Below, piece by piece: positions 1 through 64,000 of a stretch of DNA of 64,000 bases (positions are counted from its first letter, which is position 1; the number at the start of each line of letters is the position of its first letter). The notes under the pieces were generated by a model. It was not told where the DNA came from. It did not search any database and saw only the letters and a list, made by a program, of their open reading frames with translations. Location of the stretch: positions 213 to 64,212 of the forward strand of contig CAYHBO010000004.1 of the NCBI GenBank assembly GCA_964354855.1, read 5' to 3'. The stretch is from an uncultured Pseudomonadota bacterium (GTDB taxonomy: Bacteria; Babelota; Babeliae; Babelales; RVW-14). Made by a program: the position numbers and the translations under genes.

Positions 1-57
1 AAACAGATAAGCACCTTAATAACGACATTCTGGTTTGAAACTATTTATAACCATTTA

Positions 58-627
58 ATGACCATAGGTGATGGCAGTAAAGATTCGTACGATGATGATG
101 TATATGAAAACTTTCAAAAGATATTATACAAGTCAGACGAACCAAAACTGAGAAATCAATTAGAACAATTCCAGAAAAACGAAGTTATATTTACCAAAAT
201 GGCTTATTTAAATAAGCAAATTTCAGAGTTACTCAACATCCATGATGAAAGCAGCCCTGAACTCATTCGTAATCTTGTACTAGAAACTGGCATACCTATG
301 TTAAAAGCTTCAGCAGAATTATTAAAAAGTTGTGGTGGGCGAGGAAAAGGACTTAAAGATGCTCTAGCTGAGAAACAACAAGAGTTAGAAGCAAATTTTC
401 CAAGTTCCGTAAAAAAAATAAAAGAAAAATATAAAAGAACCAATCATGCACACGGAGCCAAGCAATCTTTAGATCCATTCAAAGGATTTAAACGTAGAAA
501 AACTAGAGATGAAAAAAGACGTGCCAAGATACGAGAAGAAGCTCTTGCCGCTAGAAGAAACAAGATTGGAGCAAACGCAACACAAACATCAAACGATAAT
601 CTGGAAGTAGAAGTTGACCAAAGATAA
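58..627 (+). CDS. Hypothetical charged protein (K/R/E-rich C-terminus), possibly 5'-truncated by the window edge
   Basis: ORF track 58..627. The same frame has no stop back to nt 1 and there is no obvious SD before ATG-58, so the gene may start upstream of the window. No recognisable domain. A strong terminator lies 20 nt downstream. Confidence 0.4.
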   Translation: MTIGDGSKDSYDDDVYENFQKILYKSDEPKLRNQLEQFQKNEVIFTKMAYLNKQISELLNIHDESSPELIRNLVLETGIPMLKASAELLKSCGGRGKGLKDALAEKQQELEANFPSSVKKIKEKYKRTNHAHGAKQSLDPFKGFKRRKTRDEKRRAKIREEALAARRNKIGANATQTSNDNLEVEVDQR

Positions 628-646
628 CCTTTAATATTTCAATCAT

Positions 647-679
647 AAAAAAAGGCGCCCCTTAAAAGGCGCCTTTTTT
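647..679 (+). terminator. Intrinsic terminator (A7-GGCGCC-ccttaaaa-GGCGCC-T6), potentially bidirectional
   Basis: GC stem flanked by an A-run and a T-run, directly after the stop of 58..627. Confidence 0.75.
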
Positions 680-792
680 GTTTAACGCTTAATAGTCTCT
701 TGTGCCGCTTCAATATAACTATCCAAACTTTTTCCAACCGACTGATAAATAATCTCATAAAAAGCATCTTTCTTTTAGGCAAGCTACCTAAT

Positions 793-823
793 AAAAAAGG
801 CGCCTTTTAAGGGGCGCCTTCTT
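793..823 (-). terminator. Intrinsic terminator of the pal-like gene; reverse-complement copy of the 647..679 hairpin
   Basis: A6-GGCGCC-ttttaagg-GGCGCC-TTCTT, 25 nt beyond the stop of minus-strand ORF 848..1534. The core equals the reverse complement of 647..679. Confidence 0.7.
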
Positions 824-847
824 AAACTTTAAACGTTTCTTAACGAA

Positions 848-1534
848 TTAAGCAACGTTAACTTCTGCACGACGATTAGGTGCTAAGTCTTTGATTTTTT
901 CTGCACGATCTGCGCTATCACTCCAAACAAGTGGAGCTTCATAGCCCAAACCCAAGGTTTTTACCTTTTCTGCTGGTAAGCCATCTCTCATCATTTCTTT
1001 TTTAACTGCTTCTGCTCTTTTTTGTGAAAGCGCAACATTGTAAGCAGCTGAACCGATTTGACAAGTATGACCCGCAACAACAACATCTTTTCCTGAAGCT
1101 ATTGCTTGTTTTGCAAGTTGAATGTCTTTTTTCACGCTTGATGCTTGATCTTTTCTGATGTCATTTTTATTGAAATCAAATTGAACACGGTTAAATGATT
1201 CACTATCAAGGTCTAAGTTTGCCGCTAATTCTTGGTCTGATTTGCCTTCTTTATCTAATGCAATGGTGTAGTTTTTCTTTGAATGTTTATCACTCACCGC
1301 AACCATCTTGCCATTTTCGTCATAAAGTTCATCGGTATCAACAAAAGCAAACTCGTTATCAGCATCAGCATCTAACAATGATTGGTTTTCTTGTAATAAA
1401 AGAGGAACGTCACCATCTTGGCTAAGAGAAGCTACATGTTTGTTTTTAGATTTTTTCGATGGGCACTCACCCTTTTTACCACAACCAACAATAAGAAGTG
1501 ATCCGGAAAGCAATAACGCTAACGTCTTCTGCAT
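848..1534 (-). CDS. pal: Peptidoglycan-associated lipoprotein / OmpA-family lipoprotein
   Basis: Lipoprotein signal MQKTLALLLSGSLLIVG|C (lipobox IVGC). C-terminal OmpA-like domain (GHTCQIGSAAYNVALSQKRAEAVKKEM...APNRRAEVNV). Confidence 0.75.
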   Translation of the reverse strand: MQKTLALLLSGSLLIVGCGKKGECPSKKSKNKHVASLSQDGDVPLLLQENQSLLDADADNEFAFVDTDELYDENGKMVAVSDKHSKKNYTIALDKEGKSDQELAANLDLDSESFNRVQFDFNKNDIRKDQASSVKKDIQLAKQAIASGKDVVVAGHTCQIGSAAYNVALSQKRAEAVKKEMMRDGLPAEKVKTLGLGYEAPLVWSDSADRAEKIKDLAPNRRAEVNVA

Positions 1535-1669
1535 AAATTCTCCTTCGTAGAATTATTTTATGAATAGTATTTATTTTGCATTTACAACATCTGTATACTC
1601 ATCCTGAAAAAGGACTGAGCAAAGATATCACAACTTAAAGTAATTTACTACATCAATTTTACTACTCAA

Positions 1670-1678
1670 TGGTATAAT
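1670..1678 (+). promoter_or_regulatory. Putative extended -10 promoter element (TGgTATAAT) upstream of rng
   Basis: tggtataat at 1670-1678, about 90 nt upstream of the GTG start at 1768. No good -35. Confidence 0.3.
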
Positions 1679-1767
1679 TCTTGTTTATACTGCTACTATC
1701 AATTATGATTTTTTTAAAATGTAAAAAATAAACGATTAGCGTTACCCTCAAAATACAAGGCCAGTTT

Positions 1768-3282
1768 GTGAAAAAAATAATCATCAATAACGAAATCTGG
1801 CAAACACGTATTGCTGTGTTGTCTGAGAATAAACTACAAGATCTTTACTTCGATGTAGCAAGTAAAACCGATCTTGATCGTTGCTTTTTCAAAGGACGCA
1901 TATCAAAGGTATTACCTGGCATTCAAACAGCATTTGTTGACATCGGGCAACAGAAGTCAGGTTTTTTACATATCACCGAAGTTGATCGTGAGCTTGCTAG
2001 TGAAAAAATTTTTGCCGGCGTACAAACCGATGAAGATCAGGATAAACCAAAAGAACGCATTCCCAGAGTTTCACTAAATATCAGCAAAATTTTTAAAGAG
2101 AATGATGACGTCCTCGTACAAGTCATCAAAGAACCGATCCACGAAAAAGGACCAAAACTCACTACCTGTTTTACACTGCCAGGAAAATTCATTGTCCTTA
2201 TGCCAAACATTCCTCAAATCGGTATTTCTCGAAAAATAGAAGACCGTGAAGAACGGGCACGACTCAAAGAAGTTCTCTCACACATCTTACCAAAAGGTAT
2301 GGGAGCCATTGTCAGGACCACCGCCGAAAGTCGCAAGACCGCAGACCTTAAACGTGATATCGGCTTTCTGGTTGCCACTTGGAACTCGATTATGAAAAAA
2401 TTCAAAAAAGCTCAACCAGGCACCAAGGTTCATGAAGATATTCCATTGTCACTACGAGTCGTTAGAGACCAACTTGATGAAGATGTCGAAATGGTATTAA
2501 CCGACAATCAAAAAGATCTTCAAGGAATTTCAAAGTTTGTAAAATCCTTTACTCCAGAGTTGGCTGATAAAGTTCAACTTTACACAGAAGACACCCCAAT
2601 ATTTGATAAATTTAATCTTGAAAAACAAATCGCCAGTGCACTGCAAAAGAAAGTTTCTCTCAAGTCTGGCGGAAGTCTTATTATTGAGTCAACCGAAGCA
2701 ATGACCGTCATCGACGTCAACACCGGAAAATTTATCGGCTCAAACAGCCATGAAGAAACGATACTACAAACAAATCTTGAAGCGGCCGACGAAATTGTTA
2801 CACAACTTCGCTTACGTAACATCGGCGGTCTTATCGTTATCGATTTTATTGATATGGCGGTTTCATCTAACCGACAACGATTATCACGATTTCTAGAGAA
2901 AACGCTTAAAGAGCGTGATAAATACCAATCGGTAACCCTACGTATTTCAGAGTTTGGCATTGTTCAAATGACCCGTAAACGATCAGGTAAAACGTTAACA
3001 CAACAACTAACCACGAACTGTTTAACGTGCCATGGGCTTGGATTTGTTAAATCAACTTCAGCGATTGGATTTGAAATCTTACATCAGATACAGCTCAAAC
3101 TTGCGTTAAAGCCGGCACAAGGGTCATTAACCCTTTCATTGGCTCCTACCATTTATGATTATCTGATCCAGTATGAATACAAGTCAATTTTGCAAATCGA
3201 AAAAGACCTAAACTGCAAAATTACTCTTGAAAAAAATGACAAAAACGAAGGCGCGCAATTTCAATTGCTTCCCGCCAAATAA
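1768..3282 (+). CDS. rng: Ribonuclease G/E family endoribonuclease
   Basis: GTG start. N-terminal S1 domain (GRISKVLPGIQTAFVDIGQQKSGFLHITEV). Catalytic region with TEAMTVIDVNTGKF and GGLIVIDFIDM. The 504-aa size fits RNase G. Confidence 0.85.
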   Translation: MKKIIINNEIWQTRIAVLSENKLQDLYFDVASKTDLDRCFFKGRISKVLPGIQTAFVDIGQQKSGFLHITEVDRELASEKIFAGVQTDEDQDKPKERIPRVSLNISKIFKENDDVLVQVIKEPIHEKGPKLTTCFTLPGKFIVLMPNIPQIGISRKIEDREERARLKEVLSHILPKGMGAIVRTTAESRKTADLKRDIGFLVATWNSIMKKFKKAQPGTKVHEDIPLSLRVVRDQLDEDVEMVLTDNQKDLQGISKFVKSFTPELADKVQLYTEDTPIFDKFNLEKQIASALQKKVSLKSGGSLIIESTEAMTVIDVNTGKFIGSNSHEETILQTNLEAADEIVTQLRLRNIGGLIVIDFIDMAVSSNRQRLSRFLEKTLKERDKYQSVTLRISEFGIVQMTRKRSGKTLTQQLTTNCLTCHGLGFVKSTSAIGFEILHQIQLKLALKPAQGSLTLSLAPTIYDYLIQYEYKSILQIEKDLNCKITLEKNDKNEGAQFQLLPAK

Positions 3283-3291
3283 AGGACTCTC

Positions 3292-4752
3292 ATGACCCAA
3301 AAAACCGCTTTAGAAAAGTACCCTACCTATAGTGCTACCATTGGTATGGAAGTACATGTCCAATTAAAAACAAACACAAAAATTTTCTGCTCATGCCCGA
3401 ACAAGTTTGGAGAACAACCAAACACCAATCTTTGTGAAATTTGCGCTGGCTACCCAGGAGTACTTCCCGCACTCAATAAGAAAGTGGTCGACTTTGCCAT
3501 CATGGCCGGACTTGCCACCAACTGCACCATCACTCAGCACACAACTTTCTCACGCAAACATTACATGTACCCGGATCTGCCAAAAAATTATCAAATCACT
3601 CAAGACAAAAACCCAATCTGTCAAAACGGTCACATCATCATTGATCAACCTGATGGTAGTGAAAAAAAGATTCGCATCGAACGTATCCATATGGAAGAAG
3701 ATGCGGGAAAAAATATTCATGCAAGCACGAATAAAGGCTGGGTTGATCTAAACCGTGCCGGAACACCACTACTTGAAATTGTCAGCCAACCGGATATGAA
3801 CAGTGCCGCTGAAGTTCGTGCCTATCTCATGCAACTTCATACCATTGTTCGTTATCTTGGCATCAGCGATGCTAACATGGAACAAGGCTCATTCCGCGCC
3901 GACGTCAACGTCTCAGTCAAAAAGAAAGATACTGAAAAACTTGGCACCAGAGTTGAAGTGAAAAACGTAAACTCGTTTCGCTATATCTGCCAAGCAATTG
4001 ATTACGAAATTGAACGCCAAATCGAGATGATTGAAAACGGCGAACGCGTTAGACAAGAAACCCGTCAATGGGACAGCAAAGAGCAAATTACCATCTTCAT
4101 GCGCTCTAAAGAAGAAGCTCAAGATTATCGCTACTGCCCAGAACCTGATTTACCTGACATTATTATTGATGATGCATGGCTTAAAAGATCTTCAGATAGC
4201 CTACCAGAATTACCTCATGCAAAACATCATCGCTTTCTTAGCAATTACAAGCTTACTCCGTATGAAGCTGAAATTTTAATTGATGATCTAGCACTAGCAA
4301 ATTTTTTTGAAGAAGTTGCAACAAAGAGCAATAATCCAAAATCATCCAGCAACTGGATTCTTAGAGACTTCCTTGGGTATCTTAAAGAACATAAGCTTGA
4401 GTTACATGACGTAAAAGTCACATCAGAACATCTTGCGAACTTGATTATTGAAATTGATAAAGGCACCATCAACAGCAAGTCAGCTCAGGAAGTGTTCGCA
4501 GACATGATGAGCTCAGGAAACATGCCAATCGATATCATCAAAACTAAAGGCTTACACCAAATCGGCTCAGCGGATGAACTTGAGACAATTGTAAAACAGA
4601 TCATCACTAACAACCCTGACAACGTTGCCAAGTTTAAGGCAGGCAATGATCGAGTATTTCCATTCTTTGTTGGTGAAGCCATGAAGGCAACTAAAGGAAA
4701 AGGGAATCCACAATTGTTAACGGCGTTACTTAAAAAACATTTAGAGTCTTAG
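3292..4752 (+). CDS. gatB: Asp/Glu-tRNA(Asn/Gln) amidotransferase subunit B
   Basis: Classic GatB N-terminus (YSATIGMEVHVQLKTNTKIFCSC...CEICAGYPGVLP), the HMEEDAGK motif and a C-terminal YqeY-like tail. Confidence 0.95.
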   Translation: MTQKTALEKYPTYSATIGMEVHVQLKTNTKIFCSCPNKFGEQPNTNLCEICAGYPGVLPALNKKVVDFAIMAGLATNCTITQHTTFSRKHYMYPDLPKNYQITQDKNPICQNGHIIIDQPDGSEKKIRIERIHMEEDAGKNIHASTNKGWVDLNRAGTPLLEIVSQPDMNSAAEVRAYLMQLHTIVRYLGISDANMEQGSFRADVNVSVKKKDTEKLGTRVEVKNVNSFRYICQAIDYEIERQIEMIENGERVRQETRQWDSKEQITIFMRSKEEAQDYRYCPEPDLPDIIIDDAWLKRSSDSLPELPHAKHHRFLSNYKLTPYEAEILIDDLALANFFEEVATKSNNPKSSSNWILRDFLGYLKEHKLELHDVKVTSEHLANLIIEIDKGTINSKSAQEVFADMMSSGNMPIDIIKTKGLHQIGSADELETIVKQIITNNPDNVAKFKAGNDRVFPFFVGEAMKATKGKGNPQLLTALLKKHLES

Positions 4753-4778
4753 AAGAGGGGTCGATCCCTCTTATTTTT
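4753..4778 (+). terminator. Intrinsic terminator of gatB
   Basis: aagaggg-gtcgat-ccctctt followed by atttttac, immediately after the TAG stop at 4750-4752. Confidence 0.7.
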
Positions 4779-4814
4779 ACCTTAGTACCCTGACAGAATT
4801 ATTTTATTTTAGAA

Positions 4815-4950
4815 CACGTCATCCTCGCGTATACGGGGATCCAGGACTTCTTTCTTCTTTAAAATTTTTATACTTCTTTTTTTAAAAAAGTTTTTAGAAA
4901 GTCAGTAAAAATAAGTAAGACCTGGATCCCCCAATTCGCGAGGATGACGT
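4815..4950. repeat. Inverted pair of a ~30-nt REP-like palindromic unit (acgtcatcctcgcg-N5-ggggatccagg) separated by a 75-nt AT-rich spacer
   Basis: 4816-4845 versus the reverse complement of 4921-4950: 25/30 identical, with a differing central pentamer. Each arm is itself a partial palindrome. Lies between the convergent gatB and deacetylase genes. Confidence 0.8.
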
Positions 4951-4970
4951 AACACGCGTAATAACTTTGA

Positions 4971-5840
4971 TTAACTCTCTTCTTTTCTCGCTTTCTTCCC
5001 AGGATGTTCATCATCAGATTCGCTCTCTTCTTCATCAGAAGACTCATCACTAGAAGCTTCATCATCGGCATCGTCTGTAAACATATGACTACAAGCATTT
5101 TGACGAACCATGGTCGGTTCATCACCGAAGAGCGTCGGCAAATCAACAATCTCATAACCTTCTCGCTTTAACGTACGAATAAGACGTCTCAATTCTTTTA
5201 TCGTCCGACCTTCATATTTTTCTTTTAAATGTATCAAAATAATATCATCTCCCGAGTGACGCCAATCTTTTGGGTTGCTACGTTGCAACTGCTGCATAAT
5301 CACATTAACAAGATCATCAGCAGTCACATCTTCCTTCCAATCTTGTGGATCAACCGACCAGATAATAATTCTGTAGCCTGCCGCTTTAAGATTTTTAAGC
5401 ATGTCATCATTTAAGTTGCCACCAAACGGCCGAAAGAATTTATCTCTCCCTTGTTTCGGTAAAAGATTTGAAGCTAATGCTCCTTTATCTCCTTGAACCC
5501 CAATCACATGACCAGCTTCAGCTATTTTTTGAACAACCCCAGCTTCATCATTATCCAACAAAGTACCATTGATAAAAAATGATGCTCTCACCTGTTTCTT
5601 TTCAAGCAGTTCAAGTATCTCTCTAATCAACTTACCATGTTCAATATCACTAAACGTAATAGATACACGCTTTGCGGTAGTTGGACCTTGTACAAAAACA
5701 TTAGACCCTTCAACTTGGCATGCTTCACGAATTATTTGTCCCCAGGGTTTCTTTGGTATTTCTGGCTGTGGGGCCTCATTCATAGAAAACACAAAATATG
5801 GTTGAGTGATAAGAAGTATCGTTAAGAACGATTTTTTCAT
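4971..5840 (-). CDS. Secreted polysaccharide deacetylase (NodB/CE4-like) with degenerate metal/catalytic motifs and an acidic C-terminal tail
   Basis: Signal peptide MKKSFLTILLITQPYFVFS. CE4-like motifs RPFGG, DPQDW and IILIHL are present, but motif 1 reads TFSD and no H(S/T)xxH is seen. Tail is DDADDEASSDESSDEEESESDDE. Confidence 0.65.
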   Translation of the reverse strand: MKKSFLTILLITQPYFVFSMNEAPQPEIPKKPWGQIIREACQVEGSNVFVQGPTTAKRVSITFSDIEHGKLIREILELLEKKQVRASFFINGTLLDNDEAGVVQKIAEAGHVIGVQGDKGALASNLLPKQGRDKFFRPFGGNLNDDMLKNLKAAGYRIIIWSVDPQDWKEDVTADDLVNVIMQQLQRSNPKDWRHSGDDIILIHLKEKYEGRTIKELRRLIRTLKREGYEIVDLPTLFGDEPTMVRQNACSHMFTDDADDEASSDESSDEEESESDDEHPGKKARKEES

Positions 5841-5940
5841 ATAAGACCCTCTTTTAATAAAAATTTGATTATCTCTAAAACACTTTATTTATAAGCTTAT
5901 TTTGGCATAAAAACACTTCAATAAGCAATGGTTTAACTTT

Positions 5941-5987
5941 AAAAAGTAATGCTTTCTGAGTGAAAGCATTACTTTTTATTTTTTTTT
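5941..5987. terminator. Orphan terminator-like hairpin in a divergent intergenic region
   Basis: Perfect 12-bp stem agtaatgctttc/gaaagcattact with loop tgagt, A-run upstream and a long T-run downstream. No annotated gene ends here. Confidence 0.5.
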
Positions 5988-6040
5988 AAGCATTAAACAA
6001 GATATTATTGCTGTTTCTCGTAGCAAAATCTCTTAAAATT

Positions 6041-6102
6041 CGTTACGTTATCAATCGAAATTCGCCCAGTTTTTCTGGGTATTTTTAATTGGTAACGTAA
6101 CG
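6041..6102 (+). promoter_or_regulatory. Structured leader upstream of the aminotransferase-murC operon
   Basis: 13-nt inverted repeat cgttacgttatca (6041-6053) / tggtaacgtaacg (6090-6102), 12/13 complementary. It encloses the small hairpin cccag-ttttt-ctggg (6065-6079), which is followed by tattttt. Confidence 0.35.
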
Positions 6103-6134
6103 TTCATCCCATTACCCATTTTAAGGTTGCGCTC

Positions 6135-7289
6135 ATGTTAGAAGTCCCTCTTTCCGGTATAAAAAGAATTGAAGAAGTTGCAGGCAGCAGCAAAGAACAT
6201 ATTTCCCTATCACAAGGGTCCATCAAAGTTGGTGGCATACCTCAAGAAATAAAAAAGTACATCCAAACACTTCTAGAAAGTGATATCACCGACTACTACC
6301 AAAGCTGCTGGGGTCTCAAAGTTTTACGTGAACGCCTCACAAAAATGGTACATGAAGAGTTTCAATCCCCTATCGATATGAAGCAAATAATTCCAACTCA
6401 CGGTTGCATTGGAGGACTTTCTCTTATCTACCTCACACTTCTTAATCCAGATGACGAAGTTATTATCCCTGAGCCGGCTTACCCTGCGTATGGTTTACTT
6501 ACTCATGTCACACGCAGCAAAGCAGTTTTTGTAAGTTGCTTGGTAAAATCGTCTGAAGATATCGGTGGCTTAACCTATGAATTCGACATCGATAAAATTA
6601 AAGCAGCCGTCACAAGTAAAACAAAAATTATTATTTTTTCTAACCCGAACAATCCTGCAGGAATTATCATTCCACCAGCGGTCATTCGCGAATTACTTAC
6701 CTTTTGTGAAGAACACGGCATTTACCTCGTTGTTGATGAAGCGTATCGCAACTATGTTTTTGAAGGCACCTTCCAATCAACACTCACCATGATGCATCAA
6801 TCAGAATTTCTGATTTCAGCAAATACCTTCTCAAAAAATTTTGCAATGAGTGGATGGCGTATCGGCTATCTTGTTGTCCCTCAAAAACTTGCCCACGCGC
6901 TTGCCGGCATGCAGGATGCACTCCTCAATTGTCTTAACAACACCGCACAATACGCAGCTCTATATGCTCTTGATCGTCCAGAGTACAGCAGAGACTTTCA
7001 TGCCAAGGTTTTACATAACCGCGATGTTGCTATGCACATGTTGCAACCTCTGGTTGAAAAAGGTGTCATTAGCTACGCAAAACCACATGGCGGATTTTTC
7101 TTACTCTTGAAAACCGAACTTGATGATGCAACTGATTTATGTATGGGCATCTTAAATCAAGCAAAAGTTGGCGTCATTCCAGGATCTTCATTTGGCCCAT
7201 CAGGAAAACCATACTTCCGTGTTTGCTACGCACGTGAACCTGAAATTTTAGCAGAAGGCATTCGCAGACTCGTCAATTACTTAGGGTAG
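6135..7289 (+). CDS. PLP-dependent aminotransferase, class I/II (AspC-like)
   Basis: PLP-lysine motif SKNFAMSGWRIGY. Also PNNPAG, DEAY, and C-terminal FRVCYA typical of the family. Confidence 0.85.
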   Translation: MLEVPLSGIKRIEEVAGSSKEHISLSQGSIKVGGIPQEIKKYIQTLLESDITDYYQSCWGLKVLRERLTKMVHEEFQSPIDMKQIIPTHGCIGGLSLIYLTLLNPDDEVIIPEPAYPAYGLLTHVTRSKAVFVSCLVKSSEDIGGLTYEFDIDKIKAAVTSKTKIIIFSNPNNPAGIIIPPAVIRELLTFCEEHGIYLVVDEAYRNYVFEGTFQSTLTMMHQSEFLISANTFSKNFAMSGWRIGYLVVPQKLAHALAGMQDALLNCLNNTAQYAALYALDRPEYSRDFHAKVLHNRDVAMHMLQPLVEKGVISYAKPHGGFFLLLKTELDDATDLCMGILNQAKVGVIPGSSFGPSGKPYFRVCYAREPEILAEGIRRLVNYLG

Positions 7290-7296
7290 GAGCATC

Positions 7297-8691
7297 ATGT
7301 ACAAAAAAATAGAACACATCCATTTCATGGGTATTGGTGGCATTGGCGTCAGCGGCATTGCAGAAATTGTACGGCTTCAAGGCTACCCGGTCTCCGGATG
7401 TGATGTCAGTACGTATGGAAAAACAATTGAACACCTCAAAACACTCGGTTGCGAAATTTATCAAGGTCATAGCTGTGATCACATTAATAATGCTGATGTT
7501 TTAGTTTACTCATCAGCGGTCAAACAAGACAATGTTGAAGTACAAGCAGCTTTAACAAAAGGCATTCCGGTCATCCCTCGCGCCATCATGCTTGCCGAAC
7601 TCATGCGCACAAAGCTAAGCATCGCCGTCTCAGGTATGCACGGAAAAACAACAACTACATCATTAATCTCACATATCTTAATCGAAGCAGAACGCAAGCC
7701 AACCGTCGTTATTGGTGGCATGTTAAAAAGCATTGATGCAAACGCACAACTGGGCGATAGTGATTTATTAATTGCTGAAGCTGACGAAAGTGATCGTTCA
7801 TTACTCTACCTAAACCCTACAATGGCTGTTGTTACGAACATTGATGCAGAACATCTTGATGTGTACGCAGACATTGCTGATATCAAACAAACCTTTAAAA
7901 ATTTTTTAGCACGACTTCCTTTTTATGGGAAAGCATTTCTATGCATCGATGATCCACACATTCAATCCATTCTACCCTTACCACACATCAGCTGTGTTAA
8001 ATATGGCTTTAGCACAAAAGCTGATCTTATGGGAAACCTAATCGCACTCAATCCATCACAATCAATTTTTGATGTGTACCATGCTGGAGCGTTTCTTGGA
8101 AAAGTAACGTTGAATATCCCTGGTGAGCATAATGTACTTAACGCATTAGCAGCCATTGCTGTCTGTCGGGAGCTTGAAGTTCCATTTGACGTCATTGCAC
8201 AAGCTCTCACAACATTCCGTGGCGTTGAGCGTCGCTTTGAATTCAAAGGGGTTTACCGTGGTACCGAGATTTTTGATGACTATGGCCACCACCCGGTAGA
8301 AATAAAAAAGACATTAATCGTTGCTCAACGAAGAAAAAAAAATAAACTTCATGTGTTATTTCAACCACATCGATACACACGCACTGAAAAGCTGTGGGAC
8401 GACTTTGTAGATATTTTCACGACAAATCATGGCTATGAAATAAGTTCACTCTTTCTTACCGAAATTTTTCCTGCAAGTGAAAATGCTATTCCTGGTATCA
8501 CCGGAAAACGTCTTGCTGAAGCCATTAAATTAAAAAATCCTCACATCAATATTACCTTCTGTCGTACATATGATGAGATTGTCACTTTGATAAAACCATT
8601 ACTCACTGATGGCGATTTACTGCTCACCGTCGGGGCTGGCAAGATTAATATCGTCGGAGAAACACTTCTCAAAACAGAACTCACATCATAA
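7297..8691 (+). CDS. murC: UDP-N-acetylmuramate--L-alanine ligase
   Basis: [16 protein letters not shown], P-loop [17 protein letters not shown], and full length of 464 aa. Confidence 0.95.
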   Translation: [464 protein letters not shown]

Positions 8692-8730
8692 AAAATTTCT
8701 ATTTTGTTGGCAGCAACATTTTCTCTATCA
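8688..8730 (+). pseudogene. Displaced 5' fragment of the downstream OM-protein gene (duplication junction)
   Basis: 8701-8730 (attttgttggcagcaacattttctctatca) is 26/30 identical to 9571-9600 (codons 8-17 of ORF 9550..11571). The preceding aaaaaattt resembles atgaaaaagtt of that gene's start. Confidence 0.6.
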
Positions 8731-9299
8731 CCATACAGGAACGCTTCTAGGACAAGTAACTCTAAACATTCCAGGAGAACACAATGTCCTTAACGCATTG
8801 GCTGCCATTGCAGTATATTGCGAACTTAAAGTTTCATTTGATGTCCTCACTTCATTTCATGGTGTTGAGCGTCGCTTCGAATTCAATGGGGTTTACCACG
8901 GTACTGAGATTTTTGTAGAAATAAAAAAGACATTGGTCATTGCTCAACGAAGAAAAAAATAAACTTCATGTGTTGCTTCAACCGCATCGATACACACGCA
9001 CCGAGAAGCTGTGGGACGACTTTGTAGACATCTTCACTACTGATCATGACTATGAAATAAATTCACTTTTTCTTACCGAAATTTTTCCTGCAAGTGAAAA
9101 TGCAATTCCTGGCATCACCGGAAAACGTCTTACTGAAGCCATTAAATTAAAAAATCCTCACATTAATATTACCTTCTGTCGTACGTATGATGAGATTGTC
9201 ACTTTGATAAAACCATTACTTGCTGATGGCGATTTACTGCTCACCGTCGAACCTAGCAAGATTAATATCGTTGGAGAAACTCTTCTCAAAACAGCATAA
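8727..9299 (+). pseudogene. murC: Decayed tandem copy of the murC 3' third
   Basis: ORF fragments 8609..8962 and 8940..9299 translate to MurC residues ~265-464. The copy has a 21-nt deletion removing DDYGHHP, an A9->A7 homopolymer contraction (frameshift and stop) and no 5' two-thirds. Confidence 0.85.
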
Positions 9300-9351
9300 C
9301 TTCATCACGAACGTAAATCATTCAAACAATATCACAGCTCGATAACCATAT

Positions 9352-9384
9352 CCCACTCGACATTATAACCGAGTGGGTTTTTTT
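9352..9384 (+). terminator. Intrinsic terminator (cccactcg-N10-cgagtggg-T7)
   Basis: 8-bp GC-rich stem followed by a T7 run, downstream of the murC pseudogene copy. No equivalent follows the intact murC. Confidence 0.7.
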
Positions 9385-9446
9385 ATGCGCCATAAAAAAC
9401 ATAATAAACAACCCGCTGTTTTTATGAAAATTATCTCAAAGATAAA

Positions 9447-9475
9447 TTGACACTACTCCTAAAATGCGTAACAAT
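9447..9475 (+). promoter_or_regulatory. Putative sigma70-type promoter of the OM-protein gene
   Basis: Perfect -35 TTGACA (9447-9452), a 16-17 nt spacer and a weak -10 taacaat (9469-9475). Strong SD aaggag precedes ATG 9550. Confidence 0.4.
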
Positions 9476-9549
9476 AGCGAGAATTTTGCATGTTCTGTAA
9501 GACATGTCCAGAGAAACAATATCACTTTTTACGTATCTAAAGGAGACTA

Positions 9550-11571
9550 ATGAAAAAGTTAGCGCTCGCCATTTTATTGGCGGCAACATTTTCTATATCG
9601 CCTTGTTTTGCCGTAAAACAAAGCAAGAATGACGTTACGCTCGACGTGAGTAAAAAAGAACACGAGAAGCAAGCATTCAAAATTGAAAGCGGCGATTGTG
9701 TCTTAACTATTGGCGGAAAAACAAAAATCGAACATTACTTCGATCGTAACATAGCCTTATTAAATAGAGCTCTGCCTGACGAATTTAACTATCTCAAAAA
9801 TACATTCGATCTTTCTTTTGATGCCGCTTATGGTAAAAATAAATTCGGTTACAATGCTGTTGAAGTATTTACCAAAATACGTCACAAAGGGGTATGGGGT
9901 CGTGGAGCGGTGTTTGCAGATTCCGATGGCATGGCACCAGCGCCAATAAAATTAGAAGATGCAGTGTTCGGGTCACATAGTCACACCAGTGGAAAACCAC
10001 TTGTATGGATCAATGAAGCATGGTTACAATTCGCTATTAACGCTATCGCAGACGCATCATCAGAACGTCTTCATACCGTTAAAATTGGATGGTTCCCATT
10101 CGATGTTGGTCGTGGAATATCACTTGGTTCAATCTATGGTTTAAACCGAGAAGGCTTTGGATTAAACACCTATGTTGAAGACAAAGGTGCTCCTGGCATT
10201 CTCTTACACGGTGAATTAAAAAAAGATATTCTTTCTTATGACCTTTACTATGCAAAATTTGAATCTCGTAGCAAATCTCTTGGGGATACGCTCAACGAAG
10301 TCAAAGCCCCTCTGCTTGGTCGTAAACTTTCTCCATGGCGCGGCGTAGGCAAAGACAATGATCTTTTTGCTGGTCGTGTTAAATGGAAACCATTAAACGA
10401 AAGTAAATTTGGTACGTTAGAGCTTGAACCGTATGCTTTCTATAACTCAGCATCTGACCAACGTATCGTAATTGTTGCAGATTCAACAATGAGACTTGGA
10501 ACCATCGGAATGGCTCTTGAACACAAACATAAATCTTTTGAGTTCGGTGCTGAAGGCGCATTCAATATGGGAACACAAATTGTACGCGCTATCGATCAAA
10601 ACATCATTCAAATTAAAAGAGACGGCGTAAGAAGCCAACTTGTTGGAATTAATGATACCCCAACAACACTTACAACAAGTGGTGGGAATCTTGTACAACA
10701 GTACTCTCAAATCTTAGACACTGCTACAGCTGACGCTCCTTATCCAAACGCTCTGATTACAAATGAAAGTAATGCTGTAGCAAAATTACTTGTCACAAAC
10801 GACAACGCTCCCCTTGATAGCGGGAATAGATTTAAGAGCAAACCTGGTCGTATTCTTCCAGGCTACACCAATAAACTACGTGGATTCATGGTTGTTGCTG
10901 ATATCACCCAAAAAATTGAACAATATAAACTTGATCTTTCTGTTGCTTATGGCTTTGCTTCTGGTGATACAAACCCTCATGTCGATCGCACTGATAAAAC
11001 ATATTCAGGATTTTTAGGTCTTCATGAAGGATACTCTGGAAAACGAGTAGCAAGCGTACTGTTTCTTGATGAAATGCGTGGTGTTTTAAGTATCCCAGGT
11101 TCTCTTGATGCGAATGTAAATACGGCAGATAATAACGAACTTGCATTCACCAATATGCATCACTTCGGCTTCGGGGCAAAATGGAAACCAATTGTTTTAA
11201 AAAAACCATTTACGCTCAATCCAAACATGCTAGCTTACTACCGCGCTTATGCAACGAAAAAATGGTCTTCACTTACACAAGCTACCACCAACGAAGATGC
11301 AAGCAGATTCATTGGTACCGAATTTAACTTGAAAACAAAAATGGAATTACTCAAAGATCTAGAAATCTTTGGTAACTTTGGCGTCTTCCTTCCTGGAAAA
11401 ATGTTTAAAGATATCCAAGGAATTCCATTCAAAAACTCATTCGGCAACACAGATTTCTTTGACGAATTATCTCAAGAAGCTGAAGTTGAAGTTGATGATA
11501 TTAAACAACAATTCAGACTAAGCACCAATGTTGCTTACCATGCAAACATTGGACTTACCTACGCATTCTAA
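9550..11571 (+). CDS. Putative outer-membrane beta-barrel protein (porin-like), family unknown
   Basis: Signal peptide MKKLALAILLAATFSISPCFA. 673 aa with alternating beta-strand-like composition. Terminal GLTYAF with C-terminal Phe is typical of OM barrels. SD aaggag. Confidence 0.6.
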   Translation: MKKLALAILLAATFSISPCFAVKQSKNDVTLDVSKKEHEKQAFKIESGDCVLTIGGKTKIEHYFDRNIALLNRALPDEFNYLKNTFDLSFDAAYGKNKFGYNAVEVFTKIRHKGVWGRGAVFADSDGMAPAPIKLEDAVFGSHSHTSGKPLVWINEAWLQFAINAIADASSERLHTVKIGWFPFDVGRGISLGSIYGLNREGFGLNTYVEDKGAPGILLHGELKKDILSYDLYYAKFESRSKSLGDTLNEVKAPLLGRKLSPWRGVGKDNDLFAGRVKWKPLNESKFGTLELEPYAFYNSASDQRIVIVADSTMRLGTIGMALEHKHKSFEFGAEGAFNMGTQIVRAIDQNIIQIKRDGVRSQLVGINDTPTTLTTSGGNLVQQYSQILDTATADAPYPNALITNESNAVAKLLVTNDNAPLDSGNRFKSKPGRILPGYTNKLRGFMVVADITQKIEQYKLDLSVAYGFASGDTNPHVDRTDKTYSGFLGLHEGYSGKRVASVLFLDEMRGVLSIPGSLDANVNTADNNELAFTNMHHFGFGAKWKPIVLKKPFTLNPNMLAYYRAYATKKWSSLTQATTNEDASRFIGTEFNLKTKMELLKDLEIFGNFGVFLPGKMFKDIQGIPFKNSFGNTDFFDELSQEAEVEVDDIKQQFRLSTNVAYHANIGLTYAF

Positions 11572-11572
11572 T

Positions 11573-11615
11573 GGTTCGAGACGGTGCTATGCACCTCCTC
11601 ACCATGAACGGGTGA
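11573..11615. repeat. REP-like palindromic element (TTCGAGACG...CTCCTCA family), copy 1
   Basis: ggTTCGAGACGgtgctatgcacCTCCTCAccatgaac lies directly after the stop codon. It shares its flanking motifs and hairpin potential with 32277-32313. Confidence 0.6.
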
Positions 11616-11629
11616 AATAAGTACTCAGA

Positions 11630-11659
11630 GGGCCGGCGATTGCTGGCCCTTTCTTTTTT
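11630..11659 (+). terminator. Intrinsic terminator
   Basis: gggccggc-gatt-gctggccc (one G-U pair) followed by tttctttttt. Confidence 0.7.
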
Positions 11660-11861
11660 AGGCAAATATGTACGAATTAAAAATAACCCTAAAAACGCTC
11701 ATTTAACGCCTAAATCTTTTCAAGGTGTAACATTCTTAACCCCCCTCCCCTACCCTTTTGACGATCAAAGCCCCTCCTGGTACTATTGTTATATAATGTA
11801 AGAAATATCGCGTGGGGCGGTCATAGTTATGATTATTAATCGTATACATAAAGGGAATACC

Positions 11862-12293
11862 ATGATTAAGAAACTTTCAATGAGCTTATTGCTCGCAGCC
11901 TTAGTTGCAGCACAAGCACCGTTAGTAGCAATGCAACCAACTTCTCCTGCAGCAACAACAACCGCTAAGCCTGACACAAATTCTTGGTCTAACTTTTTCT
12001 GGGGCACAGGAACACGTAAAGCTGCAACCATCGGAAGTGGTATTGCTGCATTATTCGCTGGTTGGTTCCTTTGGAAAAAGTTCACCGCAAAGCCTGAAGA
12101 AACAACTACAGATACAATACCTAAAGGCGTCGCTAAAGAAGACGTAAAAGAAACACCGGTTATCGGAGCAAGCACTACTACTACAGAAGCACCAAAACCA
12201 GCTCAAACAGATCACGAAGCTGAATTAGCTAGACGTCGTTCAAACCCTAAGTACATGGCTGAGTTCAATCGATTTTCATTTCCAGCAAGATAA
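11862..12293 (+). CDS. Small secreted/membrane-anchored hypothetical protein
   Basis: SD aaggga 5 nt before ATG 11862. Signal peptide MIKKLSMSLLLAALVAAQAPLVA|MQ. Thr-rich linkers. One internal hydrophobic helix (AATIGSGIAALFAGWFLW). The opposite-strand ORF 11789..12175 is judged spurious. Confidence 0.5.
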   Translation: MIKKLSMSLLLAALVAAQAPLVAMQPTSPAATTTAKPDTNSWSNFFWGTGTRKAATIGSGIAALFAGWFLWKKFTAKPEETTTDTIPKGVAKEDVKETPVIGASTTTTEAPKPAQTDHEAELARRRSNPKYMAEFNRFSFPAR

Positions 12294-12324
12294 AGAACAC
12301 TTAAGAAAATTTAGTCTAACACAT

Positions 12325-12354
12325 AAAAAAGGGACGCATATGCGTCCCTTTTTT
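12325..12354. terminator. Bidirectional intrinsic terminator between convergent genes
   Basis: A6 + perfect 18-nt palindrome gggacgcatatgcgtccc + T6. Confidence 0.8.
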
Positions 12355-12399
12355 ATTTTAATCTTCTCCGAGAATATCGAAGAAGAAAAAGAAATTTGA

Positions 12400-14391
12400 T
12401 TAATATCGTACGGCAAGACCCGCATGGATATCAGATTCACGAAAGACATTCTGACCGGCAAAAGTGTATGCTCCACCAGTAAAAAGACTCCAGTACTTAT
12501 GCGCATGCCAATGCATTTCTGAACGAATACGATGTGCAACACGTTGTGTATCTCTTTCTCCAACCTTGTTATCAAGCAGCATTGGGTAATCTACAAATGA
12601 ATCACCTTTAACCGTCCCACTTGCAGGAGATGCTTGACCTTGAACCGTGTTGGTATCTGCCCATACTTGACCTAAGAAATGGTTGGTTACCGACTTGTTC
12701 TTGAAGCTTACATTATCTTCGGTCTTGTAATAAATTTCATACCCAATCGTGGTGCTTAATCTACGACTCTTTGGATGATAGAAATTAAACTCAAAGTGAC
12801 CAGTCAAATAACCCCAATCAACTTCAGCCGGAGTGCAAGGCCCAATATTATAAACCGTTGCGCCTTGAAACGCAGCTGCGCGTTGTTCAGTTGCTGATAA
12901 CACAACTGCATATGAAAGATCAGCTTTTAAGGCAAGCCAATTAACCGGTGTTTGCCAGCCAACGTTAGCACCAAGCTTTAATTCAAAGTGCCCGCCGTTA
13001 CCCGTTTCTAAACGATATGGGTTTCCACAGAATCTGTTTGATCCACCGGTTGGGAAACGAACCCCAAGCCACACTTCTGAACGCCAATTTTCATTGAACG
13101 TGTGCTCATAGAATAAATCAACATCTAAATCACCAAGGCCGGTGCTGCGATAGGTTTGAAATACAAACCCTTGTTGCGCAAGATCACAAAGAACATCGGA
13201 TTGATAAATTTGTAGTTGTTGTTCAATAGCATTAACAGCAGCTTGCGCTAACGGCGTTGGCACACGCCCAGCACCATCAAATACCGGCGTTACCCACAAA
13301 GTATTAAAGTTGGGCTGATTAGCGATGTTGGTATAATCGCGATCCTCAGTAAACGCAAAGCCTCGTGCTTGGTTAGCCGCAGTAACGTTACCCAAGTTGG
13401 CATCAAGTGCTAAAAGGTCATTGGCGGTAGATGGTGCGCCATTCACTTTAGGAGCTGTCAATGGATTAGCCGTTGTTGCAACACCAAATTCAACACGATC
13501 ATTATTTGATGCTGCATCAAATCCACCGGTCGTACTTACCGTAACGGCACAAGGCACCGTAAATTGCGGCGCAGCCTGCCCACCACTACCATTTCCTCTG
13601 ATAATAACCATAGGAATAGTTTGTCCAGCATAACCTTGTGGGTCTGCTGTAATCGAATTATTTACATTGGCTGGTAGATTGTATTGCGTGCCATTAAATC
13701 CTGATGCAACACGAGTCCCTGCAGTTCCAGCATTTAGTTTCACAATAGCAGATTGAATCGTTCCATTGCTTGCAGGAGCACGTAGTTGCATGAGTAAAGC
13801 CAATTTATAACGATTAATGCCAGAAAACACTTGTTTAGCACCTAAACTATCGGTCATAAGTACCGCATCGCCACGAACAATTGAATTGTTTAATCCACTA
13901 AATGGACAATCATCAGAATCATCACGTTGTAATGCAATGGTTTTGAACGGCACCATGGCTCTTACACCGATACGGCCTTTATTCTCAAACACTGGATACT
14001 CAAATTTTCCACCAAGCGCCATCCCCTGATCACTGTAGTTAGCAACCGGTGAGAATTGTGAAAGAAAGAAAAATGGGTTTTGATTGGCAAAGAAACCGGT
14101 ACTCAATACCGTACTATTTTGTGCGAAGGACTGACCAATAGTAAAAGCCTCTTGTCCAAAAATTACCCCGGGTAACTGTTTTGAACTGGTACCATCTTTT
14201 AAAAATCCACGATCTGCTGTACGTGAGTACATTGCGGACCAGGTGTCAATCGACCATTTATCATGCTTCATCGTAAGATCGTAGCGCAACGGGCCACGCT
14301 CGGTGACTAGCGGTGCGCGGTACTCGTTTGCAAACGATGTACCAAAAGCACAAGCCGCTAAGCTCATCACCATTAACTGTTTTCTTATCAT
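12400..14391 (-). CDS. Large outer-membrane protein (MOMP/porin-like), paralog family with 62542..>64000
   Basis: SD aaggag. Signal peptide MIRKQLMVMSLAACAFGTSFA. C-terminal ...HAGLAVRY (aromatic terminus). Motif ETGNGGHFELKLG is shared with ILGNAGHWGLGAG of the window-end gene. Confidence 0.6.
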   Translation of the reverse strand: MIRKQLMVMSLAACAFGTSFANEYRAPLVTERGPLRYDLTMKHDKWSIDTWSAMYSRTADRGFLKDGTSSKQLPGVIFGQEAFTIGQSFAQNSTVLSTGFFANQNPFFFLSQFSPVANYSDQGMALGGKFEYPVFENKGRIGVRAMVPFKTIALQRDDSDDCPFSGLNNSIVRGDAVLMTDSLGAKQVFSGINRYKLALLMQLRAPASNGTIQSAIVKLNAGTAGTRVASGFNGTQYNLPANVNNSITADPQGYAGQTIPMVIIRGNGSGGQAAPQFTVPCAVTVSTTGGFDAASNNDRVEFGVATTANPLTAPKVNGAPSTANDLLALDANLGNVTAANQARGFAFTEDRDYTNIANQPNFNTLWVTPVFDGAGRVPTPLAQAAVNAIEQQLQIYQSDVLCDLAQQGFVFQTYRSTGLGDLDVDLFYEHTFNENWRSEVWLGVRFPTGGSNRFCGNPYRLETGNGGHFELKLGANVGWQTPVNWLALKADLSYAVVLSATEQRAAAFQGATVYNIGPCTPAEVDWGYLTGHFEFNFYHPKSRRLSTTIGYEIYYKTEDNVSFKNKSVTNHFLGQVWADTNTVQGQASPASGTVKGDSFVDYPMLLDNKVGERDTQRVAHRIRSEMHWHAHKYWSLFTGGAYTFAGQNVFRESDIHAGLAVRY

Positions 14392-14476
14392 TATTTTTTA
14401 CTCCTTTAATATGCACTTTTTCCGACAAAATGCTTTTTAGAGGAGAGCTTACGCCCCCCTCTAAATCATATGCTCC

Positions 14477-17400
14477 TTAATTTGCCAAGTAGAAGGAAAA
14501 TTGTAGAGGATCTCTTGGTGCATTAAGTCCATTTCCAATCAACGTACCGGTAGTCAATCCTAACGCAATATTACCTTTTGGTAACAAGACCGGAGCGATA
14601 TCTCGCACAATCTTTGATGTATCCGCTGGATAGATATCAGTAGGATTGTTGTTCAAGTTTATAAACCCTGCTGTGAATACAAAGTTACCGGTACCAACCG
14701 CTGCTAACATCTGATTTTGTGTACCAATATTTGTACAGGTCATCAGATTAAAGAAGTCAGCCAGCGTATTTACCGTGAACTGTACACCACTTGAAACCTT
14801 CTTTGCAGTATCATTTAACAATGTATAAGACGGAAGATCGGTTCGTCTAAAGATCATCGGCGCTGAAGCCATGAGTGAGTACTGCTCACCATCTGCTTGT
14901 ACGCCTGCAAAATCCCACACGTTAGCAAAAATGTCGGGTGTTCCTGAAGGCACTAACATCATATTACCACCACCAACTACTTGAGTATTTGTTGGTCCAT
15001 TCAACCTGAAATTCCATTGAGAAGCAGGACCAACCGCAAACAGTGACGCAGAAAGATCTGCACCATTCGCGATACGGTTATGCTCAAAGCGTCCTGATTG
15101 AAGATCAATCTTGATGTTATTCACGTTAAAGAGTGCTTGAATAGTCCAACCGTTAGCTGGTTCAGTTTCCGGTGTAAAGATTGGGAAACCATGACCATCA
15201 AGAGCAGCTACGGTTCCGTTCATTACCGGATTATTCGCCGCCGTTGCATCACCATTTACATTACCATTTTTGTCGATAACACCTGCACCCAAGCCAAAGA
15301 AGCCTTGACGATCGATATGGGTACGAGGATTACCACCAAAGAGATGTTGTAAGGTAAAGTTAATGTAACTACCAGAACCTACATCAGCAGAGTTCCCAAC
15401 TTGAAATGCTCCACCTGATAACACTTCATCACCAATGTTAAATTGAGATTGACGATGCAAGCTAATCACAACATCGGTTTGTGGCGTTTGCAAGTCACTT
15501 TCTACACCAACAGACCCAGTACGAACAACGGAAAGTTTGGCATTTTTATCAAGCCAGATTTGACCTTTACCAATGATCTTACAACGTTGTTGATCAGCAT
15601 TAGAAGCAAGTACATATGGTTGTGTGTTTGTGTTCGGCTCAATTGGGCCTTCAAAAATCATTTGCGCATTATCGTTAAGATAAATGACAACCGGAGCTGC
15701 AGGGGTTGCTGAATCTTCCCCGTCACCACCATTCATCACAATATCACCATTGATATCACGAACCACCGCATCACTAGCATTTGGGAATCTAAGTATTGAA
15801 CCTTCTTCAAAGATCAATTTAAGATTGCCACCAAAGCAGATCTGTTGTGTTCCAGGAGCTTGACCAAAACTTGAAAGGTCTAGTTCTTCACCTGCTGGAA
15901 TACGAATCTCACGAGGAACTTCTGAATAGAAGGTCAAACGATTCGAATGTCCAACAATTGGATCATCATCGGTACCGGCACCGGTGTTTTGTGAGAATGA
16001 TGTTGTTGCAACAAGCGCAAGTCTGTCAGCAATGATCAGATTTGAGTTTACGTCAATAACACCATCACCAAGTGGCAATATTTGTACATAGCCTTTACCT
16101 AGACGTGTCCACGCTTTCACTGATGATTGATTATATAACGCATTACCAAGACCAATACGACCACCAAAGTCTAGGTATAAGCGAGCATTATCACCTTCAC
16201 CGACCATATGATCGCCACCAGGCAGATCTTGTGATCGAGGAATGGTTATAAACTCACGTACACGACCAGGAATAGGTAAGACTTCATCACCAGAAACTTC
16301 GAATACTAATGGATCAGATAAGGAGGCACCGGCAACTTTAAATTGTCTGATGTCATCATTGGTACCAATGTATAAGAGGTTTGTAGGCTTTACGACTGGA
16401 ACCTTAACAGTTTCAGTTGCACGAGTATGTATTGATTTTATCGAGTTTAACCAGCTTGCTGTACTACGTGTTGGAAACGGTTGGAATACCGCATTATTCC
16501 CTTCACGATTAAACCAGTTAATCATTACTTCATTAGCACCCGATTGATCACCAACTATGCGTGATGTGTTGGCAAAACTCATACGAACATACCCGGCTGT
16601 GTCAGCAGAACGCTCTGCAAACATTGCTTGAGTAAAGCCATAAGGTTGAACACCAGCTCCTTTAGCGAATATCGATTGATCATGAGGTAAATCAACAATC
16701 CCTGTTAACTGCTGAACACGATCATTACCAGCAAGGTTATAGTCGTTGCTGATCTTTTGTGCAATTACCGTGTCTACAACAGTTACATATGGTTGAGATT
16801 TAAGATTACTATCGTTTGGCCGCGTAATCGTTATCTCGCCACCATGATTAACATACATCACGCCTTGATTGTTATCACGGTTAACCGGCGAAAGAACACT
16901 TGATCCATCAGTATTAAAACCACCCCAACAAATGTAATTAGCATTAATCGATACAGTGGCTGGTGGAACAAGGAATGCATCTAACGAAAACAGATCATTT
17001 GGATTAGTACTAATCGATTCTTGCGCTGCATAGTTTAATGGATACACCGTATTCATATAAGGATATGCATTATTTAATGAACGTGTACGAGCAAATTGTC
17101 CACTTTCAACTGGCCAGCCAAGAGCAATGTTAGTACCACCCTGATCAAGCACTGAACCCAAGAACAGATGATGCGCACGTTGAGCAGCAAATTGATCGCT
17201 TACTGAATCTCCTGATGCAACAACACTGTCTGGGAATTGGTTACCATTTTGCAATTCAAGAAGAACACTCGCACTAAGATCATCAGAATTTGTTGAAGGA
17301 GCATTGCTCTTAAACACGTTCCAATAACAGTCTTGTGTTGTCCACGTTGTGGTATGCCCATCAACCATAGTATTATGTAACGAACCTTGTTGGAGAACAC

Positions 17401-20365
17401 GTCCAAAACCGGTGAAGTTCGTATCGTTTACATTTCCATGATCATAGAATTTAACGACCGAGGTATTGTTTCCAGCCTGCCCTTTAACATCTGGGGTACT
17501 GCCATCAATTTGCGTAAATAATCCATCAGCTAACAAGACCGGAACATCTTTAACAACCCAACGTACACCTGATGAATTTAATGACTCGAACAGATGTAAG
17601 GTTGAACTATACAATTGAATTTCCGGTAAACGCCAACGATCACGATCAGTTAATGAGTTAATGTCTCCTGTGTCAAACGTGAAAAAGCGTGATGCAAAAT
17701 AATTACGTTCTCCACCAACTATGGATGCTTCAGATGCCGCTGGATTACCGTCAACCAGTTTTGTAACGTCACTATGAACAAAATTAGTGTTCATAACATA
17801 TAAGTTATCGTTCAAAAATATCGCTGGAGAATTATAACGATTATAATTATCGCCAATCACCAATGGACGGTTGTCTATTTCATTACCGGTATAGTCAATA
17901 GCGATAGTCGGCATATTTACAATACCTGCTTGTGAAACAACGCTTGAATAGCTACGCGCACCGCAAGCATTAAGAGGATCAAGCACCGTATTACTTGGGT
18001 ATGACCAAACAATACACTTTCCTTCAACTTCAAGGACGTGTTGCCCTTCTCCACTTAAAACAACACTCAGCGATCCATCACAACATTTTTCTGTTGTACC
18101 TGACTGATTAGCATCTACCGGTGCAGAAAGGTTATAACCATCATAATTACCATGACCAACAAGTAATACTTCATTAAAGTTTAACGAAGGATTATCAATT
18201 GGATTATCACTAGTACTACACTCACCACTTTCTTCACCACCACTAAGATTAACTGCAAATTTTGGTGTTCTGAAAGCAGCTGCTTGCTCTATATGACTAG
18301 GGCTTCTTAGTTGTGATGGAATTAATGAACTCCAAAAATTATAAATATAACCTAGTTTTGAAGAACCTGACGCTCTTAAAAGTACGGTACCATCACCACG
18401 AAGATTAACGCGTGCACATATAGGACGATCACGCAAGAGAGGGTTTGCAGCCTCAAACGATGAAAGACCTTGTAAAAACAACGTTGTATCAAGTCCGTCT
18501 ATAACTAAGGCAGCTGGATTTTTCGGTTTAATCAACGATTCAGCATCAACCGAATTATTCGAGTAGTCATTAATCGCAAGAAGATCCGCTTGATTAATCG
18601 ACCCTGCAACATAGTCTAAGAAGGTATTATGATTAATATCCAATGCTCCGTTAATACCTACAACAAAACCATTACGCACATTTCTAAGGTAAACATTATT
18701 ATGTATGTTCAAACCTTTTGAATAAGACCAATCATAACCAAATATAAATGTTGGGCCTCCTGTCTCTTGTGTAAAACAATTAAATGCTGGTTCAGTAAAA
18801 GAACAACAATCTCTTAAAGCCTCTTTCTTTGCAGCAGCACTTCTTTTCCCCTTAACCGATTTAGTCGGCGAATCTTTAAGAAGTGATCTAGATAAGTTAT
18901 TCGGCGTATTAAGGAAATCAAGATAAGGATCAGCAGCTCGTTTACTTACCGACTGACAATCGTTAATCACTAAAAGACCACGTCTTTTTTGAGGATTATA
19001 CGACTTACTTACATCTCTATTGTTATAGAATTGATCATCAGTTACACGAACAATGGCTTGTCCACCAGCGGGTTCTGAATAATTAAGTTTTGTCCGAATA
19101 TCAACTGGGTTAAAACTCTTAACATAATGTCCTGCAACAATAAATGATCCTTCATTGAATGGATATTTTTTATTAATGGCTAGATATCCAGGATCAGATG
19201 TTGCAAAAAGATTCGTGTCAAATCCAAAAGTATATGCACCAAGAATAAATAGAACCATACGACCTTGGCCATTGTTTGATGGATCAAACGCAACGGAAGC
19301 AAAATTGCCAAAATCTGCGTTTGATTCATGCGCAATACCGGTACCATCAGTAGAAACAAAGGAGAATATGGAGTTATGACCAATTACAATACCAACACGA
19401 CTGTCATTAGTACAAGTACCATTTGAGTTAAGGCTTGTCCGTTGAAATACAACCTTATCTGAGAAGCAATTTACATCAGCCTGTGTTTGTTCCATCGTAA
19501 CAAATACTTTGGTACCACCAGCTTTATTACTGAGCCCATTTAAAGCACTTCCTGAACAAGTGTCTATAGAATTACAGGTATCAATACCTCCAATAAATTT
19601 GACCAATGTTCCGTCATCTAGATTGAAAACTACTCTTCCCTTGCCAGCAAAGGTAATGAACATATCAAGAGGTTCAAAATTTGCACAAGCATCTTCACCT
19701 TCACCGCTACGGGTGAATTCTAAGCCTTTAATGTTCTCAAAAGCTGACTTCTTTACACCACTTCTTAATGTAGATGATCCAAGAGTGCGGCCTTGAAAAA
19801 CAAGGTTATTCTTAACATTAACGGTAATTGTTTTCCCACGACTTGGATTGAAGTAAATCTGAGCATGTCCCGTCCCTGAGTTACTGCCACCATCCCCAAA
19901 GTCATCTCCGGTTGGATCAATATAAGGAACAATAGTAGTTGCGGTTTCAATATTCACCGTCATATCAACTGTATCTGCAATCAGAGAAATATCCCCATCA
20001 ATTTTAAGAGGACAATCTGCACCGGTTTTGTTTAATAAACCATAAATGTTAAGAGTGCTATCACCTTGAGTAGCGGTAAAGCTGGTATTCGATGTATGAT
20101 TACGTGAATTCTTTTGCTTCTTAGCAGCAAGCTCACCTTTTTTTGCTTCATCCTTGTCTCGAAACATTAGTACATCTACAACACTGTCCCCACTTGCGTA
20201 AGTATCACATGGGCCACTTGGCGTAGAATTATTATAGGCATAGTTAACACCATTAACCTCTTGTACACAATCCCCAACAGGTACCCAGTCAAACGCCATT
20301 ACTGATAACGGCGACGTGATTAATCCTGCTGAAAGGAGCAGTGCTTTAAGTCTATTTTGTATCAT
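14477..20365 (-). CDS. Giant secreted surface protein (1962 aa), N/G/T/S/V-rich, probably beta-helical; adhesin or S-layer-like candidate
   Basis: Uninterrupted ORF. Preferred start is ATG 20365, preceded by aagggagag. Signal peptide MIQNRLKALLLSAGLITSPLSVMA. No recognisable catalytic domain. The track start at 20473 lacks an RBS. Confidence 0.75.
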   Translation of the reverse strand: MIQNRLKALLLSAGLITSPLSVMAFDWVPVGDCVQEVNGVNYAYNNSTPSGPCDTYASGDSVVDVLMFRDKDEAKKGELAAKKQKNSRNHTSNTSFTATQGDSTLNIYGLLNKTGADCPLKIDGDISLIADTVDMTVNIETATTIVPYIDPTGDDFGDGGSNSGTGHAQIYFNPSRGKTITVNVKNNLVFQGRTLGSSTLRSGVKKSAFENIKGLEFTRSGEGEDACANFEPLDMFITFAGKGRVVFNLDDGTLVKFIGGIDTCNSIDTCSGSALNGLSNKAGGTKVFVTMEQTQADVNCFSDKVVFQRTSLNSNGTCTNDSRVGIVIGHNSIFSFVSTDGTGIAHESNADFGNFASVAFDPSNNGQGRMVLFILGAYTFGFDTNLFATSDPGYLAINKKYPFNEGSFIVAGHYVKSFNPVDIRTKLNYSEPAGGQAIVRVTDDQFYNNRDVSKSYNPQKRRGLLVINDCQSVSKRAADPYLDFLNTPNNLSRSLLKDSPTKSVKGKRSAAAKKEALRDCCSFTEPAFNCFTQETGGPTFIFGYDWSYSKGLNIHNNVYLRNVRNGFVVGINGALDINHNTFLDYVAGSINQADLLAINDYSNNSVDAESLIKPKNPAALVIDGLDTTLFLQGLSSFEAANPLLRDRPICARVNLRGDGTVLLRASGSSKLGYIYNFWSSLIPSQLRSPSHIEQAAAFRTPKFAVNLSGGEESGECSTSDNPIDNPSLNFNEVLLVGHGNYDGYNLSAPVDANQSGTTEKCCDGSLSVVLSGEGQHVLEVEGKCIVWSYPSNTVLDPLNACGARSYSSVVSQAGIVNMPTIAIDYTGNEIDNRPLVIGDNYNRYNSPAIFLNDNLYVMNTNFVHSDVTKLVDGNPAASEASIVGGERNYFASRFFTFDTGDINSLTDRDRWRLPEIQLYSSTLHLFESLNSSGVRWVVKDVPVLLADGLFTQIDGSTPDVKGQAGNNTSVVKFYDHGNVNDTNFTGFGRVLQQGSLHNTMVDGHTTTWTTQDCYWNVFKSNAPSTNSDDLSASVLLELQNGNQFPDSVVASGDSVSDQFAAQRAHHLFLGSVLDQGGTNIALGWPVESGQFARTRSLNNAYPYMNTVYPLNYAAQESISTNPNDLFSLDAFLVPPATVSINANYICWGGFNTDGSSVLSPVNRDNNQGVMYVNHGGEITITRPNDSNLKSQPYVTVVDTVIAQKISNDYNLAGNDRVQQLTGIVDLPHDQSIFAKGAGVQPYGFTQAMFAERSADTAGYVRMSFANTSRIVGDQSGANEVMINWFNREGNNAVFQPFPTRSTASWLNSIKSIHTRATETVKVPVVKPTNLLYIGTNDDIRQFKVAGASLSDPLVFEVSGDEVLPIPGRVREFITIPRSQDLPGGDHMVGEGDNARLYLDFGGRIGLGNALYNQSSVKAWTRLGKGYVQILPLGDGVIDVNSNLIIADRLALVATTSFSQNTGAGTDDDPIVGHSNRLTFYSEVPREIRIPAGEELDLSSFGQAPGTQQICFGGNLKLIFEEGSILRFPNASDAVVRDINGDIVMNGGDGEDSATPAAPVVIYLNDNAQMIFEGPIEPNTNTQPYVLASNADQQRCKIIGKGQIWLDKNAKLSVVRTGSVGVESDLQTPQTDVVISLHRQSQFNIGDEVLSGGAFQVGNSADVGSGSYINFTLQHLFGGNPRTHIDRQGFFGLGAGVIDKNGNVNGDATAANNPVMNGTVAALDGHGFPIFTPETEPANGWTIQALFNVNNIKIDLQSGRFEHNRIANGADLSASLFAVGPASQWNFRLNGPTNTQVVGGGNMMLVPSGTPDIFANVWDFAGVQADGEQYSLMASAPMIFRRTDLPSYTLLNDTAKKVSSGVQFTVNTLADFFNLMTCTNIGTQNQMLAAVGTGNFVFTAGFINLNNNPTDIYPADTSKIVRDIAPVLLPKGNIALGLTTGTLIGNGLNAPRDPLQFSFYLAN

Positions 20366-20901
20366 CGGCTCTCCCTTCTTATGAAATAACATAAAACACC
20401 ATGTTTTACTTTTTTCTTTCGGCTTGCTGTATGTCACACAGCCTCCTTTCCTTTTCAAAGAAATCATTTTCAAGAATGTATAAAAAATAAATGATTACCT
20501 AGGGACCTAGGCTAAAGCGGGAATAGTAAGGAACTAAAAAAAATTTTTTAGGTCGGCAGACAGCATATTGATGACCAATAATAAGCCCTAATGACTCTTT
20601 CCTCACAAAGCTCTCCCTTTTCTCTCTTCTCTTCATTATTACCATCCAAAAGATCTTTGGCGTAAAAATTATACTAAATTTAACCATAACTCACGTCCTC
20701 CAAATGTCAAGGAAAGGACGGGAGCAGAAAATAACATAATTTTTTAGACCCAATGACCGGTTTACGCTAAACTACTTAGTAACAATATTTTATAATTCTC
20801 TTAAAATTTATCGCGAGCTAACCAATAAAACGCCTCCAGTGTAGTTAATGGACCAGTAAGAAAGTAAAGACTTTCTTTAAAATTGTTTCAGGAGTTTAAA
20901 A

Positions 20902-22149
20902 ATGCAGAATAAATCAATACCGTTTTTTTCCTTAGGAAAGCAAGCAGCTCAGTACAAGCCTCTCTTCCTTGAAGAGATATCCAAGGTTTTAGACAATCAA
21001 AATTTTGTTGGCGGCGCAACCGTTCAACAGTTTGAAACCAAACTAGCCACCTATCTTAACGCACCACACGTAATATCATGCAATTCGGGAACCGATGCTT
21101 TATGGCTCGCGCTTAAAGCACTTGATCTCCAACCAAACAGTATTGTTCTTACAACACCGTTTTCATTCATTGCATCTTCAAGCGAGATTGTTGCATTGGG
21201 CGCTCACCCTGTATTCATGGACATTGACGAAGAATCATTCAATCTTAATCCATCACTCCTAGAGGAATGGCTTACGGTCAACGCGGTCAAGAAAAAAGGC
21301 CAAACCATCCACAAAGAAACCGGTCTACCAATCGTCGGAACCGTTATTGTTGATCTTTTCGGACAATGTGCCGCGTTTACAGCCATTAAAGAAATCACCA
21401 AGAAATGGGGCCTCTGGATTGTAGAAGACGCCTGCCAAGCAATCGGCGCTACCGAAGATGGAAAAAAAGCCGGCACCCTTGGTGACATTGGAACGCTTTC
21501 ATTCTATCCAACAAAAAACTTAGGCGCTTATGGTGAAGGTGGTGCATGCATAACCAATGAACCTTACCTAGCTGAACGCTTATTCAAACTACGCAACCAT
21601 GGTCGTAAAATGAATTATGACTATGAAGAACTTGGCATTAACAGCCGCCTTGATGGCATACAAGCGGCCGTTCTTTCCATTAAACTTGATCTGCTTGATG
21701 GCTTCAATGAACGCCGTCGAGTTATTGCAAAACAATACCAAGAAAAGCTTGCCGGTCTTAGCTCTATCAAGCTTCCACAAGAAGTTTATGGTCATCATGT
21801 GTACCATCAATTTTGCGTCACCACACAAACTAATGAAATGCGTATCCAACTCCAAAAGCATCTGACCGATGCCGGGATTGGTACTAACATTTTCTATCCA
21901 AAGTCATTGTTCGATATTCCATTTTTAGTTACCCATAAAAACCTCATCAACCCTTGCCCAATAACACGCCACAAGACAGCGACCATACTAGCTCTACCAA
22001 TTTGGCCTGAACTTGAAGATGAAGATATCGATTACATCTGTGAAAAAATTAAAGCATTTGATCAGAAATATACACCTGAGCAAAAACAACCGGTTGAAAA
22101 AAAACGCATGAAAAAAGAAGAACGCACTCAACAGATCTCGTTATTTTAA
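20902..22149 (+). CDS. DegT/DnrJ/EryC1/StrS-family sugar aminotransferase with Lys-rich C-terminal extension
   Basis: SFYPTKNLGAYGEGGACITN, NSRLDGIQAAVL and the N-terminal FVGG motif. SD aggag. Confidence 0.9.
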   Translation: MQNKSIPFFSLGKQAAQYKPLFLEEISKVLDNQNFVGGATVQQFETKLATYLNAPHVISCNSGTDALWLALKALDLQPNSIVLTTPFSFIASSSEIVALGAHPVFMDIDEESFNLNPSLLEEWLTVNAVKKKGQTIHKETGLPIVGTVIVDLFGQCAAFTAIKEITKKWGLWIVEDACQAIGATEDGKKAGTLGDIGTLSFYPTKNLGAYGEGGACITNEPYLAERLFKLRNHGRKMNYDYEELGINSRLDGIQAAVLSIKLDLLDGFNERRRVIAKQYQEKLAGLSSIKLPQEVYGHHVYHQFCVTTQTNEMRIQLQKHLTDAGIGTNIFYPKSLFDIPFLVTHKNLINPCPITRHKTATILALPIWPELEDEDIDYICEKIKAFDQKYTPEQKQPVEKKRMKKEERTQQISLF

Positions 22150-22150
22150 T

Positions 22151-22771
22151 ATGAAACACGGCACCTATATCGCCATAGAAGGCATGGATGGGTGTGGAAA
22201 AACCACACTCATCACGCTCCTTAAAGAGCATCTTATCAAAGAAAATATCCCCGCAGTTTTTACTAAAGAACCGGGAGGGTCTGCTATTGGCAAACCCTTA
22301 AATGCTCTTTTACAACTACAAAAATCCGTTTCACTTGATGCAAAAACCGAATATTTACTATTCGCCGCAGACCGCGCACAACATCGCCATGAAATGATCA
22401 AGCCACTCCTTGAAGCGGGCAACATTATCATCAGTGACCGCTGGGCAGACTCATCCTTGGCATACCAAGGATACGGTCTAGGACTTAATAAAAAAATGAT
22501 TCGTCAAATAAATCAATGGGCGATGAACAACATACAACCAGATCTGGTTATTTACTTACACATCAACCCAGAACAATCAATGGAACGAATTAGAGCTCAT
22601 CGATCTGAACTCACCACCTGTGAACTCAGACCGTTAAGCTTTTGGAAAAAAGTGTATCAGGGGTATAGTGAGATTTTTAAAGGACGTACCAATATTGTTA
22701 CCATTGATGCCACGAATGATCCGGCAACAGTCATGAAACAGGCATGGGACGCGATTCAAAAGCACCTATGA
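22151..22771 (+). CDS. tmk: Thymidylate kinase
   Basis: P-loop IAIEGMDGCGKTT, and the DRWADSSLAYQG motif. Confidence 0.9.
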   Translation: MKHGTYIAIEGMDGCGKTTLITLLKEHLIKENIPAVFTKEPGGSAIGKPLNALLQLQKSVSLDAKTEYLLFAADRAQHRHEMIKPLLEAGNIIISDRWADSSLAYQGYGLGLNKKMIRQINQWAMNNIQPDLVIYLHINPEQSMERIRAHRSELTTCELRPLSFWKKVYQGYSEIFKGRTNIVTIDATNDPATVMKQAWDAIQKHL

Positions 22772-23511
22772 ACAACACCCTCATCCCAACGCAACTCTTT
22801 GTCGGCAACGGCATTGACCTGATTCAGCACGTCGAACAATATCTTCAGCAACGCTTGTGTAGTAATCCACAAGAACCCGCTGGCTGTTTTTGTACTTCTT
22901 GCAGACAAATCAAAAATCACCAACATCAAAAACTCCTCTGGCTCAAACCTGAACGAGATTATAAACTTCAAGACATCGAAGTTATTTTTGAACGCACCGC
23001 TTTTTCACTTGATCAAAATGACCACTATTTCTTTGTACTTGAACAGGCGGACACCTTCAATGTCGCCACAGGGAATAGGCTTCTCAAACTTCTTGAAGAA
23101 CCTCCAACGGGATACAATTTTATCCTGATGACCAACAACGAAGACGCAATCCTTAAAACCATTGTATCGCGTTGCCACATCGTACGCTTAGATCAAACAC
23201 AAGAAGATGCATCCCTACACCCTCTACTCGCTTTTTTCATGATCCCGCATCGCCGCGATGACCCATTCGCCTTTGAACAGTTAATTAAACAACTACATCT
23301 TTCAGATAATCAAAGTGTCCAACTCGCCAACCAACTCATGAACCAACTTTTCCAAAAAATGACCCTGGCTTACGAACAAGATATTGAGATTGTTGAAACG
23401 TACCAGGGCCTTTTAAGTATCGTTCAAAAAGCATTACTCAAGCCACCACAGTCAGGGAGCTCCGAAATTTTCTGGAAAAATATTTATCTTCAGTTTGATG
23501 CATGGCTATGA
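22768..23511 (+). CDS. holB: DNA polymerase III delta' subunit (short form)
   Basis: ATGA overlap with the tmk stop. NRLLKLLEEPP, SRCHIVRL and the Cys cluster CFCTSC. Conserved tmk-holB linkage. Confidence 0.8.
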   Translation: MNNTLIPTQLFVGNGIDLIQHVEQYLQQRLCSNPQEPAGCFCTSCRQIKNHQHQKLLWLKPERDYKLQDIEVIFERTAFSLDQNDHYFFVLEQADTFNVATGNRLLKLLEEPPTGYNFILMTNNEDAILKTIVSRCHIVRLDQTQEDASLHPLLAFFMIPHRRDDPFAFEQLIKQLHLSDNQSVQLANQLMNQLFQKMTLAYEQDIEIVETYQGLLSIVQKALLKPPQSGSSEIFWKNIYLQFDAWL

Positions 23512-24461
23512 TCGCAATTCGTCGCTTCCTCCTCAACGCCATGCAGACGCAACTTCTCCTCTCCATCATGGCGCTCCCCATTTTAGTCCATTGGGGCTTG
23601 CCCATGTCTCTCATGACACTTGTCGGCAATTTAATTTTCACGCCCATCTTAACCATCATGCTGATTATCAGCTCACTTATTTTTTTTACTGAACTTTGTT
23701 TCGTACCGAACAGCTATCTCTTAAACATTTTGGACATGCTCGTGTATGCCTGGAACAACTGTCTACACCTAGGCAATGCCGGATGGATGATGGGGTTTGT
23801 TCACCCGGGAATTATCATTCTTACACTTATTCCCGTAAGCACTTTCATTTTTCTAAAGAGTCGCTGGGGAAAAACACTTGAACAACGAGTCGCGGGTATG
23901 GCTGCGTTACTTATCACCAGCTGCTTCGTGCTGTGGGGCTATGGCAGACTTCAAGAACCAATAACACTCAAGCATGATAAATTCACTGTCTCAACAGACA
24001 CTCACCATCACTTAACTTTTATTGATAACGGCTATTTCAATAAAAAAGCAACTCCAGACAAAGGCGTTGAGTTTGATCTCAAGCCATATCTCACTAAAAA
24101 ATTCGGAACTCCTATCATTAATCATCTCATCCTAAATAAACCATCTCAAAGAAGTTTTTTAGGAGCTCTTGCTCTTTGTGAAAATTATATGATACAAAAA
24201 ATCACTGTTCCATTTTGGAAGCAAAAAGATAATAACCAAAAAATTTGCTGGGCTTATGGTAAATTAAAACGAAAAACACAAGAACTTAAGATTACTTTAA
24301 ACCGCAGCGGTACCGGAGTAAGTGATGAAAAAAATATTACTAGTACTAGTCCTTCTAGGCGAAATAACCGTTCATCAAAGCAATACAATGATACCAAAGA
24401 AATCAACAGTAAGAATACCCACAACAATATCCAACCCAAAAAAAACTTCAATCCTTCATGA
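23502..24461 (+). CDS. Truncated/degenerate ComEC/Rec2-like membrane protein
   Basis: TM-rich N-terminus resembles the ComEC competence domain (TQLLLSIMALPILVHWGLPMSLMTLVGNLIFTPIL). LTFIDNGYF sits where the metallo-beta-lactamase domain begins, but no HxHxDH is seen. The K/N-rich tail overlaps the next gene. Confidence 0.5.
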   Translation: MAMIAIRRFLLNAMQTQLLLSIMALPILVHWGLPMSLMTLVGNLIFTPILTIMLIISSLIFFTELCFVPNSYLLNILDMLVYAWNNCLHLGNAGWMMGFVHPGIIILTLIPVSTFIFLKSRWGKTLEQRVAGMAALLITSCFVLWGYGRLQEPITLKHDKFTVSTDTHHHLTFIDNGYFNKKATPDKGVEFDLKPYLTKKFGTPIINHLILNKPSQRSFLGALALCENYMIQKITVPFWKQKDNNQKICWAYGKLKRKTQELKITLNRSGTGVSDEKNITSTSPSRRNNRSSKQYNDTKEINSKNTHNNIQPKKNFNPS

Positions 24462-24900
24462 AGAACGTACTCCATGTTTGCCTCCACTAGCCGCAGCCTA
24501 CGAATGTTTATTTTGTCTCATAAATTTAATCAAGCAAACCCCAAGAATTATTACCCAACATTTTAATGGAAAAACACTTCTCCATCATGCAGCAAGTGGA
24601 TATATATCTGAAGATGTTAGAGGAGATACTACGAATGCAATGGACCTTCTACTAAGCAATGGCGCTGATATCAATGCCACTGCAAGCAAAGAAAATTTTT
24701 TGGGGTGTACCCCTCTTGCGTTTGCACTTCTTAATGATTATGTGGAAGGAGCTCGATGGCTTTTAAATCGAAAGGCAACAATTTGTGAATCAGCACGTCT
24801 ATACGCTCGCTGGCATAACATTGATTTGAATAACCAATCATTACCAAGATCTTCTTCTGATAAAGAAGAATGGATAAATATTTCTCCTCCATCAGAGTGA
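24325..24900 (+). CDS. Secreted CxxC-ankyrin repeat protein, paralog 1
   Basis: SD ggagtaa. Signal peptide MKKILLVLVLLGEITVHQSNT|M. ECLFCL. ANK repeats GKTLLHHAASGY...LLLSNGADINA and GCTPLAFALLNDYVEGARWLL. Confidence 0.8.
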   Translation: MKKILLVLVLLGEITVHQSNTMIPKKSTVRIPTTISNPKKTSILHEERTPCLPPLAAAYECLFCLINLIKQTPRIITQHFNGKTLLHHAASGYISEDVRGDTTNAMDLLLSNGADINATASKENFLGCTPLAFALLNDYVEGARWLLNRKATICESARLYARWHNIDLNNQSLPRSSSDKEEWINISPPSE

Positions 24901-24977
24901 ATCAATCATCTGAACGTAGGGTTTGTTACACTAGAACGAAAATAATAAAGCTGAACTTCACATTATTGGAGAGTAGT

Positions 24978-25691
24978 ATGAAGACCATAAGTTTACTACT
25001 GGCTATCGTTGCTACATGCACGTCAAACCAAAGCAACTCCATGCAACCAAAACCTCAACCAACAAAAACAGGCACAGAAGCCCAAACAGATGAATCTGTT
25101 TATTGTATTCGATCTCAATGGGGTCTTGATACAAACACATGCTCTCTTTCTCAGTCCATAGAACACGAATGTTTAAACTGCCTTAGAAGAGCTCTTGATG
25201 AACAACCAGAACTCATTAATCAAGTCGACAACGGGCTTACGCTGCTACACTTCGCAGCAGCACATGGCAAGATTGAAGCCATGTCTCTCTTATTAGCTCA
25301 TGGTGCCCATATCAATGCCATATCTTCTGATCCAAAATACAAAGATTATACCGCGCTTTGTTTTAGCATCAAATTCAACTACCCCCTCTGCGTTGAATTT
25401 CTTGTAAAAAGCAAAGCAGCATTAGAATCGGCCAGGATCATTGCTCAACAATGTAAAATCGATTTGGAATCAATCATAAAACGATATACATCAATCGAAA
25501 TACCTCAACAAAGAGCGCCACTGACAACTCAAGAGTATAACCGCCCTATAAATAACCTCCCTTCAACAGCCGTAAGTGCACCTAATCTGACTCAAACAAA
25601 TCTCGATAAAGAATGGGAGATGGTACCTCATCCTCCACAGAAGACTACTGTCCCAAAAACTGGATCTTGGGATGATGAAGGATTAGATTAA
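24978..25691 (+). CDS. Secreted CxxC-ankyrin repeat protein, paralog 2
   Basis: SD ggagag. Signal peptide MKTISLLLAIVATCTSNQSNS|MQ. ECLNCL. GLTLLHFAAAHGKIEAMSLLLAHGAHINA. Confidence 0.8.
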   Translation: MKTISLLLAIVATCTSNQSNSMQPKPQPTKTGTEAQTDESVYCIRSQWGLDTNTCSLSQSIEHECLNCLRRALDEQPELINQVDNGLTLLHFAAAHGKIEAMSLLLAHGAHINAISSDPKYKDYTALCFSIKFNYPLCVEFLVKSKAALESARIIAQQCKIDLESIIKRYTSIEIPQQRAPLTTQEYNRPINNLPSTAVSAPNLTQTNLDKEWEMVPHPPQKTTVPKTGSWDDEGLD

Positions 25692-25809
25692 AAAGACTAA
25701 ATCACATAAGTCTCAACAATTTTTCTACAGCTCTTGTGCTTTACCAAAATTATTAGGTACAACCTTAAATACTCAATAGAAAAAAGATGATGTATAGGGG
25801 AAATTGAGA

Positions 25810-26481
25810 ATGAAATATTTAGGGATACTTCTCACCATAGGAATAGGATTAAGTTGTACAGAAATTTATGCGATGCAAAGACAGACCGACTCGCAACCAA
25901 CACCCAGCTGTTGCATATTTAAAAACGAATCATGCTCTCCTCATCAGGCCGCAGCGCGCGACTGTCTTTCTTGCCTTGCTTCATTTATTGTTAGAGTTCA
26001 AAAGAACACAATAGATATCAACATTAAATCTATAACGGGACTTTCACCACTCCATTGCGCAATAAGCTCAGGACAAATAAGAGCTGCTTTCCTATTAATA
26101 GCTGCTGGAGCAAATAAAAATGAAAAATCTCAAGACCCTAATTTTCTAGGATATACACCTCTATGCTTAGGAATCATGAACAATAAACATCATGTAATTG
26201 AATTTCTATTAAGATACGATGTATTACTTGATAACGCCTATGAAGTAGCAGAAAAATATAAATTTGATTTAGAAGAACTTATAAAACGTTTAGAACGAGA
26301 AAAAAATAAAACATTCAAAGAGAGAGAAGCGCAATGCTCTCTTTTACAAAAACCTTCGGTAGAGAAAGAAGTACAAACAGTCGAACGATTATTCAAAGAA
26401 AGTAGTATACAAACAGCAATGACTGGAGATAACCAATGGTATCTTCCAGACGATGCCGACCAAGAGATCGACGATGACTAA
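25810..26481 (+). CDS. Secreted CxxC-ankyrin repeat protein, paralog 3
   Basis: Signal peptide MKYLGILLTIGIGLSCTEIYA|MQ. DCLSCL. GLSPLHCAISSGQIRAAFLLIAAGANKN; GYTPLCLGIMNNKHHVIEFLL. Confidence 0.8.
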   Translation: MKYLGILLTIGIGLSCTEIYAMQRQTDSQPTPSCCIFKNESCSPHQAAARDCLSCLASFIVRVQKNTIDINIKSITGLSPLHCAISSGQIRAAFLLIAAGANKNEKSQDPNFLGYTPLCLGIMNNKHHVIEFLLRYDVLLDNAYEVAEKYKFDLEELIKRLEREKNKTFKEREAQCSLLQKPSVEKEVQTVERLFKESSIQTAMTGDNQWYLPDDADQEIDDD

Positions 26482-26516
26482 AATAAAATTAACAAAAGAA
26501 TCCTGGGAGATTGGAA

Positions 26517-27296
26517 ATGAAAAAAACGAGTTTATTTTTAATGGTAATGGGATTGCTAATATCTATAGAAGTAAAAGCCATGCAGTGGGTGCAGCGGTCG
26601 GCAGCGCATCTTTCAAACCACGGATCAAGAAACGCAGAAGATTTTAGCGGCAAGCAACTCCCCCAAATCATACAAACCACAAAATGCCCAGCATGTCTTC
26701 AAGAACGACTTGAAAAAGATTCATCTGATCTTGAAACTTATATAGATGGGTTTAATGCTCTCCACTGGGCAGTTATAAAAAAATACGCACCTTTTGTAAC
26801 TATACTTATAGAAGCAGGGGCAAACATACATGCAAAGACGCAGAATGAAAATCCTGAGTCAACACTTTGTGTAGCTATACGGCATAGACATGGAGAATGC
26901 GCAGATATTCTAATACGACAAGGAGCTCGTGTTAATGAAAAAGCTTTTACAGTAGCATCTCATGCTAAATTTAAACTTAAATCTCTTGTAAACGATATCC
27001 TTAAAGAAGAAATTATAATTAACTGTGAAGACGACCCTGATAAACTACAAGCCCAACAAACACCACCACTCACAGTTACTACAACCCAAGAAGAAATCGT
27101 CATGACAGATGGCATGCCTCCAGCACAAGAAAGAGTCGCGGCTCTTCTAGTAGCACAACGAAAACAAGCCCTACCAATTCCACCAGCAACAAGCTTCGAG
27201 GAAGATACCGATAATTGGTGGATCATTCATAGAGCGCCAAAAGACCCTGTAGCAGAGGCCCCAAGCTGTCAAATGCTTACAGAAGATGAAAAGTAA
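26517..27296 (+). CDS. Secreted CxxC-ankyrin repeat protein, paralog 4
   Basis: SD gggaga. Signal peptide MKKTSLFLMVMGLLISIEVKA|MQ. CPACL. GFNALHWAVIKKYAPFVTILIEAGANIHA. P/Q/T-rich tail. Confidence 0.75.
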   Translation: MKKTSLFLMVMGLLISIEVKAMQWVQRSAAHLSNHGSRNAEDFSGKQLPQIIQTTKCPACLQERLEKDSSDLETYIDGFNALHWAVIKKYAPFVTILIEAGANIHAKTQNENPESTLCVAIRHRHGECADILIRQGARVNEKAFTVASHAKFKLKSLVNDILKEEIIINCEDDPDKLQAQQTPPLTVTTTQEEIVMTDGMPPAQERVAALLVAQRKQALPIPPATSFEEDTDNWWIIHRAPKDPVAEAPSCQMLTEDEK

Positions 27297-27888
27297 CGGT
27301 ATGAAAATAGTTTTATTATTCCTACTCACCCTTTCAATAGCTTCAACTACACATGGCATGTTACTTATACCTCAACGATTAACCGAACAAAGCTTTGTAA
27401 CCACCGCAGTACATAAGTTACTTATAGGCAATACATACTGCTACACCCCAGAACAAGCAATAAAAAATCAATGTGAATCATGCTTTGTTACATGGGTAGA
27501 TTGGCTCATCCATGGCCCACAAAAAAATCTCTTAAATACAACTAACCAAGATGGCTACACCCCTCTTCATCTGGCAATCATGAAAGGGCTTGATACTTAT
27601 GTGTCACATCTACTTTTACAGGGAGCTTGCATCTTGGCTCCGGTTGGACAAGAACAACATTATCATAAAGGCTACACGCCCCTTCAGTTAGCAATCGTCT
27701 ACGGAAAAAAAGAATGTATCAAAGTCTTACTTCAAGATTTGCATTTCCATAACGTTGATCTAAGAGGCACCTGGGATTTTGCAAAAAATTATGGGATTGA
27801 AGTACAAAAAATCTATGAGCAAGCTGACCAGGAAATTGGACGAAAAAGATTGACCCCAGTAATGGGGGTAGTTGTAAATAAAGAATAG
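27286..27888 (+). CDS. Secreted CxxC-ankyrin repeat protein, paralog 5
   Basis: Alternative start at 27301 (MKIVLLFLLTLSIASTTHG|M). CESCF. DGYTPLHLAIMKGLDTYVSHLLLQGACI; GYTPLQLAIVYGKKECIKVLL. Confidence 0.8.
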   Translation: MKSNGMKIVLLFLLTLSIASTTHGMLLIPQRLTEQSFVTTAVHKLLIGNTYCYTPEQAIKNQCESCFVTWVDWLIHGPQKNLLNTTNQDGYTPLHLAIMKGLDTYVSHLLLQGACILAPVGQEQHYHKGYTPLQLAIVYGKKECIKVLLQDLHFHNVDLRGTWDFAKNYGIEVQKIYEQADQEIGRKRLTPVMGVVVNKE

Positions 27889-27924
27889 AAAAAAATGTAA
27901 CATTTTAAGCTGGGGGGCGTAAAA

Positions 27925-28449
27925 ATGAAAAATATTTTATTACTTCTACTCGTCATGGCCATTATACCAACAATATGCTGTATGAAACCAATAACAGTTC
28001 CTGTTCCGTTACAAGGCAGAACCTGGTTTCAGCAAAAATCATACCAAGCAACGCATTGGGCTTTGCATCCTGATCAGTACTGCGCCTCTGCTCTCACAGC
28101 CATAAAGCGTAACTGTGGATCCTGTTTCGAGGCTTGGGTAAATGCTACTCCTGATATTGCTGAAGGAGAAAAAAACCAACTTGATGAACTAGATACTGAT
28201 GGCTACACACTTATCCACCGTGTAATTTTATTAAACTATTCCGATGGGGTAAGACTTCTTATTACAAAAAGAGCTAGTATCGAAACACTCGTAGGAAAAA
28301 CGAATCAACAGTTTTCTGGATACTCGCCACTAAGGCTAGCAAGAACACTAAAAAAACAAGAGTGTATCGACGTCTTACTTGAAAATGGCGCAAAAGATGA
28401 GTGCCCAGAAAAACAGAGAAAACAATTAGAACAGATGGAACAAGAATAA
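27925..28449 (+). CDS. Secreted CxxC-ankyrin repeat protein, paralog 6
   Basis: Signal peptide MKNILLLLLVMAIIPTICC|M. CGSCF. DGYTLIHRVILLNYSDGVRLLITKRASI; GYSPLRLARTLKKQECIDVLLENGA. Confidence 0.75.
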   Translation: MKNILLLLLVMAIIPTICCMKPITVPVPLQGRTWFQQKSYQATHWALHPDQYCASALTAIKRNCGSCFEAWVNATPDIAEGEKNQLDELDTDGYTLIHRVILLNYSDGVRLLITKRASIETLVGKTNQQFSGYSPLRLARTLKKQECIDVLLENGAKDECPEKQRKQLEQMEQE

Positions 28450-28460
28450 TCGGCTTAAGT

Positions 28461-29381
28461 TTACTTCATTAAAACATAAGCACGAATCATTTCACGTAAC
28501 AATTCAGCAGAGTCTGATGGATGAAAAGATAATGGATTTTTTGACAGCCAGATTTCATGAGAGTATGACATAACAAGTCGATCTTCAAATCTATCCGCAT
28601 TAGCAAGAAGTTTAATGAAATTCTCTATAGTATTCTCATCTATAAAATCAAGAACGATCCCTGGACAAGAAAATTGTGGTTTTGAAATAAACAGTTCAAG
28701 TTGATTAAAAAAACAAGACCCACGAATCGTTTCTTCAAAAGACCTAAGACCCTTGGAGCTACGTGGAAATTCAATAGCAATATTTACACAATCACGCTTA
28801 GTCGATGCGCATAACGCATCAAGATATCTATGATAAGCTTGAGACGCTTCTTGAGAAGGAGCTTGCGATGCCTCACGAACTACAACCCCCTCACCATCAG
28901 GAAGATACCAAGACCCTGAAAATGCCATAAATCCATAATGAGTATCTTGAACATTATTTTTCTCATCAATAATTTTCATCGCTTCTACTACCCAGGCTGG
29001 AGATTGTCCTAATGAAAAAATATTATATAATTTATCTGGATATCGAACCTTAATAAAATTATTCGTTTTAATTGCCAAAGAAACCAATGTGCGCAAACCA
29101 GATGGCGTTAAGAGGGGATGTAATCTGTATTTACACGTTTCAGGATCATGCTTAGACGCAGTATAGTTAATTAGCTTACTTACTTTTATTCTCGGCCAAA
29201 ACCGTTTTATAACTTCCCATGCTTTGTGGTCATAAGCTTCAATTTCTTTAATTTTAAGCGTATCTCTAATCTCTTGGTCACTACTAACAGCTTCAACAGA
29301 AGGCTCTTGCATTCCTAAAGCATTATATTCCTGCATCAAAGAAAAAATAAAAAATAAATTTGTGAGTATCTTAAAATTCAT
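28461..29381 (-). CDS. Secreted hypothetical protein (306 aa)
   Basis: Long ORF with signal peptide MNFKILTNLFFIFSLMQEYNALG|MQEP. No recognisable domain. Confidence 0.55.
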   Translation of the reverse strand: MNFKILTNLFFIFSLMQEYNALGMQEPSVEAVSSDQEIRDTLKIKEIEAYDHKAWEVIKRFWPRIKVSKLINYTASKHDPETCKYRLHPLLTPSGLRTLVSLAIKTNNFIKVRYPDKLYNIFSLGQSPAWVVEAMKIIDEKNNVQDTHYGFMAFSGSWYLPDGEGVVVREASQAPSQEASQAYHRYLDALCASTKRDCVNIAIEFPRSSKGLRSFEETIRGSCFFNQLELFISKPQFSCPGIVLDFIDENTIENFIKLLANADRFEDRLVMSYSHEIWLSKNPLSFHPSDSAELLREMIRAYVLMK

Positions 29382-29410
29382 ATACGAACCTATTTTACCA
29401 AAGTTTATAA

Positions 29411-29884
29411 TTAATCATCACGAGAAGAGGGAACCTCTCCACCTTCAGCCTGCTCCAAAGCTAACCGCCGCTGTTTATTCAATCGATTATTTATAAAATT
29501 AATCCGCATAAACATTGGACACTCTTTTCTAGGAAAACGATTCTTAAGATCTTCATCAGAGAATTGACTAAGATCTTCGTTATTTCTTATGAGTTTGAAA
29601 CGCCTCAGTAATATAATTAAATCATTGCGATCAAGGGCATTAAATCGTTCTGCAGGAATTATACTTATTGGTGTAGTCGCAAAATCAATTGTGGAAACCC
29701 TTTCTTGCAGTTGTCGTTGTCTATGTGAGCGACGAAAACGTAATGGCATACCACTCGTCAATCGCAATGAAACCTCTCCATCAGGAGAGATTTCTTTAGG
29801 ACTTTCTTGCATAGCATATACTTCATTACTTCCCACAAGACCAAGAAGCCCTAGAACGAGCATATTACGTTTAATTATATTCAT
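29411..29884 (-). CDS. Secreted hypothetical protein, Arg-rich
   Basis: Preferred start at 29884 gives the signal peptide MNIIKRNMLVLGLLGLVGSNEVYA|MQESP. The track start at 29926 adds a second hydrophobic stretch with no RBS. No recognisable domain. Confidence 0.5.
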   Translation of the reverse strand: MNIIKRNMLVLGLLGLVGSNEVYAMQESPKEISPDGEVSLRLTSGMPLRFRRSHRQRQLQERVSTIDFATTPISIIPAERFNALDRNDLIILLRRFKLIRNNEDLSQFSDEDLKNRFPRKECPMFMRINFINNRLNKQRRLALEQAEGGEVPSSRDD

Positions 29885-30127
29885 AATAAAACCTACAATA
29901 ATAAATATGTTATACTTACTTAGCATAACAACAAAGTAATCCAGATTGCAATAATTAGTAATAACTTTTTATTATTTTTTTATTTTACGAAGTACTGTAT
30001 TTCAATAATTAAATAATTATGTAAATCACCATAAAAAAGCATCTATTCCAAATCCCTATGTTTCCGGTATAATACCGGTTCTTAGCCTTAAATGTATCTA
30101 TTTCTTGTTTTGTACCAAAGAGGGTGT

Positions 30128-31531
30128 ATGGCCACGTCACACGGACCGACTGCTATTGATCAGCAGGGTAATTTTTTTGACTTAGAAAATTTTGTTTATA
30201 AGTCTGAGCGCGGTTTGAATGAAGAAATCGTTCGTAACATCTCTGCTCAAAAAAGTGAACCTGCATGGATGCTAGCGTTACGCTTGCAAGCATTAACCGA
30301 GTTTACCAATCGACCGTTACCTAAATGGGGACCTGATCTTACCGCCCTCAACATCAATGACATCCACTACTACCTTAAACCAATCGCAAATCAAGGCCGC
30401 ACCTGGGATGATGTTCCAAAAGATATCAAAAACACCTTCGACCGTCTTGGCGTCCCTCAAGCTGAACGAGCCTACCTTGCCGGACTTGGTGCTCAGTACG
30501 AATCAGAGGTGGTATACCACAACTTAAAACAAGAATGGATCGATAAAGGCGTTGTCTTTCTAGATACCGATACCGGCCTTAAACAATACCCAGAAATCTT
30601 CCAAGAATATTTTGGCAGTGTTATCCCCTATGATGACAACAAATTTGCCGCCCTTAATACCGCTGTGTGGAGTGGTGGAAGTTTTATTTATATCCCTAAA
30701 GGCGTTGAAGTAACCATGCCATTACAGGCTTACTTTCGTATCAACGCTGAACGCATGGGACAATTTGAACGGACGCTTATCATCGCTGATGAAGGAGCTT
30801 TAGTAAACTATATTGAAGGCTGCACAGCTCCAACCTATGTCACCAGCTCATTGCACTCGGCTGTTGTAGAAATTATCGCAAAACCGGGCTCACGTGTACG
30901 GTACTACACCATACAGAACTGGTCTAAAAATGTTTATAACTTAGTTACCAAACGAGCATTTGCATACAAAGATTCCATCGTTGAATGGATCGACTGCAAC
31001 CTTGGCAGTGGCATCACCATGAAATATCCTGCAGTCATTCTTAAAGAAGAAGGCGCCAAAGCTGAAATCCTTTCCATTGCTATGGCCAGTGCTCCAAATC
31101 AAATTCAAGACTCAGGCGGAAAAGTAACCCATCTTGCATCAAATACCAGCTCACGCATTATTGCAAAATCGATCAGCAGTAAAGGTGGCCGTTCTAGCTA
31201 CCGTGGCATGGTAAAGGTTGTAAAAGGTGCAAAAAATTGTAAATCATTTGTTCAATGTGATGCTCTGTTACTCGATGAGTATTCACGCACCGACACTTAC
31301 CCATACATCGATATTAACGAATCAGAAGTAAACATCGGGCATGAAGCTTCAGTCAGTAAAATCGGCGAAGATCAGCTTTTTTATCTGACCAGTCGTGGCA
31401 TCAGTGAACTTGCAGCACGCAATTTGATCGTTAATGGTTTCATTGAACCGTTTGTAAAAACATTACCGATGGAATTCGCCGTAGAAATGAATCGTCTTAT
31501 TGAACTTGAAATGGAAGGAAGCGTTGGATGA
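30128..31531 (+). CDS. sufB: Fe-S cluster assembly scaffold protein SufB
   Basis: Start at 30128 after agaggg. Highly conserved SufB sequence (YESEVVYHNL, GSFIYIPKGV, IADEGALVNYIEGCTAP, HEASVSKIGEDQLFYLTSRGI). Confidence 0.93.
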   Translation: MATSHGPTAIDQQGNFFDLENFVYKSERGLNEEIVRNISAQKSEPAWMLALRLQALTEFTNRPLPKWGPDLTALNINDIHYYLKPIANQGRTWDDVPKDIKNTFDRLGVPQAERAYLAGLGAQYESEVVYHNLKQEWIDKGVVFLDTDTGLKQYPEIFQEYFGSVIPYDDNKFAALNTAVWSGGSFIYIPKGVEVTMPLQAYFRINAERMGQFERTLIIADEGALVNYIEGCTAPTYVTSSLHSAVVEIIAKPGSRVRYYTIQNWSKNVYNLVTKRAFAYKDSIVEWIDCNLGSGITMKYPAVILKEEGAKAEILSIAMASAPNQIQDSGGKVTHLASNTSSRIIAKSISSKGGRSSYRGMVKVVKGAKNCKSFVQCDALLLDEYSRTDTYPYIDINESEVNIGHEASVSKIGEDQLFYLTSRGISELAARNLIVNGFIEPFVKTLPMEFAVEMNRLIELEMEGSVG

Positions 31532-32265
31532 AGTGTGATTTCGTACTCGATAAAGCAACCACGGTCTCATCAGAGGTTTATTTAACCCAGCTTTTGGGTG
31601 ATTGCCATCTTGAACAAAAACCACATGAACAACTTTATCTACTCCTCACCATTAAAAAAGAAACAACCGTTAATGTCATTGATGATTTACATACCCATCT
31701 TTTTTTGAACACAAAAATCGAATTTCTCGTTGAGCAAGATGCACACTTAGCTTATGAAGTAAAAATGCTTGAAGGCGTTGATGTCATCTTTGGCAATAGC
31801 CAACCAACTTCCACTACAGACACAACCATCATAGCAAAAGAACTCATAGTTCGCCTGATGGGAACCAATGCTCATGCTAATCTTAAAGGCACCTGTTTCG
31901 GTCATGAAAAGAAAATTTTTAGATTTAAAACATTACAAGATCATAAAGCGCCGCATGCTACCAGTAACGTCATTATCAAAAGCGTTCTTGATGGAGAAGC
32001 CATCTTTTCGTGCCATAGCTTAATCAATGTTGCACAAGAGGCTCAAAGAACTTTTGCACAACAAGCCAATAAAAATATTTTATTGAGCGATCGAGCCAGA
32101 GCGGTTTCTATTCCTATGCTTGAAGTACTTGCAAATGATGTCACCTGTAAACACGGTGCCGCTATTAGCACCTTTGATGATGAACAAATGTTCTATCTTC
32201 AAAGCCGTGGGCTTCAACCTAAGGCGGCTAAGAAGATTTTAGTACAAGCGTTCTTGGAGTATTAG
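31528..32265 (+). CDS. sufD: SufD-like Fe-S assembly protein (short, 245 aa)
   Basis: 4-nt overlap with sufB. C-terminal SufD signature ANDVTCKHGAAISTFDDEQMFYLQSRGL. Confidence 0.75.
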   Translation: MKCDFVLDKATTVSSEVYLTQLLGDCHLEQKPHEQLYLLLTIKKETTVNVIDDLHTHLFLNTKIEFLVEQDAHLAYEVKMLEGVDVIFGNSQPTSTTDTTIIAKELIVRLMGTNAHANLKGTCFGHEKKIFRFKTLQDHKAPHATSNVIIKSVLDGEAIFSCHSLINVAQEAQRTFAQQANKNILLSDRARAVSIPMLEVLANDVTCKHGAAISTFDDEQMFYLQSRGLQPKAAKKILVQAFLEY

Positions 32266-32276
32266 ATCATAGCCAG

Positions 32277-32313
32277 ATCCTTCGAGACGCCCTCCGGGCT
32301 CCTCAGGACAAAC
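32277..32313. repeat. REP-like palindromic element (TTCGAGACG...CTCCTCA family), copy 2
   Basis: atccTTCGAGACGccctccgggCTCCTCAggacaaac, 12 nt after the sufD stop. Hairpin gagacgccc/gggctcctc. Confidence 0.6.
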
Positions 32314-32413
32314 AACGCCCTATCACCATCTCTTGACGGTCTGACAACCCATTATTATGATGATCATCAGCATACATTCTGTTTGTTGGTTTTAATGATA
32401 AAAAGGAAAAGAG

Positions 32414-33406
32414 ATGAAAAAATTATACACACTAATAACCTATGTAATCACGCTTCTGCTAGGAAGTTCTTGCTGTGCACTATCACTTAAAAGTACACAG
32501 GGATACAAAACTGATTCCCCACTATTTGCCAATGGTGACAGCATCTGTGGTTTTGTAAGCCTCAAAAAAGGATTTCAAGCAACAGGCGGCGACACCATCA
32601 CATTCGATACCGATGGCACCCTATCCGGCCCAGTAAAAGTTCACGGCGACGGTCCACTCACCATCTCTCTTGCAGGAGACTTACACCTTGGTTCAGGATT
32701 TAATCTACAAACCCCTCTTATTCTTCGTGGACACAAAACAGCTCTCGTACTTGGCGCAGCGTTACATTTACCAGCCAGCTATCCGTTAAATATTGACGGA
32801 GAAACAACCATTAATGGAATGGGTCATGAACTCTCTTCTGAAAAAGCAATTAAGATTAATGACCAAGCAAAGCTCACCCTACGCAACCTCACACTATCAA
32901 GCACCAATGATCATCTTTTTGATATGGAACCGACCGCACAAGGCGTTGAACTTAATACTGTTGTGCTTAATGTAAACGGCGTCCAAAGTTTAGTTAACGA
33001 TTTTGGAAATATCGTTATTCACAATAAAGTGACTATTCAAGGCTCGTCAGACGCTAAAATAATTTTACCTGCAAATGCAACGCTCACCATTATGCCTCAT
33101 GCTACCCTATGCATTGAAGGAGTAATATTATCATGCGAAAATACCTCCTCAGAAAATCAAATTCGTTTCATTGATGAAACATCAACCATTAATTTGAATC
33201 AAAGCTCATTTGAACTTCTTGGTAATGCCATTTTTACTAAAGGAAGAATTACCTGCAACAACGAAGTAATTTTAAATGTCACAGCAGAAAGAAGTCTCAT
33301 CTTTGGCGATGGAGAAAATAAAAAAAATAACTTTAATTTAATGTTGCTCGGCGGGACATCAGTCAAACTTGATGGCAGCGGCATCATTATTGATCGTTCA
33401 GTATAA
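32414..33406 (+). CDS. Secreted hypothetical protein, beta-helix-like repeats; first gene of the glycosylation island
   Basis: Signal peptide MKKLYTLITYVITLLLGSSCCA. Recurrent short beta-strand motifs (LTLRNLTLSS, VVLNVNG, VTIQGSS, LTIMPHATLCIEG). No catalytic motif recognised. Confidence 0.5.
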   Translation: MKKLYTLITYVITLLLGSSCCALSLKSTQGYKTDSPLFANGDSICGFVSLKKGFQATGGDTITFDTDGTLSGPVKVHGDGPLTISLAGDLHLGSGFNLQTPLILRGHKTALVLGAALHLPASYPLNIDGETTINGMGHELSSEKAIKINDQAKLTLRNLTLSSTNDHLFDMEPTAQGVELNTVVLNVNGVQSLVNDFGNIVIHNKVTIQGSSDAKIILPANATLTIMPHATLCIEGVILSCENTSSENQIRFIDETSTINLNQSSFELLGNAIFTKGRITCNNEVILNVTAERSLIFGDGENKKNNFNLMLLGGTSVKLDGSGIIIDRSV

Positions 33407-33431
33407 TTACTCAGGCAATAAAGGACTAATC

Positions 33432-34643
33432 ATGATCTTTTTAAAATACTATCGCATAGCAAGCGTAGCTTTCTTATTTTTTTTCCCCAACATAAACACA
33501 TTACCAATCACTGACAACAACCCCCCATCGATTCTGCATCTACACTTTAAATGTCCCGATCCAGGTGGCATTGAATCTCATTTAATTGGCCTCAATAAAA
33601 TTTTCAATGAAAAAGGCATCAAAAATATTGTTCTTACCAGTAAATATTCCACCTTTTTGATTGATGCACTCAACCAGCCAGCACAAGAAAATGGCAAGTC
33701 TTGCCGAACTTTTGATCATCCTTTATTCGATCCAATTAACACTGACATACAAGCAATCTATGAAAAAGATAATGTTGCCGTTATCGTCAGTAATTGGCCC
33801 GGAGGATTAAATTCAAGCGTCAATTTTGCAGAACACTTTCCCGTTAAACTTGTCTATATGCATCATAATTTTGTTCATGATTTTGATGATACTGAAATAG
33901 AGAACCTCAATAAAACAAATGGCATTCTTGCGGTATCTCCAATAGCTGCGGCTTATTTTAAAGAATTATCTAATTCCGAAAAAATCCAAGTCAAAAATAT
34001 AGAACATATGGCGCCATTTTGGGATGAAGACAAATATCTCACCTATCAACTAAAGTATACAAAAAAGGAATTTTTCAAGAACACATTCAATCTTGATATC
34101 ACTGATGATTATCCAATCATTTGTTCAGTTGCCAACCTCTACTGGTATAAAAATCATCAGGTGCTTATCAAAGCGTTAGGCTTATTACACCATAAAGATC
34201 AAACCAAATTTCATCTTATCCTTGCAGGTGATGGCCCAGAAAGAAAAAAACTTGAACAACTCACTGCAAGTCTAAAATTAACAAACTACGTTCATTTCAT
34301 TGGAAAAACATTAGAAGTCCCAGAACTTCTTTACCATGCAGACCTTCATGTATTGCCAAGCTCTCACGAAAGTTTTGGGCTTGTACATCTTGAAGCGGCA
34401 ACCATGAAAAAACCTTTCGTTGGCGCTACAAAAACCGGCGCAGAAGGATTTATTCAACAGGGCATCACCGGATTTATTTTTGAAAATAACAATGCACAAG
34501 ATCTCGCAGAAAAATTAAAGATATTACTTAATGACTCAACATTACGAAAAACCATGGGAGAAAAAGCGTTTACCTATGTACGTCAGCATTATGCAAATAA
34601 AGTTATCTTTGATAAGTGGGTAGACTTTTTAGGAAAAATTTAG
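33432..34643 (+). CDS. GT4-like (group 1) glycosyltransferase with N-terminal signal/anchor, paralog 1
   Basis: SD aaggac before ATG 33432. MIFLKYYRIASVAFLFFFPN. GT-B C-terminal signature LPSSHESFGLVHLEAATMKKPFVGATKTGAEGFIQQGITGFIF. Confidence 0.8.
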   Translation: MIFLKYYRIASVAFLFFFPNINTLPITDNNPPSILHLHFKCPDPGGIESHLIGLNKIFNEKGIKNIVLTSKYSTFLIDALNQPAQENGKSCRTFDHPLFDPINTDIQAIYEKDNVAVIVSNWPGGLNSSVNFAEHFPVKLVYMHHNFVHDFDDTEIENLNKTNGILAVSPIAAAYFKELSNSEKIQVKNIEHMAPFWDEDKYLTYQLKYTKKEFFKNTFNLDITDDYPIICSVANLYWYKNHQVLIKALGLLHHKDQTKFHLILAGDGPERKKLEQLTASLKLTNYVHFIGKTLEVPELLYHADLHVLPSSHESFGLVHLEAATMKKPFVGATKTGAEGFIQQGITGFIFENNNAQDLAEKLKILLNDSTLRKTMGEKAFTYVRQHYANKVIFDKWVDFLGKI

Positions 34644-36701
34644 ATGAGAACAAGTAAGATTGTTTTTTTGCTAAGCATTTTTTTTGTGGTTCACGCCTAC
34701 GCTGAAGGACCAAAGTTCCTTAACCTTCACTATCGATTTCCATCACAAGGAGGTCTCGAATCACACCTCCTTATGTTTAATAAAGTTTTTGAACAACATC
34801 AGGTCTCGAACACTCTTCTGACCAGTCAACATTCAACATGGTTAGTAAAAAATATTAATCTTCCACCAAGCCATTATGGCCCCACCTGTCGCACATACCA
34901 TCATGAGGGACTCAATCCAAGCATTTTTGATATCATTAACACCTGTAAAGATCTACACCCATCAACCATCATATGCAACTGGATGGATCAGTTACCAAAT
35001 TGCATTAAGGCAGCTAAAAATCATTCCGCCCATACTATCTACATGCACCACACTCCCAAAGATAGTTTTACGGCTGATGAAATCATGCAGCTTAATCAAA
35101 CTAACGGCATTATTACGGTCTCTCCAACACTTGCCATGCATCTTAAAAAATTACAAGAAACAGGAGTGATAACGGTAAAACACTTAGAACACATAGCACC
35201 ATTTTGGGATGAAGACCAATTTTTAGGGTTCAAGCCAACACGCTCAAAAAAAGATTTTTTTATCAACCAGTTACAATTGAATATTCCCGATGACTCCCCT
35301 GTCATCTGTTCAGTAGCTAACTTGTACTGGTATAAAAATCATAAACTTCTTTTACATGCTATTGATCAACTTATTCACAAGAGACAAAAGAAATTTCATG
35401 TCATTCTTGCCGGTGATGGATCACGTAAAAATGAGCTTATAACGCTAACACGAGAGCTTAACTTAACCGACTATGTCCATTTTGTTGGCAAGATACACGA
35501 GGTTCCAGAACTTCTGTATCATGCAGATTTTCATGTATTACCAAGTTCTAATGAGCCTTTTGGACTTACCCACCTTGAAGCCGCAACCATGAAAAAACCT
35601 TTTGTCGGCGCAACAGAAACAGGAGCTGCAGAATTTATCCAACATGGAGTCACCGGATTTATTTTTGAAAACAACAATGCCCAAGATCTTGCTGATACCT
35701 TAGAAAAACTCCTTGATAATCCAGCACTTTGTAAAATCATGGGAGAAAATGCCTATACCTTTGTTCACCAAAACTACTCAAACGAAGCTCTCTTTAAGAA
35801 ATGGATGATATTTTTAAAGCAGATGGAAGCGGCTGATGCATCAATCACACAGCAAATAACTCCTCAACCAGAGAATATTGATCATATTACCATAGCAATT
35901 CTCGCTAAAGATATGGCTCACGTACTCCCTTTATACCTCAGCTGCATTGAACAACAAACCTGGCCTAAAAATAAAACGTATCTTTATATTCGCACAAACA
36001 ATAACAAAGATAATACAATAGACCTGTTAAAAGCATGGATGAATCAAGTTGGGAGCCAGTATGCTGGTATTTATTTTGACGATACCGATACAAAAGAACG
36101 TGTAGAGAAATATGGCATCCATCAATGGAACTCAGAGCGATTTAGAGTTCTAGGCAAAATTCGCCAAGACTCCGTAACTTGGGCCCATGAGCACAAATCT
36201 CATTATTTTGTTGCCGACTGTGATAATTTTATTAGACCGGATACTATTGAGGTTCTCATGAATACTAACCTCCCAGTTATTGGACCATTACTGCGAAGAA
36301 ACGACAGTAATGAAAATTATGATTGCTTTGAACATGGACCGTCAACGTTTCATGTTCTTCCTCCAAGTGCTCCACAGTACTGGAGACCGGACAATCCATT
36401 ACATACCATACTCGTAAAACAAGAAATGAGAGGATTGATAAAAGTCCCGATCATACACTGCACCTACCTGATAAGACATGAATACCTCGATCAAGTCAGC
36501 TATGACGACAACACTGGCCGTTGGGAATTTGCTATCTTCAGCGACACCTTAAATAAACAAGGAATCCCTCAGTATGTTGATACCCGTGAAGTGTATGGTT
36601 ATCTTACCAGAGCTGAAAACGGAACTGAACTTGTAAATTGGCTTACAGAACTAAAGAGTGGCCCATGGCTGAAGAAAACATTGGCAAGGATTACTCTTTA
36701 A
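34644..36701 (+). CDS. Bifunctional fusion: GT4-like domain + C-terminal GT-A domain resembling the N-terminal domain of collagen galactosyltransferase (COLGALT)
   Basis: Signal MRTSKIVFLLSIFFVVHAYA. Residues 1-~395 are paralogous to the neighbouring GT4 genes. Residues ~400-685 carry ITIAILAKDMAHVLPLYL...DNT...HYFVADCDNFIRPDT...VPIIHCTYLI. Confidence 0.75.
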   Translation: MRTSKIVFLLSIFFVVHAYAEGPKFLNLHYRFPSQGGLESHLLMFNKVFEQHQVSNTLLTSQHSTWLVKNINLPPSHYGPTCRTYHHEGLNPSIFDIINTCKDLHPSTIICNWMDQLPNCIKAAKNHSAHTIYMHHTPKDSFTADEIMQLNQTNGIITVSPTLAMHLKKLQETGVITVKHLEHIAPFWDEDQFLGFKPTRSKKDFFINQLQLNIPDDSPVICSVANLYWYKNHKLLLHAIDQLIHKRQKKFHVILAGDGSRKNELITLTRELNLTDYVHFVGKIHEVPELLYHADFHVLPSSNEPFGLTHLEAATMKKPFVGATETGAAEFIQHGVTGFIFENNNAQDLADTLEKLLDNPALCKIMGENAYTFVHQNYSNEALFKKWMIFLKQMEAADASITQQITPQPENIDHITIAILAKDMAHVLPLYLSCIEQQTWPKNKTYLYIRTNNNKDNTIDLLKAWMNQVGSQYAGIYFDDTDTKERVEKYGIHQWNSERFRVLGKIRQDSVTWAHEHKSHYFVADCDNFIRPDTIEVLMNTNLPVIGPLLRRNDSNENYDCFEHGPSTFHVLPPSAPQYWRPDNPLHTILVKQEMRGLIKVPIIHCTYLIRHEYLDQVSYDDNTGRWEFAIFSDTLNKQGIPQYVDTREVYGYLTRAENGTELVNWLTELKSGPWLKKTLARITL

Positions 36702-36862
36702 TTTTCCCATCAAAAACCCTTTATCTTTCAAGTAATCATATTCAATTTGAAAACATTGTTGATATTTATCTTAAATAATAGGTAAGATCAACCCTGATGG
36801 TAATTATAACTAATAATTACAAACTATTTATTTGATAAATAAGCGGTAAGAAAAAGAGTGCT

Positions 36863-38113
36863 GTGATGCAAAAGCTCCACTTCGTTTCGCTCCTAACCAT
36901 GAGCGCCTTCCTTACTATCACCTTGACAACAGACCCTTTAACACTAATACCACTTGATATAAATCCCACCATTCTCCAGCAGAATAAAAAGCAGGCTCTT
37001 CTAAATATCCATTACAATGTTCCCTCTCCTGGCGGCATAGAAACACATTTATTGATTTTTAATAAGCTTTTTGCCCAACAGGCCATCCCTCATACATTAC
37101 TTACCAGTAAACACTCTACGTGGATTGTTAATACCATAAATCAACCAGCAAATCCTTATGGCCTACATTGCCATCTATACAATCATGATGAAGTAAATCC
37201 AACATCAACCGATATCCTTAACACATGCAAAGAAAAACAAATATCCACCATAATCTGTAACTGGGAAGGCCCCCTATTAGATGCAAGCCTTGATGCTGCC
37301 AAAACTCACCCAACAAAACTTATCTTTGTACATCATAATTTTAAAGAAGATTTTACCGATCAAAACATTGAAAAATTCAACCAGCTTAGCGCCATTGTGG
37401 CGGTTTCCCCAGTTGTAACCGAGTCTTTACATCGATTACAAAAATCGGGACGCTTACAAGTAAAAAATATAATGCACATCTCACCTTTTTGGGATGAAGA
37501 CAAATTTTTAACGTTCAAACCAACACGATCAAAACAAGATTTCTTTAAACAAAAATTCAATCTCACCTTCACCGATAATGATCCCGTAATCTGTTCTGTA
37601 GCAAATTTATATTGGTGCAAAAATCAACAATTACTCTTACATGCCGCTGCAAACCTACTCCATACCAAAAATAAAAAGTTTCACCTCATTCTAGCGGGGG
37701 AAGGCGACGATCTCCCGAAGCTAGAACAATTAGCAAGAGAGCTAAACATAACATCCTGTACTCACTTTGTTGGAAGAACCTTAGAAGTCCCTGAACTTCT
37801 GCATCATATAGATTTACACGTACTACCAAGCTCTCACGAAGGGTTTGGGCTCGTACAACTTGAAGCAGCTATGATGAAGAAACCATTTTTAGCCGCAACA
37901 AAAACAGCCGCTGAAAGAATTATTCAACATGGTATTACCGGATTTATTTTTGAAAATAACAACGCCCAAGACTTGGCAAATAAATTGGAAACATTAATCG
38001 ATAATCCAAAACTGCGTCAAACCATGGGACAGAATGCATACAATTTTGTACGCCAACATTATGCAAACAAAATTCTCTTTAACAAATGGATAGATTTATT
38101 GGAGAAAATTTAA
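36863..38113 (+). CDS. GT4-like glycosyltransferase with N-terminal signal/anchor, paralog 3
   Basis: GTG 36863 / ATG 36866. LPSSHEGFGLVQLEAAMMKKPFLAATKTAAERIIQHGITGFIF. Shares FWDEDKFL and ICSVANLYW with its neighbours. Confidence 0.8.
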   Translation: MMQKLHFVSLLTMSAFLTITLTTDPLTLIPLDINPTILQQNKKQALLNIHYNVPSPGGIETHLLIFNKLFAQQAIPHTLLTSKHSTWIVNTINQPANPYGLHCHLYNHDEVNPTSTDILNTCKEKQISTIICNWEGPLLDASLDAAKTHPTKLIFVHHNFKEDFTDQNIEKFNQLSAIVAVSPVVTESLHRLQKSGRLQVKNIMHISPFWDEDKFLTFKPTRSKQDFFKQKFNLTFTDNDPVICSVANLYWCKNQQLLLHAAANLLHTKNKKFHLILAGEGDDLPKLEQLARELNITSCTHFVGRTLEVPELLHHIDLHVLPSSHEGFGLVQLEAAMMKKPFLAATKTAAERIIQHGITGFIFENNNAQDLANKLETLIDNPKLRQTMGQNAYNFVRQHYANKILFNKWIDLLEKI

Positions 38114-39315
38114 TGAAAATTATCATAAGCGTAATCATATTACTCTATCCGCTCACAATAACAGCAACCGTACAACCATTAAAATCCCAAAATATTTTAA
38201 ACCTTCATTACCGATTTCCTCATCCAGGCGGCATAGAAACACATGTACTTATGGCTAATAAAGTTTTTGCTCAACGCAACACACCTCACACACTCCTCAC
38301 AAGTAAACATTCTGAATGGATAGTAAACCGTATTAACCAACCAAAATCACCTTATGGCCCACCATGCTATCTTTTAGGACATGATGAATTTTTTCCAACC
38401 CCTACAGATGTTCTACAAGCCTGCCAACAAAAACAAATCTCCACCATCATTTGTAATTGGATTGGACACTTAGATCAAGGAATCGAATCTACTAAAACTC
38501 ATCCTGCAGATTTAATTTATATGCATCACGTACCGGTAGATATTTTTAGCCCCATTGAACTTCAAAAAATTAATCAAGCAAAAGGCATCGTTGCCGTTTC
38601 ACCGATCATGACTAATCAATTTAAAACACTCCAAAAAATGGGCATCATTACCATCAAGCATATTGAACATATCGGCCCATTCTGGGATGAAGATAAATTT
38701 TTACAATGCAAACCAACTCGATCACGACAAGAATTTTTTAAACAGGCATTCAACCTTGATATCCCCACCGACCTCCCACTCGTCTGCTCCGTTGCAAATT
38801 TTGCCTGGTATAAAAACCATCCATTACTCTTAAAAGCGGTAAGTATTCTTATCAATCAAAAACAGAAAAAATTTCACCTCATCCTTGCCGGCGAGGGGGT
38901 GGAAAAGAAAAATTTAGAAGCACTAATCAATGAACTTAATATTGCACCCTATGTCCATTTGCTTGGGAAAACACAAGAAGTTCCTGAGCTTCTTCACCAT
39001 GTAGATATCCATGTACTTGCAAGTTCTAATGAGCCTTTCGGGCTAACCCATGTTGAAGCAGCTACTATGAAAAAACCTTTTATTGCAGCAACAGGAACCG
39101 GAGCTTCCACATTTATCAACCATGGCATTACCGGTTTTATTTTTGAGAACAACAATGCGCAAGACCTTGCCAATAAACTTGAAATTGTTATTGATAACAA
39201 AGTATTTCGTGAAAGAATGGGACAAGACGCTTTTACGTTTGTTCGCAATAATTACTCAAATCAAGTTCTTTTTAACAAATGGATGAACTTCTTGAAGAAA
39301 ATAGAGGGGCACTAA
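38113..39315 (+). CDS. GT4-like glycosyltransferase with N-terminal signal/anchor, paralog 4
   Basis: TAATG overlap with the previous gene, after ggagaaaa. MKIIISVIILLYPLTITA. LASSNEPFGLTHVEAATMKKPFIAATGTGASTFINHGITGFIF. Confidence 0.8.
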   Translation: MKIIISVIILLYPLTITATVQPLKSQNILNLHYRFPHPGGIETHVLMANKVFAQRNTPHTLLTSKHSEWIVNRINQPKSPYGPPCYLLGHDEFFPTPTDVLQACQQKQISTIICNWIGHLDQGIESTKTHPADLIYMHHVPVDIFSPIELQKINQAKGIVAVSPIMTNQFKTLQKMGIITIKHIEHIGPFWDEDKFLQCKPTRSRQEFFKQAFNLDIPTDLPLVCSVANFAWYKNHPLLLKAVSILINQKQKKFHLILAGEGVEKKNLEALINELNIAPYVHLLGKTQEVPELLHHVDIHVLASSNEPFGLTHVEAATMKKPFIAATGTGASTFINHGITGFIFENNNAQDLANKLEIVIDNKVFRERMGQDAFTFVRNNYSNQVLFNKWMNFLKKIEGH

Positions 39316-41918
39316 GCCCCCGCGACCCACGCCTCAATCTTAACCTTAAAATCTCCCGGAACGCTCACGCCACCGCCTTGAATAACCGGAGGGTTGCCGC
39401 CACCTTTAAGATCAAACGTTGTCTTAAGCCAAGCCGCAAATGCTTTAACATCAACTCCTGAACCTGTATGAGCATATGCCAAGAAGCTGAAACGATCAGA
39501 TTGCTTGCCAACCATCACATAAAAACCTGGTTTATGTTGTGCAAGTGATTCCGCAACTTGTTTCAATTCTTCATTAGAAACATCATCAAGTTCTAGATAC
39601 AAGAAGTTTGTTTTGCCAACCGCTTTTACTTGTTGTTGCCACTGTGGAATTTGCGTAAGCATGATTTGCTTCTTGAGTTGTTTGATCGTCGTTGTCGCTT
39701 GCATCAATTGCTCATGTTGCTTCTCTACCGCATCAGCAACTTGTTCAACTTTAACTTTGAACTGTTCACTAAGCTGCTTAGCGCCACTAAATGTTTGTTG
39801 AAATAACTCAAGTGATTTAGGCCCAGTCAGAGCAACAATACGTCGCACCCCAGTAGCCAAAGAGCTTTCACTGATAATTTTAAAGCTTCCAATAATTCCA
39901 GTACGCGAAGCATGAGTGCCTCCACAAAGCTCGATTGAATAATCAGCAATAACAATCATACGTACCGTCTCAGGATTGTATTTATCCCCAAACGGCATTA
40001 GGGCACCTACGCGTTGCGCTTCTTTCATCGTCGTGTTTACTACTTCAACAGGAATATTTTCTTGAATTTTTTCATTCACTAAATCTTCAACACGCTTTAT
40101 TTCTTCTTTAGTCATTGCATGATGATGCGAAAAGTCAAAGCGCAGATAATCAGGATGCACTACCGAACCGGCCTGTTTAACATGCGAGCCAAGCGCTTGA
40201 ATCAAGGCTGATTGCAACATATGCGTTGCAGTATGATTTTTAACGGTACATGGGCGAATTTTAGCATCCACAATACTTTCAACAGCATCACCAACGTTAA
40301 TATCCTGAGCAGGTTTCCCATCAAGTGCCGTTAACGGGATCTTAATCATAATCGCTGGCTTAAATGTTTCACCTGCTTTTTTAAGGCCAATAACGGGGAA
40401 CGTTTGATTATTAATCGTCACCGTCCCACTATCATCAACTTGCCCACCAGTTTCAACAAAGAACGGTGATGCTTCTGTTGAGATCCAGATACAATCTTCA
40501 CGTTTTTCAACAAACTGAATGTTACTGCTATTTTTCAGTTCATCATAGCCAACAAATTTAGTTGTCATCCCATCGATCGCAAATTCCTGCCCTTGCTGAT
40601 CTTTCATTTTTTTACCTGAAAGCTGTTGTTGTTTTTTCATTTCTACTTCAAACCCAGCTCTATCAATCGTCATATTGCCTTCATTCGCCACAATTTCAGT
40701 AAGTTCTGGCGGGAACCCATAGGTATCATACAGTTTAAAAACTTGAGGCCCGGTCAACACATCCGTACAATTTGTTTTGTGTTCTTCCATGTACTTTGCA
40801 AGAATATTTTGGCCACCAATCAAGTTTTGGGCAAAACGATCAACTTCGTTATCAAGTACCGCAATAATCAATTTTTCAGACTTTTTAAGCTCTGGAAAAA
40901 CGCTCTGCATCGTATCAATAAAAATTTGAGCAAGTTTAGAAAACAAGCGAGCATCGGTAGAAATTTTCTCTGAGAAGAGCGCTGCACGACGAATAATTTT
41001 TCTTAAGACATAGCCGCGACCATCATTTGCCGGCGAGCAACCATCAGCAATTAACAAGGCACTTGATCTGATATGGTCAGCTAACACGCGAAAAGCAGCT
41101 TGAAGGTCAGCATTACTTTTCTCATAAGAAATATCGGTTATTTTTTCGATGGAATTAATAACCATCATCAACGGATCAGATTCGAACACATTGGTTTTAC
41201 CCTGCATCACCATACATAAGCGCTCAAGCCCCATTCCTGTATCCACACCGGTCTGAGTTAAAAGTTCTAGAGTTCCATCCGCCTGACGATTGTATTGCAT
41301 AAACACGTTGTTCCAAATTTCAAGGTAGCGTGCACAACTACACCCAGGGGCACAACTTGCTTGCTTACAACCGATCGTAGGACCGCGGTCAACATAAATT
41401 TCAGTACATGGACCACATGGACCGGTATCACCCATCGCCCAAAAATTATCCGCTTCACCAAGACGAATGATACGCTCAGTTGGTAATCCGATAACATTAT
41501 GCCAAAGATCATATGACTCTTGATCCTCTTTATACACCGATGCGTACATTTTATCCGCAGGCAGACCCATATCTTCGATTAAAAATTTCCATGCAAATTC
41601 GATTGCCTCTTTTTTGAAATAATTCCCAAAAGAAAAGTTGCCAAGCATTTCAAAAAACGTCAGATGACGTTCAGTAAACCCTACTTGATCAAGGTCATTA
41701 TGCTTACCACCAGCACGAACACACTTTTGACTCGTTGTCGCACGAACATAACTTCTCTTTTCTTTTCCCAAAAAACAGTCTTTGAATTGATTCATCCCGG
41801 CATTGGTAAACAATAAAGTTGGATCTTGAGCAGGAATAAGCGATGAGCTGGCAAGCACGGTGTGGCCATTTTTTTCAAAATAACTCAGAAACTTTTGACG
41901 AATTTCAAATGAATTCAT
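39312..41918 (-). CDS. alaS: Alanine--tRNA ligase
   Basis: Full-length 868 aa. FTNAGMNQFK, class II core, editing-domain HTATHML and CGGTH, C-terminal DHHA1-like region. The 3' end overlaps the convergent GT4 gene by 4 nt. Confidence 0.95.
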   Translation of the reverse strand: MNSFEIRQKFLSYFEKNGHTVLASSSLIPAQDPTLLFTNAGMNQFKDCFLGKEKRSYVRATTSQKCVRAGGKHNDLDQVGFTERHLTFFEMLGNFSFGNYFKKEAIEFAWKFLIEDMGLPADKMYASVYKEDQESYDLWHNVIGLPTERIIRLGEADNFWAMGDTGPCGPCTEIYVDRGPTIGCKQASCAPGCSCARYLEIWNNVFMQYNRQADGTLELLTQTGVDTGMGLERLCMVMQGKTNVFESDPLMMVINSIEKITDISYEKSNADLQAAFRVLADHIRSSALLIADGCSPANDGRGYVLRKIIRRAALFSEKISTDARLFSKLAQIFIDTMQSVFPELKKSEKLIIAVLDNEVDRFAQNLIGGQNILAKYMEEHKTNCTDVLTGPQVFKLYDTYGFPPELTEIVANEGNMTIDRAGFEVEMKKQQQLSGKKMKDQQGQEFAIDGMTTKFVGYDELKNSSNIQFVEKREDCIWISTEASPFFVETGGQVDDSGTVTINNQTFPVIGLKKAGETFKPAIMIKIPLTALDGKPAQDINVGDAVESIVDAKIRPCTVKNHTATHMLQSALIQALGSHVKQAGSVVHPDYLRFDFSHHHAMTKEEIKRVEDLVNEKIQENIPVEVVNTTMKEAQRVGALMPFGDKYNPETVRMIVIADYSIELCGGTHASRTGIIGSFKIISESSLATGVRRIVALTGPKSLELFQQTFSGAKQLSEQFKVKVEQVADAVEKQHEQLMQATTTIKQLKKQIMLTQIPQWQQQVKAVGKTNFLYLELDDVSNEELKQVAESLAQHKPGFYVMVGKQSDRFSFLAYAHTGSGVDVKAFAAWLKTTFDLKGGGNPPVIQGGGVSVPGDFKVKIEAWVAGA

Positions 41919-42075
41919 ATGTTACAACCTTTGACAAATAAAACAAAAATATTCAAAAATAGAAGACCTGTACAAAACTACCACAGCTCTTTGATTTCGC
42001 AAAACATTACAGACCCCTAGGACAATTAGACAAGAAAAACGGTTTAAAAGAAACAGAGAGCACTAATGAAAAATA

Positions 42076-42201
42076 ATGAAAAATGTAGAAATACTAATCC
42101 TTGGGGGAATATACTTTCATAATGTATCAGCAGCACAAACAAAAATTGCCTTTATTGCCGCTATTTACGGGAACTATATTGTGTCTACAGTATTGGTATA
42201 A
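42076..42201 (+). pseudogene. 5' remnant (42 codons) of a paralog of the DUF616-like gene at 43234
   Basis: MKNVEILILGGIYFHNVSAAQTKIAFIAAIYGNY... versus MKKLKILILGSILFHGTSAAQPRIAFFTAIYGKY.... The upstream gcactaatgaaaaa is also shared. The frame ends at 42201. Confidence 0.7.
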
Positions 42202-42336
42202 GTAAATTTTAAAGTTTACAACACAAAAACAAGGGGAATGTCCATGTAAATAATTTTGGCTAAGATACATAATCATGGAAGTTCAAGATGTATATGGATT
42301 TCTATTTTAGTTAACAATTATGGGAAAGTATGTTTT

Positions 42337-43128
42337 ATGATCAAATTAAGGCTTAATAAAAGTTTTTTATTTCTATTATCTATTCTGCTTTGCTCAATAC
42401 AACTCAGTACAGCGCATAATGCAACAATTGAAAATCTATACATTGATAATATAAAAAAATGTCTTCTTGATACCATTCATCGTGAAAGGCTTGATGAAAA
42501 TGACCACACAAATTGGGTTACACCAAATTCCGCTACAATGATTGGTGAAACTGGCCTCAATAAAATACAATTTCTGGTTGAAGATATTTTAAAAAATAAT
42601 ATTCCAGGAGATTTAATTGAAACCGGTGTTTGGCGCGGCGGAGCTACCATTTTTATGAGAGCAATTCTAAAAGCTTATCAAATAACTAATCGTAATGTTT
42701 GGGTCGCTGATTCATTCGAAGGATTACCCAAACCAAATGATATTTTATATCCTTCTGATAAAGAAGACTCTCATCATAAAATAGAATATTTAAAAGTTTC
42801 ACTTGATACCGTAAAATCAAATTTTAAAAAATATGGTTTACTTGATGATCAAGTTAAATTTTTAAAAGGATGGTTTAAAGATACTCTTCCTTCTGCTCCA
42901 ATTAAACAATTATCGTTATTAAGACTTGATGGTGATATGTATGAATCTACTATGGATGCATTAAAAAACTTATATCATAAGCTTTCCATTGGTGGTTATA
43001 TTATTATAGACGATTGGACCTTACCTGGAGCTAAAATAGCAGTCCTTGATTTTAGACAAGAAAACAATATTACAGATGAGATATGTGATATAAATAAATG
43101 GACAATGTACTGGCAAAAAACTAAATAA
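42337..43128 (+). CDS. TylF/macrocin-O-methyltransferase-family SAM-dependent methyltransferase with signal/anchor
   Basis: MIKLRLNKSFLFLLSILLCSIQLSTA. GDLIETGVWRGGATIFMRA, VWVADSFEGLP, LRLDGDMYESTMDAL, GGYIIIDDW. Confidence 0.85.
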   Translation: MIKLRLNKSFLFLLSILLCSIQLSTAHNATIENLYIDNIKKCLLDTIHRERLDENDHTNWVTPNSATMIGETGLNKIQFLVEDILKNNIPGDLIETGVWRGGATIFMRAILKAYQITNRNVWVADSFEGLPKPNDILYPSDKEDSHHKIEYLKVSLDTVKSNFKKYGLLDDQVKFLKGWFKDTLPSAPIKQLSLLRLDGDMYESTMDALKNLYHKLSIGGYIIIDDWTLPGAKIAVLDFRQENNITDEICDINKWTMYWQKTK

Positions 43129-43233
43129 CGTGAGTTCGATAAATTAACCAAGCTAGAAAATAAAGTCCGCTCTCAGGGCTTCCGCATTAAAAAATAAGTA
43201 AGCTTTTCCAAAAAAAAATAACTGGGGGCACTA

Positions 43234-44103
43234 ATGAAAAAGTTAAAGATACTAATTCTTGGGAGCATACTATTTCACGGTACATCAGCAGCACAACCAA
43301 GAATTGCTTTTTTTACTGCTATTTACGGAAAGTATGAAGATTCTTGTAAGCCTTTTGCAAAACAAACAATTCCTACTGACTTTATTTGTTTTACCAACCT
43401 TGATCGTTTAGCTGCCAATGAATGGATAATTGATAAAACTCCTTACCATGAAACTAATCCAAGCCCTCTTGATCATGGACGCTATATTAATTCAATCAAA
43501 AATAATATACACACTTTTAATATTGCAAAATATTACAAGCAAAATTTTACCAATATTCCTCGACTAAAAGACTATGAGGTACTTGTTTGGTTAGACGGCA
43601 CCATTGAAATTACTAATCCAAAAGTAGCTGAATGGATTCTTGAAAAGATAAAACAACATCCGATTATCGGTTGGGAGCATTGGCGTAACGGAAAACTTGC
43701 AGAAGAAGTTAAAGCTTCCGACTTTCACCGATACACATCAACCTTTTGGTTTGGACAACCTCAACCCTATCAAGATATTTATGCACAATATGATGCATAC
43801 ATCAAAGATGGATTCAATGACAAAGATTATTGGTCCTCAATTGATAAAAACAAACCTCAATTAGGACTTTGGGTAACATGTTTTGTTGCATTTGATAATA
43901 AGAATACAACGATTACCAAGAATTTTTTAGATTTATGGTACCAACAAACATTACAGTATACAACCCAAGATCAGATTGGGTTTCCGTATGTTGTACAAAA
44001 ACTAAACATGATCCCTTATACTTTGCCAGATAGTGAGATTATAGGAACGAGTGATCGTAATAATTTTTATATTAAACATGACCATGGAAAAGGATTATTA
44101 TAG
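43234..44103 (+). CDS. DUF616 / TOD1-MUCI70-like putative glycosyltransferase with signal/anchor
   Basis: MKKLKILILGSILFHGTSAA. IAFFTAIYGKYE...DFICFTN...KYYK...YEVLVWLDGTIEI matches my recollection of DUF616-family motifs. Confidence 0.55.
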   Translation: MKKLKILILGSILFHGTSAAQPRIAFFTAIYGKYEDSCKPFAKQTIPTDFICFTNLDRLAANEWIIDKTPYHETNPSPLDHGRYINSIKNNIHTFNIAKYYKQNFTNIPRLKDYEVLVWLDGTIEITNPKVAEWILEKIKQHPIIGWEHWRNGKLAEEVKASDFHRYTSTFWFGQPQPYQDIYAQYDAYIKDGFNDKDYWSSIDKNKPQLGLWVTCFVAFDNKNTTITKNFLDLWYQQTLQYTTQDQIGFPYVVQKLNMIPYTLPDSEIIGTSDRNNFYIKHDHGKGLL

Positions 44104-44220
44104 GGCGTAAGATTGTTTGTAAAGAAGTATTTTTATCTTGACGAAGAAGTTCACTATCCCATAAGCTCACTCTTATACAATCTAAAACATATAATGAATT
44201 TTTTTGGAGAAGGAAGATTA

Positions 44221-45447
44221 ATGAAATTAAAAGTATTTTTTATTATTTTATGTGCAAATTTATGGGCAACAGAAATCACACATACCAGTCAAATAACCCC
44301 ACTCACAGAAACTACCAAAAAAAAATATGAACTCAGTATCGCAGCAATGTTTCAAAACGAAGCCAGACACTTCAAAGAATGGATTGAATTTCACCGTATC
44401 GTCGGAGTAGACCATTTTTATCTTTACAACAATCACAGTACTGATAATTGGCAAGAAGTACTTGATCCTTATATTAAAAAGGGCATCGTCGAGGTTATTG
44501 ATTGGTCAACGCCTGAGACCAAAAATTCCTCTTATTACGCACATTGCGCAACGCAAATAATAATATTCAGAGACGTCTTAAAAAGGGCCGAAAACGTCAC
44601 TGAATGGCTTGCCTTAATGGATTCAGATGAATTTATTTTTCCGATGAAAGAGTGTGCTACCATCCCGGAATGTCTTAATAAATTTTTTGCCGATGCTGAC
44701 GGAATCTATGTTAATTGGCGACACTTTGGAACCAATAATGTAACACTCGGACCAAATGACTCAATGATTGCAAATCTTACCGCTTGTAGTAATGAAAATC
44801 ATTCCGAGAATAAAATTGGCAAAAGCATTGTAAGACCTCACCAAGTTCGCATCAACAATGTTGAATGCGCTCACCATTTTGTCCTTAAAGATGGTCAACG
44901 GTACTACAACGCCGATCATGAAAAAATCAATACCGACGATAAAAAGCTCAATACTCACTATGAAGAACTTTATACTAAAGATAAAAATATCAATGCCGAC
45001 TATACAAAACTCTATATTTACTTTAAAAATATTCATAATGCCGACTATAAAGAACTCTATATTAACTGTAAAAATATCAATGCTATCTGTTGTAAAAATA
45101 TTTTTGACAACCTTGGAAAACCAGATCCGATCTACTACTACAACAGGCTCTGTTCCAACTGTAAAAATATCGATGCCATCCGCGAAAGACTCAATTGGGC
45201 TCATAATTACTTAAAAAGAGACTTCAAATACCATGATTCTTATATAAGAATGAATCATTACAGAATGGGAGATGAAAAATATTTTCAAGATGTGCGCCTC
45301 CCTAGGCAAAAAAAGTTTGGGCAACCAACAGAAGAACAGTTATGGAAAGACTATAACGAATTTAATCAAGAAAAAGATGAAAAAATTATAGATTTTATGA
45401 AAGAATATCACCCTCTGGAATACGTTGCGCTATTGAAGGGGCTCTAA
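44221..45447 (+). CDS. GT92 (DUF23)-like glycosyltransferase, paralog 1, carrying an ~87-aa internal tandem-repeat insertion
   Basis: SD ggagaagg before ATG 44221. MKLKVFFIILCANLWA. YELSIAAMFQNEARHFKEWIEFHRIVGVDHFYLYNNHSTDNW, DxD MDSDEF, NHYRMGDE. Confidence 0.8.
   Translation: MKLKVFFIILCANLWATEITHTSQITPLTETTKKKYELSIAAMFQNEARHFKEWIEFHRIVGVDHFYLYNNHSTDNWQEVLDPYIKKGIVEVIDWSTPETKNSSYYAHCATQIIIFRDVLKRAENVTEWLALMDSDEFIFPMKECATIPECLNKFFADADGIYVNWRHFGTNNVTLGPNDSMIANLTACSNENHSENKIGKSIVRPHQVRINNVECAHHFVLKDGQRYYNADHEKINTDDKKLNTHYEELYTKDKNINADYTKLYIYFKNIHNADYKELYINCKNINAICCKNIFDNLGKPDPIYYYNRLCSNCKNIDAIRERLNWAHNYLKRDFKYHDSYIRMNHYRMGDEKYFQDVRLPRQKKFGQPTEEQLWKDYNEFNQEKDEKIIDFMKEYHPLEYVALLKGL
44908..45190 (+). 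repeat. Degenerate coding tandem repeat (units ~24-45 nt, aaaaatatcaatgccgactat...ctctat...) inside GT92 paralog 1
   Basis: Protein repeats NADHEKI / KNINADYTKLYIYF / KNIHNADYKELYINC / KNINAICC / KNIFDN / CKNIDAI. Absent from paralogs 45540, 46571 and 48601. All frames are locally open. Confidence 0.75.
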
Positions 45448-45539
45448 CTTTCTTTAATCTATTTAACGCGAACTCAATAATTAAACCAAACTAGAAAAAA
45501 AGGGCCTTAAATCCGACACAAAAAAGAAAGGGGAAATCA

Positions 45540-46508
45540 ATGCAATTAAGTATATGGCTCATTCTTTTATGTATAGGGTTGTGGCCAACAGAAATTACCT
45601 ATACAAACTCAATAAAACCACTCACAGAAACCACCAAAAAAAAATATGAACTCAGCATTGCTGCCATGTTTCAAAACGAAGCTTCTCGTTTAAAAGAATG
45701 GATTGAATACCACCGTATTGTCGGGGTTGAACATTTTTATCTTTATAACGACCGCAGTACCGACAATTGGCAAGACATAATTGCTCCTTACGTCAAAGAA
45801 GGACTTATCGAAATCTTTAATTGGCCAGTACCCCCTCAAGATTCGTATTATAGTTCATATTGCACAACACAAGTAAATATCTACAAAGACGCTTTAACTC
45901 GCGCTGAAAACGTCTCAGAATGGCTTGCCTTAATTGATTTAGACGAATTTATATTGCCGATGAAGGAAAGCTCTACCATTCAAGAATGTCTTAATAAATT
46001 TTTTGCAGATGCTGGCGGCATTTATATTAACTGGCGACACTTTGGAACCAATAATGTAACACTCGGCCCAAATGATTCAATGCTTAAGAACCTTACTGCA
46101 TGCAGCAATAAAAGCCATCCTGAAAATCATATTGGAAAAAGCATTGTAAAACCTCACCAAGTCAGTATTAATAGAGTTGGGTCCGCTCATCACTTCCCCC
46201 TCAAAGATGGTCAACAGTACCTCAACGCCAACCGTGAAAAACTCGATGGAGCTCATAATTACTTAAGCATAGACCACAAACATCATGATTCTTACATAAG
46301 AATTAATCATTATAAAATGGGCGATGAAACATATTTCCACAACGTACGCTTACCACGACAAAAAAAGTTAAATCTTTCTATTCCGCTCACATGGGACCAA
46401 TACCACGCATACAATCAAGAAAAAGATGAAAAAATTATAACGTTTTTAAAAGAACATCATCCACAAAAATATAACGAACTATATAATAAAAATATTGAAA
46501 CTTGTTAA
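45540..46508 (+). CDS. GT92 (DUF23)-like glycosyltransferase, paralog 2
   Basis: MQLSIWLILLCIGLWP. YELSIAAMFQNEASRLKEWIEYHRIVGVEHFYLYNDRSTDNW, IDLDEF, NHYKMGDE. Confidence 0.8.
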   Translation: MQLSIWLILLCIGLWPTEITYTNSIKPLTETTKKKYELSIAAMFQNEASRLKEWIEYHRIVGVEHFYLYNDRSTDNWQDIIAPYVKEGLIEIFNWPVPPQDSYYSSYCTTQVNIYKDALTRAENVSEWLALIDLDEFILPMKESSTIQECLNKFFADAGGIYINWRHFGTNNVTLGPNDSMLKNLTACSNKSHPENHIGKSIVKPHQVSINRVGSAHHFPLKDGQQYLNANREKLDGAHNYLSIDHKHHDSYIRINHYKMGDETYFHNVRLPRQKKLNLSIPLTWDQYHAYNQEKDEKIITFLKEHHPQKYNELYNKNIETC

Positions 46509-46570
46509 CCAAATTTTGTATAATTTTCAAACATTAAGTTATTTTTGAGGACAGAGGAAAGGTAAAATCA

Positions 46571-47557
46571 ATGCGATTAAGGATAAGACTTATTCTTTTA
46601 TATATAGGGCTATGGTCAATAAAGGCCGTCTATGCAAATTCAGCAACCCCTCCCCAAATAGAAGCTACCAAAAAAAAATATGAACTTAGCATTGCTGCAA
46701 TGTTTCAAAATGAAGCTTCTCGGTTAAAAGAATGGATTGAATACCACCGTATCGTTGGAGTTGAGCATTTTTATCTTTATAACGATCGCAGCACCGATAA
46801 TTGGCAAGACGTGATTGCTCCTTACGTCAAAGAAGGCCTTATCGAAATTTTTGATTGGCCAACAACTTCTAGATCTTCTTATTATGATTCATATTGCACA
46901 ACACAAGTAAATATCTACAAAGACGCATTAACCCGAGCTGAAAACGTCTCAGAATGGCTTACTCTTATTGACGTAGATGAATTTATATTGCCCATGAGAG
47001 ACAGTTCTACCATTCCAGAATGCTTAAATAAATTTTTTACTGATGCTAGCGGCATTTATGTTAATTGGCGACACTTTGGAACCAATAATGTGACACTCGG
47101 TCAAAATGATTTAATGATTTCAAAACTTACCGCTTGCAGCAACAGAACCCATACCGAAAATTTTATTGGTAAAAGTATCGTAAAACCTCACCAAGTCCGT
47201 ATCAGTAATATTGGATACCCACATCATTTCCCCCTCAAAGAGGGTCAAAACTACTACAATGCCGACCGTGAAATGATCGAGGTCCACCATGAGAAAGCTG
47301 GTCGCCATGATTACCTACGCATAGACCACAAGCACCACGATTCTCACATAAGAATTAATCATTATAGAATGGGAGATGAACACTATTTTAATAATGTGCG
47401 CCTCCCAAGACAAAAACGGTTTGGCCGATCAGAAAGTCAATTATGGCAAGAATATCATGCATATAACCAAGAAAAAGATGAGGAAATTATCTTGTTTTTA
47501 AAAGAAAAACATCCAAAAAAATATGAAGAATTAAGAAATATGCTTCTTGTTTTATAA
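46571..47557 (+). CDS. GT92 (DUF23)-like glycosyltransferase, paralog 3
   Basis: Roughly 90% nt identity by eye to paralog 2 over the N-terminal core, with mostly synonymous differences. IDVDEF, NHYRMGDE. Confidence 0.8.
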   Translation: MRLRIRLILLYIGLWSIKAVYANSATPPQIEATKKKYELSIAAMFQNEASRLKEWIEYHRIVGVEHFYLYNDRSTDNWQDVIAPYVKEGLIEIFDWPTTSRSSYYDSYCTTQVNIYKDALTRAENVSEWLTLIDVDEFILPMRDSSTIPECLNKFFTDASGIYVNWRHFGTNNVTLGQNDLMISKLTACSNRTHTENFIGKSIVKPHQVRISNIGYPHHFPLKEGQNYYNADREMIEVHHEKAGRHDYLRIDHKHHDSHIRINHYRMGDEHYFNNVRLPRQKRFGRSESQLWQEYHAYNQEKDEEIILFLKEKHPKKYEELRNMLLVL

Positions 47558-47599
47558 GTAGAGTTGAGAAAAAATAAAACTAAAAGAAATTAAGTGGGT

Positions 47600-48499
47600 A
47601 TGTTAATGGAGAATTTTAAAATAAAATATTTTTGTCATATAGCTGTTATTTTGATTGTTATTTGGGGAAAAGTTAATGCAGAAATCAACGATAAACCTTT
47701 TGTTTCCGCTCGAATTCATGGGCAAATGGGCAACAATTTTTTTCAGATAGCAGCTGCAAGTGCTTTAGCGTGGGATAATGGAGCAGAACCATATTTTCCT
47801 GATCTTTCTCACACCGCATACCCACGCGTATTTTTTAGATGCAATCAGCAAACTTTTCCTTCACAAAAAGTTTCTTTTACGTGGCATGAACCATCATACG
47901 CTTTTCATGCCATTCCTTACAAAGCAAATATGAAAATTGATGGCTATTTTCAGTCAGAAAAACACTTCCCTCTCTACCGTGATCGTTTACTAAAACTTTT
48001 TGCACCGCATCCTGAAGATGAGGCTTATATAAAAAAGCAATATGCTGACATATTAAATCATCCTTCCTCTGTAGGAGTTCAAATTCGCTATTATCAATGG
48101 GAAGATCCAAATGGATCACTCTATCCCCAATTTGGAAGAGAATTCTTAAAAATGGCTATGAAACATGTTCCTGAAGAATCATTATTCGTCATTACCAGTA
48201 ATAATTTAGATTTTGTTCGCAAAGAAATTCCTGAAGAAATGAAAAATGTCATATTTCTTGAAAATGAAAAAGACTATATCAGTTTCTACGTGCAAAGCCT
48301 CTGTAAACATAACATCATCACTAACTCAAGCTTTGGATGGTGGGCAGCGTGGTTAAATGAGAATCAAGATAAAAAAATTATTTTTCCGAAACAATGGATT
48401 CATAAACTTCCCATACAAGATGTTTGTCCTAAAGAATGGATTAGTCTAGATGCTCCATGGATTCACCCAACAAGAAAATCAAACGGTTTAAAAACTTAA
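47600..48499 (+). CDS. GT11-like (alpha-1,2-fucosyltransferase family) glycosyltransferase with signal/anchor
   Basis: GQMGNNFFQIAAASALA (family motif GGLGNQMFQYA) and TNSSFGWWAAWLN (family motif SNSTFSWWAAYL). The HxRRGDY position reads VQIRYYQW. Alternative starts at 47594 (GTG) and 47606. Confidence 0.75.
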   Translation: MLMENFKIKYFCHIAVILIVIWGKVNAEINDKPFVSARIHGQMGNNFFQIAAASALAWDNGAEPYFPDLSHTAYPRVFFRCNQQTFPSQKVSFTWHEPSYAFHAIPYKANMKIDGYFQSEKHFPLYRDRLLKLFAPHPEDEAYIKKQYADILNHPSSVGVQIRYYQWEDPNGSLYPQFGREFLKMAMKHVPEESLFVITSNNLDFVRKEIPEEMKNVIFLENEKDYISFYVQSLCKHNIITNSSFGWWAAWLNENQDKKIIFPKQWIHKLPIQDVCPKEWISLDAPWIHPTRKSNGLKT

Positions 48500-48600
48500 C
48501 TCATTCATTCTCTCTATTTAAACATTGTCACTCATCAACTTTTATATCATCCTAATAATCAAAAGCTTGTAAGGATACTAGTTATGAGCAAACAAAAGAA

Positions 48601-49560
48601 ATGATAAAAAATATGTTTAGATTATTTATTACTTTCTGTATAACGCTGTTGGCAACAACTACAATCAACACAACTCCTGCAACACCCCCCATAGAAATTA
48701 CTAAAAAAAAATATGAACTTTGCATAGCTAGCATGTTTCAAAATGAAGCCTCTCGCTTAAAAGAATGGATTGAATATCATCACATAGCCGGCATAGAACA
48801 TTTTTATCTCTATAACAACGAAAGCAATGACAATTGGCAAGAAGTAGTTTCTCCCTATGTTCAAAGAGGGCTTGTAGAAATAATAGACTGGCCTACCCTC
48901 TCTTCTTCTGATTGGGGACTACCACAAAGATGTGCCTATAGAGATGCACTAAAAAAAACTGAAACTATATCAGAATGGCTTGCATTAATAGATCTAGACG
49001 AATTCATATTACCATTACAAGGAACTACCATCAGTGAATGTCTAAAGATTTTTTTTCCCGATGCAACCGCAATATACGTTAACTGGCTACACTTCGGCAC
49101 AGGAGGAATAACTCTCGCGCCAGAAGATTCAATGCTTTTAAAACTTACCGCATGTAGCAATAGAACCCATCCCTGTAACGGCGGAGGAAAAAGTATTGTA
49201 AAGCCAGCAAAGGTAAATATTGATAATGTTTGGACGGTTCATTATTGCCCTCTACGAGATGGCTTTCATTATTACAATGTAAATTACAATCGACTGAACT
49301 TCAACAATAAAGGAATACTACAGCTAAATTATAACCACGATAATAGATATATTCAGATTAACCACTATAGAATGGGTGACGAGTCGTATTTCTATAACAT
49401 ACGATTACCAAGGCAAATCAAAGGAAAATTAAGCGAAACCCTTTTATGGGAACATTATCATGCATTCAATCAAGAAAAAGATGACACAATTATAAAATTT
49501 ATTCAAACCAAACACCCCGAAAAATATAAAGAATTCTGGAAGAAATTTTCGGGTAACTAG
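48601..49560 (+). CDS. GT92 (DUF23)-like glycosyltransferase, paralog 4
   Basis: MIKNMFRLFITFCITLLA. YELCIASMFQNEASRLKEWIEYHHIAGIEHFYLYNNESNDNW, IDLDEF, NHYRMGDE. Confidence 0.8.
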   Translation: MIKNMFRLFITFCITLLATTTINTTPATPPIEITKKKYELCIASMFQNEASRLKEWIEYHHIAGIEHFYLYNNESNDNWQEVVSPYVQRGLVEIIDWPTLSSSDWGLPQRCAYRDALKKTETISEWLALIDLDEFILPLQGTTISECLKIFFPDATAIYVNWLHFGTGGITLAPEDSMLLKLTACSNRTHPCNGGGKSIVKPAKVNIDNVWTVHYCPLRDGFHYYNVNYNRLNFNNKGILQLNYNHDNRYIQINHYRMGDESYFYNIRLPRQIKGKLSETLLWEHYHAFNQEKDDTIIKFIQTKHPEKYKEFWKKFSGN

Positions 49561-49688
49561 AATACTCACAGAAAAACATTGTCACAATTAAACTTTTGTA
49601 TCATCCTAATCTAAAATTTCAAGAGACTTATTGAACAATCACGGCTAAAGAAATTTAACCGTTTGCTTAAAGGGAAAGAGTTTATTCT

Positions 49689-50792
49689 ATGAAGAAGATT
49701 ATCGCCTTCTATAGTTTGTTATATTGCAGTTTTCTCGGCGCAGTCAATGTTCCAGAAACACTAAGATTTTACTCTAAAATGAACTCTTTAATAAACACAA
49801 AAAGTTCAGTGATTAGCACTAAATTATTAAAGTTCAATGAAGAACTAGAAAGCGCACACAATGGATCAATCATAGAAGAAGGCAATGGCTATTTAATTGT
49901 CATCCGTAATGAAACAAGCAACTTGCTCTGTAATTTATGTAAGATAAGAGTCTCAGAAATGAAGCTAGCTCATCTCGATAAAAACTTTGAACAAGTAGGC
50001 AAGATAAAAACCATTACCATTAAACCTTCAATTGGCCCTGAAGATCCACGACTTTTTAGATGGCATGGAGAGTTATATCTCACCTACAATGATGAACCTT
50101 ATGAACATATCCATACAAAGAGGCCAATCCAATTCCCTTCAAGGCGTTTATTTGTTGGCAAACTTAATATAACTGAAGCATCCATCTCAGATGCTAAACC
50201 TATTGCTGAAACAGACTTCCTTTTAACCGACATAGAAAAAAATTGGGTACCATTTGAATATCCTGAACAACATGGTGATCTTTATTATATTTATATGACA
50301 TCACCTTACAGAATTCTCAAAATAGATGCTTCTCAAGAGCAACTTTTAGGAACTTCGTGCAAAATAAAAAGTCAACTTGTTTATCGTAATCAACAACCGT
50401 CTTCTTATTTATGGGAAAATGATGTTTGGGGAGACATTAGAGGTGGCACTCCAGCACGATTAGTTGACGGAGTCTACATAACTTTTTTTCACGCCTGGAA
50501 AAAATGTCCCGACACTAAAAACTTTTTTTACATGATGGGGGCTTATACTTTTGAAGCACAACCTCCCTTTAGAATACTGCAAATAACCCCAAATCCAATT
50601 TTATTCAAAGATGTTTATACAGCAAATTACAGAGATGATCATATTCGCACCACCTACCCAGCTGGATTTGCTATAGAAAAAAAAGGGGAAGACACTATTC
50701 TACATATCTCTTGTGGCGAAAATGATAAAGCCACTCGAATTGTTTCTTTAAACTATAAAGATTTGCTGCAAACAATGGTACCGGTTATTTAA
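49689..50792 (+). CDS. Secreted GH130/GT108-like (DUF377-type beta-propeller) protein, paralog 1
   Basis: MKKIIAFYSLLYCSFLGA. PEDPRLFRWHGELYLTYNDEP, EKNWVPFEY, RGGTPARLVDGVYITFFHAW, YMMGAYTFEAQPPFRIL, YPAGFAIEKKGEDTILHISCGEND. Confidence 0.45.
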   Translation: MKKIIAFYSLLYCSFLGAVNVPETLRFYSKMNSLINTKSSVISTKLLKFNEELESAHNGSIIEEGNGYLIVIRNETSNLLCNLCKIRVSEMKLAHLDKNFEQVGKIKTITIKPSIGPEDPRLFRWHGELYLTYNDEPYEHIHTKRPIQFPSRRLFVGKLNITEASISDAKPIAETDFLLTDIEKNWVPFEYPEQHGDLYYIYMTSPYRILKIDASQEQLLGTSCKIKSQLVYRNQQPSSYLWENDVWGDIRGGTPARLVDGVYITFFHAWKKCPDTKNFFYMMGAYTFEAQPPFRILQITPNPILFKDVYTANYRDDHIRTTYPAGFAIEKKGEDTILHISCGENDKATRIVSLNYKDLLQTMVPVI

Positions 50793-50806
50793 TACAGAGA
50801 AACTCA

Positions 50807-51910
50807 ATGGTCAAAAACTTATCCTCACTAATCAAAATTTCAGCCGCATCATTATGCTGTAGCCTCTCCCTTTTTGCTGTTTCATCAAAGGTTAATAAAA
50901 CCGATAGAAACAAGTTTTACACAAAACTACAATCGTGCATGATTATGCAGAACGCAGTCATAACAACTAAGCTGCTTTCATTTGCAGAGCCTTTAAGTAA
51001 CGCAATTAATGGCTCAATTCTTGAATATGAGAATGGATATTTACTCGTTTTTCGCGATCATACCAGCAAAAAACTATGCAAACAGTGTCCGATCAGAAGA
51101 TCAGAAATACAGATGGTAGTTCTCGATCAACATTTTAATCAAAATTCACCAATACAAACCATCACCCCACTATCTGCTTATTGCCCCGAGGACCCTCGTC
51201 TTCATAAAGTTAATGGCAATTTTTTTGTAACTTACAATGATGAACCTTACACACATGCACATCACACGAAAAGTCACGAATGGCTCTGTAGACGCGTTTT
51301 TACAGGCAAGCTTGATCCTATCAAAGCAACCCTCTCAGACATCAGAGAAGTTCCAAGTCCTATAAAAAATTTAAGATATCGAGAAAAAAATTGGGTTCCT
51401 TTTGAATATCAAGATAACTTACATTTCATCTACGCCACTGACCCCTATACTATTTTCAATGTACAAGATATAAAAGATTCACGAGCAGCAGCTTTGTGTA
51501 ACACAAAATTCGCACCTGTTTACAACGTATGGGACCAGAGTATTTGGGGGCCTATCTTTGGAGGCACTCCTGCACGTCTTGTTGACGACGTATACATTGC
51601 CTTTTTTCATGCATGGAAAAAATGTCCTGATAAAAAAAATCTTTACTATGTGATGGGCGCTTATGCTTTTGAACCAAATCCACCATTCAAAATTCTTGCC
51701 ATAACCCCTGAGCCCATTTTTTTTAAAGACGCATATTCCGCAAAACATGCTGAAGCTAAAAAACACATCTTATATCCTGCTGGCTTTGCTATCGAAAAAA
51801 AAGAAAATAAAACAATACTTCATGTTTCTTGTGGAGAAAATGATTCATCAACACGCATTGTTTCAATTGACAAGGATCGTTTATTAGCGACAATGGTACT
51901 CGTCCCTTAG
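50807..51910 (+). CDS. Secreted GH130/GT108-like beta-propeller protein, paralog 2
   Basis: Same motif set (PEDPRLHKVNGNFFVTYNDEP, EKNWVPFEY, GGTPARLVDDVYIAFFHAW, YVMGAYAFEPNPPFKIL). Confidence 0.45.
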   Translation: MVKNLSSLIKISAASLCCSLSLFAVSSKVNKTDRNKFYTKLQSCMIMQNAVITTKLLSFAEPLSNAINGSILEYENGYLLVFRDHTSKKLCKQCPIRRSEIQMVVLDQHFNQNSPIQTITPLSAYCPEDPRLHKVNGNFFVTYNDEPYTHAHHTKSHEWLCRRVFTGKLDPIKATLSDIREVPSPIKNLRYREKNWVPFEYQDNLHFIYATDPYTIFNVQDIKDSRAAALCNTKFAPVYNVWDQSIWGPIFGGTPARLVDDVYIAFFHAWKKCPDKKNLYYVMGAYAFEPNPPFKILAITPEPIFFKDAYSAKHAEAKKHILYPAGFAIEKKENKTILHVSCGENDSSTRIVSIDKDRLLATMVLVP

Positions 51911-51922
51911 GAGCATTTTGCG

Positions 51923-53014
51923 ATGAAAAATAAAGCCATTTTTTTACTACTCTTCTACTGCTCACTTTCAATTACCTCTTCACACGCAGCAGATGCTAAC
52001 GTTGCTGAGATATGCTCATTTTATGCGAATATGTACCTGGGTATCCATAATCAAAAAACAGTTATTAATACTAAATTACTCAGTTTTAAAGAACCTATTA
52101 ATACCGTTGTAAACGGCTCAATTATCGAATACGAAAATGATTATTTAATGGTTTTTCGTCATGATACAAGACAACGGCTTTGTAGCGAATGTCCTCTTAC
52201 AAGATCAGAAATTAACATGGTTAAGCTTGACCAAGAATTCAATCAAAAATCCCCCATACAAACAGTCGCGCTAACTTCCTCCTATGACCCTGAAGATCCT
52301 CGTGTTTATCAATGTAATGGTGAATTATTCATAGTTTATAATGACGAGCCGATTATTCATCAACACATCAATGGTCACCCGAAATGGCTCGGTCGACGCT
52401 TGTTTACAGGAAAACTTGATCCTATAACAGCATCACTCACCAACATTGTTCAGGTCCCTCATGCAGGCATACTGTTAACTTTTAGAGAAAAAAATTGGGT
52501 ACCTTTTGAACATCAAGGGAATGCCCATTTCATTTACGCTACCGACCCCTACACCATTATCGATATAACAAATCTCAAAGATTCTCCATCAGAATCGCGC
52601 TGCCGCACGATTCCCCTAAATGTTTACAATTTCTGGGACAAAGATCTTTGGGGCCCAATCAATGGTGGAACCCCAGCACGCCTTGTTGATGATGTTTATC
52701 TTACCTTTTTTCACACCTGGAAATGGAGTCCTGATAAAAGAAATCTTTACTATGTCATGGGGGCTTATACCTTTGAACCCAATCCACCTTTCAAAATCAC
52801 AGCAATAACACCAAACCCTATTTTATTTCAAGACGCTTTTACCGCAAAGCATCTTGAAGATTGGAAACACGTTGTATACCCTGCAGGATTTGTCATTGAT
52901 AAAAAATCTAAAAAAACAATTCTACACGTTTCTTGTGGAGAAAATGATGCTTCAACGCGTATTGTTTCAATGGATTGGGATATTCTTAAACAAACCATGG
53001 TGCCCGTAGATTAA
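51923..53014 (+). CDS. Secreted GH130/GT108-like beta-propeller protein, paralog 3
   Basis: Same motif set (PEDPRVYQCNGELFIVYNDEP, EKNWVPFEH, GGTPARLVDDVYLTFFHTW, YVMGAYTFEPNPPFKIT). Confidence 0.45.
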   Translation: MKNKAIFLLLFYCSLSITSSHAADANVAEICSFYANMYLGIHNQKTVINTKLLSFKEPINTVVNGSIIEYENDYLMVFRHDTRQRLCSECPLTRSEINMVKLDQEFNQKSPIQTVALTSSYDPEDPRVYQCNGELFIVYNDEPIIHQHINGHPKWLGRRLFTGKLDPITASLTNIVQVPHAGILLTFREKNWVPFEHQGNAHFIYATDPYTIIDITNLKDSPSESRCRTIPLNVYNFWDKDLWGPINGGTPARLVDDVYLTFFHTWKWSPDKRNLYYVMGAYTFEPNPPFKITAITPNPILFQDAFTAKHLEDWKHVVYPAGFVIDKKSKKTILHVSCGENDASTRIVSMDWDILKQTMVPVD

Positions 53015-53025
53015 GAAAGACGCTT

Positions 53026-53958
53026 ATGATCATAAAAGTACTATTTTTAGCAATTTATTTTTTAAGTAATTTCTTACATGCCAATCTTGAACCTTACTTA
53101 AAACCAGCGCTGAACAAAGGCAATAACCACACGATTGAAGGCATTGATTTCATTTATATGATCAACCTTGATAAACGCCCTGAAAAATTTCTCATAAGCA
53201 TCGAGATTCTCGCTCCTTATAACATTACCCCTTACCGATTCTCTGCCGTTAATGGTTGGGAGCTTCCGGTAGAAACACTCAATAGCATTGGCGTAAAGTA
53301 TGATAAGTCCATGAAGAAAAATTTAACAGGCAGCGCTTACCTACCAAAAAACAAAGGGTGTCGATCTGATGAAAAAATGCATACTCCAGGAAGAAATTAT
53401 GTATGCCATACTCTCTCTCCAGGAGCAATAGGATGCGCACTAAGCCATATCTCAGTTCTCCATGATGCTTATAAATCAAATTACCAACGCATCTGGGTTA
53501 TGGAAGATGATATCGATGTAAAGAGAAATCCTCATCTCATCACAGCCTACATAGAAAAGCTTAACGCATTAGTTGGTAAAGATAATTGGGATATTTTATT
53601 TACCGATCAAGATTACAAAGATAACGATACCGGAGTCCCGGTCCTCTGCAAAAGTTATAATCAACGACCTAATTTTACCCCATTAAACCCTAAACGTTTT
53701 AAGCAAAGAATAAAGGTCGATGATGATTTTATAAAAACAGGCGCACGCTATGGGGCACATTCAATGATTATTCAAAAATCTGGCATAAAAAAACTCCTCG
53801 ATTTTTTCAATCACTATAAAATTTTCTGGCCCTATGACATAGATTATTACGCTATTAATGACATACAGCTTTACACCGTAAGCGATGATATCGTTTCAAA
53901 CACCCCAAAGTCAGGGTCAGACAATGGTAAACCTCGTTATCAGCAAGAGAAAGGATAA
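53026..53958 (+). CDS. GT25-family glycosyltransferase with signal peptide, paralog 1
   Basis: MIIKVLFLAIYFLSNFLHA. GIDFIYMINLDKRPEKF, YRFSAVNGWEL, GAIGCALSHISVLHDAY, WVMEDDIDV. Confidence 0.85.
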   Translation: MIIKVLFLAIYFLSNFLHANLEPYLKPALNKGNNHTIEGIDFIYMINLDKRPEKFLISIEILAPYNITPYRFSAVNGWELPVETLNSIGVKYDKSMKKNLTGSAYLPKNKGCRSDEKMHTPGRNYVCHTLSPGAIGCALSHISVLHDAYKSNYQRIWVMEDDIDVKRNPHLITAYIEKLNALVGKDNWDILFTDQDYKDNDTGVPVLCKSYNQRPNFTPLNPKRFKQRIKVDDDFIKTGARYGAHSMIIQKSGIKKLLDFFNHYKIFWPYDIDYYAINDIQLYTVSDDIVSNTPKSGSDNGKPRYQQEKG

Positions 53959-54033
53959 AAACATCATCAGCACCAATTATTTAGCTACTAACGTTATTCG
54001 TTTATATTTCAACAAATGAACAGAGGAGTCCTA

Positions 54034-55017
54034 ATGAAGATAATTTCTCATATTTTTAAATACACACTTTTGTTATTAATATTATCAAGCAAGCAATGTT
54101 CAGGATTCGTCCTCTTGCAAGACCTCCTTGCCCTAAGCCAACAAGGACTCGTCCCTCCAAAAAGCCCTGTCGAATTCAAAAATCAAGCTATTAACTTTCT
54201 GGCATTAAGCAAAAATCTTGGATTTGAATTTCCTTCAAAATTAGCAAGATACTATCAAACCATAGACCGCTCCGTTGATAAAGACTGTATTTACAAAGAT
54301 GTTTACGATCAAACCGTTGATAATCGAAACATAGATGGTTGGTTTGATAAAAGACTCATTATCCTTCTTGCTATCATTGATAATTTTCAGTCAAAAACTA
54401 ACATCTCAGGAAACGTTGCAGAAATTGGAGTATGGCAAGGAAGATCATTTATCCCACTCATACTTCTTACACGCAACGATGAATGCGCCTTAGCAATCGA
54501 CTGTTTTGAACAGTACGAGTCAAATCTCGATAATTCAGGTGGAAGCGCTTGCAGTACCAGTATATTTATCAAAAATGTCACTTCCTATTGCCAAGACCTT
54601 ACTAAATTACGAAAGATCAAAGGTGATTCTTTTAAATTCACCGCACAGGATTATCTTAAAGAAACAACGAATAATCAAGGAATTAGAATATTCAGTATTG
54701 ATGGCTGTCATGAAGCTCTACCTACTGAACGCGATATGGAAAACGCATTTAAGTGTTTAGTTGATGGCGGAATTGTAATTATGGATGATTATTTTCATGA
54801 AACATGGCCTGGCGTTTCTGAAGGGACTAATCGCTTTATGCTAAAAAATGAAGGTAAATTAAAACCATTTTTTATTGGTTGGAATAAAATATTTTTTGCG
54901 AAGCCTGACCATGTCAAAGAATATTATGAACTCATAAAAAGTGTTATCGTCCCAAAAGACTTAAACATAAAGAAATTTTTTGGAGTTGATACACTTATCT
55001 ATGACCCAAGACCTTAA
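54034..55017 (+). CDS. Class I SAM-dependent methyltransferase (Methyltransf_24/CmcI-like) with signal/anchor
   Basis: SD gaggag 5 nt before ATG 54034. GNVAEIGVWQGRSFIPL, IFSIDGCHE, LVDGGIVIMDDYFHETWPGV. Confidence 0.7.
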   Translation: MKIISHIFKYTLLLLILSSKQCSGFVLLQDLLALSQQGLVPPKSPVEFKNQAINFLALSKNLGFEFPSKLARYYQTIDRSVDKDCIYKDVYDQTVDNRNIDGWFDKRLIILLAIIDNFQSKTNISGNVAEIGVWQGRSFIPLILLTRNDECALAIDCFEQYESNLDNSGGSACSTSIFIKNVTSYCQDLTKLRKIKGDSFKFTAQDYLKETTNNQGIRIFSIDGCHEALPTERDMENAFKCLVDGGIVIMDDYFHETWPGVSEGTNRFMLKNEGKLKPFFIGWNKIFFAKPDHVKEYYELIKSVIVPKDLNIKKFFGVDTLIYDPRP

Positions 55018-55032
55018 AGAATAGGGGAAATC

Positions 55033-55950
55033 ATGAAGATTGCTTGGTTATTATTATTTTTTTTCATACAAAGCACAATTACTCCAACAGACCTAACAAA
55101 GTATTTTAAAAAACCAATCAATAAATCAAGCAATCACACCATGAAAGGGATTGATTTTATCTATATGATTAATCTCGATCAACGACCTGAAAAATTTAAA
55201 AGTTGCACCAAGCAATTATCATATTATGACATTCACCCGTACCGATTTTCTGCGGTTAATGGTTGGGAACTTTCACTTGAAACTATTAATGATCTTGGTG
55301 TAAAATATGATAAAACAATGCCAAAGGATCTCTTGGCAACCTGTTTTCTTCCTCAGAATAAGGGAACTCCTCTTGATGAAATCATGGGGATTAAAGAAAG
55401 AACTTATTTCCATCATCACGTTGAAAAAGGAACTATTGGCATAATACTTAGCCATCTCTCAGTATTATACGATGCATATAAATCAAAATATGACTGTATT
55501 TGGGTCATGGAAGATGATATTGAAGTAATTAGAGATCCACGCCTCATAAGTCTCTTCATCTATAAACTTGATGCATTGGTCGGTAAAAAAAACTGGGACA
55601 TTCTCTTCACAGATAAAGATACTAAAGATAGAAATGGCAATTATGTTCCCTGCTTAAGTTACGCTCCTCGACCAAATTTTACACCAAAAAATCCAGAACG
55701 TTTTGCTCTTCGAGAACAAATAAGTCCTGACTTTATGAAAATAGGCGCTCGTTATGGAACTTATTCAATGATAGTAAAAAGATCAGCAATTAAAAAAATT
55801 CTTGATTTCTCTAATCAATACAAGTTATTTCTTCCTTATGACATGGATTTTTATTTACCCAATAATATAAAAATTTACACTGTTACTAATGATATCGTAT
55901 CAACCCAGCCTCAAGCTCCTTCTGACAATGCAACGCAGGGATATAAATAA
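55033..55950 (+). CDS. GT25-family glycosyltransferase with signal peptide, paralog 2
   Basis: GIDFIYMINLDQRPEKF, YRFSAVNGWELSLETINDLGVKYD, GTIGIILSHLSVLYDAY, WVMEDDIEV. Confidence 0.85.
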   Translation: MKIAWLLLFFFIQSTITPTDLTKYFKKPINKSSNHTMKGIDFIYMINLDQRPEKFKSCTKQLSYYDIHPYRFSAVNGWELSLETINDLGVKYDKTMPKDLLATCFLPQNKGTPLDEIMGIKERTYFHHHVEKGTIGIILSHLSVLYDAYKSKYDCIWVMEDDIEVIRDPRLISLFIYKLDALVGKKNWDILFTDKDTKDRNGNYVPCLSYAPRPNFTPKNPERFALREQISPDFMKIGARYGTYSMIVKRSAIKKILDFSNQYKLFLPYDMDFYLPNNIKIYTVTNDIVSTQPQAPSDNATQGYK

Positions 55951-55989
55951 AAGAAAAAAAACCAATAAATAATGAATAGGGAGATAATA

Positions 55990-56928
55990 ATGAAGATTCT
56001 AAAATTACTATTGCTTTTTCTTATCTACAACTCAATCGCATCTGCTGATCTGACGAAACATTTTAAAAAAATAGCCGCTCAAGATAAATCAGGCAATCAT
56101 TCTATGAAAGGCATTGATTTTATTTACACCATCAATCTTAATCAACGACCTGAAAAATTCGAAAATTGCACAAAACAACTCACCCCTTTCGGTATTCATC
56201 CCTATCGCTTTTCAGCCGTCAATGGCTGGGAACTCTCCCTGGAAACCATCAATGATGTTGGGGTCCACTATGACCCATCTATGAAAAAAGGTATGTGGGG
56301 AACAAGTTATTTAATTGAAGATAAGGGAAAAGAATTCCATGAGATCATGCATATTAAAGACAGAACTTATTTTTGTCACTGTACCTCTCGCGGAGCCATC
56401 GGAATCGTATTAAGCCATCTCTCTGTACTCAATGACGCCTATACATCAGGATATGAAAGAGTTTGGATCATGGAAGATGACATCGAAATACTCAGAGACC
56501 CTCGTCTGATTTGCTCATCAATCGAAGAACTTGATACTCTCGTTGGAAAAGATGGTTGGGATTTTCTCTATACTGATCAGGACACACGAGACAATAACAC
56601 TGGTCAATATGTTCCATGCTTAGGCTACGCTCCTCGACCAGACATGACACCACAGAATACAGACCGTTATGTCAAAAGAACGGCAATTAGCTCTAATCTA
56701 ATGCAAATTGGAGCTCGCTACGGCGCCTATTCAATGATTGTACAACGATCAGGTATGAAAAAAATTCTCGATTTCTATAAAGATCATAACATGTTCCTTC
56801 CTTATGACATGGACTTATTCACACCTCATAACGTAAAACACTTCTGTATCATCGATAGCATCATATCGCATAAACCTGGATCTCCTACCGATAATGGCGA
56901 ACCTCGTTATGAAAAAAATCAAAAGTAA
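55990..56928 (+). CDS. GT25-family glycosyltransferase with signal peptide, paralog 3
   Basis: SD agggag before ATG 55990. GIDFIYTINLNQRPEKF, GAIGIVLSHLSVLNDAY, WIMEDDIEI, tail TDNGEPRYEKNQK. Confidence 0.85.
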   Translation: MKILKLLLLFLIYNSIASADLTKHFKKIAAQDKSGNHSMKGIDFIYTINLNQRPEKFENCTKQLTPFGIHPYRFSAVNGWELSLETINDVGVHYDPSMKKGMWGTSYLIEDKGKEFHEIMHIKDRTYFCHCTSRGAIGIVLSHLSVLNDAYTSGYERVWIMEDDIEILRDPRLICSSIEELDTLVGKDGWDFLYTDQDTRDNNTGQYVPCLGYAPRPDMTPQNTDRYVKRTAISSNLMQIGARYGAYSMIVQRSGMKKILDFYKDHNMFLPYDMDLFTPHNVKHFCIIDSIISHKPGSPTDNGEPRYEKNQK

Positions 56929-56946
56929 TTTTTACGGAAGAAAAAT

Positions 56947-57882
56947 ATGAAAATACTGAAATTATTATTACTTCTACTCATGCAACATACAATCGTATCT
57001 GCAGATCTTACTCAATATTTTAAAAAGCTAACGCCTCAAGATAAAATTGGCAATCATTCAATGAAAGGAATTGATTTTATCTACATGATCAATCTCGATC
57101 AACGCCCTGAACGTTTTGAAGGATGTACTAAACAATTGTCACCTTATGACATTCACCCTTATCGTTTTTCAGCCGTCAATGGTTGGGAACTCTCTTTAGA
57201 AAAGCTCAATGAACTTGGTGTTAAATATGATAAAACCATGAGACAAAATCTATGGGGCACCTACTACATAGCAGGAAGCAAAGGGGAACAAAATCATGAA
57301 GTTATGCAGGTTGAAAATAGAAATTATTTTAGCCACTGTATGGCTCCAGGCCCTGTCGGAATCGCGTTAAGCCATTTATCAGTACTCCATGATGCATATG
57401 AATCAGGTCATAACAGAGTTTGGGTCATGGAAGATGATATTACTGTACATAAAAACCCACATCTCATCAGTGATCTGATTGAGCAACTTGATAACTTAGT
57501 TGGCAAAGATGGATGGGATATCCTTTTTACCGATCAAGACATTCTCGATGGAAATGGTAAATACATTCCTTGCTTGGGCTATGCATATCGACCAAATTTT
57601 AACCCAGACAACCCAGAACGATTTGCTCAACGAACCCTAATCTCTCCTACATTTATGAAAATTGGAGCTCGTTATGGTGCTCACTCTATGATTGTACAAA
57701 GACATGCAATGAAGAAGCTTCTAGACTTTTTCAATCAATACAACTTATTTTTACCGATAGATATGGATATGTTTCTACCCAATAATATGAATTATTACTG
57801 CCTAACAAGCGACATTGTATCTAACACACCAGGAGCATCTTCTGATAATGGCGCCCCAAATTATAAAAAAAATCAAAAATAA
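56947..57882 (+). CDS. GT25-family glycosyltransferase with signal peptide, paralog 4
   Basis: MKILKLLLLLLMQHTIVSA. GIDFIYMINLDQRPERF, WVMEDDITV, tail SDNGAPNYKKNQK. Confidence 0.85.
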   Translation: MKILKLLLLLLMQHTIVSADLTQYFKKLTPQDKIGNHSMKGIDFIYMINLDQRPERFEGCTKQLSPYDIHPYRFSAVNGWELSLEKLNELGVKYDKTMRQNLWGTYYIAGSKGEQNHEVMQVENRNYFSHCMAPGPVGIALSHLSVLHDAYESGHNRVWVMEDDITVHKNPHLISDLIEQLDNLVGKDGWDILFTDQDILDGNGKYIPCLGYAYRPNFNPDNPERFAQRTLISPTFMKIGARYGAHSMIVQRHAMKKLLDFFNQYNLFLPIDMDMFLPNNMNYYCLTSDIVSNTPGASSDNGAPNYKKNQK

Positions 57883-57900
57883 AATAGTCAGGACAAATTC

Positions 57901-58848
57901 ATGAAAATTTTAAATTTATTAATATTCATACTCATACAAAATACAATCATAACTGCAGATCTTACACAATATTTTAAAAAACCAACGACCCAAGATAAAG
58001 CTAATAACCACTCCATGCCGGGAATTGATTTTATCTACATGATCAATCTCGACCAACGCCCTGAAAGATTTGAAGGTTGCACTAAACAATTATCTCCTTA
58101 TAACATTCATCCTTATCGTTTTTCAGCCGTCAATGGTTGGGAATTATCCCTAGAAACTATCAATGAACTTGGGGTTAAATACCATCATAGCTACACTAAA
58201 AACATACCAAAAAATTTATGGGGCACTTACTACGTCGTAGGAAGCAAGGAAGCAAAACAACATGAAATTATGCAAACTGAGAACCGAACTTATTTTTGTC
58301 ACTGCACAACACCAGGAACAATCGGCATAGCGCTAAGCCACCTCTCAGTCCTTCATGATGCATATGAATCAAATCATAACAGAATATGGGTCATGGAAGA
58401 CGACATAACCGTAAAACAAAATCCTCATCTTATAAGTACCATGATTGATAAACTTGATCACTTAGTTGGTAAAGATGGTTGGGATATCTTCTTTACCGAT
58501 AAAGATATTATAGATAACAACTTCAAATACGTTCCTTGCTTCAGCTTTGCACCACGACCAAATTTTATCCCTCCTCACCAAGAACGGTTTGCTCAACGAA
58601 CCCAAGCCTCTCCTGAATTTATGAAGATAGGAGCTCGTTATGGGGCCCATTCTATGATTATACAAAGACATGCCGTAAAGAAGCTTCTTGATTTTTTTAA
58701 TCAGTATAATTTGTTTCTTCCTTATGACATGGACATGTTCATGCCTGACAATATGAATAACTACTGCATAACAGATTGTATTGTATCAAACACGCCAGGA
58801 GCATCTTCTGATAATGGCGCCCCTCGTTATAAAGAAAATCAAAAATAA
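57901..58848 (+). CDS. GT25-family glycosyltransferase with signal peptide, paralog 5
   Basis: MKILNLLIFILIQNTIITA. GIDFIYMINLDQRPERF, WVMEDDITV, tail SDNGAPRYKENQK. Confidence 0.85.
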   Translation: MKILNLLIFILIQNTIITADLTQYFKKPTTQDKANNHSMPGIDFIYMINLDQRPERFEGCTKQLSPYNIHPYRFSAVNGWELSLETINELGVKYHHSYTKNIPKNLWGTYYVVGSKEAKQHEIMQTENRTYFCHCTTPGTIGIALSHLSVLHDAYESNHNRIWVMEDDITVKQNPHLISTMIDKLDHLVGKDGWDIFFTDKDIIDNNFKYVPCFSFAPRPNFIPPHQERFAQRTQASPEFMKIGARYGAHSMIIQRHAVKKLLDFFNQYNLFLPYDMDMFMPDNMNNYCITDCIVSNTPGASSDNGAPRYKENQK

Positions 58849-58875
58849 ATATTTTATAGGGGAAGTGGAGAAGTT

Positions 58876-59808
58876 ATGAAAATTTTAAAATTATTATTAC
58901 TTGTTATCATGCAAAATTCAATCACCTACGCTGATCTATCTCACTATTTAAAAAAACTAACGCCACAAGATAAATCAGGTAACCATTCGATGAAAGAAAT
59001 TGATTTTATTTACACCATCAATCTTGATCAACGACCTGAAAAATTTGCAACATGTACCAAACAATTATCCCTCTATGACATTCATCCTTATCGATTTTCT
59101 GCAGTTAATGGATGGGAACTGTCTCTAGAGACAATCAATGAGCTCGGCATAAAATATAATAAATCTATGAGGAATAACTTATGGGGAACCTGTTATCTCC
59201 TTGATGAAAAAGGTGAACCACACCATGAAATCATGCACGTTGAGGGTAGAAATTATTTTTCTCACTGCTTAGCCCGCGGACCCATAGGTATTACACTAAG
59301 TCACCTTTCCATCCTCTATGATGCTTACACCTCAGGATATAAACGGATTTGGGTTATGGAAGATGACATTGACGTTATACAAAATCCTCATCTTATCAGT
59401 ACTTTAATTGAAAAACTTGATGCATTAGTTGGAAAAAATGGCTGGGATTTCCTCTTTACCGATAAAGATACAAAAAACGATAACGGTCATTACGTCCCTT
59501 GCAACGCAGCAGCAGCTCGACCAGACTTTACTCCAATCAAAGGGGAACGATTCAGACATCGAGAGCAAGTAAACCCTGACTTTATCAAAGTAGGGGCACG
59601 TTATGGCGGATATTCAATGATTATACAAAGATGCGGCATGAAAAAGATTCTCGATTTTTATGCAGAACGTAATATATTTCTCCCTTACGATATGGAATAT
59701 ATTTTACCTGATGATATTAAATTATATACCGTCACAAAAGACATCGTATCAACAAAACCTGGATCTATTTCTGACAATGGAGCTCCCCGCTATAAAGAAA
59801 ATAAATAA
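58876..59808 (+). CDS. GT25-family glycosyltransferase with signal peptide, paralog 6
   Basis: MKILKLLLLVIMQNSITYA. EIDFIYTINLDQRPEKF, WVMEDDIDV, tail SDNGAPRYKENK. Confidence 0.85.
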   Translation: MKILKLLLLVIMQNSITYADLSHYLKKLTPQDKSGNHSMKEIDFIYTINLDQRPEKFATCTKQLSLYDIHPYRFSAVNGWELSLETINELGIKYNKSMRNNLWGTCYLLDEKGEPHHEIMHVEGRNYFSHCLARGPIGITLSHLSILYDAYTSGYKRIWVMEDDIDVIQNPHLISTLIEKLDALVGKNGWDFLFTDKDTKNDNGHYVPCNAAAARPDFTPIKGERFRHREQVNPDFIKVGARYGGYSMIIQRCGMKKILDFYAERNIFLPYDMEYILPDDIKLYTVTKDIVSTKPGSISDNGAPRYKENK

Positions 59809-59822
59809 TTCAGGAAGCCTCC

Positions 59823-60758
59823 ATGAAAGTTATAATCTTATTATTTCTTGTTCTCATCAAAAACACGGTCACCTATGCTGATCTTACTCACTATTTTAAA
59901 AAACTAACGCCTCAAGAAAAAATTGGCAATCACTCCATAAAGGGAGTTGATTTTATCTACACCATCAACCTTGATCAACGACCTGAAAAATTTGCAACAT
60001 GCACTACCCAACTCACTCCTTATGGAATTTACCCTTATCGATTTTCAGCCGTCAATGGGCAAGAATTACCACTTAAAACAATTACCGAACTTGGTGTTCA
60101 ATATGATCAATCTATGAGAAAAGATTTGTGGGGCACCTGTTATCTCCTTGATAACAAAGGAAAATGGCACCATGAAATTATACATGTTCAAAACAGACAT
60201 TATTTTACTCACTACATGGCACGCGGTCCTATAGGTATCGTATTAAGTCACCTCTCGGTACTCTATGATGCCTATACCTCGGGATATGAACGCATTTGGG
60301 TTATGGAAGATGACATTGACATCATACAAAACCCACATCTCATCTCATCACTCATTGATAAACTTGATCAACTCATTGGTAAAGATGGGTGGGATATTCT
60401 ATTCACCGATAAAGACACAAAAGACCGGAATGGAAATCGCGTTTCTTGCTTTAGTTATGCACCACGACCAAACTTCACTCCTTCAAATGAAGAACGCTTT
60501 GCGTTTAAAGAACAGATAAGTCCTGATTTTACTAAAATGGGTGCCCGCTATGGAACTTACTCCATGATCATACAACGAGCTGCCATGAAAAAGATCCTCG
60601 ATTTTTTTAATCAATACAACCTATTTCTTCCCTATGATATGGACTTGTTTATGCCAAATAATATGAATTTCTTTTGCGTTACTGAAGATGTTGTATCAAC
60701 AGACCCTCAAGCGCTTTCTGATAATAGAACTCTTAATCGTATAAAGCATCTATTTTAA
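59823..60758 (+). CDS. GT25-family glycosyltransferase with signal peptide, paralog 7 (altered C-terminus overlapping the convergent gene)
   Basis: GVDFIYTINLDQRPEKF, YRFSAVNGQELPL, WVMEDDIDI. The tail reads SDNRTLNRIKHLF instead of SDNGxPRYKxNQK and overlaps 60733..62439(-) by 26 nt. Confidence 0.8.
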   Translation: MKVIILLFLVLIKNTVTYADLTHYFKKLTPQEKIGNHSIKGVDFIYTINLDQRPEKFATCTTQLTPYGIYPYRFSAVNGQELPLKTITELGVQYDQSMRKDLWGTCYLLDNKGKWHHEIIHVQNRHYFTHYMARGPIGIVLSHLSVLYDAYTSGYERIWVMEDDIDIIQNPHLISSLIDKLDQLIGKDGWDILFTDKDTKDRNGNRVSCFSYAPRPNFTPSNEERFAFKEQISPDFTKMGARYGTYSMIIQRAAMKKILDFFNQYNLFLPYDMDLFMPNNMNFFCVTEDVVSTDPQALSDNRTLNRIKHLF

Positions 60759-62439
60759 TCCATTCTTCCGGAGTAGTATCTGGCGAGTACTTTGCATAAG
60801 CCGTCCAGTAAGCCGGCCTTACCACTTTTTTATCTGGATTTTGGTTTAGCCAAGCAGCCCACCACCCGAAGCTCGAATTCGTAATAATATTATGCTTACA
60901 AAAGCTAAGCAGATATAAATCAATATAATATGGCGGTTCTTCATCTTCTAGAAATACAACATTTTTTGCCCATGACGGCATATTTTCACGAGCAAATTGT
61001 ATGTTATTGCTACTAACCACAAATATCGATTTCTCAGGGAATAACCGCATAGCTTTATCTAAATAATCTTTGCCATACTGAGGGTAGCTCTGATCATCTT
61101 TACTAAACTCCCATTTATAATAACGAAGCTGAACACCCACCGTATGAGGGCTATCAAAGAGCCATGTATACTTTTTTTTCATATACGCCAAATCATCTTC
61201 ACATGGAGCAAATAAAGCTAATAAGCGATTACGATGGTGAGAAAAGTATTTCTCTGATTGAAAGTACCCTGCAATTTTCATGTTATCTTGGTATGGAATT
61301 TTGGTATAAGATGATGCTGGATCACGCCATTCAAAAGCAACTGTTGTTTCCGGCTTCTTTTTATTTATACGAGAAAATACATGGTTATTCAGTGGCCGAT
61401 CAAAATCCCAATCAGGAAAATATGGTTCTGCAGCATTATCCCATGCTAAAGCACATGCCGCCGCGATTTGAAAAAATTGATTGCCAAGTTGACCACAATG
61501 CCCTGCAGCCATAACAAATGACTTATTTTGCGCCTTTCCCCACATATTATTGTATTGTTCAGGATGGTGTTTTTTGATGAATGTTAGAATGTCTGTGTTG
61601 CTACACTGATTAAATGCTTCATGATGCTCATCCATGAGAATATAATTTTTTCGTTCAGCTCTTTTGAGTTGAAATTTATCTTCTCCACGCATTGAATAAT
61701 GATTAATTCTCATACATTTAGTATGTTGATTACCTTTAATCACAACTTCAGTTCTTTCTTTGCTGTAGGGAATACTCACACCATCCCCGTTATAGTAAAC
61801 ACTATTATCTAGAAGTGGAACATGATGAGGATGCCACAACGACTTCTCATCAACCAAATGTGGCTTAATAATACTTTTTCCTATCCCATTTAAAGAATGA
61901 TCTGGCAAACTACATCGTGTAAGTAAAGGAAGAACTAAATCCCCAGACTTTAATGAAACATTATTCGTCCCAAAGTTATACCAGTTAACATATATTGCAG
62001 AAGCTTCTTTAAAGTATTTATCTAAACATTCAGTAACAGTACTTTCTTGAGTTGGTAAGATAAACTCATCCAAATCAATTAAAGCTAACCATTCAGTTAT
62101 GCCTTTCGTTCTTTTTATAATATCTTTATATGCATAACCTTGATAAGAAATCAAATCTCCATTGGTTGGCCAAAGAGTTACATCTATAATTCCTTGGTCC
62201 ATGTACGGTTTTAGTACTTCTTGCCAATTATCAGTGCTATTGTCGTTATAAAGATAAAAATGTTCGACACCAACCATTCGATGGTACGTAATCCATTCAT
62301 CTAAGAAAGCTGCTTCATTCTTAAAAATAGCTCCAACAGACAATTTATAGGTATATTTTTTTGTATCAGGCTTAAGTTCTAAGCTTGCTTGAGTAATGCT
62401 TACAATAGTACTTAGCAGAGCTAAAATAATTTTCTTCAT
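60733..62439 (-). CDS. Fusion protein: N-terminal GT92-like domain + C-terminal GT11-like domain, with a single signal peptide
   Basis: Strong SD aaggag before ATG 62439. MKKIILALLSTIVSITQA. GT92 part: YKLSVGAIFKNEAAFLDEWITYHRMVGVEHFYLYNDNSTDNW, IDLDEF. GT11 part from ~61520: GQLGNQFFQIAAACALAWDN, VQLRYYKW, TNSSFGWWAAWLN. Confidence 0.8.
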   Translation of the reverse strand: MKKIILALLSTIVSITQASLELKPDTKKYTYKLSVGAIFKNEAAFLDEWITYHRMVGVEHFYLYNDNSTDNWQEVLKPYMDQGIIDVTLWPTNGDLISYQGYAYKDIIKRTKGITEWLALIDLDEFILPTQESTVTECLDKYFKEASAIYVNWYNFGTNNVSLKSGDLVLPLLTRCSLPDHSLNGIGKSIIKPHLVDEKSLWHPHHVPLLDNSVYYNGDGVSIPYSKERTEVVIKGNQHTKCMRINHYSMRGEDKFQLKRAERKNYILMDEHHEAFNQCSNTDILTFIKKHHPEQYNNMWGKAQNKSFVMAAGHCGQLGNQFFQIAAACALAWDNAAEPYFPDWDFDRPLNNHVFSRINKKKPETTVAFEWRDPASSYTKIPYQDNMKIAGYFQSEKYFSHHRNRLLALFAPCEDDLAYMKKKYTWLFDSPHTVGVQLRYYKWEFSKDDQSYPQYGKDYLDKAMRLFPEKSIFVVSSNNIQFARENMPSWAKNVVFLEDEEPPYYIDLYLLSFCKHNIITNSSFGWWAAWLNQNPDKKVVRPAYWTAYAKYSPDTTPEEWIKIDALYD

Positions 62440-62541
62440 AAATACTCCTTTCTCTAAACAATGCTGCAGAAACAGTTTCAACAGTCTCAAGAAGAGACTA
62501 TGCCATTATTTAAAATATTGTGGAAGTGAAGAATCATTCAC

Positions 62542-64000
62542 CTAAACAAAAATATTGAACTTCACAAATACACCCCATAAATCAAGCGACCGATTATTTT
62601 CAGCAAACTCATAACTACCACCAATACCAAGCTGTACCGGTTGCTGAGCCCATTCAGTATGTAACCCACCAGAAGCAAAAATTTTATGCGATACACGTTT
62701 TGGATGAGCCGCAGATGAAAGATTAAGATCTGATGATGCAAGTATAACCTGGGTTGTATCAGGGGCATTTCCAGGAGCTGTCGTTGCTGCAACTATATGA
62801 TCACTAATCGAAGCCTTAGAAAATGTACCAACAACAAATGGGTTGTTCGCATCAGACGCTCCAAAGCTTGTTGCAGCAATAGCTATGCCATCAGGTAAGC
62901 CACTTTTAAGGGATACTTCTTCAGCACTCTTGAACCAGAAGTTATACCCACTCTCAATAAAAAAGTTACCAAAGCCTATTTTAAGCGAGCCCACTGCATT
63001 CAGATCATGTTTTGGACTTACATTAACTTTGCGCGTAAAAAAGTTAATACCTGGTTGCAGAGTTCTCTGATAAGGTCTTTGCTCATTCGTCGTATCAACT
63101 ACTAATAAATATCTACTCCACTGCCCATTCGCCGTTAAATCCATTGACCGCATCTGTGTGTTTTCAAGCAGATAGAGGTAATCAAGATTCGTGCAAAGTG
63201 AGATATTAAATTTTTTACCATTAATAAACGTAACATCAATCCCAGTTCCTGCACCAAGTCCCCAGTGACCTGCATTGCCAAGAATCGGTTCAAACATATA
63301 TTTTGCCGTAGGTTTATAACTGGTAGGCAATGATAACCGACCATAAATATTCCCACGTAACGCCTTAAACCGCATGAGATTGTACCCAAGCCGACATTGT
63401 ATATCGGCAACTCCCGCAATCTTTTGTAACCCGTCACTTATTTTTCCATAATTCCAAAGCGGGTTATTAAAAGCCTGCGTAGCATTAAGATTATCTCCAA
63501 GTTGCGCTCGTTCATTTCTTTTTACAACACTCGAACCATTAGTAATCTCAAAATTATTTATACTTCCCAATGTCGTTGCGGCATTCTGAATATTTGATTC
63601 AGACAAGTTTGTTCTCGTTTCAACCTGCATAACCGGAAAATCAAAGGAACACCACAGGTGTCTGTTTATACACGCAAGACTATGGTACGACTGAAATAAT
63701 GAACCAAAATTTTTGTATGTTGGATCAATCGTAATATTAGATGAAAATTTATTAATATAAAGCTCTACATCGGTCAGATTAGTATTCCCATTCAACAAAG
63801 AAGGGTCATACCCTAAATCTGCAGGTACCGCAGTTCCTGTCAAATTTTTTCCTGCAATCTGTAACCATGTTGCTGAAATATCACAAGGTCCTGCAACCAA
63901 TGCTCCATTAACAACTAACGTCGACTTATCAGTAGGAAAAAAGAAACGTCTTATATCACCACTATTATTTGAAGCTTGATAAAACGCTGTAGCGTTTAGA
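62542..64000 (-). CDS. Outer-membrane protein (MOMP/porin-like, paralog of 12400..14391); 5' end lies beyond the window
   Basis: The frame stays open from 63900 to nt 64000 (…NSGDIRRFFFPTDKSTLVVNGA-LVAGPCD…). The GNAGHWGLGAG motif is shared with 12400..14391. The terminal region has beta-strand character. Confidence 0.6.
   Translation of the reverse strand, partial: LNATAFYQASNNSGDIRRFFFPTDKSTLVVNGALVAGPCDISATWLQIAGKNLTGTAVPADLGYDPSLLNGNTNLTDVELYINKFSSNITIDPTYKNFGSLFQSYHSLACINRHLWCSFDFPVMQVETRTNLSESNIQNAATTLGSINNFEITNGSSVVKRNERAQLGDNLNATQAFNNPLWNYGKISDGLQKIAGVADIQCRLGYNLMRFKALRGNIYGRLSLPTSYKPTAKYMFEPILGNAGHWGLGAGTGIDVTFINGKKFNISLCTNLDYLYLLENTQMRSMDLTANGQWSRYLLVVDTTNEQRPYQRTLQPGINFFTRKVNVSPKHDLNAVGSLKIGFGNFFIESGYNFWFKSAEEVSLKSGLPDGIAIAATSFGASDANNPFVVGTFSKASISDHIVAATTAPGNAPDTTQVILASSDLNLSSAAHPKRVSHKIFASGGLHTEWAQQPVQLGIGGSYEFAENNRSLDLWGVFVKFNIFV

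Follow-up and report, generated by a model that had tools for sequence, protein, structure and literature searches.

Six collinear paralogous genes, g1 to g6, occupy positions 24325-28449 of the window (the whole 64-kb stretch of DNA analysed here) and all lie on the + strand in the list of open reading frames (Table 1). Each encodes an N-terminal signal-like segment consisting of MK and a Leu-rich stretch, a CxxC motif, ankyrin (ANK) repeats and a variable tail. Pairwise identity in an alignment of the six is 20-34%, with g5 and g6 at 34%, and neighbouring pairs align from residue 1 across the signal segment, the linker and the N-terminal capping repeat (N-cap) (76 bits for g1-g2, 76 for g2-g3 and, by BLASTP, 77 for g5-g6). 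Because this homology includes the non-repeat parts, g1-g6 constitute a true paralogous family rather than ankyrin genes that happen to lie side by side. A first-pass annotation of this DNA had described a six-gene tandem family with a Sec-type signal, an invariant CxxC, ankyrin repeats and a variable tail, and this shared architecture is borne out by the reading frames, the alignment, Pfam and AF2 models. Its coordinates also stand, whereas its length range of 174-261 aa reflects the starts of the longest reading frames; the best-supported starts give 174-259 aa. For g2, the longest reading frame (from 24870) overlaps g1, and the start adopted here is favoured by a preceding GGAG and by alignment to g1 and g3. 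The start of g1 has a GGAG 8 nt upstream. The public gene call for g1 begins at 24478 (140 aa, P0003), a start that leaves out the signal segment, and g4 is present as P0002 in the protein collection, where it forms a singleton cluster.

Table 1. Features of the ankyrin array and its flanks. A slash marks the favoured cleavage site; nucleotide positions are those of the window.
Feature	Position	Strand	Length (aa)	Signal-like N-terminus	CxxC: residues (nt)	Remarks
Membrane-protein ORF	23502..24461	+	319			Weakly ComEC-like; 3′ end overlaps start of g1 by 137 nt
g1	24325..24900	+	191	MKKILLVLVLLGEITVHQSNT/M	CLFC: 61-64 (24505-24516)	N-cap, 2 ANK, C-cap; short tail ending DKEEWINISPPSE
g2	24978..25691	+	237	MKTISLLLAIVATCTSNQSNS/MQP	CLNC: 65-68 (25170-25181)	ANK stack; 75-aa P/Q/T-rich tail with DKEWEMVPHPP and GSWDDEGLD
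g3	25810..26481	+	223	MKYLGILLTIGIGLSCTEIYA/MQ	CLSC: 52-55 (25963-25974)	ANK stack; acidic, coiled/disordered tail
g4	26517..27296	+	259	MKKTSLFLMVMGLLISIEVKA/MQ	CPAC: 57-60 (26685-26696)	ANK stack; no upstream Cys; 95-aa P/T/Q/E-rich tail with DTDNWWIIHRAP
g5	27301..27888	+	195	MKIVLLFLLTLSIASTTHG/M	CESC: 58-61 (27472-27483)	ANK stack; short tail
g6	27925..28449	+	174	MKNILLLLLVMAIIPTICC/M	CGSC: 64-67 (28114-28125)	N-cap, 2 degenerate ANK, truncated C-cap
Convergent ORF	28461..29381	-	306	…NALG/MQEPS		No family match
ORF	29411..29884	-	157	MNIIKRNMLVLGLLGLVGSNEVYA/MQESP		No family match

The membrane-protein gene that overlaps g1 lies on the same strand as tmk-holB upstream of it. It had been described as a comEC-like gene abutting the array; the adjacency is real, and the ComEC identity comes down to sub-threshold matches (Pfam Competence, E=0.016, below the cut-off; NCBIfam ComEC-like, E=0.85). 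On the other side, the 157-aa product has the cleavage-region motif E[VI][YK]A/MQ in common with g3 and g4. The proposal that the array and its neighbours form a compact 'secretome islet' loses its force, since our heuristic finds signal-like N-termini on 32 of the 52 reading frames of the window (about 60%). As to the organism, SufB is 76% identical to that of a Ca. Dependentiae MAG and GatB is 61-65% identical to named Babeliales/Dependentiae entries, which together assign the window to Dependentiae/Babeliales; it is also syntenic with a related contig (L084). Dependentiae are obligate intracellular parasites of protists, and given this lifestyle an effector function of g1-g6 is plausible.

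Pfam Ank_2/Ank matches exceed the curated cut-off in g1-g5, from which we note 35.3 bits (Ank_2) for g1 and 44.8 bits for g5, the top Ank match of the family. The g6 product falls slightly under (Ank_2 24.8 vs 27.3 bits); it is homologous to g5 from end to end (residues 1-154 in BLASTP) and is modelled by AF2 as an ankyrin stack. A single-repeat HMM places two canonical repeats in each protein (at 84-113 and 124-145 in g5), and this, with the Pfam matches, upholds the two repeats per protein counted at first. The AF2 model of g3 (m7e9f8d9e9338) has pLDDT >90 over residues ~41-170 and contains four helix pairs (44-49/53-66, 80-86/90-98, 117-123/127-134 and 143-149/154-178), while that of g6 (m7f1fe3a07443) has helices at 56-61/65-74, 96-102/106-114 and 135-141/145-153. 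Foldseek matches to the designed four-repeat protein 1n0r and to N2C DARPins extend over 126-130 columns at 25-26% identity, and the Pfam multi-repeat models begin already at the CxxC region. As modelled, the domain is one continuous four-unit stack of N-cap, two canonical repeats and C-terminal capping repeat (C-cap), as in N2C DARPins; the two helices initially listed as separate modules, one with the CxxC and one of the A....KIDL type, are both part of it. The two sequence patterns suggested for the family are each found in some members: the lead-in [FY].G[YC][TS]PL is complete in g1, g3 and g6, loose in g2 and g5 and missing from g4, and the helix pattern A....[KN][IF][DE]L is present in g1-g3, degenerate in g4 and g5 and missing from g6.

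Each protein has a single CxxC, and its two Cys form invariant columns of the alignment, in agreement with every motif quoted in the first-pass annotation. Among 1660 canonical repeats from ~225 unrelated ankyrin proteins, one has a CxxC in the corresponding position (two in an offset-tolerant count), and the Cys content of the family is 3.1% vs 1.5% for the window. The motif is a genuine signature of g1-g6. As far as could be tested, the Cys-bearing N-cap is also specific to this family, no members having been recovered outside this MAG in ortholog searches that were weak or swamped. In the AF2 models of g3 and g6 the CxxC marks the N-terminal end of the N-cap outer helix. A further Cys does precede it in five of the six proteins, as had been claimed, with an actual spacing of 10-11 and not 8-11 residues before the first CxxC Cys. 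Both models place this upstream Cys 2-3 residues before the short N-cap inner helix and the CxxC at the opposite end of that helix; judged from this predicted secondary structure, the single cluster of three Cys once envisaged is improbable.

All six N-termini combine an MK(K) n-region with a Leu/Ile/Val h-region of 9-14 residues, and the residue at -1 of the favoured cleavage site is a classical small one (A, G, S or C) in five of them, with the less common T in g1. Applied to the recognisable cytoplasmic housekeeping proteins of the window, the signal heuristic raised no flags. An SD-like GGAG/GGGG precedes the signal-including start by 6-12 nt in five of the six genes, and none lies before an internal Met. 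In the models of g3 and g6 the segment appears as a helix standing alone at the N-terminus, and the linker behind it has low confidence. We predict Sec-type cleavable signal peptides for g1-g6, which signal peptidase I would cut between A, G, S, T or C and the Met that follows. DARPins are reported to fold too quickly to be exported through Sec after translation, and to require SRP-type leaders of very high hydrophobicity (PMC9594773), a requirement that the Leu-rich h-regions of g1-g6 would fit.

The reading that we prefer, with a probability of roughly 0.6, is that g1-g6 are lineage-specific, tandemly duplicated small Sec-exported ankyrin binders of a Babeliales-like Dependentiae bacterium. 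Each would comprise a cleavable signal peptide, an unstructured linker of 20-35 residues and a four-unit ankyrin stack, followed in g1-g4 by a disordered tail; the stack would run from a degenerate N-cap, with the CxxC where its outer helix begins, through two canonical repeats to a degenerate C-cap. Sec export would deliver the proteins to the periplasm, where they would fold, and they might then be released into the host cell via a type II secretion system (T2SS) or outer-membrane vesicles. There the ankyrin groove would bind host proteins, as might short Trp-containing motifs in the tails. Identities of 20-34%, where conservation is confined to framework residues and the CxxC, fit diversified binding specificity. 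The CxxC would most likely serve as a structural aid to a weak N-cap, as a local disulfide or metal-ligand pair at the helix N-terminus that stabilises the stack after exit from the bacterial cytoplasm, and it may also hold a fast-folding domain export-competent beforehand. Should the proteins reach the reducing host cytosol, a CxxC disulfide would be lost there. Neither T2SS nor Dsb genes occur in the 64-kb window, and the secretion route and oxidising machinery are therefore borrowed from other genomes of the phylum.

There is a smaller though appreciable chance that g1-g6 stay in the periplasm as binders of the cell's own secreted enzymes, acting as inhibitors, immunity proteins or chaperones, with Bd3460 of Bdellovibrio and AnkB of Pseudomonas aeruginosa as precedents. 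A signal peptide joined to a small ankyrin stack speaks for such residence, a Cys-rich protein is suited to an oxidising periplasm, and the matches include many unrelated ankyrin proteins of bacteria that likewise have signal or lipoprotein leaders. Bd3460 of B. bacteriovorus (5cea/5cec), likewise a small exported ankyrin stack, is itself a Foldseek match (rank 16, 125 columns), but one that does not stand above those to dozens of generic ankyrins. It is described as a periplasmic ankyrin immunity protein (Lambert et al. 2015, cited in PMC6561590) and shows that Sec-exported ankyrins are able to act within the envelope. However, Bd3460 is encoded beside its cognate endopeptidase Bd3459, whereas no hydrolase or other plausible partner gene adjoins our array, whose neighbours have no family matches, and it lacks a CxxC, a paralogue array and a disordered tail. 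The strong divergence of the six paralogues and their long disordered P/Q/T/acidic tails suggest diversified binders and not a dedicated immunity protein, and the literature on the phylum favours secretion, by inference only.

A different emphasis would make Cys chemistry the defining role of the family. The CxxC would be a functional centre, redox-active or metal-binding, and as a thiol-disulfide switch or a pair of Cu/Zn ligands it would control whether the stack folds or is active. In both AF2 models the first Cys directly precedes a helix and the second lies in its first turn, which is also the arrangement of thioredoxin-type and HMA-type CxxC motifs, and a pair that is invariant in such divergent paralogues and almost absent from other ankyrin repeats would suit such a centre. 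We nevertheless consider this doubtful: the fold found by Foldseek is all-alpha ankyrin, neither thioredoxin nor ferredoxin-like, no third or fourth ligand is conserved (g4 lacks the upstream Cys) and the sole conserved His is that of the framework TPLH. Moreover, the second Cys is buried in the core, at a position where Cys alone is a common neutral variant (7% of the 1660 unrelated repeats), so part of the conservation may be packing. Least probable, and in our estimate very unlikely, is that the hydrophobic segments are uncleaved signal anchors tethering the stacks to the periplasmic side of the inner membrane: the predicted sites of g1 (…SNT/M) and g6 (…ICC/M) are not textbook, but the h-regions are too short for a stable transmembrane helix, polar c-regions follow with small residues at -3/-1 in g2-g5, and direct reading finds a lipobox match in none of the six.

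Returning to the exported binders that we favour, close structural counterparts are the N2C DARPins and the designed 4ANK protein (PDB 1n0r, 1mj0, 2qyj), which have the same size and the same topology of a cap, two internal consensus-like repeats and a cap. Those proteins are artificial, Cys-free and made in the cytoplasm, whereas g1-g6 have natural degenerate caps, a CxxC in the N-cap, a signal peptide and a disordered tail. The Dot/Icm effectors of Legionella and Coxiella, such as AnkH/LegA3 and AnkY/LegA9, also carry ankyrin repeats, belong to intracellular bacteria of protists and presumably bind host proteins. The NCBIfam equivalog scores for AnkH/LegA3 and AnkY/LegA9 reach 22 and 15 bits, where the cut-offs are 600. 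To our knowledge, Dot/Icm ankyrin effectors of these genera have no Sec signal peptides, and a C-terminal T4SS signal is used instead. They depend on a T4SS, and none has been described for Dependentiae (PMC4378268).

Within the phylum, 79 of the 126 ANK proteins of Babela massiliensis carry signal peptides, and a T2SS is the sole secretion system found in this species (PMC4378268), while Chromulinavorax destructans has 98, of which 78% have signal peptides, against a background of signal peptides in 44% of all CDS (PMC6561590). Secretion into the host has been proposed for the signal-bearing ankyrin proteins of both (PMC4378268; PMC6561590), and the core of TM6 genomes includes a T2SS with two copies of gspD (PMC4776705). 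The first-pass view that a signal peptide with ankyrin repeats is atypical holds against the Legionella/Coxiella T4SS effectors but not within this phylum, where the layout is the norm (PMC4378268; PMC6561590). The Babela and Chromulinavorax proteins share with g1-g6 an N-terminal Sec signal and ankyrin repeats, and they lie in islands with other predicted secreted ORFans, and tandem duplication is common (PMC4378268; PMC6561590); they differ in that no sequence-level orthologue of g1-g6 was recovered among them, in searches that were weak or swamped. In the nearest relative in the genome collection (L004), the CxxC is absent from the two ankyrin proteins encoded at the syntenic sufB locus or close to it, and their scores with the family HMM are only 13-28 bits. 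What is known, then, is the phylum's usual build of presumed host-manipulating proteins; what is new is a local family of them with a CxxC in the first repeat.

The six plus-strand ORFs that follow one another in the array (g1-g6; coordinates in the table) belong to a known and expected class of protein, and their unusual detail is an invariant CxxC on the N-terminal capping repeat (N-cap) of the ankyrin stack. The best-supported starts are those favoured by the paralogue alignment and by an SD-like GGAG or GGGG 6-12 nt upstream. The gaps between the genes are 4-118 nt and the array is probably co-transcribed, possibly in one transcript with the upstream same-strand degT-like, tmk, holB and ComEC-like genes. 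A consensus scan for promoters and terminators in the array gave no signal over shuffled controls. The array neighbours are tmk, holB, the ComEC-like ORF, two ORFans and sufBD. Public gene calls for identical contigs place the start of g1 at 24478 (140 aa) and that of g2 at 24870 (273 aa), and the signal segments are consequently hidden in the database protein models. The deposited g1 is shortened so as not to overlap the ComEC-like ORF; the deposited g2 is extended upstream.

The first-pass annotation had described these genes as a six-gene tandem family, which is borne out by collinear ORFs, end-to-end alignments between neighbours and a small set of invariant columns. Pairwise identity is 20-34%, and physical neighbours are the most alike (g1-g2 34%, g2-g3 31%, g5-g6 34%), as stepwise tandem duplication would produce. 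By BLASTP (76-77 bits), neighbours align from the first residue onward, over signal segment, linker, Cys region and repeats alike, so that the kinship is not merely one of common ankyrin consensus. Across all six proteins just 11 columns of the alignment never vary: the initial MK, one h-region Leu, both cysteines of the CxxC, and six ankyrin-framework residues (the TPLH His, one G, one A and three L). A family HMM found no further copies in the 64-kb window.

Profile scores (for g6, through its homology to g5) and a stacked helix-turn-helix fold place g1-g6 in the ankyrin superfamily. Against the Pfam models Ank_2 (PF12796), Ank (PF00023) and Ank_4, g1-g5 score over the curated gathering threshold; g6 falls slightly under the Ank_2 cut-off (24.8 versus 27.3 bits). 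In g1-g3 the multi-repeat models begin at or just ahead of the CxxC region; residues 45-97 of g3, for example, match Ank_4 positions 2-50. AlphaFold2, given the six-sequence alignment as input, produced a model of g3 with pLDDT >90 over residues ~41-170 and four helix pairs (44-49/53-66, 80-86/90-98, 117-123/127-134 and 143-149/154-178); in the g6 model the first three of these pairs recur and the terminal helix is weak. In Foldseek searches of the PDB the g3 model aligned over 126-130 columns with N2C DARPins and with 1n0r, a designed protein of four repeats, and the probability was 1.00 to designed and natural ankyrins, over at most 130 columns. The models and Foldseek matches revise the anatomy proposed earlier: what had been taken as a separate Cys-x2-Cys helix module is instead the outer helix of a degenerate N-cap, and the 'A....KIDL' helix is part of a degenerate C-terminal cap. 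The two ankyrin repeats counted at that stage stand as the internal ones, but the stack also has both caps. A single-repeat HMM, too, detects only the two internal repeats, which explains the earlier count. The folded part of each protein comprises ~130 residues.

Both models put the first CxxC cysteine right before the outer helix and the second in the first turn of that helix. An extra Cys occurs 10-11 residues earlier in five of the six proteins, and in the models it sits 2-3 residues ahead of the short inner helix, on the side away from the CxxC. Of the three-cysteine disulfide or zinc site raised in the first-pass annotation, the models do place the CxxC at the N-cap outer helix but, judging from secondary structure, the upstream Cys lies apart; we infer a local CxxC pair, with the third Cys outside that site. 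As background for the motif we used 1660 canonical repeats from ~225 unrelated ankyrin proteins (search matches), anchored on G-x-[TS]-[PA]-L-[HM]-x-A. A Cys at the position equivalent to the second Cys is present in 7% of these repeats and is a normal core variant. Cysteines at both equivalent positions were seen in 1 of 1660 repeats, and any CxxC in that repeat region in 2 of 1660. Because the paired CxxC is near-absent from unrelated repeats yet invariant in six proteins of 20-34% identity, it is, on sequence grounds, a genuine family signature. The Cys content of the family is 3.1%, versus 1.5% for all window ORFs. A thioredoxin-like CxxC oxidoreductase was considered and rejected: the CxxC is at a helix N-terminus, but the proteins have an all-alpha ankyrin fold and no Trx or Dsb Pfam matches.

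All six proteins have a putative cleavable signal peptide, supported by the n/h/c anatomy, the -3/-1 rule and the placement of the SD-like sites. Each N-terminus begins MK(K/T/Y/I/N), followed by a Leu/Ile/Val-rich stretch of 9-14 residues and then a polar stretch. At the favoured cleavage sites the -1 residue is classically small (A, G, S or C) in five of six and T in g1, with I, V, S or T at -3. A simple hydrophobicity rule flags 6/6 family proteins and none of the window's recognisable cytoplasmic proteins (RNase E/G, GatB, MurC, DegT-like, Tmk, HolB, SufB, SufD and AlaS). Lipoproteins are rejected, since against the lipobox [LVI][ASTVI][GAS]C where the h-region ends g2 (VATC), g3 (GLSC) and g6 (PTIC/TICC) fail the -1 or -2/-3 rules; g1, g4 and g5 have no Cys there. 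According to PMC9594773, the folding of DARPins is too rapid for Sec to export them post-translationally, and they require SRP-type leaders that are very hydrophobic; the Leu-rich leaders of g1-g6 fit this requirement.

In unrelated proteins that carry a signal segment, too, a Met, often as Met-Gln or Met-Asn, directly follows the predicted signal-peptidase site (VA/MQP, YA/MQR, KA/MQW, LG/MQE, YA/MQE, YG/MNN, QA/MTD and NA/MNQ, the slash marking the site). [AGSCT]M occurs at that site in 17 of the 70 signal-like ORFs of Dependentiae loci, versus ~9% expected. The orthologue of ORF 11829 in L084 (Logan contig SRR16642447_3424) is without the motif. The junction could reflect homology between leader regions, a preference of the peptidase or a cue for sorting. 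No SD-like site precedes the Met codons after the cleavage site, and a leaderless isoform from the conserved internal Met is ruled out as the main product on that ground.

Two proteins place the window in Dependentiae: its SufB shares 76% identity with the SufB of a Candidatus Dependentiae MAG, and those relatives of its GatB that bear names are Candidatus Babeliales/Dependentiae. The closest sampled relative is L084 (178.6 kb, GatB 79% identity); its compared stretch ends ~3-4 kb short of where the array would start, and the contig runs >130 kb past that end, across the place that an orthologous array, if there is one, would occupy. Every protein checked, SufB included, stood alone in its 90%-identity cluster in a set of 15 billion sequences; the lineage is rarely sampled. 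Within this phylum the Sec-signal plus ankyrin layout is ordinary. Chromulinavorax destructans has 98 ankyrin proteins, 78% of them with a signal peptide, and 44% of all its CDS carry one (PMC6561590). In the genome of Babela massiliensis (PMC4378268), which encodes 126 ankyrin proteins, 79 of them with signal peptides, and has many tandem duplications, islands mix ankyrins with other predicted secreted proteins and type II is the only secretion system found; the core gene set of TM6 genomes includes T2SS components, with gspD in two copies (PMC4776705). The 64-kb window itself contains no T2SS genes. Signal-like N-termini occur in 32 of the 52 window ORFs, and the compact 'secretome' islet described earlier is therefore background. 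The contrast then drawn with T4SS effectors is correct for the Legionella type (no equivalog-level match here: NCBIfam T4SS_AnkH 22 bits and T4SS_AnkY 14.6 bits, versus cut-offs of 600), but this is the wrong reference class for the present organism.

The family is apparently lineage-restricted, although the ortholog searches were weak or swamped, and the SP-CxxC-ANK architecture was found in no search beyond the six genes. An exhaustive profile search of 1.84 billion representatives gave 447,868 matches, the best 150 of which were all giant multi-repeat ankyrins, uninformative on orthologues. When the family alignment was run as a word-indexed search, the matches were three self proteins and generic ankyrins, and none of the 75 non-self ones has a CxxC ahead of the repeats; this negative is weak because g2, g3 and g5 themselves were missed. 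A profile of the N-cap/CxxC segment gave 11 candidates, none significant. Metagenome scans found no relative with g3 as query and, with the neighbouring DegT-like gene as query for syntenic loci, only relatives of ≤39% identity. The syntenic sufB loci of 80 genomes held no family member. In L004, the nearest relative in the genome collection, the slot upstream of sufB contains other signal-bearing proteins, among them a 500-aa ankyrin protein without CxxC, a difference which suggests a fast-turnover effector locus.

Several other parts of the window were also of note. Its ~20 consecutive genes in paralogue blocks of glycosyltransferases and methyltransferases, nearly all with signal- or anchor-like N-termini, look to be a large, eukaryote-flavoured glycosylation island. 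Three of a set of four paralogues (424, 685, 416 and 409 aa) have signal-like N-termini and a common LHxxxP/LNLHYRFP-type motif near the N-terminus, and two of the four match Pfam Glycos_transf_1 (GT4). A 1998-aa signal-bearing protein with no Pfam family adjoins a 663-aa signal-bearing one, in an order kept in L084; they may be a large surface or adhesin-like pair.

Features of the window and of related loci (L004, nearest genome-collection relative; L084, Logan contig; L001, locus that carries the deposited g1 and g2)
Feature	Position	Strand	Detail
Ankyrin array	24325-28449	+	g1-g6
g1 start	24325	+	191 aa; SNT/M
g2 start	24978	+	237 aa; SNS/M
g3 start	25810	+	223 aa; IYA/M
g4 start	26517	+	259 aa; VKA/M
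g5 start	27301	+	195 aa; THG/M
g6 start	27925	+	174 aa; ICC/M
g1 and g2 regions with altered deposited starts	24322-24900, 24870-25691		L001 8669-9091, 9061-9882
Tail Trp motif, g1	24853-24885	+	DKEEWINISPP
Tail Trp motif, g2	25596-25628	+	DKEWEMVPHPP
Tail Trp motif, g2	25659-25688	+	GSWDDEGLD
Tail Trp motif, g3	26412-26447	+	GDNQWYLPDD
Tail Trp motif, g4	27204-27239	+	DTDNWWIIHRAP
Met junction	11829-12293
Met junction	24978-27296
Met junction	28461-29381	-
Met junction	29411-29884	-
Met junction	L004 3584-4801	-
Met junction	L004 6958-8460
Met junction	L004 8928-9728
Met junction	L084 6794-7492
Synteny with window 1-20 kb	L084 record 131374-152831
663-aa protein	12400-14391	-	L084 18002-19969 (-)
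1998-aa protein	14477-20473	-	L084 20034-21458 (-)
Four paralogues	33369-39315		signal-like at 33369, 34644, 38086
Putative glycosylation island	42256-62490
TylF-type methyltransferase	42256
GT92 paralogues	44113-49560		block
GH130/beta-mannosyltransferase-like	49689-53014		three, ~365 aa; weak matches
GT25 paralogues	53026-60758		block
GT92+GT11 fusion	60733-62490	-

The tails of g1-g4 are of low confidence and cannot otherwise be aligned, yet in each of them a Trp has acidic or polar surroundings; no such Trp occurs in g5 or g6. The motifs are possibly short linear host-docking signals. Three fit the LIR/AIM-like pattern [DE]x[W]xx[ILV], but an LIR-like reading is rejected, as L/I/V at +3 of three of the six tail Trp versus ~1.5 expected is not significant.

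The best explanation, to which we give a probability of about 0.6, is that the six proteins would be exported by Sec, fold their ankyrin stack in the periplasm and be released via T2SS or vesicles, after which the divergent ankyrin surface, perhaps with the tail motifs, would bind host proteins; the CxxC would stabilise a weak N-cap outside the cytoplasm. Host-cell release of Dependentiae ankyrins is inferred in the literature too (PMC6561590; PMC4378268). It is speculation that an oxidation- or metal-dependent cap offers another way to delay folding. The proteins might instead be envelope-resident binders of the Bd3460 or AnkB type, which we think unlikely given that there is no partner gene. 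A genuinely functional redox or metal centre at the CxxC, a reading that overlaps with the export model, seems distinctly improbable. A long shot is that the Cys-bearing N-cap acts as a redox- or metal-gated folding switch on the stack: while still in the reducing cytoplasm of the bacterium the domain would remain unfolded and competent for export; once Sec had exported it, oxidation of the CxxC or the binding of metal would lock it, and in the reducing host cytosol it would re-open or be re-tuned. The [A/G/S]/M-Q/N junction of unrelated neighbours and the tail Trp motifs might then be added sorting or host-docking signals. If true, the switch would be a previously undescribed way to make fast-folding repeat proteins compatible with delivery by Sec and T2SS. 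The least credible reading takes the hydrophobic N-terminal segments as uncleaved anchors.

Since its members are small, come in six natural variants and have an invariant pair of cysteines, the family is a convenient test set for the export of ankyrin stacks through Sec and T2SS and for binding targets in protist hosts. It leaves the current picture of Dependentiae unchanged, being one well-defined, compact addition to a very large and experimentally untouched pool of Sec-signal ankyrins in the phylum. The gene for Bd3460 adjoins that of the enzyme it neutralises, whereas the g1-g6 array has no hydrolase neighbour. The genome that carries the array belongs to the phylum in which the Sec-signal ankyrins of Babela and Chromulinavorax were described.

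Follow-up and report, generated by a model that had tools for sequence, protein, structure and literature searches.

Where does a bacterium assemble a glycan when every enzyme of the locus concerned bears an export signal? The question is raised by a 27-kb locus within 32.4-62.5 kb of the 64-kb stretch of DNA analysed here (the window), in which 23 carbohydrate-enzyme genes, all with intact reading frames, lie between sufBD and an outer-membrane-protein gene (Table 1). The locus comprises four GT4 genes, a TylF-type and a Methyltransf_24-type (MT24) methyltransferase, a TOD1/MUCI70-like gene, four GT92 genes, a GT11, three GH130-like genes, seven GT25 genes and a GT92-GT11 fusion, with 20 glycosyltransferase domains in all. 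Pfam searches, complemented by NCBIfam for some genes, gave the same families as the original prediction, the TOD1_MUCI70 and individual GH130-like matches being weak, and confirmed the battery of signal-bearing carbohydrate enzymes that it had described. We found no published description of such a locus. Its best explanation is a conserved, strain-variable glycan-building locus of an obligate intracellular Dependentiae (TM6/Babeliales) bacterium, a parasite of protists, and the export signals on all 23 enzymes suggest that the glycan is built outside the bacterium's own cytoplasm using the activated sugars of its host.

Table 1. Features of the locus and its surroundings, with positions in the window.
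Feature	Position	Strand	Family match and remarks
DegT/PseC-like nucleotide-sugar aminotransferase	20902-22149		11 kb upstream of locus; no signal peptide
sufB and sufD-like gene	30092-32265	+	PF01458; conserved left border
330-aa signal-peptide protein	32414-33406	+	First conserved gene of locus
GT4a	33432-34643	+	PF00534, E 2e-39; signal peptide, then GT-B glycosyltransferase
GT4b with C-terminal GT-A domain (685 aa)	34644-36701	+	PF00534, E 5e-40; signal peptide MRTSKIVFLLSIFFVVHAYA, followed by EG
GT4c	36866-38113	+	PF00534, E 3e-37; signal peptide
GT4d	38113-39315	+	PF00534, E 1.5e-35; signal peptide; start ATG 38113, MKIIISVIILL...
alaS	39312-41918	-	Housekeeping gene inside locus; no signal peptide; taxonomic marker
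TylF-type O-methyltransferase	42337-43128	+	PF05711, E 7e-89; signal peptide
TOD1/MUCI70-like (DUF616) putative glycosyltransferase	43234-44103	+	Weak Pfam match, 21.4 bits (exactly the cut-off); signal peptide MKKLKILILGSILFHGTSA, followed by AQP
GT92a	44221-45447	+	PF01697, E 8.5e-29; signal peptide
GT92b	45540-46508	+	PF01697, E 4e-32; signal peptide
GT92c	46571-47557	+	PF01697, E 1e-32; signal peptide
GT11 (alpha-1,2-fucosyltransferase family)	47606-48499	+	PF01531, E 3e-19; signal peptide
GT92d	48601-49560	+	PF01697, E 6e-31; signal peptide
Three tandem GH130-like beta-propeller proteins	49689-50792, 50807-51910, 51923-53014	+	PF04041, E 9e-4 to 4.5e-7; signal peptide on each
GT25a	53026-53958	+	PF01755, E 6e-16; signal peptide
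MT24 SAM methyltransferase	54034-55017	+	PF13578, E 1.7e-11; signal peptide
Six tandem GT25	55033-55950, 55990-56928, 56947-57882, 57901-58848, 58876-59808, 59823-60758	+	PF01755
GT92-GT11 fusion	60733-62439	-	PF01697, E 8e-25; PF01531, E 1e-17; signal peptide MKKIILALLSTIVSITQA, followed by SL
Outer-membrane-protein (OMP)-like gene	62542-63900	-	Right border of locus

The framework sufB-sufD-330-aa protein-GT4s-alaS-GH130-like-MT24-GT25-OMP is syntenic in a related contig, L136, whose AlaS is 82% identical. The left border is formed in both by sufB and the sufD-like gene (91% and 71% identity), which encode cytoplasmic proteins without signal peptides, and L136 holds orthologues of GT4a (64% identity), of the GT4b fusion (697 aa), of MT24 (61%) and of the GH130-like proteins (two). 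The OMP-like reading frame as listed is about 98 N-terminal residues shorter than its L136 orthologue, a signal-peptide protein of 556 aa that occupies this border, to whose residues 98-556 it is 61% identical; the protein had zero matches in Pfam or NCBIfam. The 330-aa protein has an orthologue at the same position (52.6% identity) and belongs to no family found in Pfam or NCBIfam; a single-sequence AlphaFold2 model (pLDDT 69, pTM 0.75) gives a predicted parallel beta-helix with no significant match in the PDB. Within this framework the content differs: GT92, GT11, TOD1 and TylF are present here but not in L136, which has two GT25 genes against seven here and, in addition, a pyruvyltransferase fusion and a Methyltransf_21 gene. 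Conserved flanks around variable content are typical of surface-glycan loci, and the synteny, combined with the differing gene content, speaks for a glycan locus that is conserved but variable and not mobile, so that the term "island" in its mobile sense does not hold.

The closest named relatives of AlaS come from Candidatus Babeliales, TM6 and Dependentiae (54-62% identity), and on this marker the bacterium is placed in the Dependentiae. The alaS gene, which interrupts the supposed island, had been missed in the original prediction. A recently acquired mobile element, or chlamydial DNA misassembled into a Dependentiae bin, would account for the chlamydial origin of the named GT25 and GT92 homologues and for the lower GC content of 42-50 kb (0.32-0.35, with 0.37-0.43 in the surroundings). 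This scenario is largely refuted, and we consider it highly improbable: a Dependentiae-type alaS lies inside the locus, the framework and both flanks are syntenic in an independent contig, NCBI/ENA and a Logan assembly both contain the identical contig, and neither an integrase nor a transposase was found within 32.4-62.5 kb, nor a tRNA anywhere in the window. Later addition is suggested only for 42-49.6 kb (TylF, TOD1, GT92 and GT11). Related gene clusters occur in the Chlamydiota. Estrella has the same GT25-MT24-GH130-like neighborhood, in which three GT25, the GH130-like protein and PS_pyruv_trans have signals and the N-terminus of MT24 is not clearly signal-like, while a Chlamydiales MAG encodes signal-bearing MT24, GT25, GT10, GT92, GT11 and GT2-TPR proteins.

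All seven GT25 proteins score above the Pfam cut-off, and their homologues number more than 2000, with 55-60% identity maintained across two phyla. GT92b has 638 homologues, and those with names belong to Chlamydiales/Chlamydiota MAGs. In GT92a a 42-bp tandem repeat is inserted in frame (44936-45083, TRF). Further copies of the GT92-GT11 fusion are known from the database (P0285, P0288, P0290 and P0307), and in the Chlamydiales MAG GT92 and GT11 are separate adjacent genes. The GH130-like proteins match Pfam weakly one by one; 18 of 18 family members tested match PF04041, and a profile of the 18 sequences matches beta-1,2-mannobiose/oligomannan phosphorylases (beta-1,2-mannoside phosphorylases; E 4e-10). 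The enzymes look active, since their reading frames are intact and the paralogues agree without exception in the EDD motif (GT25) and in the DxDE motif (GT92).

A signal-like N-terminus was called, by heuristics on charge, hydrophobicity and AXA site, in all 23 enzymes and in the 330-aa protein, the start of GT4d having been chosen from its start codon and Shine-Dalgarno context. The n-region has a charge of +1 to +3, with the exception of GT92b (charge 0), and is followed by an uncharged stretch of 10-24 residues, mostly only 10-17; most have small residues at -3/-1, and each of the six tandem GT25 proteins begins with MK and a hydrophobic stretch ending in A, followed by DL. In the rest of the window 13 of 25 proteins have such N-termini (Fisher p = 9e-5), among them the products of six ankyrin-repeat genes (24322-28449) and none of the recognizable cytoplasmic housekeeping proteins. 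Signal peptides were reported on 79 of 126 ankyrin proteins in Babela, where type II secretion was the sole secretion system found (PMC4378268), and on 44% of coding sequences in Chromulinavorax (PMC6561590). About half of the proteins in the window and phylum are signal-like, which makes the feature less discriminating than in most bacteria. Hundreds of Dependentiae and Chlamydiota homologues have the signals too (GT25, 114/119; GT92, 103/116; GH130-like, 77/93), and all L136 orthologues keep them, though the signal sequences have diverged. Since they are kept in these two sets, in the Chlamydiales MAG and in most of the Estrella enzymes, the signals are maintained by selection. The original prediction had left open Sec signal peptides or type II anchors; most h-regions are too short for anchors, and the signals fit cleavable Sec peptides better.

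Could these segments instead be membrane tethers or fold elements of enzymes that face the cytoplasm in a conventional LOS/LPS or capsule pathway, with flippase, ligase and priming genes elsewhere? LPS/LOS synthesis is classically associated with GT4, GT25 and GT11, Pfam calls GT25 "LPS biosynthesis protein", and to our knowledge all three are cytoplasmic in every well-studied LPS system, which counts against export. So does the extent of the window, since a flippase, a ligase or a nucleotide-sugar pathway could lie beyond its 64 kb. The DegT/PseC-like aminotransferase, missed in the original prediction, has no signal, so some cytoplasmic nucleotide-sugar chemistry exists. Against this reading, the hydrophobic segment precedes the fold's first strand in every case (Pfam domains begin at residue 22-60, those of GT25 at 42-44), the positive charge N-terminal to it predicts an N-in, C-out orientation, and its usual 10-17 residues are too few to span a membrane; it also occurs on SAM methyltransferases and GH130-like proteins, and the closest relatives of the TOD1-like enzyme lack it entirely. 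No Wzx/Wzy, ABC exporter, priming glycosyltransferase or ligase gene lies within 32.4-62.5 kb, which bears out the original prediction and supports its view that the genes do not make up an LPS/capsule locus of the classical Wzx/Wzy or ABC type. We regard the conventional pathway as improbable; the enzymes look exported, as had been claimed.

The TOD1-like protein is 55-61% identical to proteins on more than 80 giant-virus contigs, with only six matches among GTDB species genomes, and 68 of 82 homologues begin at the domain, without a signal peptide. Sequence comparison thus places its closest relatives among giant-virus genes without a signal, whereas the bacterial copy has one. Giant-virus enzymes work in the host cytoplasm. 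Residues 408-655 of GT4b are a homologue of human COLGALT1's N-terminal (GT1) domain (residues 8-252; E 7e-23, DxD kept), a domain missed in the original prediction. Only these two have their clearest relatives outside bacteria, so "eukaryote-type", as applied to the whole set, is apt for them and not for GT4, GT25, GT11 and GH130, which are common bacterial families; the GT25 and GT92 clades found here have hundreds to thousands of bacterial members.

These affinities bear on a further scenario, modeled on the Legionella and clostridial glucosyltransferases, in which the enzymes are Sec-exported, released by type II secretion or vesicles, and add sugars to, or remodel, proteins and lipids of the host or glycans of the vacuole rather than building a bacterial surface glycan. 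The TOD1-like gene stems from the giant-virus gene pool, which works in the host cytoplasm, and GT92, the COLGALT1-N-like domain and TOD1/MUCI70 are best known as eukaryotic secretory-pathway enzymes. The identity of GT25 across two phyla suggests a conserved, possibly host, acceptor, and ankyrin-repeat proteins, presumed host effectors, bear similar signal peptides (PMC4378268). However, the glycosylating effectors known so far are single enzymes that add one sugar, while 20 glycosyltransferase domains, methyltransferases and, in L136, a pyruvyltransferase resemble a multi-step glycan pathway. The layout is that of a surface-glycan locus, with an OMP gene flanking it and autotransporters flanking its Chlamydiales counterpart, and no targeting or host-interaction domain is fused to the locus enzymes. 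We consider host-directed effectors rather unlikely and, tentatively, an acceptor on the bacterium's own envelope more likely than one on the host; the data fit both readings of the original prediction, exported enzymes that act on host or vacuolar glycans and surface glycosylation outside the cytoplasm. The large surface protein earlier proposed as substrate (14477-20365; 1998 aa, given before as 1962 aa) has no collagen-like or Ser/Thr-rich regions and no family match, and its proposed role as substrate is not supported.

On balance we think it probable that the enzymes are Sec-exported, perhaps with onward type II secretion, and that they work extracytoplasmically with nucleotide sugars and SAM of the host. 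All the glycosyltransferases, GH130-like enzymes and methyltransferases would be made with a cleavable Sec signal peptide and exported to the periplasm. From there some may leave by type II secretion, which in a cultured representative of the phylum is the one secretion system reported (PMC4378268). The host would provide the donors (UDP-Gal/Glc, GDP-Fuc, GDP-Man or Man-1-P, and SAM), on the assumption that nucleotide sugars and SAM are available in the periplasm or a host compartment, and sugars would be added and methylated stepwise on a putative acceptor outside the cytoplasm. Building the glycan there would explain the missing priming transferase, flippase, polymerase and ligase. The presence of GT92/GT25 beta-Gal/Glc transferases, a GT11 alpha-1,2-fucosyltransferase, GH130-like beta-mannoside enzymes, GT4 retaining transferases and two O-methyltransferases suggests a product that carries fucose, galactose, mannose and methyl groups. 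Chromulinavorax lacks any complete metabolic pathway, imports ATP and multiplies within the cytoplasm of its host (PMC6561590). There is precedent for Leloir enzymes that work outside the cytoplasm on host donors: Neisseria Lst, an outer-membrane enzyme, takes CMP-NANA from the host (PMC4324315), and the GlgA that Chlamydia trachomatis secretes draws on UDP-glucose of the host within the inclusion (PMC4829429). If true, extracytoplasmic glycan building with host sugars would be undescribed for bacteria at such a scale.

Between 32.4 and 62.5 kb the window holds 23 carbohydrate enzymes and, at their head, p330, a 330-residue signal-peptide protein. The ORFs of this locus are intact, dense and run mostly in one direction, and Pfam agrees almost line for line with the families named in the original prediction; its gene list overlooked alaS inside the locus and the second domain of a 685-aa GT4. 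Every ORF of at least 100 aa in the interval was assigned, with no O-antigen or capsule carrier-machinery family among them. Family searches of the locus returned no flippase, polymerase, ABC exporter, priming transferase, ligase, integrase or transposase, and neither a chain-length regulator nor nucleotide-sugar synthesis genes were seen there; the absence of flippase, polymerase, priming and exporter genes claimed earlier thus holds for every ORF of this size.

Genes of the glycan-enzyme locus: position in the window, strand and principal family evidence
Feature	Position (nt)	Strand	Family and remarks
Four GT4 genes	33432-39315	+	PF00534, 123-137 bits against a cut-off of 26.4, all four
alaS	39312-41918	minus	Middle of the locus
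TylF-type O-methyltransferase	42337	+	PF05711, 297.9 bits, profile positions 27-264 of 264
TOD1/MUCI70-like protein	43234	+	PF04765, weak
Four GT92 genes	44221, 45540, 46571, 48601	+	PF01697
GT11 gene	47606	+	PF01531
Three GH130-like genes	49689-53014	+	PF04041, weak singly
Seven GT25 genes	53026-60758	+	PF01755, interrupted by the Methyltransf_24 gene
Methyltransf_24 gene	54034	+	Between GT25 genes
GT92-GT11 fusion	60733-62439	minus	Convergent to the rest

The GT4 enzymes match BshA and TarM-type GT4 enzymes in the PDB (E 1e-14 to 1e-18). The GT92 copies score 88-114 bits (cut-off 23) and share an invariant D133-x-D135-E136 in the alignment of all five; their nearest solved structure is a plant galactan synthase, at an E value of 0.004 only. 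The GT11 domains of the single gene and of the fusion score 69.8 and 64.9 bits (cut-off 23.9) in an alignment restricted to profile positions 106-297 of 298. All seven GT25 genes score 28-60 bits (cut-off 24) over profile positions 3-197 of 199, and E162-D163-D164 (WVMEDDI) does not vary among 23 aligned members, the paralogues included. The first GT92 gene, GT92a (44221-45447), contains an in-frame 42-bp (14-aa) tandem repeat at 44936-45083 (about 3.5 copies, TRF score 157); the repeat sits in an insertion of about 88 residues that is missing from the other four copies in the alignment, and possibly serves as a contingency or variable region. The AF2 model of p330 is a beta-helix of moderate confidence, to which a Foldseek search of known structures found nothing significant (best E 0.86); we are moderately confident in predicting a beta-helix protein.

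One of the three GH130-like copies exceeds the PF04041 cut-off (29.6 against 26), the other two scoring 18.7-18.8, and 18/18 of the relatives tested match the same family. A profile of 18 sequences finds beta-1,2-mannobiose and oligomannan phosphorylases in the PDB (E 4e-10); the AF2 model built from the three paralogues alone has a pLDDT of 38. Taken singly, the sequences support the GH130-like assignment weakly; for the family it is solid. Distant relatives (26-36% identity) in a series of metagenome loci, usually two or three tandem signal-peptide copies with no GT25 or GT92 in their context, appear to be a separate, uncharacterised exported family. GT25, Methyltransf_24 and GH130-like genes lie side by side in Estrella lausannensis and also occur together in L136, a contig of a related genome (AlaS 82% identical) used for synteny comparison. 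A universal module of these three genes was considered on this basis, but it does not extend to the metagenomic GH130-like loci, where only 4/40 long loci have a GT25 gene nearby.

In the 685-aa GT4 the second domain (residues 408-655) resembles the N-terminal GT-A domain of human COLGALT1 in a 245-residue alignment (E 7e-23) and keeps the DxD motif, and the COLGALT1 catalytic domain is matched by the GT25 family profile (E 4e-6). Human COLGALT1 (GLT25D1), an ER-lumenal collagen galactosyltransferase, resembles the locus proteins in carrying a signal peptide. It differs in that its two domains are here split between separate proteins, with one domain joined to a GT4, and the likeness of the GT25 genes to it is confined to about 55 residues. 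Neither a collagen-like acceptor nor a lysyl hydroxylase was seen in the window.

The N-termini of the 23 enzymes and p330 were judged heuristically by n-region charge, uncharged stretch and small residues at -3/-1. Net n-region charges are +1 to +3 except in GT92b (45540), where there is none; in all 24 proteins 10-24 uncharged residues follow, and then in most a small-x-small site (e.g. HAYA↓EG, VSA↓DL, TSA↓AQ, TQA↓SL); an AXA-type site was undetected in GT4a and GT25g. These exceptions aside, the heuristic picture is that of Sec export and type I signal peptidase cleavage (positive n-region, core of 7-15 residues, small residues at -3/-1). Hydrophobic N-termini of this kind could also form the first strand of a Rossmann or GT-A fold; the Pfam domains and the signal-less homologues, however, begin after them. 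The domain starts at residue 42-44 in GT25, at about 35 in GT92 and at 22 in the TOD1-like protein, and in the GT4 genes the GGxE motif comes after the signal, so that the segment precedes the catalytic fold and is not its first strand. The hydrophobic signals of the original prediction therefore recur with the same anatomy, ahead of the catalytic domains, on all 23 enzymes; of the two forms it offered, Sec signal peptides or type II anchors, the cleavable Sec signal peptide fits better, since most hydrophobic cores are too short to span a membrane.

Such an N-terminus is missing from the recognisable cytoplasmic proteins of the window, namely RNase G, GatB, MurC, two aminotransferases, Tmk, HolB, SufB/D and AlaS. 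Although signal-like N-termini are frequent in the window as a whole, exported-looking ORFs amount to 23/23 in the locus against 13/25 in the rest of the window (Fisher p = 9e-5). Signals are also carried by most database homologues of the GT92 (103/116) and GH130-like (77/93) proteins. Whereas the classical LOS GT25 enzymes are leaderless and cytoplasmic, in 7/7 GT25 genes of the window the domain follows an N-terminal extension of about 40 residues that includes a signal peptide, and 114/119 of their homologues carry a signal. Export of the enzymes is probable.

The locus had been described as an island. In L136 the order on the left is ankyrin, sufB, sufD and p331, the orthologue of p330, followed by GT4, a GT4/GT-A fusion and GT4; on the right follow a Methyltransf_24/pyruvyltransferase fusion, alaS, two GH130-like genes, Methyltransf_24, GT25, Methyltransf_21, GT25 and the gene of an outer-membrane protein (OMP). 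All L136 locus enzymes have signal peptides, the signal sequences having diverged. Absent from the L136 locus are the TylF and TOD1-like genes, the four GT92 genes, GT11 and the GT92-GT11 fusion, and the numbers differ for the GH130-like genes (three in the window, two in L136) and for GT25 (seven against two). A mobile genomic island is not what this comparison describes: framework and both flanks are syntenic and only the content varies, and there is no integrase or transposase in the locus and no tRNA in the window. GC falls to 0.32-0.35 over 42000-50000, against 0.37-0.43 in the flanks, and this drop coincides with the TylF, TOD1-like, GT92 and GT11 genes missing from L136, which is consistent with their later acquisition. 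The predicted enzyme content, variable between conserved flanks, gives a layout typical of surface-glycan loci. The OMP gene of the window (62542-64000 region, minus strand) is a 452-aa ORF with a TTG start and no signal peptide that matches residues 98-556 of the 556-aa signal-peptide orthologue in L136; the gene is either broken near 63900 or begins further out, past a frameshift or the end of the window.

The best named relatives of the AlaS encoded in the locus are from Candidatus Babeliales/TM6/Dependentiae (54-62% identity), with unnamed ones at 80-85%. Named homologues of GT25 and GT92 are chlamydial (Estrella lausannensis and Chlamydiales/Chlamydiota MAGs, 55-60% identity), which would by itself suggest a chlamydial contig; the AlaS affinity, with which the synteny with L136 concurs, decides against this. 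Six small ankyrin-repeat genes stand in tandem at 24322-28449, each with a clear Sec-type signal ending ...M/AM (e.g. MRMKYLGILLTIGIGLSCTEIYAM), in a Babela-like arrangement of genes for presumed secreted host effectors; more small signal-peptide ORFs follow on the minus strand at 28461-29926. Such an array is a hallmark of Babela massiliensis, in which 79/126 ankyrin proteins have signal peptides and no secretion system other than type II was found (PMC4378268). The AlaS affinity together with the tandem signal-peptide ankyrin genes identifies the host organism as a Dependentiae bacterium. The cross-phylum identity of GT25 and GT92 (about 56%) equals that of AlaS within the phylum, from which we infer horizontal exchange; the predicted exported GT25 and GT92 families are common to Dependentiae and Chlamydiota.

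A similar cluster, with a signal peptide on every protein and autotransporter genes beside it, is present in a Chlamydiales MAG. It comprises Methyltransf_24, GT25, GT10, GT92 adjoining GT11, two DUF1796 genes, GT2-TPR and a split GH130-like gene. GT92 and GT11, neighbours there, are one fused gene in the window; at the level of families only, this conserved pairing would fit an epitope of the Fuc-alpha-1,2-Gal type. DUF1796 signal-peptide proteins recur in the chlamydial clusters of exported glycosyltransferases (7323-8054 and 11792-12505 in L223, 9143-9877 in L002) and are absent from the window.

The TOD1-like protein reaches 21.4 bits in PF04765 (TOD1/MUCI70), which we take to be the plant RG-I GalA-transferase family; the score lies exactly at the cut-off and covers only profile positions 218-313 of 314. 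Its own family has 642 representatives, and sequence comparison places it clearly in a large family of giant-virus/eukaryote type. Its entire mature sequence matches genes from more than 80 giant-virus contigs with 55-61% identity, and a search of 185,579 GTDB species genomes found 6 loci only, one at 55% and one at 41%. Giant viruses such as chloroviruses and mimiviruses reportedly encode their own glycosyltransferases and sugar-modifying enzymes, and giant-virus glycosylation enzymes work in the host cytoplasm, independently of the ER and Golgi. The viral homologues mostly have no signal peptide, and 68/82 homologues begin directly at the domain (M-x-K-I-C-F-I-T-A-I-Y-G), whereas the bacterial copy is preceded by MKKLKILILGSILFHGTSA↓AQP. 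No other observation suggests as strongly that export would be functionally required as this signal on the bacterial member of a family whose viral enzymes work in the host cytoplasm. A giant-virus origin of the whole toolkit is a different matter, as close viral relatives exist for the TOD1-like gene alone: GT92 is only 27-38% identical to its viral relatives, searches for close viral relatives of the GH130-like, GT25 and COLGALT1-N-like sequences found none, and the neighbouring genes of the window are not carried at viral TOD1 loci.

These observations suggest a model in which the enzymes would be exported by Sec, perhaps onward by type II secretion, and would act in a place that gives access to SAM and to UDP- and GDP-sugars of the host. 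There the glycan would be assembled and methylated stepwise, with no carrier lipid or flippase. As a whole, this model of Sec export, host donors and extracytoplasmic glycan assembly is on balance a plausible account. The family mix suggests a product with Gal/Glc, Fuc and Man residues bearing O-methyl groups. For the acceptor we lean modestly towards the bacterial envelope over a host target, because of the layout of the locus and its OMP and autotransporter neighbours. Chromulinavorax, a cultured member of the Dependentiae, lacks any complete metabolic pathway, takes up ATP and multiplies in the host cytoplasm; 44% of its proteins bear signal peptides (PMC6561590). The L136 fusion of Methyltransf_24 with a polysaccharide pyruvyltransferase (PF04230; 12649-14229, beside alaS) also has a signal peptide, and Estrella has a PS_pyruv_trans gene close to its GT25 genes; if these pyruvyltransferases are exported, phosphoenolpyruvate would be needed outside the cytoplasm too.

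Several genes elsewhere in the window touch on the same chemistry or on the envelope. A DegT/DnrJ/EryC1 aminotransferase (20902-22149), PseC/LegC-like and well below the equivalog cut-offs, adjoins tmk; no other nucleotide-sugar-modifying gene was seen in the window. It is situated outside the locus and lacks a signal peptide, which shows that some nucleotide-sugar chemistry takes place in the cytoplasm. Far from the locus, a polysaccharide deacetylase (PF01522; 4971-5840, minus strand) with a signal-peptide-like N-terminus is predicted to be another exported carbohydrate-modifying enzyme. Three large signal-peptide proteins of 673, 663 and 1998 aa (9550-20473), none with a Pfam or NCBIfam match, are likely surface or outer-membrane proteins. 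The largest is rich in G/N/S/T/D and beta-helical in appearance; considered as the candidate acceptor, it matches no family and contains neither a collagen-like nor a Ser/Thr-rich tract.

Single extracytoplasmic or secreted glycosyltransferases that use host donors are already known. The outer-membrane LOS alpha-2,3-sialyltransferase Lst of Neisseria gonorrhoeae takes host CMP-NANA as its donor and, as a Leloir-type transferase that acts outside the cytoplasm on the cell's own surface glycan with a host nucleotide sugar, is the closest functional precedent (PMC4324315). Lst is nevertheless a single enzyme of another glycosyltransferase family that caps an LOS of conventional cytoplasmic origin with one sugar, whereas the window encodes a multi-family set of 23 enzymes, methyltransferases included, with export signals. 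In Chlamydia trachomatis GlgA, one of several secreted glycogen enzymes, uses host UDP-glucose in the inclusion lumen (PMC4829429); as proposed for the window, an obligate intracellular bacterium there exports Leloir enzymes and makes a glycan outside the cytoplasm from a host nucleotide sugar. The differences are that export is by type III secretion rather than Sec, that the product is the storage glycan glycogen, and that ordinary glycogen-pathway enzymes make it, with no battery of GT25, GT92, GT11 or methyltransferases.

Two further comparisons concern known bacterial surface glycans. The Lewis-antigen toolkit of Helicobacter pylori, consisting of a GT25 beta-1,4-GalT, the GT11 FutC and the GT10 FutA/B, builds fucosylated, host-mimicking LacNAc epitopes on LPS with leaderless, cytoplasmic enzymes that feed a flippase/ligase pathway. 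It shares GT25 and GT11 with the window, and GT10 as well with the Chlamydiales counterpart; it differs in its leaderless cytoplasmic enzymes. O-antigen and capsule loci of the Wzx/Wzy or ABC-dependent type likewise combine many glycosyltransferases and modifiers with conserved flanks and a content varying among strains, but they include the carrier machinery of which the window locus has none, and the locus has an export signal on every enzyme.

More tentatively, and on present evidence doubtfully, Dependentiae and environmental Chlamydiota might run a lipid-carrier-free extracytoplasmic Leloir glycan assembly line, a 'periplasmic Golgi'. Sec-exported GT-A and GT-B enzymes, GH130-like proteins and SAM methyltransferases would then build fucosylated and methylated glycans on envelope or host acceptors, with host cytosolic nucleotide sugars and SAM diffusing in as donors. 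The toolkit would have been exchanged among Dependentiae, Chlamydiota and giant viruses, with signals on the bacterial copies. A full-text literature search found no published description of exported Leloir glycosyltransferase batteries in Dependentiae or Chlamydiae, and a full periplasmic assembly line, if confirmed, would be considerably more novel than the single extracytoplasmic enzymes. Bacterial nucleotide-sugar-dependent glycosyltransferases are taken to act in the cytoplasm, their products being flipped across the membrane; if true, a 23-enzyme extracytoplasmic pathway on host donors would go against this textbook rule and give a metabolically minimal parasite a new means of outsourcing glycan synthesis. 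The TOD1-like gene, whose viral copies mostly lack the signal, provides a concrete case of gene flow linking giant viruses and intracellular bacteria. The pathway would also give a function to very large families of signal-peptide proteins in Dependentiae and Chlamydiota, which number more than 2000 for GT25, more than 600 for GT92 and hundreds for the GH130-like proteins, and host-mimicking surface glycans, if they exist, could govern the uptake and survival of these bacteria in amoebae and other protists.

What the first reader, a model, noticed from the sequence alone, without database searches (positions are those of the whole stretch)
34644..36701. GT4 fused to a domain resembling the N-terminal half of metazoan collagen galactosyltransferase, with the GT25 half encoded separately seven times
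The 685-aa ORF is two enzymes.

Residues 1-~395 are a paralog of the three flanking GT4-like genes. Shared motifs are LNLHYRFPxxGG[IL]E[ST]H, FWDED[KQ]FL, ICSVANLYWYKNH and LPSSxExFGLxHLEAATMKKPF.

Residues ~400-685 are an extra GT-A-like domain: ITIAILAKDMAHVLPLYLSCIEQQTWPKNKTYLYIRTNNNKDNTIDLLKAWM ... HQWNSERFRVLGKIRQDSVTWA ... HYFVADCDNFIRPDTIEVLMNTNLPVIGPLL ... VPIIHCTYLIRHEYL.

From my memory of human COLGALT1/GLT25D1, this aligns motif for motif with its N-terminal domain ([41 protein letters not shown].., KHWSDSRYEHVMKLRQAAL, ADYILFVDADNLILNPDTL, VVAPML, VPMVHSTFLIDL). The catalytic C-terminal half of COLGALT is a GT25 domain, and seven free-standing GT25 genes sit 16 kb downstream.

So both halves of the animal hydroxylysine-galactosyltransferase architecture are present, but split and re-wired.
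Basis: partly seen in the sequence, partly recalled or inferred. Interest (0 to 1): 0.72.

Follow-up and report, generated by a model that had tools for sequence, protein, structure and literature searches.

The report
Two-enzyme sugar transferase with collagen-enzyme-like domain
A bacterium that lives inside other cells carries a real, conserved gene joining an ordinary sugar-adding enzyme to a domain clearly related to the front half of the animal collagen-galactosylating enzyme. That domain belongs to a large, unstudied bacterial and viral family whose genes often sit next to bacterial collagen-like protein genes.

Summary
ORF 34644-36701 encodes 685 aa: a signal peptide, a GT4 domain (Pfam E 5e-40, EX7E motif) and a C-terminal GT-A domain.

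By sequence, the GT-A domain's only significant PDB match is the N-terminal GT1 domain of human COLGALT1 (E 7e-23; family profile E 1.4e-39). COLGALT1 is also the top Foldseek match (E 8e-21, TM 0.73).

The fusion is not an artefact. An independent assembly is identical, and a sister Babeliales species keeps a syntenic 697-aa orthologue.

The seven downstream genes are true Pfam GT25. Their profile hits only the COLGALT1 GT2 domain, weakly (E 1e-5), and shares its E-D-D motif.

The "split collagen galactosyltransferase" reading is only partly supported. The window has no collagen-like gene and no lysyl hydroxylase, and nothing ties the GT25 genes to the fusion.

The domain belongs to a large family (>700 clusters in Dependentiae, Chlamydiae, Firmicutes, phages and giant viruses). 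Most members are stand-alone and many are fused to varied partners. In 26 of 80 bacterial loci a Gly-X-Thr collagen-like gene lies within 10 kb, mostly within 3 kb.

Most likely function: an exported bifunctional glycosyltransferase in a 24-gene glycan island. Its acceptor is unknown.

The parts
34644..36701 (+). Fused GT4 + COLGALT-GT1-like GT-A gene (685 aa; the stop codon is included)
   Evidence: ORF list. Identical in the independent assembly L001. A syntenic 697-aa orthologue, 56% identical, is present in sister species locus L082.
34644..34703 (+). N-terminal signal-peptide-like segment (MRTSKIVFLLSIFFVVHAYA|EGP)
   Evidence: Read directly from the sequence: basic residues, a hydrophobic core and an A-x-A site. 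No signal-peptide predictor was available.
34710..35822 (+). GT4 (GT-B, retaining type) domain, aa about 23-393
   Evidence: Pfam PF00534 E 5.2e-40 and PF13692 E 1.8e-31. It is 50-55% identical to the three flanking paralogues.
35553..35579 (+). EX7E motif of the GT4 domain (EPFGLTHLE, aa 304-312)
   Evidence: Motif search. That EX7E marks retaining GT4 enzymes is established knowledge.
35823..35885 (+). Inter-domain linker (MEAADASITQQITPQPENIDH, aa 394-414)
   Evidence: The frame is open. The sister orthologue has a linker of similar length and different sequence.
35886..36656 (+). GT-A domain homologous to the COLGALT1 GT1 domain and the LH3 AC domain, aa 415-671
   Evidence: phmmer versus PDB E 7.2e-23, with COLGALT1 the only significant hit. 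Family profile E 1.4e-39 to COLGALT1, 2.3e-12 to the LH3 AC domain and 2.5e-7 to mimivirus R699. AF2 model pLDDT 81.7. Foldseek top hit 9evj, E 8.4e-21, TM 0.73.
36216..36224 (+). DxD motif (D525-C-D527), aligned with COLGALT1 D166-A-D168
   Evidence: Alignments; position. Invariant in the 25-sequence family alignment.
36294..36404 (+). Remodelled loop (aa 551-587). It replaces the family-wide YSNYHAAIDxNGYY segment, which is also conserved in COLGALT1 and the LH3 AC domain.
   Evidence: alignment. (the other frames are full of stops, so it is not a frameshift). (the same variant loop in the sister orthologue). (6 of the 17 lost conserved columns fall here). Low pLDDT in the model.
33369..34643 (+). 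Upstream GT4 paralogue. Its stop abuts the ATG of the fused gene. An independent gene call gives 403 aa, starting at 33432.
36863..38113 (+). Downstream GT4 paralogue
38086..39315 (+). Downstream GT4 paralogue. Its end overlaps the convergent alaS (39312-41918, minus strand).
53026..60758 (+). Seven GT25 paralogues (53026-53958, 55033-55950, 55972-56928, 56947-57882, 57901-58848, 58876-59808, 59823-60758). A TylF-like methyltransferase (54016-55017) lies between the first two.
   Evidence: Pfam PF01755, 28.2-59.7 bits against a cut-off of 24. They are 49-77% identical to each other. The profile of the seven hits only the COLGALT1 GT2 domain in PDB (E 1.1e-5), and M-E-D-D is invariant. A functional link to the fused gene is not shown.

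Best explanation
**What it is.** The gene encodes a genuine, conserved, Sec-exported bifunctional glycosyltransferase of a Babeliales (Dependentiae/TM6) bacterium. It has two catalytic modules joined by a linker of about 20 residues.
- A retaining GT4 (GT-B) domain.
- A metal- and UDP-sugar-dependent GT-A domain of the family that also gave rise to the non-catalytic GT1 domain of animal COLGALT and the AC domain of lysyl hydroxylases.

**Shown**
- The two-domain anatomy.
- Conservation of the fusion in a sister species.
- Specific homology and fold match to COLGALT1 GT1.
- Retention of the DxD motif and of the residues that hold UDP-galactose and the metal in COLGALT1.
- Membership in a large, highly conserved, mostly stand-alone bacterial and viral family.

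**Inferred**
- Both domains are active and add two successive sugars to one growing glycan.
- They act in one pathway with the roughly 23 other signal-peptide-bearing glycosyltransferases and methyltransferases of the 33.4-62.5 kb island, including the four-gene GT4 operon in which the fusion sits.
- The acceptor is an exported surface or host-facing glycoconjugate. The wider family is linked to Gly-X-Thr collagen-like proteins, so a repetitive secreted protein is the favoured acceptor class.
- The fused subfamily has rebuilt the loop most conserved in the family. This suggests it now recognises a different acceptor, plausibly the sugar laid down by its own GT4 half.
For: **The gene is real and conserved.** ORF and domains. 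The independent assembly is identical. The syntenic orthologue in L082 keeps the same architecture and the same variant loop.

**The C-terminal domain matches COLGALT1 GT1.** Sequence E 7e-23; family profile E 1.4e-39. AF2 model pLDDT 81.7. Foldseek puts COLGALT1 at E 8e-21, LH3 at 3e-14, and generic GT2 enzymes at 1e-8 or weaker.

**The donor site is kept.** COLGALT1 residues L59, R61, D91, W135, R139, V143, R147, D166 and D168 (PMC12003778, section 10) align with L420, K422, N452, W495, R499, L503, R507, D525 and D527 (alignment).

**The family looks like an active enzyme.**
- 53 invariant columns in 25 sequences.
- The window copy keeps 91 of 108 columns that are at least 90% conserved.
- Most members are free-standing proteins of about 280 aa.

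**Island context.**

**Link to collagen-like genes.**
- 26 of 80 bacterial loci have a collagen-like gene within 10 kb.
- 24 such genes lie within 3 kb, against 8.2 expected from the density at 5-10 kb (Poisson p 6e-6).
- In five loci the collagen-like gene lies within 300 bp of the family gene on the same strand. In L005 it is directly downstream and has a Pfam Collagen hit at E 3e-54.
Against: - No activity, donor or acceptor is demonstrated.
- The animal homologues of this domain are non-catalytic (PMC12003778; PMC11897130), so activity cannot be assumed from homology.
- The window (64 kb) contains no collagen-like gene.
- The loop that is most conserved from bacteria to human is replaced in this subfamily.
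- An exported enzyme would need nucleotide sugars outside the cytoplasm, which is unusual for bacteria. Export itself is inferred only from the N-terminal sequence.
- The counts for the collagen-like association are not phylogenetically independent and lack a genome-wide control.
Confidence: 0.55

Rival explanations
1. Accessory-domain model. As in COLGALT1 and LH3, the C-terminal domain is a non-catalytic module. It binds a UDP-sugar and a metal only for stability, or it docks partners or the acceptor. The GT4 half is the only catalyst.
For: Both structural papers conclude that the homologous human domain is non-catalytic. The loop most conserved in the family is remodelled in the fused subfamily. 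One near-invariant residue is changed (E494Q).
Against: The family is dominated by stand-alone proteins of about 280 aa with extreme conservation, including the DxD motif. A free-standing pseudo-enzyme conserved across phyla is unlikely. The window copy keeps 91 of 108 conserved columns, plus acidic residues (SYDD at aa 619-622, E628) that are absent from the human domain.
Confidence: 0.2
2. Split-COLGALT model. The C-terminal domain pairs non-covalently with one or more of the seven GT25 proteins. Together they rebuild a COLGALT-like enzyme that galactosylates hydroxylysine (or another residue) of a collagen-like substrate.
For: Both modules are present. The GT25 profile's only PDB hit is COLGALT1 GT2, with the shared E-D-D motif. 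Bacterial proteins with the fused GT1-like + GT25 order exist. P0230 is collinear with COLGALT1 residues 23-439 at E 2.3e-38 and sits on a bacterial-type contig. The sister species also keeps GT25 genes near alaS. The family is linked to collagen-like genes.
Against: No collagen-like ORF or lysyl hydroxylase is in the window. The GT25 genes are 16 kb away across a convergent housekeeping gene, among many other glycosyltransferases. A single GT25 paralogue matches COLGALT1 only at E about 1. The paralogues are only 21-44% identical over short stretches to the GT25 domains of the fused bacterial proteins. HMMs built from the window's own GT25 and GT4 paralogues (narrow models) found no GT25 gene next to the family in 80 bacterial loci. 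The collagen-like neighbours are Gly-X-Thr rich, which points to Thr O-glycosylation rather than hydroxylysine.
Confidence: 0.07
3. Polysaccharide model. The fusion and the island build a lipid-linked or cell-envelope polysaccharide (LPS-, capsule- or S-layer-glycan-like) and not a glycoprotein. The resemblance to a collagen enzyme is only shared ancestry.
For: GT4 and GT25 are classic LPS and capsule families (NCBIfam and Pfam names). TylF-type methyltransferases and a DegT aminotransferase are in the window. In Firmicutes the family's neighbours include NDP-sugar dehydratases and nucleotidyltransferases.
Against: Every enzyme of the island carries a signal-peptide-like N-terminus. That is not the topology of cytoplasmic-face polysaccharide assembly. 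No flippase, polymerase or initiating phosphoglycosyl transferase was found among the ORFs scanned. Collagen-like genes are the commonest neighbour class of the family.
Confidence: 0.16
4. Artefact. The fusion comes from a mis-assembly or a sequencing error that removed a stop codon between two genes.
For: None found. The exact 685-aa product is not in the protein collection, but only because the gene was called from a later start.
Against: An independent assembly is identical over 15.4 kb. The orthologue with the same architecture comes from a different sample and species. The alternative frames are full of stops.
Confidence: 0.02

Closest known systems
Human COLGALT1/GLT25D1, N-terminal GT1 (GalT-N) domain (PDB 9EVJ, 8ZGC, 9U7H)
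   Same: GT-A fold, about 27% identity, collinear over about 245 residues. The DxD motif and most UDP-Gal and metal contact residues are conserved.
   Different: The human domain is N-terminal to a GT25 catalytic domain and is non-catalytic: it holds Ca2+ and UDP-Gal for stability. Here the domain is C-terminal to a GT4 domain. It belongs to a family that is mostly free-standing, and it keeps extra invariant acidic residues (SYDD, E628). The YSNFW...GYY loop shared by human and bacterial proteins is replaced in this gene.
Lysyl hydroxylase LH3/PLOD3 accessory (AC) domain, and mimivirus R699
   Same: The family profile matches LH3 residues 363-508 (E 2.3e-12) and the C-terminal part of R699 (E 2.5e-7). 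Foldseek gives E 3e-14 and 2e-9.
   Different: Those domains bind no cofactor and sit in hydroxylase/glucosyltransferase enzymes. No hydroxylase domain is present here.
Uncharacterised bacterial and viral family annotated only as Pfam PF13704 (Glyco_tranf_2_4) or weak Anp1
   Same: The C-terminal domain is a member: 50-57% identity to more than 100 stand-alone proteins. Members occur in Babeliales, Chlamydiae, Paenibacillus, Bacillus, Sporomusa, phage-like contigs and giant-virus MAGs.
   Different: The GT4 fusion was seen in only one 50%-identity cluster among the 150 best representatives. The usual partners are methyltransferases, GT2, TPR and occasionally GT25. This subfamily has the variant loop.
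Clostridioides difficile SgtA, the O-GlcNAc transferase of the collagen-like exosporium protein BclA3
   Same: It is a precedent for a GT-A enzyme encoded next to a bacterial collagen-like gene that glycosylates Thr in its Gly-X-Thr repeats (PMC7157674). This matches the genomic pattern seen for the family.
   Different: SgtA is GT-A + TPR and is described as WcaA-like. This gene has no adjacent collagen-like gene.

Membership tests
GT4 / Pfam Glycos_transf_1 (N-terminal half) | Profile match above the curated cut-off | tested here: met
   PF00534, 137.2 bits against a cut-off of 26.4, E 5.2e-40.
GT4 / Pfam Glycos_transf_1 (N-terminal half) | EX7E motif in the C-terminal Rossmann lobe | tested here: met
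   E304-x7-E312 (EPFGLTHLE), conserved in all four paralogues.
GT4 / Pfam Glycos_transf_1 (N-terminal half) | Recognisable N-terminal GT-B lobe | tested here: inconclusive
   PF13439 reaches only E 0.16. This half was not modelled.
COLGALT/GLT25D collagen galactosyltransferase | GT1-type GT-A domain | tested here: met
   E 7.2e-23 by sequence, 1.4e-39 by profile; Foldseek E 8.4e-21, TM 0.73.
COLGALT/GLT25D collagen galactosyltransferase | GT25 catalytic (GT2) domain on the same polypeptide, C-terminal to GT1 | tested here: not met
   The ORF ends after the GT1-like domain, and no PF01755 hit is found in it. GT25 exists only as separate genes 16 kb away.
COLGALT/GLT25D collagen galactosyltransferase | Collagen/hydroxylysine substrate system (Gly-X-Y protein and lysyl hydroxylase) | tested here: not met
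   No Gly-X-Y ORF and no 2OG-Fe(II) domain in the 64-kb window. The rest of the genome was not available.
COLGALT-GT1 / LH-AC-like GT-A domain family (bacterial and viral branch) | DxD motif and family-invariant residues | tested here: met
   D525-C-D527. All 53 invariant columns are kept, and 91 of 108 columns that are at least 90% conserved.
COLGALT-GT1 / LH-AC-like GT-A domain family (bacterial and viral branch) | Conserved YSNYHAAIDxNGYY loop | tested here: not met
   Replaced by RRNDSNENYDCFEHGPSTFHVLPPSAPQYW... in this gene and in its orthologue.
COLGALT-GT1 / LH-AC-like GT-A domain family (bacterial and viral branch) | Catalytic activity | not testable with these tools
   No biochemical data.
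GT25 (the seven downstream genes) | Pfam PF01755 above the cut-off | tested here: met
   59.3, 28.2, 29.4, 45.1, 59.7, 28.8 and 38.3 bits against a cut-off of 24.
GT25 (the seven downstream genes) | Specific relationship to the COLGALT GT2 domain (E-D-D metal motif) | tested here: inconclusive
   The profile's only PDB hit is COLGALT1 GT2, but at E 1.1e-5 (28 bits). M-E-D-D is invariant. A single sequence gives E about 1.
Collagen-like-protein-associated glycosyltransferase (proposed role of the family) | Collagen-like gene in the neighbourhood | tested here: not met
   None in the window or in L001; L082 was not scanned for Gly-X-Y ORFs. The feature is met for 26 of 80 loci of stand-alone relatives.

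The most novel reading that the evidence does not exclude
The bacterial and viral family to which the C-terminal domain belongs is the catalytically active counterpart, and possibly the source, of two degenerate accessory domains of animal collagen-modifying enzymes: COLGALT GT1 and lysyl-hydroxylase AC. On this reading it is a dedicated glycosyltransferase for collagen-like (Gly-X-Thr) proteins. Some bacteria already carry the fused GT1-like + GT25 architecture (P0230). The animal collagen glycosylation machinery would then descend from a microbial toolkit for glycosylating collagen-like proteins. The gene here would be a lineage-specific re-use of that module, fused to GT4.
Probability: 0.3. 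Interest if true: 0.8.

Novelty: new variant of a known kind. Interest (0 to 1): 0.58.

Why it matters
The two 2025 structural studies of COLGALT1 treat its N-terminal domain as a puzzling, inactive, cofactor-holding module. One reports BLAST relatives only in animals and giant viruses (PMC12003778).

This gene leads to a very large, highly conserved prokaryotic and viral sister family.
- It keeps the donor-binding residues.
- It is mostly free-standing.
- It is repeatedly encoded beside bacterial collagen-like proteins.
- It is occasionally fused to GT25 in the animal order.

If that family glycosylates collagen-like proteins, it would supply three things:
- an experimentally tractable model for what the animal domain once did;
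- candidate enzymes for the still poorly known glycosylation of bacterial and phage collagen-like fibres;
- an evolutionary route to the animal enzyme.

For the organism, the island of about 24 exported glycosyltransferases raises a question. Where does an intracellular Dependentiae bacterium find nucleotide sugars outside its cytoplasm?

Tried and rejected
**Rejected**
- **Compensated frameshift in the divergent loop (aa 551-587).** The other frames are full of stops, and the orthologue has the same loop.
- **Assembly artefact.** Rejected.

**No result**
- **NCBIfam on the C-terminal domain.** No hit.
- **Searches for fused orthologues with the search for homologous proteins** (C-terminal domain; junction-spanning query). 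These returned only stand-alone proteins and did not return the window's own protein. That database therefore appears to lack the fused protein, and its silence is not evidence that the fusion is rare. Rarity rests on the representative search.
- **HMMs built from the window's own GT25 and GT4 paralogues.** They found no GT25 and almost no GT4 neighbours next to the family in 80 bacterial loci. The models are narrow, so this is weak negative evidence.
- **Literature searches for a described bacterial homologue or link to collagen-like proteins.** Nothing found.

**Could not be done**
- **Whether C. difficile SgtA belongs to the family.** Small members with a C-terminal extension carried no TPR, and no SgtA sequence was available.
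- **AFDB Foldseek.** The library was unavailable.

**Distant matches only**
- **BFVD viral structures.** E 2e-12 or weaker, 12-17% identity.
Full report

ORF 34644-36701 (+) encodes 685 aa.

N-terminal half:
- Residues 211-372 match Pfam Glycos_transf_1 at E 5.2e-40, and Glyco_trans_1_4 at E 1.8e-31.
- It is 50-55% identical to the three flanking GT4 ORFs.
- It carries the quoted motifs, including a canonical EX7E (E304-E312).

C-terminal half:
- Residues 401-685 were searched against all PDB sequences. The only significant hits were human COLGALT1 chains (E 7.2e-23).
- Query residues 9-255 align to the N-terminal domain only (chain residues 21-265).

The seven ORFs at 53026-60758 all exceed the Pfam GT25 gathering score.

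**2. Is the fusion an artefact?**

No.
- A Logan assembly of run ERR3856787 is identical to the window over 29312-44736. It calls the gene as one product of 671 aa from a GTG at codon 15.
- AlaRS places the organism in Babeliales/Dependentiae; the best named hits are 62% identical.
- A sister species from another sample (AlaRS 82% identical) has the same gene order: SufB, SufD, a 331-aa protein, GT4, a 697-aa GT4+PF13704 fusion, GT4, then alaS, with GT25 genes on the other side.
- The two fused proteins are 56% identical end to end.

**3. What is the C-terminal domain?**

It is not a one-off animal-like fragment.
- It has more than 700 relatives at E of 1e-3 or better among 90%-identity clusters. 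Most are free-standing proteins of about 280 aa, 50-57% identical to it.
- A 25-sequence alignment has 53 invariant columns.
- A profile of that alignment hits COLGALT1 GT1 at E 1.4e-39, the accessory (AC) domain of LH3 (residues 363-508) at 2.3e-12, and the C-terminal part of mimivirus R699 at 2.5e-7. It hits nothing else in the PDB.
- An AlphaFold2 model (pLDDT 81.7, pTM 0.85) was searched with Foldseek. COLGALT1 ranks first (E 8.4e-21, TM 0.73, 27% identity), then LH3 (E 3e-14), then R699 (E 2e-9). Generic GT2 enzymes follow only at 1e-8 or weaker.

**4. Distribution and architecture of the family**

- Species-representative genomes place it in Parachlamydiales, Rhabdochlamydia, Protochlamydia, Babeliales/TM6, small-genome Pseudomonadota MAGs, Paenibacillus, Bacillus, Neobacillus, Sporomusa and others.
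- IMG/VR holds 191 relatives, on giant-virus MAGs and phage-like contigs.
- Firmicutes copies start directly with the catalytic domain. Chlamydiae and Dependentiae copies carry an N-terminal hydrophobic leader.
- The domain combines with many partners. Among 125 carriers in the 150 best 50%-identity representatives, it appears at any position in proteins of 160-1880 aa.
- Partners include methyltransferases, GT2, TPR and sulfotransferases.
- In six representatives the domain is followed by a full GT25 domain, and a seventh (P0272) carries a short GT25 fragment ahead of it.
- P0230 (676 aa, on a gene-dense bacterial-type contig) is collinear with COLGALT1 residues 23-439 across both domains.
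- P0245 carries the domain together with a GT4 and a GT25 domain.
- The fusion to this particular GT4 subfamily occurs in only one representative cluster, the window's own.

**5. Is the domain likely to be active?**

Both COLGALT1 structural papers conclude that the human GT1 domain is non-catalytic. It holds Ca2+ and UDP-Gal for stability and lacks a base near the anomeric carbon.

The window domain compares as follows.
- It keeps the counterparts of the human donor-site residues. L59, R61, D91, W135, R139, V143, R147, D166 and D168 align with L420, K422, N452, W495, R499, L503, R507, D525 and D527 (alignment; residue roles).
- It keeps 91 of 108 highly conserved family columns.
- The family has additional invariant acidic residues, SYDD (aa 619-622) and E628. 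At the SYDD position the human sequence reads YPP.

A free-standing protein conserved this strongly across phyla is most simply an enzyme. I infer that the domain is active, but this is not shown.

One caveat applies. The segment YSNYHAAIDxNGYY is conserved from bacteria to COLGALT1 and LH3. In this gene and its orthologue it is replaced by a longer, different loop. This is not a frameshift. The fused subfamily probably sees a different acceptor.

**6. The collagen thread**

The window has no Gly-X-Y ORF and no 2OG-Fe(II) or lysyl hydroxylase domain among the ORFs scanned.

When the 80 bacterial loci holding relatives were scanned, the picture was different.
- 26 loci had a collagen-like ORF within 10 kb.
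- The nearest one was within 3 kb in 23 loci and within 1 kb in 11 loci.
- Counting all 42 collagen-like genes, density falls from 6.8 per 100 kb within 1 kb to about 1.7 per 100 kb at 8-9 kb.
- Against the density at 5-10 kb, 24 genes were observed within 3 kb where 8.2 were expected (Poisson p 6e-6).
- The loci span Chlamydiae, Babeliales, Proteobacteria and Firmicutes.
- In five loci the collagen-like gene lies within 300 bp of the family gene on the same strand.
- In L005 the order is family gene, then a 654-aa Pfam-Collagen protein (E 3e-54), then a GT2 multi-domain protein.
- The repeats are Gly-X-Thr rich, as in the O-glycosylated exosporium protein BclA3 of C. difficile, whose neighbouring GT-A enzyme SgtA glycosylates those threonines.
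- Other recurrent neighbours are NDP-sugar dehydratases (19 loci) and nucleotidyltransferases (14 loci).
- On viral contigs, 22 of 80 loci have a collagen-like (tail-fibre-type) gene 2-9 kb away, upstream on the same strand in 19 of them. Many of those contigs are related to each other.

These counts are not phylogenetically independent, and no genome-wide control could be run.

**7. The GT25 genes**

- They are 49-77% identical to each other.
- A single copy matches COLGALT1 only at E about 1.
- A profile of the seven has COLGALT1 GT2 as its only PDB hit (E 1.1e-5), aligned over the GIDFIYMINL...AVNG and G.IG..LSH...W.MEDDI blocks. This includes the E-D-D metal motif.
- They are only distantly related to the GT25 domains of the fused bacterial proteins.
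- They sit in a tandem array within an island of about 24 genes, 33.4-62.5 kb. Besides the GT4 and GT25 genes the island holds GT92, GT11, GH130/BMT-like, TOD1-like and TylF-like genes. Every product has a signal-peptide-like N-terminus.
- Nothing ties them specifically to the fused gene.

**8. Verdict**

The gene is a real, conserved, probably exported bifunctional glycosyltransferase. It is not a member of the COLGALT family, because it has no GT25 domain on the polypeptide and no collagen or hydroxylase partner in view. Its second domain is a bona fide homologue of the COLGALT GT1 / LH AC domain.

The most interesting result lies outside the window. That domain has a huge prokaryotic and viral family, apparently not described in the searched literature, that is linked to collagen-like proteins.

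As a gene, this is a new variant of a known kind (a multi-domain glycosyltransferase). As a lead, it makes the origin and lost function of the animal accessory domains directly testable.

Noticed in passing
L002-L081 (e.g. L005 9902-12950; L002 93-10703; L044, L052, L049, L041): Stand-alone relatives of the C-terminal domain are repeatedly encoded next to collagen-like (Gly-X-Thr) genes, in Chlamydiae, Babeliales, Proteobacteria and Firmicutes. 26 of 80 loci have one within 10 kb, and density falls with distance from the family gene.
   Followed up: partly
P0230 (locus L084 1927-3957), P0195, P0245, P0204, P0252, P0184: Microbial proteins carry the COLGALT-GT1-like domain and a Pfam GT25 domain on one polypeptide. 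P0230 is collinear with human COLGALT1 residues 23-439 and sits on a bacterial-type contig. P0245 also contains a GT4 domain.
   Followed up: partly
window 33369-62490: An island of about 24 glycosyltransferase and methyltransferase genes: GT4 x4, TylF-like x2, TOD1/MUCI70-like, GT92 x5, GT11 x2, GH130/BMT-like x3, GT25 x7. Every one has a signal-peptide-like N-terminus, which is an unusual topology for bacterial nucleotide-sugar-dependent enzymes.
   Followed up: partly
window 60733-62490 (-): A second fusion in the island: GT92 (aa 59-225) joined to GT11 fucosyltransferase-like (aa 385-579). Each half has free-standing paralogues nearby (44113-49560; 47594-48499).
   Followed up: no
window 44113-45447 (+): One GT92 paralogue is about 120 aa longer than its siblings. 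The extra length is an internal low-complexity repeat (…NADYKELY…KNIDA…), which also creates a 147-aa antisense ORF (44761-45204).
   Followed up: no
window 24322-28449 (+): Five consecutive small ankyrin-repeat proteins; a sixth ORF among them, 24870-25691, is also an ankyrin-repeat protein but overlaps the first by 31 nt. This is typical of host-associated Dependentiae. Ankyrin genes also flank the family in L013 and L082.
   Followed up: no
window 62542-63900 (-) and L005 7679-9133: A 452-aa protein with no Pfam hit looks, by eye, similar to the protein encoded two genes upstream of the family-gene/collagen-like-gene pair in L005 (shared …WSRYLLVVDT…PGINFFT…). It may be an outer-membrane protein.
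   Followed up: no
window 9550-11571, 12400-14391, 14477-20473: Three large ORFs (673, 663 and 1998 aa) have no Pfam match. They were not examined as possible glycosylation substrates.
   Followed up: no
window 32414-33406 (+); L082 18750-19745: A 330-aa secreted protein with no Pfam hit lies immediately upstream of the GT4 operon. It keeps this position in the sister species and could be part of the same operon or a substrate.
   Followed up: no
tool behaviour: The word-indexed protein database did not return the window's own fused protein or its orthologue, although the 671-aa form is in the representative library. Negative results from that tool about fused forms are therefore uninformative.
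   Followed up: yes
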